From assembly GCF_004010195.1 (NCBI RefSeq), contig NW_025214056.1, positions 1 through 38,691 on the forward strand: a stretch of DNA of 38,691 nucleotides. The letters run 5' to 3'. The DNA comes from Chiloscyllium plagiosum (lineage: Eukaryota). Both the position numbers and the translations under genes were made by a program. Below the pieces are notes generated by a model. It ran no database searches. It had not been told where the DNA came from and saw only the letters and a list, made by a program, of their open reading frames with translations. Below are positions 1 through 38,691 of this stretch, in pieces; positions within the stretch are counted from its first letter, which is position 1, and each line of letters begins with the position of its first letter.

Positions 1-37
1 ATGAACCTACGCTGCACTCCCTCAATAGCCAGAAAAC

Positions 38-186
38 TCGATGTGTTTGTTGATAAGAGTTCCAGTTGGAATGCGATATGTTTGGCTTGTCCTGGGATGG
101 ATATATTGTCCCAGTCAAAGTGGTGTCCTTCCTTATCTGTATGTGAGGATACTAGTGAGAGAGGGTCATGTCATTTTGTGGTTAGC
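38..186 (-). mobile_element. Penelope-like element fragment (C-terminal part of GIY-YIG endonuclease region, decayed)
   Basis: Minus strand translates LTTK*HDPLSLVSSHTDKEGHHFDWDNISIPGQAK..., matching the 'H...GH.FDWDN..IL' motif downstream of the GIY-YIG core of Penelope ORFs; contains a stop and a deletion. Confidence 0.7.
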
Positions 187-299
187 TAGCACCTTATAAG
201 ACAAAATGTGCAATATTTAGAATTGATCGTTGAATTTTATAAGTAACAATTCAACAAATTTTATTCAACAATTTTATTTCTGATTGAGAATTTTTTTTG

Positions 300-680
300 T
301 TACTTATCCATTGAACTGAGTGGCACTGTTAAGGCCATTCTTTATTGTCCATCTCTAATTACTACACTAATTAGTAGTAAGTCATCTCTGGAACAGCTAC
401 ATTTCTTGTGGTGTAGGTACAAAATGTCATTAGGTATAGCGTTCCAGAATTTTGACCTAGCAACATTGAACGAATGGCAATATATTCCATAGTCAGAATG
501 CATGTGGTTTGGAAGGAAATTGCGGGTGGTGGTGTTCTTAGGTGAACCACATCTTTGCTGTTCTGGGTAATAGAAAACACAGGCTTGAAGGTGCTGCTGA
601 AGGAAGCTTGATGAAGTGCATTTTGGTGCACACCATTGCCCTCGTGTGTCTGGAGTGCATGTTTAAAGTGGAGGATGAGA
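300..680 (-). mobile_element. Old, degraded CR1-like LINE 3' fragment
   Basis: Resembles recurrent shark LINE 3' sequence (gttccagaattttgacctagc...aatggcaatatattcc); no intact ORF; boundaries approximate. Confidence 0.4.
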
Positions 681-716
681 TCAAAGGGTTTTTTATTTTG
701 ACTTTTTCTTTCTCAG

Positions 717-857
717 ACTCCAGGACCTGGTGCATATAAAGTCCCCGATCCCAATATGTACAAACAAAAACCACCTCATTACAGCATAACTGGCAGGAAC
801 CAACTACCCGGTGATTCAACAAGGAAACCAGGGCCTGGGAGTCACAGTCCAGAGAAG
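717..857 (+). CDS. ODF3: ODF3/CIMAP1A-family (SHIPPO1/PGP-repeat ciliary microtubule-associated protein), penultimate coding exon
   Basis: Acceptor ttttctttctcAG|ACT at 715-716, donor AAG|GTA at 858; 141 nt, phase 0/0; encodes TPGPGAYKVPDPNMYKQKPPHYSITGRNQLPGDSTRKPGPGSHSPEK, with two PGPG repeats colinear with the recalled ODF3 segment TPGPAAY...KPGPGAHSPEK. Upstream exons lie outside the window. Confidence 0.9.
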
Positions 858-1017
858 GTAATAAATATTAATCTCGCCGAACTGTTTGATCTATCCAGTG
901 AGATTGCCATGTTCATCCAAAACTGCTGCCTACCTTACACCAAATCCTATTCACCTATCACCCCTGCATTTGCTGACCTACATTAGTGAAGTAGTGCCTC
1001 GCCTTGTAAATTGTCAT

Positions 1018-1193
1018 AAAAGCAAATTACTGCGGATGCTGGAATCTGAAACCAAAAGAGAAAAATGCTGGAAAATCTCAGCAGGTCTGGCGGCATCTGC
1101 AAGGAGAGAAAAGAGTCAGTTAGACATCAGTTCTTTTCTCCCCTTACAGATGCTGTCAGACCTACTGAGATTTTCCAGCATTTTCTCTTTTGG
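1018..1193. mobile_element. Short fold-back Penelope-derived insertion
   Basis: Arms aaccaaaagagaaaaatgctggaaaatctcagcaggtctggcggcatctg / cagatgctgtcagacctactgagattttccagcattttctcttttggtt, an unpaired ~30-nt tail on the left, and flanking duplication ttgtaaatt(g/t)tcat at 1004-1017 and 1194-1207. Confidence 0.75.
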
Positions 1194-3095
1194 TTGTAAA
1201 TTTTCATTCTTGGTTTCAAAATCCTCCATCTCTGTTCCCTTTCCTATCCCAGTAATCTCTAATGTCCCGCAACCCACTAAGATATCTGAACTCCTCCAGT
1301 TCTGGCCTCTGTCACATCCCAGATTCCAATCCGTCCATTGTCGGTAGCTATGCCTTCAGTCTTGGTCCAAAGCTCTGGAATTCCCTCCCTTTCTCCCCCT
1401 TTATTTTTAATCACTTTTCAAAATCTATCTCTTGAATGACACCAACCTAATGTCTCCTTGGGTTTCTTAGTGCCAAGTTCTGATTGATAATACAACAGTG
1501 AAATATCTTGAGAAATTACACTATGTTAAAGAAGCGACATCAATACAAGTTATCATTAATTATTCACAGTAATGAGTTCAAGGCAGTGTCTATTTGTTAC
1601 ATCGTTCCACATGGGTTTCAATTCAGTGGTGACAAGGAAATAGCAATTAGCAGTAATAATTAAAGTCTAGAATCAGTGACAAATTCTAACAGTCTTGGAA
1701 ATTTAGAAGAAAATCTATAATTAGTAGAAACAACCAGTTTTTTCTTTGCAAATTGGGTATTCCCCCTTCAGATAGACAACATTCAGTTCACATAGATCAT
1801 AAAGAATCTGCTTCAATCATTCTGTATCAATTTGTTAAAAATAAAATGAAAGAATAATTTCTTAAAACAAGGTGCAATTGTAGATATGTAAAGAGCATTA
1901 GAGTGGATCCCATTGTGTAAGGAGATAAAGGAATGCCCAATGTCAAGGGAAAGAGCGTTCAGCATTATTGAGGAGTGCATTCTTCTACAAGTATTCATTC
2001 CACAGCAGTCTTTAGGGCAAAACATTTAAAGCATAAAATCCACAATGAAAGAATTGAAAGGACCCCTCAAGTATCCAAAGTAAAGCTCTCTTGCTGTAAC
2101 TGCCCACCATTGTAATCATGCGCTTAGTTTTAGTTGGAACAAAATACTTCATTGGTGACCAAGTGTGCAATTGTGCAGCTGAGGGAATTATGCACAACTC
2201 TCAATGGCAATAAATGACACAATGAAATTATGTTGAATTCTCAGTTCATTTTCAACCTATTTAATACGGTTAAGGAAAAGTGAACAGAAATTCTGCAAGA
2301 CAAAAGAAGAAAAAATAAATTTACAAAATTAAATCAAGTAAATAAAATTTCAGAAATGAATACAAGTAGGATACAGAAAATATCTGTAATTTGGATTCAC
2401 TTTCCCAAGATTGATTAAAACTGTTTAACTGCTCTATTAATTGCAGGGTGTCCATCTGTGACCCTGTTCCTTCTCCCAAGGCTTTTGATATAGTTTTATG
2501 GGGTTTGAAGAGGAGAATTGAGGAGTCAGCAACAGAAGATAATGCTTAAAATTCTCCTCAGAAGCTAAATTCAATTTGGTCATAAATGAAGAAGGTCTTC
2601 GGTATCTTCTTTGCACTCAAACCTTGTCTGATCAGAACGGATTGGTATATTGAAAAGCTCGTGAACCAATCTGCTATTTATACTTCTCATTTCCCAAGGA
2701 CTGAAATCTGGACAGTGTTAAGAGTCTGAAGGGAGATTAAAATTCAGAAATGTGTATAGCCTGCTCCCCACTAAAGCTACTTACCAAATAAATTCTGCAC
2801 TTGTAAAAGAGTAAGGGCGGACATGTACAGAACACAAATGCTAGCAGGGACCAATTTTACAGTTAGTCTGTTCCTGTGCTCTAAATTCTATCTAATATAC
2901 TGAATAGATTTCAAATGATTGTGGGACAGTGTTATTTTAATTCACTCTACAATCTGAGAACTTTTGCACAAAATAGTTTGTTTTGACTTAAACAGTCTTA
3001 GTTGTTTTAATGATCCAGAACAAAATAAACAATAAATGTGAAATGCTAATTTTCCTTGCCTGAAATTGACAGCAATGCTTCTGACTCTCACACAG

Positions 3096-3185
3096 GTTGT
3101 AGTAAATCGCAATCTAGCCCCTGCATTCTCCTTTGGCATCAGGCATTCAGAGTACCTGACACCAGTAATCGACAATATTGTGTAA
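3096..3185 (+). CDS. ODF3: ODF3/CIMAP1A-family terminal coding exon
   Basis: Acceptor ctgactctcacacAG|GTT at 3094-3095 (branch-like ctgac); encodes VVVNRNLAPAFSFGIRHSEYLTPVIDNIV* (TAA 3183-3185), matching the ODF3 C-terminal motif 'AP..TFGIKHSDYMTPL'; in frame with the 717-857 exon. Confidence 0.9.
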   Translation, partial: VVVNRNLAPAFSFGIRHSEYLTPVIDNIV

Positions 3186-3378
3186 CAACGCAAGTTCCTC
3201 GTAACTTATAAAATGTTATAAAACAATTATGTACAATTTGCCACATTCTGATCTAAGTTGCATCCCTTTGAAAACTTCCTGCACTGGTTTAAGAAGTTAC
3301 TATACTTACTGTATTATGTTTCAAACATTCTGTGGATACCATTTCAAGTCATGTATTCTTTTCAAAGAAATGAAGACA

Positions 3379-3570
3379 GTGACCACGTGATGGAGTCTGT
3401 GCTTGTGATGTCCCCACATTATGATGGGATGTGGATCTATTTTGTGACTCTTACGTACTATGTTGGGAAGTGGATTTCTCTGTGATTTCTGCTTATGGTG
3501 ATGGCACATGAGTTTGTGATTTCCCCACATAGTGATGGGAGGCATGCCCCTGTCTATGATTCACACATGC
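3379..3570. repeat. Degenerate minisatellite, ~34-40-bp unit (gtgatttccccacatagtgatggga...)
   Basis: About 5-6 units starting near 3379, 3405, 3444, 3482, 3516 and 3556. Confidence 0.5.
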
Positions 3571-3646
3571 TCACATCCTATTTTTACTCACGCCACTCTG
3601 TGTTGCAAAGTATAATCAGATATTTTCACAAAGAAGGAAAATAAAT

Positions 3647-3988
3647 TCTGGATGTAGGTTTGCTCGCTGAGCTGGAAGGTTCATTTCCAGATGTTTTGTC
3701 ACCCTAGTAAGTAACATCTTCAGTGGGCCTCCGGGCAAAGCACTGCTGATAATTCCTGCTTTCTATTTATATGTTTGGGTTTCTTTGGATTGGAAATGAC
3801 ATCACCAACCCAACGAAACCCAAACATATAAATAGAAAGCAGGAATTATCAGCAGTGCTTTGCCTGGAGGCCCACTGAAGATGTTACCTACGGGGGTGAC
3901 GAAACGTCTGGAAATGAACCCTCCAGCTCAGCGAGCAAACCTACATCTAGAACCTCAACCTGAGTTACAAATCTTCTCAAAACTTGCT
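3647..3988. mobile_element. Penelope-derived inverted-pLTR insertion with 12-bp TSD and hammerhead-like core
   Basis: ~145-bp inverted arms (3647-3793 / 3805-3952), a 36-nt unpaired tail (3953-3988), and TSD aggaaaataaat at 3635-3646 and 3989-4000. Confidence 0.85.
3872..3911 (+). ncRNA. Minimal hammerhead-ribozyme-like motif (Penelope type)
   Basis: cca-CTGAAGA-T-GTTACC(tacggg)GGTGAC-GAAA-CG-TC-tgg: 3-bp stem I, conserved core boxes, 6-bp stem II and a palindromic ACGT stem/loop III. Confidence 0.6.
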
Positions 3989-5304
3989 AGGAAAATAAAT
4001 GATAGGGTAAATCGTTGAATTAAATTGAGTAAACATTGGAAGGTACATTTCTCTGGAGAGAGAAATGCAAATACTGACTGGCCTGCTAAGTACTTCCAGC
4101 ATTTTCTGTTTTTATTTGACTTCCAGTTTCTGTCCTATATTTTACCTTTTAAATTGCTAGGTCTTAAAACTTCCCCAATACTTGCAATGCAGAAGTAATT
4201 TATTCTGACTTCATTTTGTAGCAAGTACTGGGAGGAGCAGCCAAAAACATCTGTTCAATCAAACTCTCAACCAGGCAGGCAAAGCAAAGAACAGAGCAGA
4301 GTAGTCAGTCACAGGCCCCATATGTCTACCAAAGTAGATCTGTGCTACAATCTTCTTTATCTGTGAATTAGCCTAAGAAAGATTATTATTCAGCACTGCC
4401 CCCAAATAGGATAGAAATAACACTGTGTACTCAGATAGACTGCAATTCCTCAAGTGACATAAGAATCCTTAGACCAGTATAACTTGGTGTGTCAGCTGGG
4501 ATATTATCACGGTCCACTCAGAGGCAAAACTGGTCAGGAATTTGAAACCAAGTTCTATTCTGCATATCTGCAATGAGTTGGGTTGCAAATGAAGGTTAAA
4601 CCTCTGAATTAAAGGAATAATGTAATTGCAATATCTTGAAATATTGAATAAACCATTTAGTAGGTTATTTTTGGTCTCATTTACTTTTTTTGTGGTTTTG
4701 TTATGACAAGGAGACAGACGGCTGAACTAAATCAGCCACTCTGCCTCTGTATTCAGAACACAATAAAATTAAAAGCTTGAACGACACATAAAATTGACTC
4801 CAATGGTTTCTAAACAGACCTTTAAATAACCAGACTGTGACTAATTAACTCCAGATACCAAATTGTATCTTAAACAAAAGATTTAGCAATGTATTAACAA
4901 TATAGTAACTTCTGCAGAACAAAAATTAAACAAAGTAATCTAATAGGTCTATGATTTAAACACAACAACTTTTGTTTTCAGCCCCATTCACTCAAAAGGT
5001 AGAGAACAAATACAATTAAGAGATAAAGAAAATAATAAAACTAGCCAGATTACTAAATGGTCTTCATGAAGTCTTAATCCACAGGCATGTATGATGGTTT
5101 ATTGGTTGATTTTCTAAGATATCGATAAGGGTCACCTTTTCAGTTCACTCAGACAAAGGCAGTAATACTTTATAACTTAGTTTTCTATTCTCAGGGCTTC
5201 TGAGAGCTGCTCATGCGAGGTTAGGCATGGAGCGTTCAAATCTTCACACTGCAGCATCAACAGCCAGATTTCCACCTTCCCAAAAACCACAATTCTAACA
5301 CTCA

Positions 5305-6035
5305 GTTAAGGTCACGGGGAGTGCTGCAGAATAAAGAGATCTTGGAGTGCAGGCTCATAGTTCCTTGAAAGTGAAGTCCTAGGCAGACAGGATAGTGAAG
5401 AAGGCATTTGATATGCTTTCCTTTACTGGTCAGTGTATTGAGTATATGAGTTGGAAGGTCAAGTTGCGGCGGTACAGGACATTGGTTAGGCTACTTTTGA
5501 AATACTGCATGAAATTCTGGTCTCCCTGCAATAAGATGTTGTGAAAATTGAAAGCGTTCAGAAAAGATTTAAAAAGGATGTTGTCAGGGTTGGGGGATTT
5601 GAGCTAGAGGGAGATGCTGAATAGGCTGAAGCTATTTTCCCTGGAGCGTCGGAGGCTGAGGGGTGACCTAATAGAGATTTATAAAATCACGGAGAGCATG
5701 GATAGGGTGAATAACCAAGGTCTTTTCCCTGGGGTGGGGGTGTGGGGGGAGTCCAAAGCGAGATGGCATAGATTTAAGGAGATAGGGGAAAGATTCAAAA
5801 GGGACCTAAGGGCAACTTTTCACACAGTGGGTAATGCATGAATAGAATGAGCTGCCAGAGGAAGTGGTGGAGGCTGTCCAATTATAACATTTAAAAGGTG
5901 TCTGGATGGGCATATGAATAGGAAGGGTTGCGAGGAATATGGGCAAATGGGACTAGATTAATTTAGAATATCTGGCCGGCATGAATGAGTTGGACCAAAC
6001 GGTCTGTTTCAATGCCATACAGCTCTATGACTCTA
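5305..6035 (+). mobile_element. CR1-clade (HER1-like) LINE 3' fragment
   Basis: ORF 5614-5841 (LNRLKLFSLERRRLRGDLIEIYKI) is the classic CR1 ORF2 C-terminus; ends in a ctctatgactcta tail. Confidence 0.9.
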
Positions 6036-6204
6036 ATTCAAACTCTGACCACTCTGACATCTCCTCCATGATTTCCCAGTTACCATACAACATCTAGCCC
6101 CAGCTTGACCATAAGATCTTTTCCAGTCTTGCTGGAACCAATTCCCAATTCCCCCACCCCCCCACCCCCAATTTGTCATTAAACAATGACAAATATTTAA
6201 AGCA

Positions 6205-6700
6205 ATAAAAACAGAAATTGTTGGAAAAGCTTAGCTGGTCTGGTAGCATCTGTGGAGGGAAATCAGAGTTAATATTTCAGGTCCAGTGAACCTTTCTCAA
6301 AATTAATGGTAGCTAGGAAAAGTTGTTGTTTTATGAAGTAGATAGGGTAGGGGGAGCGGGGTAAGGAGTAAATGATATGTGGAGTTAGAGCCCAAGGAGT
6401 GAGAACAGTTGGAGAATGAATAGCTACTAATTGGGACGATTAGTGGTTAACAATGGATTGTATGTAATAGCAGGCCATATAATAACAAGGCCTGGTGTGT
6501 GGGGTTGGCGTAAGGACATGTGAGAAAGTGCCTGAAGCCCTAAAATTATTGAACTTGATATTGAGTCCAGAAGGCTGGAAAATGAGGTGCTGTTTCTCCA
6601 GCCTTCGCCTGAGCACTGCAGCAAGCCCAAGACAGAGATGGTCAGGAAACAAGGTGGTGTGTTGAAGTGGTAGGCATCTGGAAGCTCACGGTCTTTTTTG
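6205..6700 (-). mobile_element. Penelope-like element 3' fragment (GIY-YIG C-terminus plus pLTR)
   Basis: Frameshifted ORFs 6427-6708/6440-6652 give KDRELPDAYHFNTPP...SVLGLLQC...RRLEKQHLIF.QPSGLNIKFNNF, typical of the PLE endonuclease C-terminus. The 6205-6300 end (aacagaaattgttggaaaagcttagctggtctggtagcatctg) is shared with the short hairpin elements. Confidence 0.8.
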
Positions 6701-6976
6701 CCTGCCACTTCAACACGTGGAAATCTTACAGCAATTGTATTCTACATTAGTCAGAGAACACCTGGTGTAATGTGTACATTTTTGGCCTCCAATCTCAAGG
6801 AAGGACAAGAATTCAATAGAAAGAATGTAACAAAGCCACTTCATATATGGCTGAGTGAGAATGGGCTCAACAAGGTCACGGTTGCCATTGTAAGTAACTG
6901 AGGGTGGGTGGGTAAACTAGATATAAAATAAACTATACACACAATCACAAGTTTAAAACATTTTGGGTGATCAATA

Positions 6977-6982
6977 TTTATT
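6977..6982 (-). terminator. Candidate BET1L polyadenylation signal (AATAAA)
   Basis: tttatt on + about 600 nt past the stop; followed on the minus strand by a GU-rich tract (ttgtgattgtgtgtatagtt, 6931-6950). Alternative hexamers at 7203-7208 and 7230-7235. Confidence 0.5.
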
Positions 6983-7573
6983 CTGAGAAAGATGAAAGCA
7001 ACACTAACAATTTACATACTTCACGACTACATATTTAGCAAAAAAAAATTTTGAAAAATAAATCCTCAAAATCAAAGATTAAGTCAATAAAGGATCATCA
7101 TCTTTGGAATTAATCATACAAAACATCCTTTGCAATATTTAAATTATGTCATGAAGCAATAAATCTAAAACATCCTTTTCTTAATAATTTTTAAAAATTA
7201 GTTTTATTTGGGTTGTATGGAGGCCCCAATTTATTCTCCTCGCTTCAAGTGAGAAATGGGGCTCTGATCCAGTTTTATGTTTGCATTCTCAGTGAAAGTT
7301 AATCAAGTTTTTGCACTGTACATCAGTGTGCACTATGAATTTCATGTCACAAGCACTATAGTGTCATATAAAATCATGTTCTCTCATCTCTCCCTGAAAG
7401 CTCATCTTCATTCCCAGACTGATCGAGGGAACCTCTTGAAATCTTGTTTTGTGAAGAAACTTTGGTGCAAAAGGAAGGGCAGTCAGCCTTTTTAGCAGTA
7501 TCCAAAGGAAGTTTGGCAAATATTCTCTGGTCACTGGATCTATTCCTCATCACACTGTCCGACTGTAAAAAGA

Positions 7574-7741
7574 TCAAGTCTGAATTCTCATGATAAGGAA
7601 GTACAGGATGAAGAAAAGAAGGACCAGCCCAATAGACATATAACACAACAGTTTCTTGTTGTCCCGACCAGATTTCACCATCGAGGAAAATCTCTTCACA
7701 CTTCCTGTCAAAAGTCCAGTAGCACTCAAAAAGTCAGAATC
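7574..7741 (-). CDS. BET1L: BET1-like Golgi SNARE (GS15), exon 4: end of SNARE motif plus TM anchor
   Basis: Acceptor ttttattgtgtggcAG|GAT; encodes DSDFLSATGLLTGSVKRFSSMVKSGRDNKKLLCYMSIGLVLLFFILYFLIMRIQT* (168 nt including TGA at 7576-7574). Confidence 0.97.
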   Translation of the reverse strand, partial: DSDFLSATGLLTGSVKRFSSMVKSGRDNKKLLCYMSIGLVLLFFILYFLIMRIQT

Positions 7742-8005
7742 CTGCCACACAATAAAAAAAACTTCAAGATTTAAAAAATAAACCTCTCACACCTAATTAA
7801 CTCCAATTAAATCTAGATTGGAACAATGGTCTGATATTTGAAGCTTCAGTGAACACATCCCAGTCCCTTTTGATGTCTAACTCTTTTCTGGCTTCTCATC
7901 TTTCGCTCTCTCAGCTTGGTTTCTCCACTCTCTCTTTAACTAACAGTACCAAAGGGCAGTGGTGCTCCATACTACTGAGCACCTTCTCAAGTTATTACAA
8001 CACAG

Positions 8006-8116
8006 GGAGAAAAAGTGAGGACTGCAGATGCTGGGGATCAGAGCTTAAAAATGTGTTGCTGGAAAAGCGCAGCAGGTCAGGCAGCATCAAAGGAGAAGGA
8101 GAATCGACGTTTCGGG
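8006..8116 (-). mobile_element. Truncated Penelope-derived short insertion (single arm)
   Basis: Same sequence family as 30603-30791; ends at gacgtttcggg(c); flanked by caacacag duplication at 7998-8005 and 8117-8124. Confidence 0.75.
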
Positions 8117-8254
8117 CAACACAGTCCAAGGGATAAATTGCATTCCTATCTTCCTGTAACTATTCCAATAACTTTTGAAGACATTCTTTTCCAAATATTT
8201 TTCACATCACATTTGCAACCTATGCTGGATTCAGCTTCTTTTACAGTTTCTGTT

Positions 8255-10330
8255 CAGACATTCCAGGCCCTTTGGTCCATCATATCTATGCCATCTCTGA
8301 TGCCAATCTAAACTAATTCCATCTGCCTCCACATAGTTCATATCCCTCTATTCTCTGCCTGTTCATGTGTCTGTCTAAATGCCTCTTAAACTTTGCTAAC
8401 ATTTTTGCTTCTACCACCCCACTATGGCAGTTTACTCTTGGCACCTAATACTCTGTGTAAAAAATGCTCCTTGCCCATCTCCTTTCAACTTGTCCCCTCT
8501 CACCTTAAACATATGCCCCTGAGTATTTGGTATTTCCACCATGGGAAAGAGACTCTGACTATCCACCCTATACATGCCTCTCATAAATTTTATATTCTTC
8601 TATCAGGTCACCCCTCAGACTCCAATGCTGCAGAGAAAACAATCCAAGTTTACCCAACCTCTCCTTAGAGTTAATACACGCCAATGCAGGCAATATTCCG
8701 GCAAACTTCTTCTGCATCCTTTCCAAAACCTCCACATCCTTGTATAGCAATGACCAGAATTGCAAATAGTACTCCCAAATGTGGCCTGAATAAAAAGTCT
8801 TGTATAGTTGCCACATGACTTGCCAACTTTTATGCTCAATGCCCTGACCAATGAAGCCAAGCATACTATCTACCTTCTTCACCAACTTATCCACTTGTGT
8901 TGCCACTTTCAGACAGCAATGGACCTGGAACCAAAGATCCCTCTGTCTATCAATGCTTCTGAAGGTCCGATAATTTACAGTATACTTTCCTCTTGCATCA
9001 CCTCACCTTGTCCAGGTTAAACTCCAACTGCTATTTCTCTGCCCAACCTTCCAGCTGATCTGCATCTTGCTGCATCCTTTGATATCCTTCCTCACTATCC
9101 ACAACACCAGCAATTTTCTTGTTATCTGCACATGTATTAATTAAATTATCTACATTTGGATCCAAGTCATATTACAAACAACAGAAGTCCCAGCACTGCT
9201 CCTTGTGGAACACCACCGGTCTTAGACCTCCATTCAGAAAAACATCCCTTCACAATGATCCTCTGACTTCAATGGCCATGCAAATTTTGTGTCCAACTTG
9301 CCAACTTAATCTCTTGCTCTTAATCTATGCATAAAATGCCTTGGATTCTCTTGAAATGTACTTGCCAAGAACATTCATGGCCCCTTACACTTCACAAAGG
9401 CTACTTGTTTTTGTTTCTTAAAACTTGCAATGCTTTTTTTTTGTCTAAAAACTTACAACATTTCTTGTCATCCAAGATTTCTGAACCTTGCCATCCTTAT
9501 CTTTCATCCTCAAAGGAACATACTGGCCCTGAAGTCTGGTCAACTGGGTTTTAAAATTCTTCACATCAGATGTAGATTTATCTTCAAATAGCTGCCCCAA
9601 TTCAACTATTCCAGTTCTTGCCTAATACTGTTGTAGTCTTTCCCCAATTTACCACTTTTATCCAAGGACCAGTTTTATCCTTTTCCATTACGACCTTAAA
9701 ACTTATGGAATTATGATGATTGCTCCCAAAATGCTGTCGCATGGAAAAGTTGATTACGTGACCAGACTCATTCCCCAATTCAAGGTTAACATAACCCCTT
9801 CCCTAGTTGGACTTATTGTTTCATGAACCCTTCCTGGATGCACCTAACAAATTCTGCCCCATCTAAGCCCCTAGCACTAAGGGAGTCCCAGTGAATATTA
9901 GAGAAGTTAAAAATCACCCACTACAACAACAACCGAGTTTTTCTTTTACATCTTTCCATGATCTGCTTATATATCTGTTCTTCTACTTTCCCCTGGCTAT
10001 TGGGAAGCCTATAATATAATCCTCGCATAGTGACTGCACCTTTCACATTCCTAAATTCTACACATCTGGCGTTGCTGGTTGGGCCCTTCAAGATGTCCTC
10101 ACTGATTCTCCTTAAATCAGTGATGCAACTCCCCAACTTCCTTTTACATCCTCTCTATCCTGACAGCAACATCTAAACCCTGGAACGCTGAGCTGCCAAT
10201 CCTGCTCTTTTCTCAAAGAAGTTTCTGTACTGGCTACCATATTCTAATCCATTGTATTAACCTAGACTGCAAGCTCATCTGCCTTATCCGTTATACCTGT
10301 GCATTAAAATAAATATACTTCAGACCACTA
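8255..10330 (-). mobile_element. Degraded CR1-clade LINE (RT C-terminal and APE endonuclease remnants, internally deleted)
   Basis: ORF 8568-8906 (ATQVDKLVKK...LGLFSLQHWSLRGDLIE) and ORF 9921-10136 (VEFRNVKGAVTMRGLYYRLPNSQ, APE-like 'G.YYRPP'). Confidence 0.85.
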
Positions 10331-10632
10331 GTCCCACTCTGTTCAATAACCTGGCACTGCCTGTTCCTCCTACTAGACATGAGTTAACTCCCCTCTTCTC
10401 TTCAATCACACTGCATGCTGATCTACTGCTGTGAGTTCACCCTCCACCACCTTAACAATAGAGTCCCTATCACTACTGCTTGCCTACACTTAGACTCTCC
10501 CTACTGTACAACTGTTGTCGTAGCTCTACAGAATTGCCAGTAGTTTCTCAACTTAGTATTTAGTCAGATAATCTCAATAAAACACTGTTTTCTCCATTTT
10601 AAAAATAATCATTGAAGCTTGTGTGGACTCAC

Positions 10633-10689
10633 CATGCCATCCAAATATCTATTCTGGTCACTAGCTTCCTGGTCAATATCCAGAGCAAT
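10633..10689 (-). CDS. BET1L: BET1L exon 3
   Basis: ttcaagcAG|ATT...ATG|GTGAGT; 57 nt encoding IALDIDQEASDQNRYLDGM (recalled human: LALDIDRDAEDQNRYLDGM). Confidence 0.97.
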
Positions 10690-10819
10690 CTGCTTGAACA
10701 GAGAATTGATTAAATTAACAAGGTACAAACAAATCATCTGACATGGACCACCGCTACAGGGGAATCATAAAATCTAATGCTAGAAACACAGTCACTGAAA
10801 ATTAGAATGTGCAACATGA

Positions 10820-11350
10820 GTCAGCTGGATTCAGAGATTGTACTCTTTCTTCGTAGTCAGAGGTTTCTGAGTTCAAGCCTCAGGAAGACATAAACACAAA
10901 ATCTATTTGTACTGGTGTGACTTCCGAGAGGGTGCACTGCACTGACAGAAGGTCTGTATTGAGGGAATGTTGCACTGTTGGACAGTTAATACTTACGCAA
11001 AGCTGTACAATTGGATGGGCAGATTTGAAGGCAGTGGCACATCTTTCGATAATCATTACTGAGGAAGTATCACATTTTCAAAGAGGCAACACTGAGGAAT
11101 TATTACACAGTCAGAGAGGTGGACTGGCTAGAGTGCTGTACTATTGTTGAACAGAACACTCCACTGTTGGTGACAGTACAGAGGGTGTGCAGGAGGATTG
11201 GAGAGGCAGTATTGAGGAAGTACCATATTATTAGGACAGTAGTTGAACGTGACAGTGACAAAACCTCAAAAGTATTTCTTTAACTGTAAAGTAGTTTGAG
11301 ACTATATGAAGTTGAGCAAGGCATCTTAGAAAAGCAAGTCTGTCTTTTAT
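10820..11350 (+). mobile_element. Old tRNA-derived SINE (SacSINE1/DeuSINE-like) with internal ~30-bp tandem expansion and L2-like tail
   Basis: B-box-like gagttcaagcc at ~10869; repeated cagtattgagg(g/a)agt...cactgttgg units; 3' end ctgtaaagtagtttgagac...aaaagcaagtc. Confidence 0.45.
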
Positions 11351-12011
11351 TTGCCATCTGCAAGATTTTGCTCAAAACTGTCGCTTTTACCCTCAAAGTC
11401 ACAAACAACCTTCTCTGACTGGGATGTATCATTCCTTAGCCTCTCTGTAGCTTTCAACAAGTTTTACCACACAAACATCCCAGAGTACCAATCCTGATAT
11501 CCAGGTACTAGGGACTGTCACCTTACACCTTCCATCATAGCCACAGCATGTTAAGCAATCACTTTATTTTACTAGTTATGGGAGACCCACCTCCATAATC
11601 TATCACTCCTTCATGTGATGTTGCCCATTGTGTACATCATCCTTAGACATAGCTCAATTTCAATAGTATTGTCAGATTATTTGTCTAACATCCAGCCTTG
11701 CATAAACACCAAATTCTAATTAAATCCTAGGAAAAAGTAAAATTATTTTCAGTACACATCAGTTTATACCCTGCTATCGGATTCCAGCTACCGTTTCAGG
11801 CTGAAGTGGAGGCAACATTAAATAACCAATCATGAGCTGTGTTTCTAACATCCATATCCTCTCCAGCACAAAATAATCTATATGTGTAACCACATCAACA
11901 ACCACTGAACACAAGACATGTGAGCACAGTGGACCATAATGTCTCTCCAGGCTGCTCTGCTATTTAATAAGATCACGGCTGATCACGTACATTAAATTTA
12001 ATTACTACAGA

Positions 12012-12127
12012 GCTCTTATGTTGCAGTGGTAGTGTCCTTATCTCTGAGTGAGAATGCCTGGGTTCAAGTCCCACCTGCTCCAAATGTATGTCATAACATC
12101 TGTGAACAGGTTGATTAGAAAATATCC
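12012..12127 (+). mobile_element. Short tRNA-like SINE module (apparently a 5'-truncated copy of the 15931-16157 element)
   Basis: A-box-like ttgcagtggtag, B-box gggttcaagtccc, 3' end aacaggttgattagaaaatatc; similar to the reverse complement of 15931-16040. Confidence 0.65.
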
Positions 12128-13049
12128 AAGGCCCTCAGACTAGAGTGACCTCACTTCCACAACATGTTTGAAATGAAAATCTTTGAAAAGGTTATTCACC
12201 TTTTATCCCTTCACCACAACCATATCTCTAACTCAACCCATCATCTATTCAAACCCTTCCATGTCTATCATCCCCACACTTGACCATTGCAATGCTCTGC
12301 CAGCCGGCTTTCCCTCTTCAGATCTATCTTTGCTAGGTCCTATATCCTGCCAAAACCTACCTCCACCCCTTTCCAAATACCCATCCACAAGGCCCTGCTC
12401 CTTAAACTCTTCCTTCTCCTTATCCAATGTTAAGGCCACCCACCAACAATGACTTGTCTGTTGATGCCCCTGTTCTAGTCTCTTTGCCTTTATATTTGCA
12501 TGTAGTTTCCTCCAATCTTTGTAAACTGCTTTGAACATAGGAAATTGTTACCAGCTGCAAAATAAATAAATGTCATTGTTACATTTTCTAACATATTAAA
12601 TTCTCCCTGTGAACTAATCTTTCTTGCATATGAATTGAACAGGTGGACTACACCTCAGAAGTAAGTTTTAGAATCATATCTTTAAATGATTCCCAATTAT
12701 CTTGTTGTTGAAATGAACATTCCAGAGAATCTACGGACAAAAATATAAATTGTATGGTCAAGGAGCTGAAACTGTTGTATTCATTACTAATATATTAGTA
12801 GCTAGAAGCTCTCCATCTTCACTGTCCAAAACATATCCACAATATCAGGGAGCTGGACAAAACTCCAACAAAATATTCTTACAAATTGCTGTGTACCTGG
12901 CATCAAAAGCATGCTTATCAGAGCACAGCTTCATTGCGTTGGTCAGCTGTTTCAAATGCAAGATTCCTACATACCAAGACAGTACTCTACAGAAAGCTAA
13001 GTATGAGAACCCACATCACAGGATATCCCAAAATTGAGATAATGAACTA

Positions 13050-13263
13050 CAGTAGTGCTCCCCACCCCATACCCACGAGGAAGACATCCCAATACCTACT
13101 GCAGATGCTCAAAACCGTGGACAGGTGCGAACCCATTCATTTAAATGGGAAATGTCTTCTGGTGCATGATTCTGGTATGTTCTCTTTTATATGTTCGGGC
13201 CGCGGTAAACCATGGGTAACAGAAACCGTGGTAACCAGGCCCGTGGATACGGGGGTCGCCCTG
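13050..13263. mobile_element. Probable Tigger/pogo-type MITE
   Basis: Imperfect terminal inverted repeats (ta)cagtagtgctcccaccccatacccacg ... cgtggatacgggggtcgccctg, resembling Tigger CAG...CCGTATCCACG termini; CpG-rich relative to the flanks. Confidence 0.5.
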
Positions 13264-13932
13264 TCATATGAAAGTGAATCTCAAAACTTGCAGGTTGGAT
13301 ACCAAGACATGGGAAAATAACTTTGGACAGACTCAGACACAGGAGGTTTCCATTAAGCAGGAGGTTGACATCTGAGGAGGACAAAATGTTTTCATGACAG
13401 ATTAACAGGACACAAAGCTAAATTTTTCATCCATCTCCCCAACAGTGACTTTATATACAGTATTTTGAAATGAGACCCAACCCAACATCACACATGGAAT
13501 GTCATCAACCTAGCCTGTAAACTCTCTCTTTTGGCTGAACATACATCCATTAAAACAACAGAATTCATCAGTTAGACTCTATACTCAAACACATTGTTTC
13601 TTAATCAAATAAATTTATGAATAATCGTTATTACAGGTTTTAGAAGAGTTAACTAATCTTGTTCCCAGACACTCATTAGTTTTCTCAATTGAAATTCATG
13701 AGTTTTCTGAATTATCATACTGCAGCATTTTAAAAACAGGTCTGGAAGGAACTCCACCAAACAAAAGTTTGCTCTTTTAGCATCACAATTTCATATCAAG
13801 ACCTTTCCCCTCTACTCTTAAAACTGATGCCGGTTCGTGAGACCTAGACTGCAAGGGAAGAGCAGCAATTCAATATCACTGATGATTTCTAGATGAGGGA
13901 TTAAAAACATTAGAAATTAAAATGTGACAAAC

Positions 13933-14024
13933 CGATTTGAGCCGGGACACCTTACTGGACAAATTATCGGTCATTCGTTTGTTTTCTGCATCAAGCATTT
14001 GGTCCACTGCACCTGAACCGAGGC
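13933..14024 (-). CDS. BET1L: BET1L exon 2
   Basis: tcttcgtttcttccAG|GC...TCG|GTTTGT; 92 nt, phase 1 start; encodes (G)LGSGAVDQMLDAENKRMTDNLSSKVSRLKS. Confidence 0.97.
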
Positions 14025-14372
14025 CTGGAAGAAACGAAGAAATAAACATATAAATGGCAAACATACAAATACAGACTGTAGATGGAAGATGGAATTTGGA
14101 GTCCCAGGTTACCCTGAACCCTCAATGTTGACCCCAAGTTAACACTGATCCTTCAACCACAGTCAGTCATTTTTCTCACTTCTTCTCCTATTACCTTGCT
14201 GCGTTAATGGATTGCAAGGCTTGCTGCAAACACTGACCATCTTTTGAAGTAATTTATTGGCTGTAAAGCAATTTCGGATGTCCTGAGGAGAGGAAAGTTA
14301 TATCTCAGCTGGCGTTTATTAGAATCATACAAAACAGGAAACTGCTCATTTCCTGCTTTGGTGTAGGTAATT

Positions 14373-15300
14373 CATAGAATCATAGAGTCCTACAGCACAG
14401 AGACAGGTCCTTTCACCCAAATTGGTCCATGTCAACCAAAACACCCACACACGCTAACTCCATTTCTCTGAACTTGGCCTATATCCTTCTAATCCTTTCC
14501 TAGCCATGTATTTGTTCAAATGCCTTTTAAATGGTGCTAATGTACCCATCTCAAACACTTCTGCTGGCAGCTTATTCCATACACATAGTATCCTCAGGTT
14601 CTCTTTTATTTTTTCCCCCTCTACTCTTAAATTCATGCCCTGTTGTCCTAGATTCCTCTCGATTGGGAAAAAAGCTGAGTGAATTCACCCTATCCATGAT
14701 CTTATACACCTCTATAAAGGTCCCCCCTCAGTCGCCTATACTCTAAAGAAAACGTCCTAGCTTGTCCAACCTCTCCCTATGACACAGACCATTCAGTCCT
14801 GGCAACATGCTTGTAAATTTCTTCTGCACTCTTTCCAGTTTAATAACATCCTTCCTATAACAAAGACACCAAAACAGAACACAATACTCCAAGAGCAGCC
14901 TCACCAACATCCTGTATAACTGCAACATAACTTCCCAACTTCTATACTCAATACCCTGATTGATGAAGGCCAGTGTGCCAAAAGCCTTCTTCACTGTCCT
15001 GTCTGCCTGTGACTCCACTTTTAGAGAACTGTGAACCTGAACTCGGAGATCCCTCTGTTCCACTACATTCCTTAAGGCCCTACCATTCACCATGAAACTC
15101 CTAGCTTGATTTGGCTTTCCAAAATGCAAGACTTCACACTTATCTATATTAAGCACCATTTGCCATTTCTTGGCCCCCTTCCCCAGTTGATCATGGTCCT
15201 GCTGTAATTTCTGATAACCTTCCTCAGAAATTACAGCACTGTCCATGATACCGCCTATTTTAGTGTCATCAGCAAACTTACTAATCATGCATTGTATATT
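14373..15300 (-). mobile_element. CR1-clade LINE 3' fragment with RT C-terminal ORF remnant
   Basis: ORF 14743-15288 begins ISKFADDTKIGG (RT YADD-type motif) and continues ...KCEVLHFG...QRDLRVQV...LEYCVLFW; catagaatcatagagtc tail at 14373. Confidence 0.92.
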
Positions 15301-15930
15301 CAGACTGCTTTTCCACTAAATGGTAGCTATGTTTTACCAATTTATTACTTTAACATGCTGGAAGTCTACACAAGTAGCTCCCAGCATGGCAATTTCTATT
15401 TCAAATCTTGTATCACTTATTAATTACATACAATATACAGTCAATACACATGTCTAATGCCACTGATCTGTACCTGTATTCATGCTCCATATGAACCTTT
15501 TCTCACTTTACATTATCTCATCCTATCAGCATGTCCTCTTAAGGTTCCTTGATGGATAAAAAAGTACTTCATTATCCATCTATTAAGTCACCATTAATGG
15601 ATATCTGAATACATGCAATTCTCAATAGGTTCATTACTTAAAAAATATCCAAGTGAATAATTAGCAAAAATAATGTTAAACAAGAGATCTGGTTAATGAT
15701 ACAGAAGCTAACAATGATAATCAGAACAATCCATGCCATAACATTAATCTCAGCTGAATTACATTTTTAAAGAAACTGGAACAAAGAAAAACATTAGGGA
15801 TTCTAGTAATGATGGCCAAGGGGATTTCTCACTTTCTCAACTACAGACAAAGAGCAGGATTGTTGCCTTGTTCATCTTAATTTTGACAAGAGTGGGTGCC
15901 ACAATGTAAATAACCTTCTTCTGTTTTGTA

Positions 15931-16157
15931 GATATTTTTAATCAACTTATTCAGACATGTTGTGACACAGCTCTGGAGGGGACTTGGAACATAGACCTTC
16001 TGGTCCAAAGTAGGGACATTACCAATGCTTCACAAGACCCCAAATCGTATTGCCCCTGTTGTTTCCAAGTGGTCACCCATCCAAATAGAAACCCGGCCTG
16101 CATAGAGTCCAAGAGCAGATGAGATTGGGTGTCTTCAGACTGGTATGATCGTAGGCA
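15931..16157 (-). mobile_element. Composite 5S rRNA-derived + tRNA-like SINE with 13-bp TSD
   Basis: A 5S-like head (16156-16043) is fused to a tRNA-like module (16040-15931); TSD cttctgttttgta at 15918-15930 and 16158-16170. Confidence 0.75.
16043..16156 (-). pseudogene. 5S rRNA-derived sequence (near full length, diverged)
   Basis: Reverse complement GCCTACGATCATACCAGTCTGAAGACACCCAATCTCATCTGCTCTTGGA...TTGGATGGGTGACCACTTGGAAAC aligns along vertebrate 5S rRNA, with many CpG-type substitutions. Confidence 0.85.
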
Positions 16158-16430
16158 CTTCTGTTTTGTATGATACTATTAAATACCAATGCTTGCATAC
16201 AAGTTGCAATTCAACTTACATAGAAAGTGTTTATAGCAAGGAGACAACAGCAATATGAAAATCAAATCTGCATGAACCAAAATCTGCTCTCTTGGTGCGC
16301 ACTGAGTGGGATACAGTGCAATGAGATTAACAACTGACCCACCATAGGGCAATGACCAACATATTGTCCAAAAAATTGTTATAACTGCATCTTCTGATTT
16401 TCTTTCTGCAGGATGGAACAACACCTTATT

Positions 16431-16781
16431 ACAGCGGGGTGAGCTTAAAAATGTTTATAAAATCATGAGGGGTATAGATAGGTTGAATAGCCAAGGTCTT
16501 TTTCCCAGGGTAGGGGAATCCAAAACTACATGACATAGGTTTATGGGGAGAGGGGAAAGATTTAAAAGGGACCTGAGGGGCAACATTTTCACACAGAGGG
16601 TAGTGCATGTATGGAACAAACTGTGTGAGGTGGTGGTGGTGGTGGACATAGGTACGATAGGAAGGATTTAAAGGAATATGGGCCAAATGTTAGCAAATGG
16701 GACTATATCAGTTTAGAATATTTTGGCGCAGACAAGTTGGACTAAAGGGTCTGTTTCCATGCTGTATAATTATGACTGTAT
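16431..16781 (+). mobile_element. CR1/HER1-like LINE 3' end
   Basis: tttataaaatcatgaggggtatagatagg...gggtctgtttccatgctgta; same family as 5305-6035. Confidence 0.85.
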
Positions 16782-18539
16782 AAGGAGGAAACAGCTGCAA
16801 ATCACGAGTATGATTACCTCAGAAAACAAATAGTCTATAAGGAAATTAGTATCTTCTTAAGAAAGTGTTTTAATGCAGCTTGTCAAACTTCAAAATGATA
16901 GAAAAGAATTTAGAATCATCCAGGACTAGAAAAGTAGCCATTCACACTGCTGTAGCCCTTTCTACCACATTCAGTCTTAGTTTTCTCTATAGTCCACAAT
17001 GGAGAACAAGGCAAAGAAACCTAATTGACCAAGTTCTGATTTACTATTCAATCCGTAAACTTCAATTATATTGTGTCCTTTTAAACTAAATAGTTGACTT
17101 TAGCTTCTATGTTCTTGGGAATTGCCAGATCAAAAAAATTCCAGGGTCCACCCAGTTCACCATCTACACTGATACAGTCTTATCATCTAACTATTACAGT
17201 TATTGACTAATCACAGTGATCAACCTTTATTAATGAGATTACAGCAGACTAAACATTAGCAGTGGAAAAAATAAGTTCAAAGGCATCTTTTCTTCCTAGG
17301 TTCTCTACATTTACCACGTCACGTCTCAAATTACTCAGTTCGATTATTATGGTTATATTATAGGCAATGGTCTAGCCAGTGACACCCACATCCCATGACT
17401 GAAAGACCTTTTTAAAAATTACTGAACATAAAAGAGAAGTTGATAGAATAGGTACCAGGAGACAGTAAAACCAGGGAACACTGTTTAAAAATAAGTGTCT
17501 TGCTGTTAAGATGAAGATGAGGAAAATCTTTTACCATCAGAAAGTCATTAGCTTCTGGCATTCTTTTCGCCAGGATCAGTAAACTTATTCAATGCTGCAT
17601 TAGATAGACCTTAGATAGATAAAGGAGTCAAGGTTTACGAAGGGACAGACAGGAAAGTGGAATTGAGACCACAATCAGATCAGCCACCATCTTATTAAGT
17701 GAAAGAGGTCTACTCCTGCTCCGAAGTCATAGAATCATACAGAAAGAAGTTACTTGGTCTATCAAGTCTGTGGTACAAAGAAAATGAGCCACCCAGCTTT
17801 ATCTCACTTTTCAGTATATGTCCATAGTTCTGTAGATTATAGTATATTAAGTCATGTGCTCTAATACTGCTGAACCTCCTTGCATATAAATAGATGCTTA
17901 AGCAAGATACTGACAAATTAGTGTAGCTGTACTCATGCATTAATCATGCCAACAAAAGAGAGCATTTAAATAAATTGCTGTACTGCTCATGTCATCCAAC
18001 TGAGATTGACATTTAAAAGTTACACATGGTTAATGTTTCATTGACCACACTAAATGGAATAGCCCTTTATTAATGAAAACTATTAACTGTGCAACAGCAA
18101 AATCACAAAGCAACATTATTGTTCAGTTCAAGATGAGAAGATAGTGTCTTTGGCTCAATCACCTTCACTTTACTGACATAAGATTGGACACATTTACATC
18201 CTTGAATTATCACATGGACAATAGTGAGGAGAACACAGGTGGAGCTTAGATGTTAAAATGAACAAAGCAGAGCCTGAAGGTGGTGACGAGGAGATAGGAA
18301 TTTCAAAGAAAAGTGAATTCAGGCAAAGGAAACAAACTTAAGATAAAATTACTATTAATCAGCTATTCCTGAATCTCAGAGGGATCAGGTAACACGATGC
18401 TACTTTCAGAGGCATTATGGAACAAGTGAATTTATTTCAGAAATGTAGCTCACCTCAACAGATAGGAATGAGTTCAAATCTCAAGAAACATTTTAGTCAA
18501 GAAAACTGCATTATATTCACATGAAAAGTCTGTAAGATT

Positions 18540-19236
18540 TATGTGTCAAGAATACAGGGAATAGAAAGGCAATTTATTATTTAAATTGAGAGAAGCTTCA
18601 GTGCAGATGGTTCTCACTGACCTTATGCATGAATCGAAGAAAATTAATACGTAGGCACAGCAGGTAGTAAGGAAGGCAAAAGGAATTTTCCACTATTGCT
18701 AAAGGAAGAGCATGTAAAAGTAGGTTGCTGCAATTGTACAAGAAATTAGTGAGACAGCACCTGGAGACTGCATCCAGTTTTGGTCTGCTTACTTGAAGAG
18801 AGATGGAGTTACATTGGAGATAGTTCAGATGAGGCTTATGAGAGAGAAAGCAGCTTAGGCCTATACTCTCTACAGTTTAGAAAAGTGAGAAGAGATCTAA
18901 TTGAAGCATAGAAGATGCTAAAAGGACTGACAAAGTTGGCTTGTAAAGATGTTTCCTCGTGTGGCAATCTAGAATGGAGGTCATTGTTAAGGTAGCAGAT
19001 TTAAAACCAATATGAGGAGAAATTATTTCTCTCAATGGGGTCGTGAATCTGTGGAATGCACTACCCCAGAATGCACTGGATGCCAGGACACTGAGTACAT
19101 TTAAAGAGATACACAGATTTTTAATTTGTAATTAGTAATGGGTTTAATGGATAGCAGGCAGGGAAGTAGAGTGATTGTATTGAATGGCTTTGAAGTTTTG
19201 TGGGGTTGAATTTCCTGCTCCCACTTATGTTCTTAT
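18540..19236 (+). mobile_element. Degraded CR1-clade LINE 3' fragment
   Basis: Remnants such as cacctggagactgcatccagttttggtc, gagatctaattgaagcatagaagatg and gtgaatctgtggaatgcactacccc; ttatgttcttat tail. Confidence 0.75.
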
Positions 19237-20321
19237 AAATGTGGAGACTGAGACAAAATTGTGATGTAATATTCAAACAGATGAGAATTGGAGTGGACCG
19301 TTTCTATCATTTTATATGTTTCCAGGGATTGAACTGTATCAGCATATCAGACGTTGCTGCTACATCAGAATGTCCAGTTTATTGTGTAAAGTGGAATCTC
19401 TTGTTTCACAGCCCACTAATACAAAAGAAAGACTTACATTTATACAGCCACTTACAATGCTTCAGCCAAAGTACTTTACTTGCTTCAAACAAACTCCATT
19501 GTCTTTGACACTTTACTACCCAAGTAAAGGTCCCTCATTGCTAAGGGATGGAATTATTAGCGAGAATGTAGAAATATGAAACATCAGGTAGATCAAATCT
19601 TTGATTTCTAATTCCATGCCATGCAAACATCTGAATTTTAGGGAACTTTAGGTTTGTCTCTTCCATGGTGTCATGTTTTGGTATGAATACTTCAAGGGTT
19701 AGGCACAACATGATATGTATAAGGATTGCAATCCAACATGGGGTCTCTATGTAGGGTCGACTACCTTGTCAAATAGTCTGCATCTCATGACTGAGCATTA
19801 GCCTCCAATGGGCATGCAACCCAGATCAACATCACAACCAAAGGATGACATCATCTGGCTTCACAAGGAAACCATGACAACACAGATTCCTGACAAAACA
19901 CAACAAAGTGGTACACAATGTGCATCTGTAAATGTGAGTCAATTGGACCAAACTTCGAAGACCACTGTGAGGAGGATTGAAAATACTGCAAAGTAGCATC
20001 ATTAATCAATTAAGAAAAAAAACTGTTAGCCAAAAACTGAGACAGTTTCCAAATACATCTCAAATCAGATCAAATTAGTGAACAATTAATTGGCAATTAC
20101 CTACAAAACACAATTAAAGGTTTCTTCAAATCAAGGAAGATTGGATAGATCATAGAGCAAAATGCTGGACTGAGCAGCTTTGGGTGTTTGAGAAGGTTTA
20201 GCATTTCAAAAGGTTCAGTATTTCAAATCTCATCTGTACTGAGGACACATTAGTAAGCTTTAAAATACCGAACTGAGCAATTCCATCTTTTTGATTTTCA
20301 GTCTGTGCCAAGATTTCAAAA

Positions 20322-23300
20322 ATGCATCGCAATGTGGAATTATTCTCAGTGAGCCTCATAAAGATGACTGCTGAGGAAGATGAGGATTCTCGGAAGAAAA
20401 TACTGAATAGTCTATACATTCTGGGATGTCACCACCCAGAGATGGTGTTAACTGTCTGTCATGACTATCTGTCTCACCACAGCACATTGACAGGTCTACA
20501 GGGGGCTGTAATTTTCGACACCATGACAATGATTACCAAAAAAACACTTGAACAAATTAGTGAAGGCCTAGCACAAAACATTCTCTCATTGGCTGCACTA
20601 TGGATTACTAAATTAACAGGAAGTCAAGCTGACAGCCAGGAAGCTGCAAGCAATCTCCTAGTTACCATGAGTTTCAGGTTTATGGATCAAGTTCTCCAGT
20701 TGACGATGGAGAATTTAAAGGAAGGGAATGTTCCAAATGCATACATGGTGAAAACTTTGACCAAAATGTCAGCAGAAAACACGCTGGTCATGATGCCTTT
20801 TCTGAAATCTATTATAGGGACAATGATTCCAGCTCTTTTCGGAGTTAAACAGGATGAGTTGAAAGTTGTATTTGCTGCAGCACTGGGAAGTTTTAGTAAG
20901 AGCATTCTGCTCTACCTGGAAAATACTGAGAAAGCCTCAGACCTGACAGTGACAAAAGACTCTTTCTACTCTGAGATTAGCACTGTCTATAGCACATTCT
21001 TCAAGGTGTGGCTTCAGAAGGAGCCTTCTAAACTGAACATCCAAGTAGTGGAAGCTTTGGGATACGTCAGCTGTCTGCTACCCAAGGACAAATTTGAGAA
21101 AGAACTTCCCAAGATGATTCCAGCCATCCTCTCTCTCTACAAGAAACAACCTGGGCACTTTTCCATTACAGAGTGTCTATGCCGGTTGCTAGATGCTGCT
21201 ATGGAGATGGGACATCCTGGGTTGAAAACACAGCTGGATAATCTGCTTAATAATCTCCATCAGCAGATATGCCTCTCGGTAGGGGCAAATAACCATCATA
21301 CCACAAAGAATCACACAGAGATCCTTCGCTGTTTCATAGTTCTAGCCCCAATTTATGCAGATTCACTAGTTGACTTCCTCTTACTCAAGTTAGAGAATAC
21401 AGAACAACAAATGAGAGTGGGAACGCTCACTGTGCTGAGGCATCTCATCAGTTCAGTCTCCTCGCACTTAGAGAGGAAGCAAGTTAAGATTGTTGCTGCT
21501 ATTAAACCAATGCTCCAGATGAATTGCACTAATCATGAGAAGAAGTTAATTGCCCAAGTAATATGTGCCATGGCCCAGCATGGTTACCTTGAGCCAGAAG
21601 AAGGAAAGGCAACAGTAGAATTCCTCATCCGACAGTGTGCTGCTTCCATTGATTCAACCACCTCAGAACTAACCAACCATCAAGAAGAGCAAGTAACAGA
21701 TGAAGACCTGGCCACAGTGTGTGAAACAGTGATGTTTATGATCACAAATACTGTGAAGATGGAGGATGCTCTCTGGCCATTCTTATTGGAATGTGTCACA
21801 ATGACCCAATATACCAAAGCTCTAACAACAATCTGTAACTGTTTAGCACATCTGGGAAAGAAGAAACCACAAGATATTGGTGAAAGGTTTTCCCTTATTT
21901 ACAGTGGGAATACCAATGTCCCTAGAGCCCAGGCACTGCTGGCCCGGCTCCTCCTCGTGTCTTGTTGCCCAAATCAAGGAAGAAGCAGAGCAGCTGCAGC
22001 ACTGAGACTACTGCAAGTCCTAAATTTTAATATTCATCCAGCAACAGCAAGCTGGTGGGATGAGGAGCTCCCAGCATTAGTTGACCAATTACAAGGTCAT
22101 TTAAAAGAGAGTCTACATGAACAGGAATGGGAAGAGAAACTATTGCTGTTCCTGTCAAAAACTTTGAATATCATTGATGATGAGGAATGGACAAGTCAGC
22201 TCTGTGACGAAATGTATCAACAGATTGACACCCATGATCGTTCTCCACAGGAGAAGGGCTTTCTCTATAAAGCTCTTGGGATAGTGCTCAGTCAGGTTCG
22301 CAAACGCAATATAAAGGAGGAACTTCACCAAATGTTACTGAGCGTGCAGCACAATGAGAATGCAGAGAGAGAGGGGGCAGCCATTGCCATCGGTTTCTGT
22401 GCCATGACCCATTTCAATGACACCCTCAGCAGTCTGGAGGAGTTTGCCAATTCTAACAGAATTATGAGTACTAACAGTTTTTTCCATATTAACAATGACA
22501 AGCCTGATGTGGATCTGGATCAAGCTAAGAGCACATTAGTCCTGTGCTATGGGAACATGGCACTCTATACACCAGAAGAACTACTGTCTAGAATAGAGTC
22601 TCACATTCTGTCAGCTATCAGTGAATTTATTACAAGTGGGAATAGAATAAAGGCCAAACCCAGGGATCTTACACTAAAACTCAGCATAATAAAGGCCGTA
22701 ACAATGATAGCCAAATCACTACACTCAAATTATCAGAGTGTTCCTTTCAACTTTATCAGAAAGAGAGAGCTGCTCATGTACATGCAGAATCTTATACAGG
22801 ATGAACCACAAGAGCTGCTACACGGTCCTGTTCGAAAGTTAGCCATGATCGCCTGTCTACATCTTGTACAACTACACACTGAATCAAACCAAACTGATAT
22901 CCTAACTTCCCAACTAATCCATACCTGCCTGACTAGTACTTTCAGCATTCTCCCTTTAGAACTAGATAAGGACAAAGACATGGCTAGCAGCAAAGATAGT
23001 ACAACACTTTATATCCAAACCATCACTGCCTTGCAAGAACTTCTGAAGGAAATATTACTTCAGGACCTGTCATCTGAAGGTCTTCAGGCCATGTTTCAAC
23101 AATTTGAGGAATGGATCATTTCAACAAAGGACTATGAACGAGAGCGAGCTATGGACATGATTTTAGTATTGCTGAAATATATGGAGAAGCTTGATACATT
23201 TCCATTAATTAACATGGGTAGTTTGATTGGACAGATAATGCCACGCTGTGCAGACCCGTTGATTTCTATTGGGCAGATTGTCATTGATTGTTTGTACACC

Positions 23301-25160
23301 ATCTTCAGCATTCAGTTATCCTATGGAGGCACAAATCTGGATCAGTACAAAGAGCAGCTAGAGGTTCTGAAATCAGTCAGACAAGCGTTAGCTAATCCGG
23401 ATACTTCAGTCCTCCTACAAACATGCTTCCAGATCACAGAAGTTATTTCAAAGTGTATGCCCCATGAACAGCTGGGCAACCTATTGCTCATGGCCTTCAA
23501 GGGACTATATGATCAACAGCTTAGCTGTTCCAGTGCAGCTGCTATCCTCATTAAAACCATCATTAAAAAACATGGCAATGAACTCCAGAATCAGGTACCT
23601 GAATTACTTGAAGTGTTGAGGAGTCACCTGCAGTTAATTCGTTGCAAAGAGGCAAAACTTTCAGTTCTGCGGAGCATTGCTATTCTAGCCAAGCAAAACA
23701 CAGCAGCAGTTGTATCATGTCTCCTCACTTATCCTGTCCCTTTAGATATGAACACCACTGAAATATGGAGATCACTAGCTGAGGACACAGATTGTGCACC
23801 AATTACAATTCAAGTACTTTTAGACACACTGAACAAACAGTTACCAACTGGGGAAAAGAAAACCTATCCCATTTATGAGAATGTGACACTATATCCAAAT
23901 GCCGAATCACTGGCTGTTACTTGTGCTTTATACCAGATAATAAACACACCTACATCAGCACAGGCTGTAATCCAATTGTTTCCAAAGTTATTCAGCACTC
24001 TATTAATCCACCTCAATTCCTCGATTAATGTTTATCTACCTAAAGTTCTTGCTCCTGATTCTGAAGCAAGGCAGTTTGAATTTGTAGTTGAGTCTCAAAC
24101 ACCAAGAAGTGGGGACATGTGTATGAAATGTGCAGAGACTCTAATGGACTTGCTGGATCGGACAGGAAAACAACAAGTGCTAAACTGCTTGATAGAAAAT
24201 GGAGGTTGGAACCTTATGATGGATATCCACAAATCAGTAATGGGGATAGTCTTGCTTGTCAAAACAATGGCCAGTTACACTGATACCAGTTTGACTAGGA
24301 TTATAGATGAACTAGCAGAATTCATGCCCAGCCTACAAGAGTGTCAGAAAATTACTGTGGCTGCATTCTTTGGAGAGCTTTTAAGATCATCACTGGTTTT
24401 GCAGCTGCAGCTCACTGATACCCTGATGAACAGATTACTTCAATGGCTACCTAATTCTTCTCCAGTTCTCCAATTATTGTGTATCAAGGGGCTAGATAAC
24501 ATCACAACTGGAGCTCCTCAATGCATTGAAAAATACTCTCGCCAAGTGCTATATTCAATCATTTCTATGATGGGATCCAGGGAACATAACAATGAGGTGC
24601 TGATGTTTGAGGTCCTCTCCTGCCTGGATAAACACTTGAATCTGTTAAAAACCAGTACTATCAAACCCTTTTTAATCAAAATCCTCACTGCAGTACAACC
24701 ATTCTTTGAATTTACCAGCGATAAAGTAAGGGCTGAAGCATTTACTGTGTTGGGGAGCTTAGCCAAGTGTGGAACCAGAGATCCCAAATCCTGCTTGTGT
24801 CGACAAATCCATTTGAATCTAGTTCGCTTGTTACTGCAGCTCGATGGAAACAGCAAAGAGGTTTCTAGGTCTTGCAACTCGACACTGCATTCAGTCATCC
24901 CTCTTATTATTTCAGCGAAGGCTGTCTCAGTGATTGTGAAGTACTTAGAGGAGCCAACACTAAAATACATGGAGTTCCTGAGGGTCATATCACAACAACT
25001 CATCAAAGACTTCCCTGAAAGAATCCACGGTTATATCATGGACTGTATGCCCTACTTCAACAATCCAGAGGAACAGCTCAGAGCAAACGCAGTCACCTTG
25101 TCAGGATTGTTTTTCCAACGCCCAGAAAAACATTTCAGATCTGTCCAGAGATTCACCTGA
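20322..25160 (+). CDS. Intronless MROH1-like (maestro HEAT-repeat) protein, 1612 aa; probable retrogene nested antisense in BET1L intron 1
   Basis: Single uninterrupted 4839-nt ORF. It is colinear with MROH1 as I recall it: LPKMIPAILSLYKK, EILRCFIVLA, RVGTLTVLRHLI, AMAQHGYLE, LWPFLL, AAALRLLQVL..NIHP, EWEEKLLLFL, PQEKGFLYK, AEREGAAIAIGFCA, LVLCYG, PRCAD, GGWNL. AATAAA lies 3 nt after the stop (25164-25169). Confidence 0.93.
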   Translation: MHRNVELFSVSLIKMTAEEDEDSRKKILNSLYILGCHHPEMVLTVCHDYLSHHSTLTGLQGAVIFDTMTMITKKTLEQISEGLAQNILSLAALWITKLTGSQADSQEAASNLLVTMSFRFMDQVLQLTMENLKEGNVPNAYMVKTLTKMSAENTLVMMPFLKSIIGTMIPALFGVKQDELKVVFAAALGSFSKSILLYLENTEKASDLTVTKDSFYSEISTVYSTFFKVWLQKEPSKLNIQVVEALGYVSCLLPKDKFEKELPKMIPAILSLYKKQPGHFSITECLCRLLDAAMEMGHPGLKTQLDNLLNNLHQQICLSVGANNHHTTKNHTEILRCFIVLAPIYADSLVDFLLLKLENTEQQMRVGTLTVLRHLISSVSSHLERKQVKIVAAIKPMLQMNCTNHEKKLIAQVICAMAQHGYLEPEEGKATVEFLIRQCAASIDSTTSELTNHQEEQVTDEDLATVCETVMFMITNTVKMEDALWPFLLECVTMTQYTKALTTICNCLAHLGKKKPQDIGERFSLIYSGNTNVPRAQALLARLLLVSCCPNQGRSRAAAALRLLQVLNFNIHPATASWWDEELPALVDQLQGHLKESLHEQEWEEKLLLFLSKTLNIIDDEEWTSQLCDEMYQQIDTHDRSPQEKGFLYKALGIVLSQVRKRNIKEELHQMLLSVQHNENAEREGAAIAIGFCAMTHFNDTLSSLEEFANSNRIMSTNSFFHINNDKPDVDLDQAKSTLVLCYGNMALYTPEELLSRIESHILSAISEFITSGNRIKAKPRDLTLKLSIIKAVTMIAKSLHSNYQSVPFNFIRKRELLMYMQNLIQDEPQELLHGPVRKLAMIACLHLVQLHTESNQTDILTSQLIHTCLTSTFSILPLELDKDKDMASSKDSTTLYIQTITALQELLKEILLQDLSSEGLQAMFQQFEEWIISTKDYERERAMDMILVLLKYMEKLDTFPLINMGSLIGQIMPRCADPLISIGQIVIDCLYTIFSIQLSYGGTNLDQYKEQLEVLKSVRQALANPDTSVLLQTCFQITEVISKCMPHEQLGNLLLMAFKGLYDQQLSCSSAAAILIKTIIKKHGNELQNQVPELLEVLRSHLQLIRCKEAKLSVLRSIAILAKQNTAAVVSCLLTYPVPLDMNTTEIWRSLAEDTDCAPITIQVLLDTLNKQLPTGEKKTYPIYENVTLYPNAESLAVTCALYQIINTPTSAQAVIQLFPKLFSTLLIHLNSSINVYLPKVLAPDSEARQFEFVVESQTPRSGDMCMKCAETLMDLLDRTGKQQVLNCLIENGGWNLMMDIHKSVMGIVLLVKTMASYTDTSLTRIIDELAEFMPSLQECQKITVAAFFGELLRSSLVLQLQLTDTLMNRLLQWLPNSSPVLQLLCIKGLDNITTGAPQCIEKYSRQVLYSIISMMGSREHNNEVLMFEVLSCLDKHLNLLKTSTIKPFLIKILTAVQPFFEFTSDKVRAEAFTVLGSLAKCGTRDPKSCLCRQIHLNLVRLLLQLDGNSKEVSRSCNSTLHSVIPLIISAKAVSVIVKYLEEPTLKYMEFLRVISQQLIKDFPERIHGYIMDCMPYFNNPEEQLRANAVTLSGLFFQRPEKHFRSVQRFT

Positions 25161-25169
25161 TATAATAAA

Positions 25170-26150
25170 TATTACAACTTGATATCAGGGAAAAACCAAC
25201 ATAGGGCTTCAATACTTGACTTCCCCCTTTACACACGTTACAACGTGGAAGTCAAACCTCTGCTAATTAAACCAAACACCCAGCAAAGCTCATCTCGCCT
25301 CTGTTAAAATATGAGTGACAGAGAACTACTAATTTCCACTATTTAAAGAAAAATAACAATTTCTTTTCTTAACTCTAACAGTGAACACAAAACAACTATT
25401 CACAAATCCAAGACCTCCGTTTCTTAACTAAATATCTGATCTCAACTCTATAAAAAATATGCTGTTACAATAACACACTTACTAAACATTACATTAACTT
25501 AATCTCAAGGCCACACAGTCTCTGTCTTCCCCGCTGTCTTCAATCTTCTGGCTGCTGATCTCCTGAGTAGGTTTCACACAAAAAGGTACCTTTGATTAAG
25601 AGTGTTTTCTAAAGTCTTTGAAAGCAAGATGTTAGATGTGCAGTTAGCTCTCCAGCTCCAAAGCAGTTGCTCGCTCTCTCTCAAATTTTCAAAATACCAG
25701 GTTTCTATACTGCCCATGACACATTAAATTCTTATAATTTGATTCGTTTCCAGGTGTCAAAACATTACAATTCAAATGGGCATTGGCTTCTGGTATCCTG
25801 GACATAATTTAAACTTGTTGGTTAAATTCAAATTGTTGTCAACCAACAACCAAAACTCAGGTATCAATTTAATAGCCAATTGTTACATTTGGTGTAGCCC
25901 GATCTTTAGCTGACAGCTGTGGCCGTACTTTGAATTCAGAGAAGCACTTTCTTTCTTACAGTGACCATACATGCTTTCAACTTCGTTTCAGACAAGCTTT
26001 CCTTCGAGAGGAGGCTCCAAATTGTCAGGGTCCCCTTCCATGCACGCCCTAATCCTCAGACTTCCCTTGACTACAGGGGTCCCAAATCTCAGCTCTCCAC
26101 CTATTCTCTATAAACCCAAATAAATGTGGCTACCCGTCATTTTATCATTT
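25170..26150. repeat. Unclassified interspersed repeat, possibly a solo LTR
   Basis: Abrupt compositional change right after the MROH stop; tattacaac start resembles a decayed TGTTAC LTR terminus; termini and TSD not confirmed. Confidence 0.25.
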
Positions 26151-26444
26151 TACTAATTATAAATGAATGTCAATTTGTTACATTCAAACTGCACCCACAA
26201 TTGTGACATTAGCTACATTTCATGCTCCCAGTTTATGAATTCCTTGCTGCAGTATCATATCAAATTTTCTAATGGAATTAATCCAAAATCTGGCCCTATA
26301 CTGGTGAGTGGAACAATAGGATCCTCTATACTAGTAATGCAGATTTGCCAATGTCACCAATGCAAACAGCCATACAGATTAATGTGATCACACCCTTAGT
26401 GCAAGTCCATCTCACTTCAAATAATTTGTAACCTAGAATTGTAC

Positions 26445-27179
26445 AGTTATTGAGACATATAGCATGGAAACAAATCTTTCGGTCCAACTCATCCATGCCA
26501 ACCAGATATCCTAAATAAGTCTTGTCCCATTTGACAGCACTTGCTCATTTCCCTCTAAACCCGTCCTATTCACATACCCATCCAGATGCCTTTTAAATGC
26601 TGTAACTGTACCAGCTTCCACCTCTTCAACTGGCAGCTCATTCTGTACATGCACTAGCCTCTACATGAAAAAAGTTGCCCCTTCAGTTCCTTTTAAACGT
26701 TCCCCTCTCACCCTAAACTTATGCCCTCTAGTTTTGGACTCCCCCACCACAGAGAAGAGACCTTGTCTATTTTTCCTACCCATGCCTCTCATAATTTTAT
26801 AATCTCTATAATGTCACCCTCAACCTCTTGACTCTCCAGGGAAAATAGCCCCAGTCTATTCAGCCTCTCCCTATAGCTTTCAAACACTCCGACCCTGGCA
26901 TCATCCTTGTAAACCTTTTCTGAATCCTTTCAAGTTTCACAACATCCTTCCTATAGCAAGGTTACCAGATTTGCATTCAGTATTCCAGTAGTGGTCTAAC
27001 CAATGTTCTGTACAGGCGCAACATGACTTCCCAATTCCTACATTCAATGCACTAACCAACAAAGGAAAGCACACTAAACGCCTTCCTCATTATCTTATCT
27101 ACTTGCGACTCCACTTTCAAGGAACTATGAACCTGCACTCCAGGGTCTCTTTATTCAGCAACATTCCCCAGGACCTTAC
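26445..27179 (-). mobile_element. CR1/HER1-like LINE 3' fragment
   Basis: Reverse complement of the 5305-6035 family (agcatggaaac...ccaactc...tgcactccagggtctctttattcagcaacattccccaggacctta). Confidence 0.9.
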
Positions 27180-27281
27180 AGAGTGAAGAAAGAATTACTG
27201 AGCACCACTCACGTTCCACAGATCAAGAAATAGGAGGATGCCATTCAGTCCCTCAAACCTATTCCACATTCAATTACATTA

Positions 27282-27472
27282 AAAATCACACAACACCAGG
27301 TTATAGTCCCACAGGTTTATTTGGAAGTTCTAGCTTTCAGAGAGCTGCTCCTTCAACAGTTACCTGATGAAGGAGCAGCACTCTGAAAGCTAATACTTCC
27401 AAATGAACCTTTGGGACTATAACCTGGATGTGTGATTTTTAACTTTGTCCACCCCAATCCAACACCAGCACC
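27282..27472. mobile_element. Fold-back Penelope-derived insertion with hammerhead-like core
   Basis: Arms aaaaatcacacaacaccaggttatagtcc.../...ggactataacctggatgtgtgattttt; core CTGATGA-AGGAG(cagca)CTCT-GAAAGCTA at 27364-27392; ~30-nt tail; duplication tccacattcaattacatta at 27263-27281 and 27473-27491. Confidence 0.85.
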
Positions 27473-27858
27473 TCCACATTCAATTACATTACGGCTAATC
27501 TGTCACTCAGCTCCATTCACCCATTTTTTCTTCAAAACCCTTAATAAACTTACCAACAAAAATATCAACCTTAAACTCCCCAAAATTTCAATTTACCCAC
27601 AGTATTCACAGCCTTCGGGGAGGCAGGATTTGTACTGTACTTTGTGCAAAGAATTTTATTCCTAAAAGGCTCTTATTTTAAGATTACATGGCCTTATGTT
27701 GAATTTCTCTCAAAGAAAATTAACTAGAGTTAAATTGCAAATTCTGAAGGTGAGGAATAAACTGACCACGCAAACTGATCCGATCTGTTAATGAGTAAAT
27801 ATACAATTAGTGGAAGACACTTAAGAAATATTTGGTCTAATTCAAAACCAGTACATGC

Positions 27859-28069
27859 CACGTTCTCCCCGTGTCTGCGTGGGTTTCCTCCGGGTGCTCC
27901 GGTTTCCTCCCACAGTCCAAAGATGTGCAGGTCAGGTGAATTGGCCAGGCTAAATTGCCCGTTGTGTTAGGTTAGGGGTATGGGTGGGTTGCGCTTCGGC
28001 GGGGCGGTGTGGACTTGTTGGGCCGAAGGGCCTGTTTCCACACTGTATGTAATCTAATCTAATCTAATC
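27859..28069 (+). mobile_element. 5'-truncated V-SINE (HE1-like)
   Basis: V-domain cacgttctccccgtgtctgcgtgggtttcctccgggtgctccggtttcctcccaca, LINE-like 3' end gggccgaagggcctgtttcc, (aatct)n tail. Confidence 0.92.
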
Positions 28070-28119
28070 ACTCAAAGGAAGAAGCTGAGTCATGTAGTGA
28101 AGGAATCAGGACTAACAAA

Positions 28120-28284
28120 TGATTTGACGGTGCTGGTATTGGACTGGGGTGTACAAAGTTAAAAGTCACACAACACCAGGTTATAATCTAACAGGTTTAT
28201 TTGGAAGCAGTAGCTTTCACAGCGCTGGTAACCACCTGATGAAGGAACAGCAGTCCAAAAGCTAGTGCTTCCAAATAAATTTGT
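28120..28284. mobile_element. Fold-back Penelope-derived insertion (same family as 27282 and 37064)
   Basis: Tail plus arm, core cac-CTGATGA-AGGA...TCC-aAAAGCTA-gtg at 28233-28267, short second arm; duplication aggactaacaaa at 28108-28119 and 28285-28296. Confidence 0.8.
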
Positions 28285-28458
28285 AGGACTAACAAAGATG
28301 ATACTAAGTGTAAAAGATTTACACTTAGTGAAAATGGAATAGACTAAGAGCACTACAAAGATCGTGGAAGGATGAAACAAAAGTCATGAGAGTCAAAAAC
28401 AGACAATCTTGCAAGTAATTTCAAAGCTAATAGTAAAGGTTTTTAAAAATATAATTAT

Positions 28459-28774
28459 GATTAGATTACTTACAGTGTGGAAACAGGCCCTTCGGTCCAA
28501 CAAGTCCACACCGACCCGTCGAAGCACAACCCACCCAGACCCATTCCCCTACATTTACCCCTGCCCCTAACACTACGGGCAATTTAGCATGGCCAATTCA
28601 CCTGACCTGCACATTTTTGGACTGTGAGAGGAAACCGGAGCACCCGGAGGAAACCCACGCAGACACGGGGAGAACGTGCAAACTCCACACAGTCAGTCGC
28701 CTGAGGCGGGAATTGAACCCGGGTCTCTGGTGCTGTGAGGCAACAGTGCTAACCACTGTGCCACCGTGCCGCCC
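28459..28774 (-). mobile_element. Full-length V-SINE (HE1-like)
   Basis: Reverse complement GGGCGGCACGGTGGCACAGTGGTTAGC (A box) ... GGTTCAATTCC (B box), then the V-domain and a LINE-derived tail. Confidence 0.95.
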
Positions 28775-28844
28775 ACAAATTATAGCAAATTAGATTTATA
28801 TTGCACCGTTAACATTACTAAAACTATCCCAAATACTTCACAGG

Positions 28845-29510
28845 AGTGGACCAGACCAACCTCTCTTAAATTATATTGAGAAGATAGTGTAGTCCCCAAC
28901 TTTCTCTTATTTTTAAAGGCAAGTGTTTCAGATGCATACAATTGGTCAAACTGCCAGGTTTAAAGCAAAACACACTTTATTCTTACACTATATTTAAAGT
29001 ACAAACAAAATAAGAATAAATAAAAATAAGAATAATAAAAACAAAATAAGAGTAACTAACTCTTAAAATATTTAAGATAATACACATGTTAATTACCACT
29101 GATAAACTGTTCGAAGATAGTAATATTCCATAAAGGAGACCCTTGGCAGAGTCAAATTCAGTAAAATAGATTGTCTCACATGCAACATTTCTCCCTGTCC
29201 AGGAGGAAAGAACATCAAAAGAAAATTCGAAGTGAGACAGAACTTAAGTGTTTTGCTGTAGTAGGGGGAAGTATATAACAGATTCCACACCTTAACAGCT
29301 TCTGAAAGCTAAACTAAAACGCTGGGTTCTGTGGGAGCTTGACCTCACCCCATCATGCTACTTCTGTTGTTCCAACTTCAAAAACCCCAAGGCCTCACAA
29401 GCTGTTTAATTTATTGGTTTTGAACAAACTACTTGGTACCTCTATCTCAACCTCTCTTCATTAAAAAAAAAGGACAAAATATACACCTGTTAAAGCCACA
29501 CTGTTGTCAC
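28845..29510. repeat. Unclassified insertion, possibly a solo LTR, interrupting an L2-like tail
   Basis: L2-like 3' sequence (gatttatattgcaccgttaac...cttcacagg) stops at ~28845 and resumes near 29510 (...gggagggaattccagag); the insert ends ...gttgtcac. Confidence 0.3.
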
Positions 29511-29736
29511 TAAAGCACTACCAAATAAAAGGTGACATACGGCCAAATAAACAAAAGATTCATCAAAGAGGTTTTAATTAGTATCTTAAGGAGCTGGAGA
29601 CATTTGGGAGGGAATTCCAGAGATTATTGTTCAAAATGAAAGTATATGGAATTGGCATGGATTGAGAACTGATTAGCAGATATGAAATTAAGAATAATTG
29701 GGTCTTTTTTTGGAGTGGGGCATCAGAGTATCAGTG

Positions 29737-29942
29737 TTGAAAAGTGTGGTGCTGGAAAACCACAGCAGACCAGGCAGCATCCGAGGAGCAGGAGAATCGA
29801 CGTTTCGGCATAAGCCCTTCTTCATGCCCGAAACGTCGATTCTCCTGCTCCTCGGATGCTGTTTGGCCTGCTGTGTTTTTCCAGCACCACACTTTTCAAC
29901 TCTGGTCTCCAGCATCTGCAGTCCTCATTTTCTCCTAGTTTT
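29737..29942. mobile_element. Fold-back Penelope-derived insertion with 15-bp TSD
   Basis: Arms ttgaaaagtgtggtgctggaaaa...gaatcgacgtttcgg / ccgaaacgtcgattc...ccagcaccacacttttcaa; ~40-nt tail; TSD atcagagtatcagtg at 29722-29736 and 29943-29957. Confidence 0.9.
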
Positions 29943-30602
29943 ATCAGAGTATCAGTGCTTGGGTGGCCCAACTATTTCATATATCAACAATATGAATAAG
30001 GGAATGAAACGTAATATTTTCAAGCTTGCTGACAACTCAAAACTAGGTGGAATTGTGAATTCTGAGGAAGATGTAATGTTTTAAAAGGATTTAGACAGGT
30101 TAAGTAGGCAGCACGTAGTAAATTTAATACAACGTAGCTAGGCATGAAATTATTCATTTCGGTAGGAAAATGAATGATGTAAGTTTTATTTAAACAGGAA
30201 TAGATTGGAAATGTTATTGTACAAATGGTCCTAGACATACTTGCATACTAGTCAATTAAATTAAGCATGCAGGTTTGCAGCAAACATTTAGAAAGTCAAG
30301 TGTATTTGGCCTTCACTGCAAGAGGATTTGAGTGAGGATGCCTTATTGCAGCCATACAGCGTCATTGTGATGCCACATTTGAAATACTGTATGTAATTTT
30401 GATATTCTTTCCTAAGAAAGGATAGGTTTGCCACAGAGGGAATGGAGCAAAGGTTTACAAGACTAAGTCTTGTAATGGTGGGATCACTATATGAGAAAAG
30501 ATTGGGTCAACTAGGCCTGTATTCACAGGAGTTTAGAAGAATGAAAGGGAATCTCACTGAAACTTGTGGAGCTTGCACAGAACTGGACAGACTAGATGCA
30601 GG

Positions 30603-30791
30603 GCTGAAAACGTGTTGCTGGAACAGCGCAGCAGATCAGGCAGCATCCAGGGAACAGGAGAATCGACGTTTCGGGCTTATGCCCGAAACGTCGATTCTCC
30701 TGTTCCCTGGATGCTGCCTGACCTGCTGCGCTGTTCCAGCAACACATTTTCAGCTCTGATCTCCAGCATCTGCAGTCCTCACTCTCTCCTC
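30603..30791. mobile_element. Near-perfect fold-back Penelope-derived insertion with 15-bp TSD
   Basis: ~70-bp arms meeting at gacgtttcgggc-TTAT-gcccgaaacgtc; ~45-nt tail; TSD cagac(t/a)agatgcagg at 30588-30602 and 30792-30806. Confidence 0.9.
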
Positions 30792-33059
30792 CAGACAAGA
30801 TGCAGGCACAATGCTTTCCCTGGCTTTGGAGGAAGGAGGGGTGTGTGCATCTAGAAAAAGCGGTCATGGTCTCAGGATACTGGGTAGGTAATTTAGGATC
30901 GAGATGAAGAGAAATTTCTTCACACAAGAGTGGTCATTCTGTGGAATTCTCTGCCACATAAGGCTGTAAAATATAGATTTTTAAATACTAAAGATGTCGA
31001 GGAGTATGGTAAGAGGGTGATGATCACGCTGTTGAAATAGATGATCAGCCATAATCACATAAACAGTAAAGCAAGTTCAATGAGTGAATAGCATACTACT
31101 ACCACTTTTTTCAATGGAAGAACATCAATTGTTATTTCCCAACGAAACCGATGATCTGTGGGCCCACAACCATTTCCTATAGCTGCTGAGGTGTGGGATC
31201 CCGTACCCTCCAGAAACAGGAGGCCTGCTTTCATGTTGGCCGGGTAAGTTAATGTGGAGACACATTGTATAATGACTGTTACACTACATGTTATTCTGAC
31301 AATTCTCAAACGCATTTTTAGAGTTTTAAATCCCAAGATTGTCCACTAAGGGTTTAAATATGGCCCTGTCATACGGAGATCACGAAAGGTGTAAAAATGC
31401 AATCCATCAAATCCTTCTCTAACTGCCATCACCTACTATTCAACTTTAACTGGCATCAGGAAAACTTAAGCATTTCCAATATTACCCCAGTTTTCCTCCA
31501 TTCCTAGTCTTTTCCTGCATTAATGCATCCTGAATGACCACTCATCCTTGTTCTCATTTGTCCTGCCTGTTCTTTCTAAATAATTTCATGTCTTTTATTT
31601 GCCTCCTTGTCCTGAACTTAAATAACTGAAGAGCAGCCAATCATGCTGAGAGGTCAACCTATTGACCAATATCCTGGGCAATGAGTGAGTGTCGGCTGCA
31701 AAACCGACAGGCCAAGACTAACACAGTTGTAAGCTGCTTCAGGCGAGTGTTATGAAGATATGGAGTATGCTTGGTATATAGGATGTTGTGCATCAACAAA
31801 AGAGAAGCAAGACTAATAATCAAAAGTAATCTTCCTTCGGATCATAATGAAATCAGAAATCTGCATTGCCGTTGGGGCACCATCTGCAATGCTCCCATCA
31901 TTCATGGCAAGAAACTAAGTTTAATTATCACTGTCTCCTCATTAAATTATGCAAGTACAGCAACAGACAGAATTACCCAGTGTGTAATTACATTTACTCC
32001 ATGTCACTGAGCAACAGCAAATGCATTCTGTTCAATAACTGGACATTCCAATCTAACTTGCAAAGTTTCTACAGAGGTCTCTGAAGCAGCAACTACAATT
32101 CTATTACATTTAGCCACTTGAGCCTTCTCCACCATTTTACAAAATCCTAGCTGATCTTATTGTAAACTCAATTCCATGTTCCAACTAACCCCCGATAACT
32201 TTTTAGCCCACGCTTATCAAGAACCAATTCACTTCTCCCTTAAAAACATTCAAAAGATTATGCTTCTACTACATTTTTAGGAAGTTTCAAAGATCCTTAA
32301 AGAAAATAAATTTGCCTTCACCATCTTAAATGGGCAACTCCTTATTTTTAATCAGTGACCCCTCATCAACAATGCTCATAGATCAATGTGCAAGTAAACT
32401 CAGTGTAGCCATAACTCAAATCAAAATTAATGCGTCAATCTTTATGGAAGTCAAAGCATTGCTCATCACTGACAGCAACGTCCCATTCTCCAAAACCATC
32501 ACTTTTCTAGTTTCAGATTGATTCAAAGTTATGAAGTAATGAATGATGTCATGGCCCAGATGTTCCAATCAGGTCATAATCAATATTTCCACTTAGAATT
32601 AGATTAAAACCTACTCACTTAACTTTAGGTGTCTCCTATGCTGGAAGTTCCTTGACAGGTGTTTCTTGTTATGAATCTATCCAAGAACCCACAAATCCAG
32701 GAGTGAAGAGAATCAGTATGGAAAGCACCCTCCCTTTTGCAGTTGTCAGTTTGGTCATTTAAATGTTCCACAGCATTTCCAGCCAGAATGACAGCTGCAG
32801 TGAAAGGGTAAGTATGTAAGTTAAGTGTAGAGTTAGGATGTCAATGAGTGGGGTGGGCAAGGTGCCAGGTAAGTGATGTACACTAGGGTAGATCACAGGT
32901 TCAGTCCAGGGAAACGGCTTCAGGCTGCCAGGAATGGAGGGGGGTGCTCTGCAGTGTTGGATCACGGAAGGCAAGCAGAGGGGTGATCATGTCCAGAGGG
33001 TTCAATGGCCCTGAAAAGATTCCAGTAACAGTGGTGAGGATGTGCTCCAGAAGTAGCCC

Positions 33060-33907
33060 CTAGTCAAGCAGCAAGAAAAAAAAAACACCTACCTGGCAAT
33101 TGCACAGGTATGTCTGTCCACAAAAAGCAGAAAAAAATTCAATCAGGCTAATTACTGTCTCTGTCAGTCTACTCTCGATCATCAGCAAAATGATGGAAGG
33201 GTTTATCGACATGTTGCTATTAAGCAGCAGTCGACCACCACACTAACACTCAGTCTGGCTAGGGCCAAATCACAGTCAAATATGGGTGAAAAGACCGAAC
33301 TCCAGGACAAGTGGGACAGGGATTGACTGTCCTTGACACCAAGGCAGCATTTGACCATATAAGATATGAATTAGTCCTAGCAAAATTGGAATCAATGGGA
33401 ATTGGAGAAATCTCTCCACTGATTGGAGACATATCCACACAAGTGACTGTAGCCATTGGTACTCAAGTAACTCAATCTAAATATATCACAATTCTGGTCT
33501 CCCTGCTATAGGAAGGATGTTGTGAAACTTGTGAAAGGGTGTTGCCAAGGTTAGAGGGTTTGACCTATAGGGAGAGGCTAAATAGACTTGAGCTATTTTC
33601 CCTGAAGCATCGGAGGCTGAGGTTTATAAAATCATGAGGGGCATGGATAGGGAAAATAAACAAAGTATTTTCCCTAGGTTGGGGGAGGTCCAAATCTAGA
33701 GGGGAAAGGTTTAAAAGGGACAACTTTTTCACACAAAGTGCACATATGGAATGAGCTGCTAGAGGAAGTGGTGGAGGCTGGTACAATTACAACATTTAAA
33801 AGGCTTCTGGATGGGAATATGAATAGGAAGGGTTTCAAGGCAAATCTGATCAGCATGGACAAGTTGGACTGAAGGGCCAGTTTCCATGCTGTATATCTCT
33901 GACTCTG
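33060..33907 (+). mobile_element. LINE debris: older RT fragment (~33060-33490) followed by a CR1/HER1 3' end (~33494-33907)
   Basis: ORF 33311-33511 LDTKAAFDHI...LAKLESMGI (RT domain 'D..KAFD'); 3' part matches the 5305-6035 family. Confidence 0.8.
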
Positions 33908-33945
33908 AAGGAGCTTCTTACTGTAGGGTCCTAGGCCAAACATCT

Positions 33946-34106
33946 CAATAAAACCCCAAAAAACTGTGGATGCTGTAAATCAGAAACAAAACAGAAATTG
34001 CTGGAAAAGCTCAGCAGGTCTCAGCACTTGTCAAGAGAAATCAAAGTTAATGTTTCGGGTTCCATAATCCTTCCTCAGAATCTCCAGCAATTTCTGTTTT
34101 TATTTC
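33946..34106. mobile_element. Penelope-derived insertion with short inverted arm and 10-bp TSD
   Basis: aaacagaaattgctgga.../tccagcaatttctgttt arms; minus strand reads CTGAGGA-AGG...CCC-GAAAC; TSD ccaaacatct at 33936-33945 and 34107-34116. Confidence 0.75.
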
Positions 34107-34379
34107 CCAAACATCTTTAGCTGCTCAACCATTAGGTTAGCAGTGGGAATATTTGCTGATGCACCAGTGAACTCCTCAAATACTTAAGCAGATTGTCTTC
34201 ATAAGCAATGACACCTGGACAGCATCTCTGTTTGGAGTGATATGTATATATTGTGAACACAGATAAGCAGCATTGGAGTGCATGATATAAGGCAGGATGA
34301 AAATAAAGAAAATATACCAAATAAATAATTATCAGGAAAGCAAAGAGAAGGTATGCTGTTGGAGGAACAGAAAATCAAA

Positions 34380-36400
34380 TACTTTACAGCTACATCATTA
34401 AAAAAGGTTTAATGACAACAGGACAATAAGGGACAGTTAGGATAGCATGACAGCAATGGTTATCATATAGAGAAATAGCAGAAATGTGAAGTAACTATTT
34501 TGATTCAGTATTTGATCAGTCAGATGACAACTGGTAGACAAAACACAGAATTATGAGAAGTGTGATGAGATAAGGGCATTTAGATTTTTTTTCTAAAAGA
34601 TGAACAAACTAACTTAATGCAAAAGAGAGTCAAGTTCCTGGTCTTAATGAATTACTGCTAGCCATAGAATTACTAGCCATATGTAATCATTTGATTGGAA
34701 TAGGTATAGTGCCAGAACTCTGGCAAATAGCTAATATGATTCCTATATTTCAGAAGAGGACAAAAACATTTCCATGATATTACTGACCAATCAGATTAAC
34801 ACCAGTGGTTGGAAAATAATGTAATTCTTAGTATAGTAGAATATCTATAATAGTAGGACATCTAGAAATAAGAAATAAACTAATGAATAGTCAGTATGGA
34901 TTTCAAAAGGAAAAGTCTTGTTTCATCAACCTGACGAAGTCTGCAAAATAATGGAGAGGAGACAATAGTAATAATCTTTTACAATAGATTAATAAAGTCA
35001 GAAATGGAGAGTCCAGAGACAAGTGGTAGAATTAATTCTTAGTTGTCTGCAAAACGTGAAAGTACAGAATGGGTGTAAAGGAGTGGCAGATGATGGGAAA
35101 TGGTGTTTCACAAGGATCATTTATGGGATCACTATTGTTCACACTGTACATTGGTGACCTCGACTGTGGAATCAAAAAAATTCTAAATTCACAGATGATA
35201 CATTTCATTTACAGGGAGAGTAATCAGTTGTGGAGAGGATTACAGCAAATTACAGGATACGAATAAACTTGCAAAATGAAAAAAAATTGGCTAAATAAAG
35301 TTCAACAGATAAATGTTAGGTTGTATATTTTGTGAGGAAGAACAGGGTGATCATTTTTTACTTGGAAGAATTTAATCCATGTGGTAAAGGAACAAAGCTA
35401 TCAACACACCAATATATTAAACACTAAATATTTAGGAACAGATATAAACAGATATTGCTGGAAAAACTCAGCAGGTCTGGCAGCATGTGTGGAGGGAAAT
35501 AGGACTTTGTGTTTTGAGTCCAGTGACCCTATGTCAGAACTAAATATTGGGCAACAGATGGGCAAGATCACAAATATATAAATCAAACACCACATTTTAC
35601 TTGACAAGGGGTGAATTTAAAAAGTAGAGGAGTTTAAATTACTCTAAACCTGTATCAAATATAGGACTTGAGAGCAAGCCACCTTTGGCCCTTCAATCAG
35701 CACTACATGTAGTCTAGGAGCAAATTACTGCAGATGGTGGAACCTGTATTGAAAACCACAAATACTTGAGATCAGTGGGTCAGACAGCATTCACGGAAAG
35801 ACAGCAAGCTAATGTTGAGTCAGAGGGTCAGTGTGGACTTGGTGGGCCGAAGGGCCTGTTTCCACACTGTAGGGGATCTAATCTAATCAAACATCAGAGC
35901 TCTGATGTTGAGTCATCTAGACTCGAAACATCAGCTTGCTCTCTCCATGGATACTGTCTGACCTACTGGCATCTCCAGCATTTGGTATTTTCAGTACAGA
36001 TCGTAGAGATACAGCAGAATGCGTAGAGAAGATTTACACAGATACAATGAGCAAAGTATGGACAGGCCAAAATACTTTAGTTTCCTGAAAAGATCTAACT
36101 AGACACCCTTAAAATTATGAAAGCTTTCAGCAAAATAAACACCGAGAAATTGTTTCCTCTTTGTTGTGTAACAGCATAAACAGAGGGCATCAACATAAGG
36201 TGGTCACCAAGAAACACAAAAAAGCGAACTCAGAAGTTTCTCAACACAAAGCATGTAACTCACTAACAAAAGGAGTGGCTGAAGCAAAGTACGTGGACTA
36301 TTTAACGTGAAGCAGGACAGGTGGATGAACGAGATGGGTACAGGGGGTTCCAATGATTTAACTGAGGAGGCTCAAGTGAAGCATCAAGATTAGCAGTATA
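34380..36400 (+). mobile_element. Highly degraded CR1-clade LINE with nested insertions
   Basis: GVSQGSFMGSLLFTLYIGDLD (RT 'GVPQGS.LGP.LF..Y..D') in ORF 35069-35266; cagtatggattt...aaagtcttg RT motif near 34890. Confidence 0.75.
35718..36000. mobile_element. Fold-back Penelope-derived insertion containing a nested V-SINE 3' fragment (~35822-35889)
   Basis: Arms ctgtattgaaaaccacaaatac...cagcaagctaatgttgagtc / gactcgaaacatcagcttgct...gtattttcagtacag; the SINE tail gggccgaagggcctgtttccacactgt...ctaatctaatc is inserted between them. Confidence 0.7.
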
Positions 36401-36715
36401 TCCGAGGTAAACAATACTACATCTGGGAGTTAACCAGTGATTTAGAAATATTTAATATGGTTCACTGTTGTACTCAATGTCTGTATTGATAAAGTCAAGG
36501 ATAATATCCAAGTTTCACGACTTTCTGGACCTGTCCAGTTGGTTATTCAATACCCGAGATTCTCTCTTTCTCCACATATCGAGCCCAGCATCTAAACAAT
36601 CAGCTGAAACCCGCATTCATAATATTCACAACATTCAGTGAGTTCCCTAATGCCAGTCGCGGTCTCCCTCACACCTTGACTGCGAGTTGAATTACTGTAT
36701 GACCCACTCTCTCAC

Positions 36716-36734
36716 CTCGGTTCCTCTCCGCCAT
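36716..36734 (-). CDS. BET1L: BET1L coding exon 1 (start codon)
   Basis: ATG GCG GAG AGG AAC CGA G|GTGAG: 19 nt, phase 1, joining in frame to the 92-nt exon 2. The four exons total 111 aa, the recalled length of human BET1L. Lies beside a GC/CpG-rich promoter region. Confidence 0.88.
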
Positions 36735-36761
36735 ATCTGCGGCAGCAGCATCCGGGATTCA

Positions 36762-37530
36762 GAGGGGCGGGGCCACCTATCCGGGAGAGACGGGGCTAAC
36801 TTCCATCGATCAGGAAGAGGTGGGGTCAACTGTGCATCAATAAGGGAGAGGCGGGGCCAATGGTCAATCAAACCGGGAGAGGCGGGACTAATTTGCGAAT
36901 AGGGAAAGGAGCGGCCAGCTGTCCATCAGGGAGCATCGGGGCCAATTTGCCAGTAGGGAGAGGAGGGGCCAACGGTCCACCAGAGAGAGAGGCGGGAACA
37001 AGTTTCTATCAGTCAGTGGCGGGACCAACTTTCCGTTAGAGAGAGAGGCCAACTGTCCATAATCGATTTAGAGATGCCGGTGTTGGACTGGGGTGTATAA
37101 AGTTAAAAATCACACAACATCAGGGTATAGTCCAACAGGTTTAATTGGAAGCACACTAGCTTTCGGAGCGACGCTTCCTAATGAGCGTCGCTGCGAAAGC
37201 TAGTGTGCTTCCAATTAAACCTGTTGGACTATAACCTGGTGTTGTGTGATTTTTAACTTTGTCCATCAATGAGAGCGTTTGGGCCAACTATCCATCAACA
37301 CGGGAGAGTCGAGATCAACTGTCTATCAAACAGTGAGAGGTGGGGGTCACCGGTCGGTCAATCAGGAAGAGGCGGGGCCATCTGTCCATCAGCGAGAGGC
37401 AGGGCTACCTGTCCATCAATGACAGAGAGCGGCCACGTGTCCATCAATCAGGTTGAGGAGGAGCCGCCAGTCCATCAATCATGAAGAGGCGGGGCTACGT
37501 GTCCATCAATCAGGGAGCGCCTGTCCAACT
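36762..37530 (-). promoter_or_regulatory. Putative BET1L promoter built of a ~27-33-bp minisatellite (consensus gggagaGGCGGGGCCAActgtccatcaatca)
   Basis: About 20 degenerate units beginning ~30 nt upstream of the ATG; many contain an Sp/KLF GC box (GGCGGG) next to CCAAT-like or TCAATCA motifs. Confidence 0.7.
37064..37260. mobile_element. Young fold-back Penelope-derived insertion within the promoter minisatellite
   Basis: ~75-bp arms aaagttaaaaatcacacaac...ctagctttcg / cgaaagctag...gttgtgtgatttttaacttt; CpGs largely retained; tgtccat on both flanks. Confidence 0.88.
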
Positions 37531-37929
37531 GTCAAAGAATCATACAGCCTCGTTGTTCTTCACTGTGTTTTCCACGATATGGATGCTGGGGGAAAAAACA
37601 CACTTGGGCTGTTTTGCGATAGTGTGGGGATTTATGGGCAAAAAAGAAAAAAAATAGAATCATACAGCATATAAACAGACCCTTCATTCCAACTAGACCA
37701 TGCCAACCAAACCAAACTAGTCCCTCTTGTCTGCATTTGGCCCATATCCCTCTAAATCTTTACTCTTCATCTATCTATCTAAATGTCTTTTAAATGTGTC
37801 CATCAGTCAGAGAGAGGGGGGAGCACTGTCAATCAATCCGGTGAAATAGGGGTCTTTACCTCTCTATAAAACAACGCTCCTAGTATTTGACATTACCAAT
37901 CAGGGAAAAAGATTCCAACTATCCATGTT

Positions 37930-38691
37930 ATACAGTCATAGTCATAGAGATGTACAACACAGAAACAGACCCTTCAAACCAACCTCTCCATGCCAACCAG
38001 ATATTTTAAATAACTCTAGTCCCATTTGCCTGCACTTGGCCCATATTGCTTTAAACACTTCCTATTCTTATACCCATTCAGATGTCCTTTTTATGTTGTG
38101 ATTGAACCAGCCTCCACCACTTCCTCTGATAGCTCATGTCACACATGCTCCATACTCTGCATGAAAAAGTTGACCCTTGGGTCACTTATAAATATTTTCC
38201 CTCTCACCTTAAACTTATGCCCTCTAGTTCTGGACTCCCACTCCCTCGGGGAAAGACTTTGTCTATTTGCCCTATCCATGCTCCTCGTGAATTTATAATC
38301 TATAGGGTCACCACTCTGCCTCTGACACTTCAGAAAAAAAAAGTCTCAGCCTATCAGCGTCTCCCTATAGCTCAAATCTTCCAACCTTCCTTTCAAGTTT
38401 CATAACATCCTTCTGTTAGGAGGAAGACCAGAATTGCACACAACATACCAAATGTGGCCTAACCAATGTCCTGCACATCCGCAACATGACCTTCCAACTC
38501 CAGTACTCAATGCTGTGTCCAATGAAGGAAAACATACCAAATGCCTTCTTCACTATACTATCTACCTATGACTCCACTTTCAAGGAACTATGAACCTGCA
38601 TTCCAAGGTCTCTTTGTTCAGCAACACTCCCCAGGACCTTACCATTAAGTGTATAAGTACTGCTCTAATTTGCATTCCAAATGTAGCACCT
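37930..38691 (-). mobile_element. CR1/HER1-like LINE 3' fragment (runs off the window); a shorter piece lies at ~37655-37795
   Basis: agtcatagtcatagag tail and body near-identical in organisation to 26445-27179. Confidence 0.9.

Follow-up and report, generated by a model that had tools for sequence, protein, structure and literature searches.

Endonuclease-bearing (EN+) Penelope-like elements (PLEs), namely Penelope/Poseidon, Neptune and Nematis, are described in PMC3846280 and PMC8557442 as units in which a 5'-truncated copy lies adjacent to an inverted pLTR with a 30–40-bp tail, and one described insert consists of an inverted pLTR with a 31-bp tail on one arm and a target-site duplication (TSD) of 8–10 bp. 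Minimal hammerhead ribozymes (min-HHR) of metazoan PLE pLTRs have been defined, and hammerhead pairs on opposite strands approximately 100–700 bp apart were already noted in that work (PMC4209133). For a lizard PLE, internal start of reverse transcription at two sites has been shown in vitro (PMC11167929). How the inverted arms and tails of PLEs are made is still an open question (PMC8557442, PMC11167929).

Results

A stretch of 38,691 nucleotides from Chiloscyllium plagiosum (contig NW_025214056.1, the window) was analyzed. An earlier sequence-only reading had proposed ten insertions of 110–340 bp with inverted arms, one of them (8006) with one arm only, and we found an insertion at each position (10/10, size 111–342 bp). 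With three single-arm relatives absent from that list, the set contained 13 insertions from five lineages, which occupied 7% of the window at approximately one per 3 kb. The features are given below, with strand where one was assigned and with matching bases for TSDs and arms.

E1, 1018–1193: family A hairpin, left tail; arms (1050–1114/1132–1195, 59/64) stop close to where the hammerhead would be cleaved and lack the core; TSD 1004–1017/1194–1207 (13/14)
E2, 3647–3988: family D hairpin, 148-nt arms (3646–3793/3805–3952, 138/148), right tail; TSD 3635–3646/3989–4000 (12/12)
3875–3908, plus strand: minimal type I hammerhead in E2, the window's sole intact one, comprising the core, a 3-bp stem I, a 6-bp stem II and a stem III with palindromic CG
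3827–3834, plus strand: putative TATA-like box in the family D arm (E2), about 80 nt upstream of the cleavage position
4067–4126, plus strand: decayed family A remnant (profile match E 3e-11), missing from the earlier list
6204–6716, minus strand: longest family A copy, with coding piece (about 6530–6698; decayed, frameshifted, endonuclease-like C-terminal), 3' UTR, TATA-like box (6329–6335), decayed hammerhead (6271–6300), tail-less end and an 18-nt internal fold-back (6659–6676/6699–6716)
E3, 8006–8116, minus strand: family B, single tailed arm with no second arm, 5' end within stem II; TSD 7998–8005/8117–8124 (8/8)
E4, 27282–27472: family C hairpin (arms 72/79), right tail; both arms stop at the first core bases; TSD 27263–27281/27473–27491 (19/19)
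E5, 28120–28284: family C, left arm tailed, right arm short (21/22), which ends within the element where the sequence resembles the target; TSD 28108–28119/28285–28296 (12/12)
E6, 29737–29942: family B hairpin (arms 78/83), right tail; arms stop at −26 and −13 from the cleavage position; TSD 29722–29736/29943–29957 (15/15)
E7, 30603–30791: family B hairpin (arms 79/82), right tail; centre is hammerhead stem II (4-nt microhomology); TSD 30588–30602/30792–30806 (14/15)
E8, 33946–34106: family A, one full tailed arm spanning a hammerhead (34049–34078, minus strand) and a short second arm of about 25 nt (pairing 18/18); TSD 33936–33945/34107–34116 (10/10)
35433–35538, minus strand: single-arm family A copy, stops just upstream of a decayed hammerhead, missing from the earlier list; TSD 35423–35432/35539–35548 (10/10)
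E9, 35716–36002: subfamily A2 hairpin (arms 67/79), most decayed; centre holds a short piece of another repeat; hammerhead 35902–35932 with one core change; no TSD found
E10, 37064–37259: family C hairpin (arms 74/77), left tail, within a GC-rich 27–31-bp minisatellite; TSD doubtful (7 bp exact)

By cross-score (maximum 22) the insertions fell into three unrelated groups, A/A2/B, C and D, with A, A2 and B being subfamilies 75–80% alike; the proposal of at least four families therefore holds when subfamilies are counted and not as a number of unrelated groups. The two arms within a copy differed by 2.7–15% (mean 7.2%). As the arms have diverged by about 7% on average, the activity that produced these PLE stubs lies in the past, and the description of the system as very active, in the present tense, was not sustained. 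The pattern common to families A and B was matched in neither viral nor metagenome contigs (0 each). Of 24 sequencing runs listed, 20 contain part of the stretch, with no RNA run listed as containing it; two raw RNA runs carry the same species label as the stretch.

Target-site duplications and tails

TSDs were searched for in a manner anchored at the element boundaries, with 400 random position pairs as the null. The claim that most insertions carry a TSD of 8–19 bp was borne out at eight of the ten (scores 8–19, where 0.75% of random pairs reach 8) and the count was 9/12 over all loci tested. The E10 duplication was borderline at 7 bp (null 2.5%) in minisatellite surroundings, and this search found none at E9 or at the 6204 copy. 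TSD length varied within families also (B, 8, 15 and 15; C, 19 and 12). At the tail-less ends, microhomology to the target was observed at 26/56 bases, where 26% would be expected (P 8e-4).

Short, non-coding, palindromic sequences flanked by TSDs would also be expected of MITEs, or of fold-back DNA transposons that carry terminal inverted repeats. It is extremely improbable that the insertions are of this kind: a TSD length ranging from 8 to 19 bp, within families too, largely refutes it, the tail side of the repeats is not terminal, TSDs flank single-arm copies as well, and one family continues into endonuclease-like coding sequence. The combination of terminal inverted repeats and a fixed TSD length, by which the sequence-only reading would have been overturned, was not what we found, and its preference for retrotransposition over MITEs was upheld by the variable TSDs and by the single-arm copies that have them.

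Exactly one tail was present in 9/9 two-armed copies (P 0.002 under independent 50:50 choice), and it extended 33–43 nt past the tail-less end in 7/8 pairs measured, in agreement with the single unpaired tail of about 30–45 nt first described; the eighth pair, E5, measured 71 nt because the second arm there ends within the element. Of the single-arm copies bounded by TSDs, E3 has a tail and 35433 lacks a full one, indicating that one cDNA suffices. An unrelated small inverted duplication at 15190–15249 shows that such events happen here, and would be in keeping with a second arm added after insertion by host repair or replication template switching, or with an assembly artefact. We nevertheless hold this origin to be very unlikely, since both arms lie within one TSD pair, the second arm stops at the tail-less site of its family in 8/9 two-armed copies, and the divergence between arms is unlike that of a sequencing fold-back. 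The inverted repeat at 15190–15249 contains a core-like string, yet it matched no family profile.

In every family a pairing of the tail with sequence further upstream is predicted, which would enclose the tail-less start site much as in the stem-loop at which the lizard PLE initiates. This stem was better than shuffled sequence at P 0.08 or better in only 6/10 arms, no compensatory changes were found in it in families A and B, and in family C it had two competing registers.

Hammerhead motif

A hammerhead descriptor gave six matches, all of them inside these elements (30 shuffles: mean 0.9, maximum 3), and the strict form gave one match in the window compared with none in 30 shuffles; the conserved core motif claimed earlier is thus above chance level. 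G10.1–C11.1, the bulge after A9 and the palindromic stem III were present as defined in PMC4209133. An intact minimal type I hammerhead was present on 1/22 arms only, nearly all copies being cut short or mutated. Stem II pairs, counted from coordinates, were as the first reading had stated, the stem being family-specific and 4–6 bp long. Its description of these pairs as covariation-like was retained as structural conservation and not as formal covariation, as families C and D are unalignable to A and B and the GGGC/GCCC stem of E7 is the fold-back junction itself. The monomer fold of 3866–3916 was no better than shuffles (z −0.43), and Rfam returned sub-threshold miRNA matches with no hammerhead family matched.

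5' ends and centre junctions

Fifteen of 22 arm 5' ends (in 9/13 elements) were located at −37 to −11 of the cleavage position, inside the hammerhead (P 2e-5 against the most favourable exponential truncation, for a window picked post hoc). The junctions, compared by eye in a small sample of three copies per family, all differed, being −12, −26/−13 and −11/−19 in family B and −28/−30, −16/−33 and −21/−19 in family C. Copies in B and C thus did not share fixed ends and an internal junction as those of a non-autonomous element or MITE would, and the hairpins were most likely built anew at each insertion rather than copied as MITE or retrozyme units, although given three copies per family a small number of replicating hairpins may serve as masters at other genomic positions. 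The abortive-insertion branch of the sequence-only reading was supported.

The other branch, retrozyme-like non-autonomous families in which a hairpin or a short linear or circular hammerhead RNA replicates, is cut by the ribozyme and uses PLE proteins in trans, would be consistent with the similarly short lengths, with the 5' ends clustered at the hammerhead and with the derivation of animal retrozymes from PLE pLTRs and their occurrence in a chondrichthyan, as given in 10.64898/2026.07.22.740005. We consider it improbable and did not retain it: none of 11 tandem-repeat rows was a head-to-tail array of hammerheads, no junction was common to the copies of B or of C (3/3 each), and a full ribozyme was rare. 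Head-to-tail units with at least two complete same-strand hammerheads were not observed in the window. The two cores of a hairpin are on opposite strands, which makes release of a monomer impossible, and most arms continue upstream beyond the cleavage site, which means that their template had not been cut at that point.

Putative endonuclease fragment

Family A, and only this family, runs upstream into the motif pair HFN...PxGLN on the sense strand (6669/6574; 3/300 shuffles), which resembles the Neptune and Naiad rows in the alignment of Fig. S2 of PMC11167929. The longest copy (6204) looks Neptune-like. The GIY-YIG endonuclease label given earlier to 6205–6700 agrees with the motif pair and stays putative, a label from motifs only, as Pfam, PDB, phmmer and Atlas searches did not confirm it: Pfam gave a sub-threshold IMS_C match, word searches retained 0/63 and 0/4 candidates with 0 in PDB, phmmer gave three matches, all repetitive and unrelated, and the best Atlas values (0.89 and 0.76) were leads only. 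No RT or full-length PLE was found within the window. Families C and D were linked to PLEs by architecture and hammerhead alone.

Discussion

In architecture the insertions follow the pattern already published for PLE insertion (PMC3846280, PMC8557442) and are not a new system, in line with the PLE origin first suggested. As in EN+ PLE units described there, inverted copies are head-to-head, a single arm has the tail, the TSD is variable (8–19 bp) and a palindrome or microhomology lies at the inverted junction; an inverted 5'-truncated copy was seen in nine two-armed copies and in the 18-nt fold-back at 6699–6716. Unlike those units, both copies here are 25–150 nt with no ORF between them, and the stubs are dense (about 1 per 3 kb), from five lineages and with 5' ends clustered in the hammerhead.

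The motif is similar to the min-HHR of metazoan PLE pLTRs (PMC4209133) in its core boxes, 9/10.1 bulge, G10.1–C11.1, palindromic 15.2–16.2 and family-specific stem II, whereas stem II here is 4–6 bp, most copies are truncated or mutated, and cleavage is putative. Poseidon of Anolis carolinensis (PAc, PMC11167929) also has a hammerhead approximately 60–110 nt upstream of the element end and two end sites parted by the tail, with the stem-loop around the first site predicted here, and in family D the ATG overlaps the start of stem II as in PAc. Unlike PAc, the family A coding remnant appears nearer to Neptune/Naiad endonuclease ends than to Poseidon in that alignment figure, and the loop regions of families A–C look U-rich and not AC-rich. 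The stubs share with animal non-LTR retrozymes (10.64898/2026.07.22.740005; see also PMC7229834) a short, non-coding, PLE-derived form with a type I hammerhead; retrozymes consist of tandem head-to-tail units carrying two or more ribozymes on the same strand, and the stubs are head-to-head or single truncated ends. A literature search for short PLE hairpins in sharks or vertebrates returned only the general architecture, a weak result that covered few subscription papers and neither Repbase nor Dfam.

We consider it probable that several endonuclease-bearing PLE lineages left these elements as insertion products that were dead on arrival, formed by the following steps. A PLE protein would make staggered nicks, giving the TSDs observed. 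Reverse transcription would have an internal start, as the copy ends suggest, at either of two sites 30–40 nt apart that lie 60–110 nt downstream of the hammerhead, yielding an arm with or without a tail; the start sites would lie at a stem-loop predicted to form by the tail pairing back upstream. The cDNA would mostly end in the hammerhead or a little beyond it, where the RNA itself begins or the enzyme stalls, and the inverted second arm would be made in the same event and joined through short microhomologies. On this probable reading the hammerhead came along uncleaved as a motif of the parent element; it is now decaying and is not what drives the copies.

For the second arm we lean slightly towards a second target-primed cDNA, made from the other nick by a protein dimer. 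Fold-back self-priming is a less probable source; the fold-back at 6659–6716 duplicates internal sequence and suits self-priming better than two independent cDNAs. Tentatively, the protein might bind a shape-conserved stem-loop near the 5' end of its own transcript (the tail pairing back 30–50 nt upstream, alike in unrelated families), with the dimer priming once per start site on opposite DNA strands, copying up to where the RNA begins, a short way upstream of the uncleaved hammerhead, and closing the hairpin by stem II microhomology. In the 6204 copy a TATA-like box lies about 30 nt further up from the proposed RNA 5' end; the E2 arms run beyond their own TATA-like box, a misfit with simple run-off. 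If this run-off proposal were true, the stubs would chart in vivo which start sites PLEs use and where their RNA 5' ends lie, and could decide between twin priming and self-priming.

The stubs are ordinary PLE insertion debris, easily mis-annotated as MITEs or microRNA hairpins. Their value is as a natural dataset: thousands of stubs would allow statistical tests of the one-tail rule, of the closeness of 5' ends to the hammerhead and of the tail stem.

Hairpin insertions in the window

All ten hairpin insertions listed in the sequence-only reading were present. A profile search seeded from the window's own arms (an arm being one copy within an inverted pair), with acceptance at E below 0.01, found 22 arms, 14 in families A, A2 and B, six in family C and two in family D; three faint matches (E 0.13-0.68) were discarded. 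These arms made up 13 insertions totalling 2.7 kb, or 7% of the window, nine of them two-armed and four single-armed (8006, 35433, 6204 and the remnant 4067). Exactly one tail, an extra 30-40 nt beyond the tail-less end, was carried by each two-armed copy (9/9). Target-site duplications (TSDs) of 8-19 bp were found by a boundary-anchored search at nine of 12 loci, the tested set excluding remnant 4067, and the lowest accepted score was matched by 0.75% of 400 random position pairs. The same search found no TSD at 35718 or 6204, and the insertion at 37064 had only a 7 bp candidate, within a minisatellite. Identity was 85-93% among copies within one family and 75-80% between subfamilies A, A2 and B, while A/B, C and D had no alignable sequence in common (cross-scores <=22).

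The window is AT-rich (60% AT) with abundant old LINE/SINE-like repeats, and contains one long reading frame:

20295-25160, + strand: intronless, uninterrupted ORF of 1621 codons, matching Maestro/MROH2B-like HEAT families

MROH genes have many exons as a rule, and since this frame is uninterrupted it may be an intact retrogene. A 5S rRNA-like match at 16051-16156 on the minus strand (45.2 bits against an Rfam gathering score of 38) probably represents a 5S pseudogene, or else a SINE derived from 5S and matched at its head. Two inverted copies of a SINE-like repeat (27965-28059 and 28459-28553, 88% complementary) lie on either side of the insertion at 28120, and an end piece of this repeat occupies the centre of that at 35718. 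The insertion at 37064 lies inside a GC-rich minisatellite of 27-31-bp units (36783-37548) adjoining a CpG-island-like stretch with GC boxes.

Hammerhead motif

A minimal type I hammerhead descriptor gave six matches, all inside these insertions, against an average of 0.9 in 30 shuffles. When stem I was required and no core mismatch allowed, one match was obtained (3875-3908) and none in shuffles. The motif shares the bulge after A9, the G10.1-C11.1 pair and the palindromic stem III with the minimal type I hammerhead of PMC4209133. No hammerhead family was matched in an Rfam search of the window. A core-like string in an inverted duplication within a LINE-like fragment (15190-15249, 23/25), outside families A-D, was set aside as a chance occurrence.

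Stem II had been described as varying while keeping its pairing. This held between lineages, position 2 being G-C, A-T or T-A and position 4 T-A, C-G, G-C or A-T. Individual copies had broken pairs, as expected from decay. Within the alignable A/A2/B group the double changes are genuine, but the best family B example, at 30603, doubles as the fold-back junction, and the independent copy at 29737 is short of one base.

By eye, family D can be read without a stop for about 36 codons (3881-3988, + strand), from an ATG where stem II begins and on through the tail; this frame resembles the ORF start described for a lizard Penelope-like element (PLE). In family A, at 6253-6270 (- strand) and equivalent positions, a pyrimidine tract, CAG and then ATG lie 3' of the hammerhead; tract and CAG look like a splice acceptor, and the AG is absent from family B.

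Predicted tail stem, and 5' ends

The lizard PLE protein, a predicted dimer, nicks and extends both strands, and reverse transcription begins inside the RNA at two sites, one on each side of the tail, within a stem-loop that lies 3' of the hammerhead; hammerhead cleavage is not needed (PMC11167929). The window elements fit this geometry. In families B and D, and in one register of C, the tail was predicted to pair with sequence that begins 16-20 nt past the cleavage base, enclosing the tail-less site, and RNAalifold recovered a 7-bp tail stem over six A/B arms; the layout is similar to the 7-bp stem of the lizard RNA, as read from the PDF text of Fig. S1 in PMC11167929. Against shuffles, P was 0.08 or better in 6/10 arms. 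Compensatory changes were sought in the A/B tail stem and none were found, and family C had two registers. Support for the predicted stem-loop around the tail-less site is thus moderate.

Counting from the cleavage base as 0 (negative upstream), arm ends fell at -37 to -11 in 15/22 arms and 9/13 elements, a clustering that exceeded any exponential truncation (P 2e-5 per element, for positions chosen post hoc). The one long, decayed family A copy has a TATA-like 7-mer some 64 nt 5' of the cleavage base, which would place an RNA start near -34; this is a weak suggestion, and the copy at 3647 extends beyond its own TATA-like box. Alternatively, the clustering could come from the enzyme stalling at the hammerhead.

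Construction of the hairpins

Junction ends, measured by eye, were -12 (single arm), -26/-13 and -11/-19 in family B and -28/-30, -16/-33 and -21/-19 in family C. No two of the three copies per family had a junction in common. Because junctions are unshared, single-arm copies bear TSDs of their own, the second arm is variable (about 25 nt at 33946; halting inside the element at target-like sequence at 28120) and the target at tail-less ends resembles the element's continuation (26/56 bases, P 8e-4; exact runs summing to 8, P 0.02), the evidence from these three copies per family points to hairpins constructed during each insertion event.

The second arm may be a second target-primed cDNA, as favoured by the rule of one tail per two-armed copy and by the end site that copies share, or may arise by fold-back self-priming as proposed in PMC3846280, as favoured by an internal 18-nt fold-back at 6659-6716 and by the centre of the copy at 30603, which is stem II.

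Paired arms differed at 43/599 aligned bases (7.2%; range 2.7-15.2%; six CpG-type). Assuming that the host is a shark, as the repeat types suggest, that each base changes at a rate of about 7e-10 per generation (PMC10587355) and that the arms were identical at insertion, the insertions would be tens of millions of generations old; if the two arms had different templates, the age is overstated. With this divergence the window gave no sign of the present activity claimed earlier.

Relationship to Penelope-like elements

The copy at 6204-6716 extends upstream of the family A end and contains HFN and PSGLN on the sense strand, in different frames 95 nt apart; the pair occurred anywhere in 3/300 shuffles, the motifs having been picked after the translation was seen. 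In the PMC8557442 supplement, the piece resembles the C-terminal portion of PLE endonucleases, with a closer likeness to Neptune and Naiad than to Poseidon. Canonical hammerheads are missing from Naiads, whose endonuclease is N-terminal (PMC8557442), and for these reasons our guess for the family A parent is Neptune. The endonuclease label is supported by the motif pair, but the GIY-YIG motif is absent from the fragment, and searches in Pfam, PDB, phmmer and Atlas and word searches did not confirm it.

Architecture is stronger evidence for the PLE link than this coding piece. In the insert described in PMC3846280, an inverted terminal repeat (pLTR) lies adjacent, one arm carries a 31-bp tail, the TSDs measure 8-10 bp and palindromes occur at the junction, a pattern termed typical in PMC8557442 and repeated in PMC8969392, and by this match the original Penelope-like identification was correct. 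Short PLE hairpins in sharks were not described in the literature searched, which lay outside Repbase, Dfam and most subscription papers, and hairpins are not mentioned in the excerpt of PMC5753468. Head-to-tail units, required of retrozymes by definition (10.64898/2026.07.22.740005), are absent from the window. The insertions are real and are a miniature form of the known PLE insertion pattern, not a retrozyme system.

Follow-up and report, generated by a model that had tools for sequence, protein, structure and literature searches.

The window analysed here is a stretch of 38,691 nucleotides from the bamboo shark Chiloscyllium plagiosum, a source confirmed by three other frames of the genome with 100% identity to public proteins of that species, and comprises an entire unplaced contig (C100651); it carries the gene BET1L on the minus strand and, within the first intron of BET1L and on the opposite strand, an intact intronless gene derived from MROH1 (Table 1). 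Read directly from the sequence and its translation, the nested frame has zero internal stops between its ATG and its TGA, and the original prediction, which had described a 4.8-kb stop-free, intronless MROH1-like frame antisense to BET1L, proved exact in coordinates, in strand and in the length of the product. The DNA around the frame had been described as decayed, and this was borne out as well: BET1L intron 1 is otherwise rich in decayed repeats. The longest other stop-free frames in it measure 190 and 128 codons, which excludes chance as the source of the nested frame. The window also contains near-palindromic repeats of 150-300 bp that are likely to represent a common shark non-autonomous element.

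Table 1. Features of the window (positions are those of the 38,691-nt stretch)
Feature	Position	Strand	Basis
Intact intronless MROH1-derived gene, 1612 aa (ATG 20322, TGA 25160)	20322..25160	+	ORF, Pfam, alignment
PF23210 HEAT_Maestro_2 region, aa 253-913	21078..23060	+	Pfam; invariant-residue comparison
Splice-acceptor-like site about 20 nt 5' of the ATG; possible junction with a noncoding first exon	20286..20302	+	sequence
AATAAA hexamer a few bases 3' of the stop; candidate polyadenylation signal	25164..25169	+	sequence
BET1L coding exon 1, 19 nt	36716..36734	-	match to P0310 and P0335 N-termini
BET1L intron 1, 22.7 kb, host of the nested gene	14025..36715	-	exon mapping
BET1L alternative exon within intron 1	15473..15840	-	spliced onto exon 2 in RNA assembly X2
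BET1L exon 2	13933..14024	-	protein match, RNA
BET1L exon 3	10632..10689	-	protein match, RNA
BET1L exon 4, coding part	7574..7740	-	protein match, RNA
ODF3/CIMAP1-like exon, sperm-tail PG-rich repeat	717..857	+	same strand as nested gene
Near-palindromic repeats	1050-1195, 3646-3952, 27279-27442, 29732-29904, 30594-30762, 37099-37260		84-94% self-complementary

The joints between BET1L exons 2 and 3 and between exons 3 and 4 were spliced in both of the assemblies X1 and X2, which we regard as RNA because their BET1L contigs are spliced; exon 1 was placed because it matches the N-terminal residues of BET1L proteins annotated in bamboo shark and chimaera, the RNA stretch excluding the joint between exons 1 and 2, and exon 4 has a single match in the genome. 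The alternative exon of 367 nt is preceded by a canonical acceptor, and its use would change or break the BET1L N-terminus. The antisense orientation would let the nested gene occupy the intron without ending the BET1L transcript. On C16, a RIC8 gene starts at 32.149 Mb and an ODF3-like gene has its 5' exons at 32.136-32.137 Mb, with a gap of 500 N between them (32143414-32143914). The window begins with the next ODF3-like exon in a phase compatible with the exons on C16, and because the flanking ODF3-like exons continue into it in this way, the contig most likely fills the gap, which would give the order ODF3-BET1L-RIC8A, as in human. The genome holds three RIC8-family genes (C16:32.17 Mb, C19:51.7 Mb and C39:3.8 Mb).

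The product of the nested gene passes the curated Pfam cut-offs for four Maestro/MROH families, in canonical order and along its length (PF23210, 616 bits; PF21047, 197; PF23221, 37; PF23227, 33), and the PF23210 region is the part of the protein that best retains the residues invariant in MROH1. In the alignment, the start and stop positions are common to the shark and ray orthologues. The copy had been called full-length, which is right to within its last step: the protein is near-full length, but the last HEAT repeat of canonical MROH1 (about 30 aa) is missing. This repeat is absent from the window protein, from the C16 protein and from the chimaera protein P0285 and present in the other four copies, and its loss is old, because the start and the early stop are common to rays. 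An in-frame stop sits 30 nt upstream of the ATG. The acceptor-like site at 20302 and the AATAAA hexamer after the stop are no more than suggestive signs of gene structure; acceptor-like sites occur on the plus strand of the window at about 1.5 per kb, and one X1 contig crosses the one at 20302 unspliced. Neither a poly(A) tract nor a target-site duplication was visible by eye around the gene, and at its age such remnants would be unexpected. A sequence search of the PDB with the nested protein returned 0 matches and thus no solved relative, and the protein itself is absent from the public protein collection searched for C. plagiosum.

The nested gene is an MROH1 paralogue. The canonical multi-exon gene, which groups with MROH1 of other cartilaginous fishes, lies on C5, where a genome search, as the original prediction had proposed, located the separate multi-exon parent; in the shark, canonical MROH1 does have introns. 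With the N-terminal 493 aa as query, 10 matches were obtained in the genome, of which six are long frames without interruption and four are short exons on C5, and an independent Pfam search recovered the identical six frames and at least nine C5 exons. The parent was traced through 28 separate exon matches to the full-length relative P0021 and a first coding exon of 22 nt; some 30 exons are thus visible within about 80 kb, and assembly gaps hide the remainder. The nested frame continues unbroken through the parent's intron positions, the first of which follows after 22 nt of coding sequence, so that the genome holds both the multi-exon parent and a copy without introns at those positions, as is characteristic of a retrogene. 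Its divergence from MROH1 is as strong as had been anticipated, with 40-41% identity to the parent lineage. The public model of canonical MROH1 (P0086; C5:121.26-121.28 Mb) is short, at 1395 aa, and its residues 922-1242 seem to read into an intron beside assembly gaps.

All six intact intronless genes were read out in full and encode 1612-1654 aa from the aligned start. Besides the window gene itself on C100651, they lie on C16 (61% identity to the window protein), C100739 (38%), C13 (36%), C40 (35%) and C45 (35%). Their GC3 ranges from 43% to 94%, and the copies have therefore long resided in different genomic settings. The nested gene and its nearest sister most likely belong to the same chromosome (C16), 36.7 Mb apart, and homology between their flanks stops about 12 nt beyond the coding frame. 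The copy on C100739 is not nested in the gene that adjoins it, which we take from its translated exons to be glycogen phosphorylase; the exons of that gene (C100739:31400-35300, minus strand) end about 2 kb away, tail to tail with the copy. In public annotation, nearly all proteins of the intronless family are named 'MROH1' or hypothetical.

Phylogenetic analysis placed the intronless genes and two chimaera proteins in one clade, with support of 100/100 in an 18-row IQ-TREE analysis (LG+G4, no mixture model; most teleost rows, duplicate orthologues and short copies omitted), and two larger FastTree sets, with 45 and 39 proteins, recovered the same clade; flags were raised for long branches and for uneven composition, both of which could help to pull the intronless copies together, and intron-exon structures were read in the C. 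plagiosum genome, the clade members from chimaera and other species being known from proteins alone. In these trees of vertebrate and invertebrate MROH1, the sister group of the clade is the multi-exon MROH1 of cartilaginous fishes (99/99), and bony vertebrates branch outside the two. AU tests rejected a topology in which the parent is held with the C100739/C45/chimaera-B branch (p-AU 3.6e-5) and one in which the window and C16 genes arose by a shark-only duplication (p-AU 1.3e-8). The chimaera protein P0285 lies at the base of the branch that unites these two genes.

Orthologues of the nested gene were identified in Chiloscyllium punctatum (98% identity, 1612 aa), in a catshark (77%, in a model that lacks about 65 N-terminal residues) and in the rays Narcine, Rhinoraja, Mobula and Hypanus (56-59%). 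The idea of a narrowly lineage-specific gene is thereby ruled out, since orthologues are common to sharks and rays, and the gene was therefore duplicated, before sharks and rays separated, from a retrogene that already lacked introns. Among the 120 matches listed there was no window-clade protein for Carcharodon, Rhincodon, Stegostoma or Hemiscyllium, nor one from the chromosome-level annotations of Leucoraja and Pristis; the absence may reflect loss of the gene or its omission from annotation. At the level of chromosomes, to which placement relative to BET1L was resolved outside C. plagiosum, window-type and C16-type proteins share one chromosome in Narcine, Rhinoraja and Hypanus, and BET1L lies on the same chromosome as the window-type protein in Narcine and as C16-type proteins in five other species.

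The proposal of a retrocopy thus stands as regards retro-origin and great age and is not supported as regards the route, a single retrocopy made straight from MROH1 into the BET1L intron: all six genes form one clade, and because the nested gene is a late branch within it, its template was an older retrogene rather than the parent. An independent retroposition of multi-exon MROH1 into BET1L intron 1 would account for an intronless, nested, antisense gene in a genome that retains the parent, and for flank homology to the sister that ends so close to the frame, but the position of the gene deep in the intronless clade largely refutes it; moreover, the C-terminal truncation is common to the C16 sister and to chimaera P0285, which is on a different scaffold from chimaera BET1L, and we consider such an event extremely improbable. 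The dispersal of copies over at least six contigs, together with dozens of partial ones, might alternatively mean that the gene travels as cargo of a mobile element. This idea deserves very little credence: neither the window nor the 28-30 kb read around the five other intact copies contained an intact frame for a transposase or polymerase or any ends in common, the orthologues remain on the BET1L chromosome in rays, and the block that contains the short copies is a patchwork of decayed LINE pieces with no clean end.

Chimaeras split off about 400-420 million years ago, and the divergence of sharks from rays followed about 270-300 million years ago. We propose that in an early cartilaginous fish, before the chimaera split, reverse transcription of one spliced MROH1 mRNA placed a copy in the genome, and that the intronless copy was retained and duplicated further, which would have given rise to three lineages and to the six intact genes of C. 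plagiosum. The nested gene would be a later daughter that separated from its C16 sister after the chimaera split and before the shark-ray split, in a last step that may have been either a DNA-level copy or a second retroposition, this time from the retrogene's own mRNA. This origin, retroposition before the chimaera split followed by duplication with the nested gene as a later daughter, is in our view very probably correct.

That the frame remained open under purifying selection, as had been proposed, is supported by comparison with the nearest paralogue on C16. A pairwise codon model of our own (GY94 type, F3x4) gave a dN of 0.26, a dS of 0.89 and a dN/dS of 0.29, with 2dlnL of 290 against neutrality; the ratio was 0.18-0.30 across all unsaturated pairs, the saturated C100739-C45 and window-C100739 pairs being excluded, and the indels are in frame throughout, with nine of nine gaps in the window-C16 alignment being multiples of 3. 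When frame decay was simulated with substitutions only, just 4 of 300 runs still had an open frame once divergence reached 2.5%, and 0 of 300 did at 5%; set against the dS of about 0.89 to the nearest paralogue, this excludes an open frame by chance. In a DNA run from a related species (X8), one contig spans 19051-25283 and thus crosses the nested gene. Eight pieces were listed in this comparison, the seven outside the gene being mostly intron, and the 6.2 kb across the gene contain 11 gap letters and 127 substitutions (2.0%), versus 112 gap letters and 200 substitutions (2.6%) in the 7.8 kb of the other pieces. Gaps are thus strongly depleted and substitutions modestly so, and the latter may mean that constraint has lately been weaker than the ratio of 0.29 indicates for the long term.

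Depth over the nested frame in X1 and X2 was 0-4, no higher than the intron background, while BET1L exons reached 23 and 185, respectively; these assemblies, whose tissue is unrecorded, neither show nor exclude expression of the nested gene. A raw single-cell run (X10) had 0 reads over the whole 19.8 kb, including BET1L, and hence has no bearing on the matter. The lack of a transcript above background, the absence of the gene from several shark annotations among the matches listed and the modest deficit of substitutions in X8 would fit a copy that was long functional but is now, in sharks, silent or under relaxed selection and decaying toward a pseudogene, as would the 33 residue changes that separate the nested protein from its C. 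punctatum orthologue, compared with 21 for the C16 sister. However, the frame is open and of equal length in the two bamboo sharks and gaps are strongly depleted, and the few simulated frames that survived 2.5% divergence without constraint did so even though indels were left out; we therefore regard such decay as quite unlikely. The paralogue at C45:6956616-6961544 differs at 7% of residues between the congeners and at about 6% from Hemiscyllium (P0133 versus P0300 and P0134), compared with 2.0% between the congeners for the nested gene and 1.3% for the C16 gene; its larger divergence may reflect fast evolution, old polymorphism or hidden paralogy.

Change in the nested protein is unevenly distributed along its length. 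A set of 12 canonical MROH1 proteins is near-invariant at 253 columns, and at these the window clade keeps 63% of residues overall, with 83% in aa 501-750, 60% in the N-terminal region, 41-48% in the C-terminal region and 41% in the last 150 aa. All six window-clade proteins compared are altered at 69 of the 253 columns, and at about half of these columns they have a single new residue in common; the root-to-tip length of the nested gene is two to three times that of the parent.

Besides the intact genes, the genome contains dozens of intronless half-length copies, mostly decayed, that derive from the window/C16 branch. The C-terminal third of the nested protein has 54 matches in the genome, 48 of them outside the six intact genes and most with stops, and a DNA search gave 60 matches. 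Among 20 such stretches examined, 19 had matches, and all 19 matched the window or C16 protein best; they cover at most aa 920-1620. The sites include C6 (20.2, 28.2, 31.8, 39.7, 58.9-60.9 and 78.8 Mb), C35:35.3 Mb, C37:3.1-3.7 Mb, C34, C17, C3, C12 and small contigs. DNA identity among the copies is 70-97%, a range that suggests long-running duplication, and annotation of C. punctatum and of a catshark includes short proteins related to them. Several kilobases of decayed, interrupted LINE-like flank are common to the copies without a clean end, and for this reason they would fit an origin by DNA-level duplication. We also considered LINE-driven 5' transduction and found it unsupported, the downstream LINE pieces being decayed and interrupted, with no common end. 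One short copy (L027:3554-5764, minus strand) holds a 737-codon open frame that ends in a cysteine cluster. Such clusters follow the truncation point in chimaera P0285 and in the short family, and not in the window or C16 proteins; they could possibly serve as lipid or membrane anchors.

The abundance of C-terminal fragments from the window/C16 branch, the divergence of the C45 paralogue between congeners and the long branch of the nested gene could together point to genetic conflict, in endolysosomal host defence or in the germ line, with fast-evolving full-length copies, half-length decoys or dominant modifiers and quick turnover. The dN/dS ratios, well below 1 in all unsaturated pairs (a whole-gene measure), speak against this, and the short copies with their long decayed flanks resemble passive segmental duplicates; we judge conflict to be rather improbable. 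In its boldest form, the scenario would hold that a single retroposition more than 400 million years ago built the MROH repertoire of cartilaginous fishes, parallel to the multi-exon expansions of tetrapods and birds, and that the BET1L-nested branch changed function through newly fixed residues and a changed C-terminus and still sheds half-length copies, some with a cysteine-rich membrane-anchoring tail, in an ongoing germline or host-defence conflict over endolysosomes. As a whole, we hold this to be doubtful.

The function of the nested gene can be approached through its relatives. According to excerpts of the published reports, Dictyostelium Mroh1 localises to lysosomes and acts late in exocytosis together with WASH-made actin (PMC5450189), HPO-27/MROH1 is described as a lysosome fission factor, MROH1 acts at lysosomes in mouse cells and mouse Mroh1 is highest in testis (PMC13587356), bird MROH expansions are among the gene families with testis bias (10.1101/2023.02.19.529176), and human MRO has gonad-specific transcripts (PMC5391009). 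The product of the nested gene would be an all-helical HEAT solenoid that, like MROH1/HPO-27, works as a scaffold, assembling on membranes of endolysosomal type and helping to remodel or sever them; its binding surfaces would be re-tuned and its C-terminus changed, with use most likely in the male germ line. We lean, on indirect grounds, toward the germ line because MROH relatives are testis- or gonad-biased and because the same-strand neighbour carries a sperm-tail repeat. From the combined analyses, a re-tuned membrane-remodelling HEAT scaffold of the male germ line is a tentative reading, with a chance that falls just short of even. A factor of the same origin could instead serve fission of lysosomes or lysosome-related organelles in particular somatic tissues, for example in granulocytes, secretory cells or yolk-processing cells, in keeping with the lysosomal action of canonical MROH1 in Dictyostelium and mouse cells (PMC5450189 and PMC13587356, in the excerpts noted above), the near-full length of the protein and the invariant residues that it keeps, above all in aa 501-750. 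Against such a somatic role stand the altered termini, the loss of the last repeat and the lack of somatic expression in the two RNA assemblies of unrecorded tissue, and we think it unlikely. Retroposition before the chimaera split, combined with a germline function as a HEAT scaffold, is probably the best explanation overall.

Compared with MROH1 (HEATR7A; HPO-27 in Caenorhabditis elegans, Mroh1 in Dictyostelium, SGR6 in Arabidopsis), the nested protein shows all four of its Maestro Pfam regions in unchanged order, is collinear over about 1600 aa and falls, within vertebrate MROH1, as sister to the cartilaginous-fish gene. It differs in having no coding introns, in its location on another chromosome, in its identity of 40% and in its longer branch, as well as in its missing repeat and changed invariant positions, and its lysosomal role is putative. 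The MROH paralogues of tetrapods are known as multi-exon genes. Unlike these and the bird paralogues, the shark family is intronless and descends from cartilaginous-fish MROH1; it resembles tetrapod MROH2A/2B, MROH5-9 and MRO and the segmental expansion in passerines in its divergent, partly truncated copies and in the birth and death of duplicates (10.1101/2023.02.19.529176, in excerpt), and gonad bias is described for those paralogues and for the passerine expansion in the corresponding excerpts (PMC5391009; 10.1101/2023.02.19.529176). The parallel is inferred, our trees having been built without named MROH2-9 sequences.

Retrogenes nested antisense in introns are a known kind. Like ancient vertebrate members of that class, the nested gene is an intronless copy with an intact frame, a dN/dS below 0.5 and no tail or target duplication visible by eye; unlike them, it has 4.8 kb of coding sequence, predates the shark-ray split, belongs to a multigene family and occupies its nested position secondarily. 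Literature searches over listings and the openings of abstracts returned no description of an intronless MROH1 family in sharks, supplements and subscription journals lying outside their scope, and the main text of the VGP Phase I preprint, in excerpt, has 0 occurrences of 'MROH', although its supplementary retrocopy tables could list such loci. What is new is a 4.8-kb retrogene of this age at the root of a multigene family, one branch of which is still giving off truncated copies.

This unusually old and long retrogene bears on a family whose own biology is only beginning to be explained: the molecular job of MROH1, lysosome fission, was assigned only recently, and its paralogues are mostly unexplained. 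There is also an annotation gap: orthology assignments will be confounded by the uniform 'MROH1' label in public annotation, and the protein collection of the species lacks the nested gene. Six or more intact single-exon natural variants, conserved in sharks, rays and probably chimaeras, together with a deletion of the last repeat and a C-terminal-half form that both arose naturally, offer material with which to map the HEAT repeats needed for membrane recruitment and scission.
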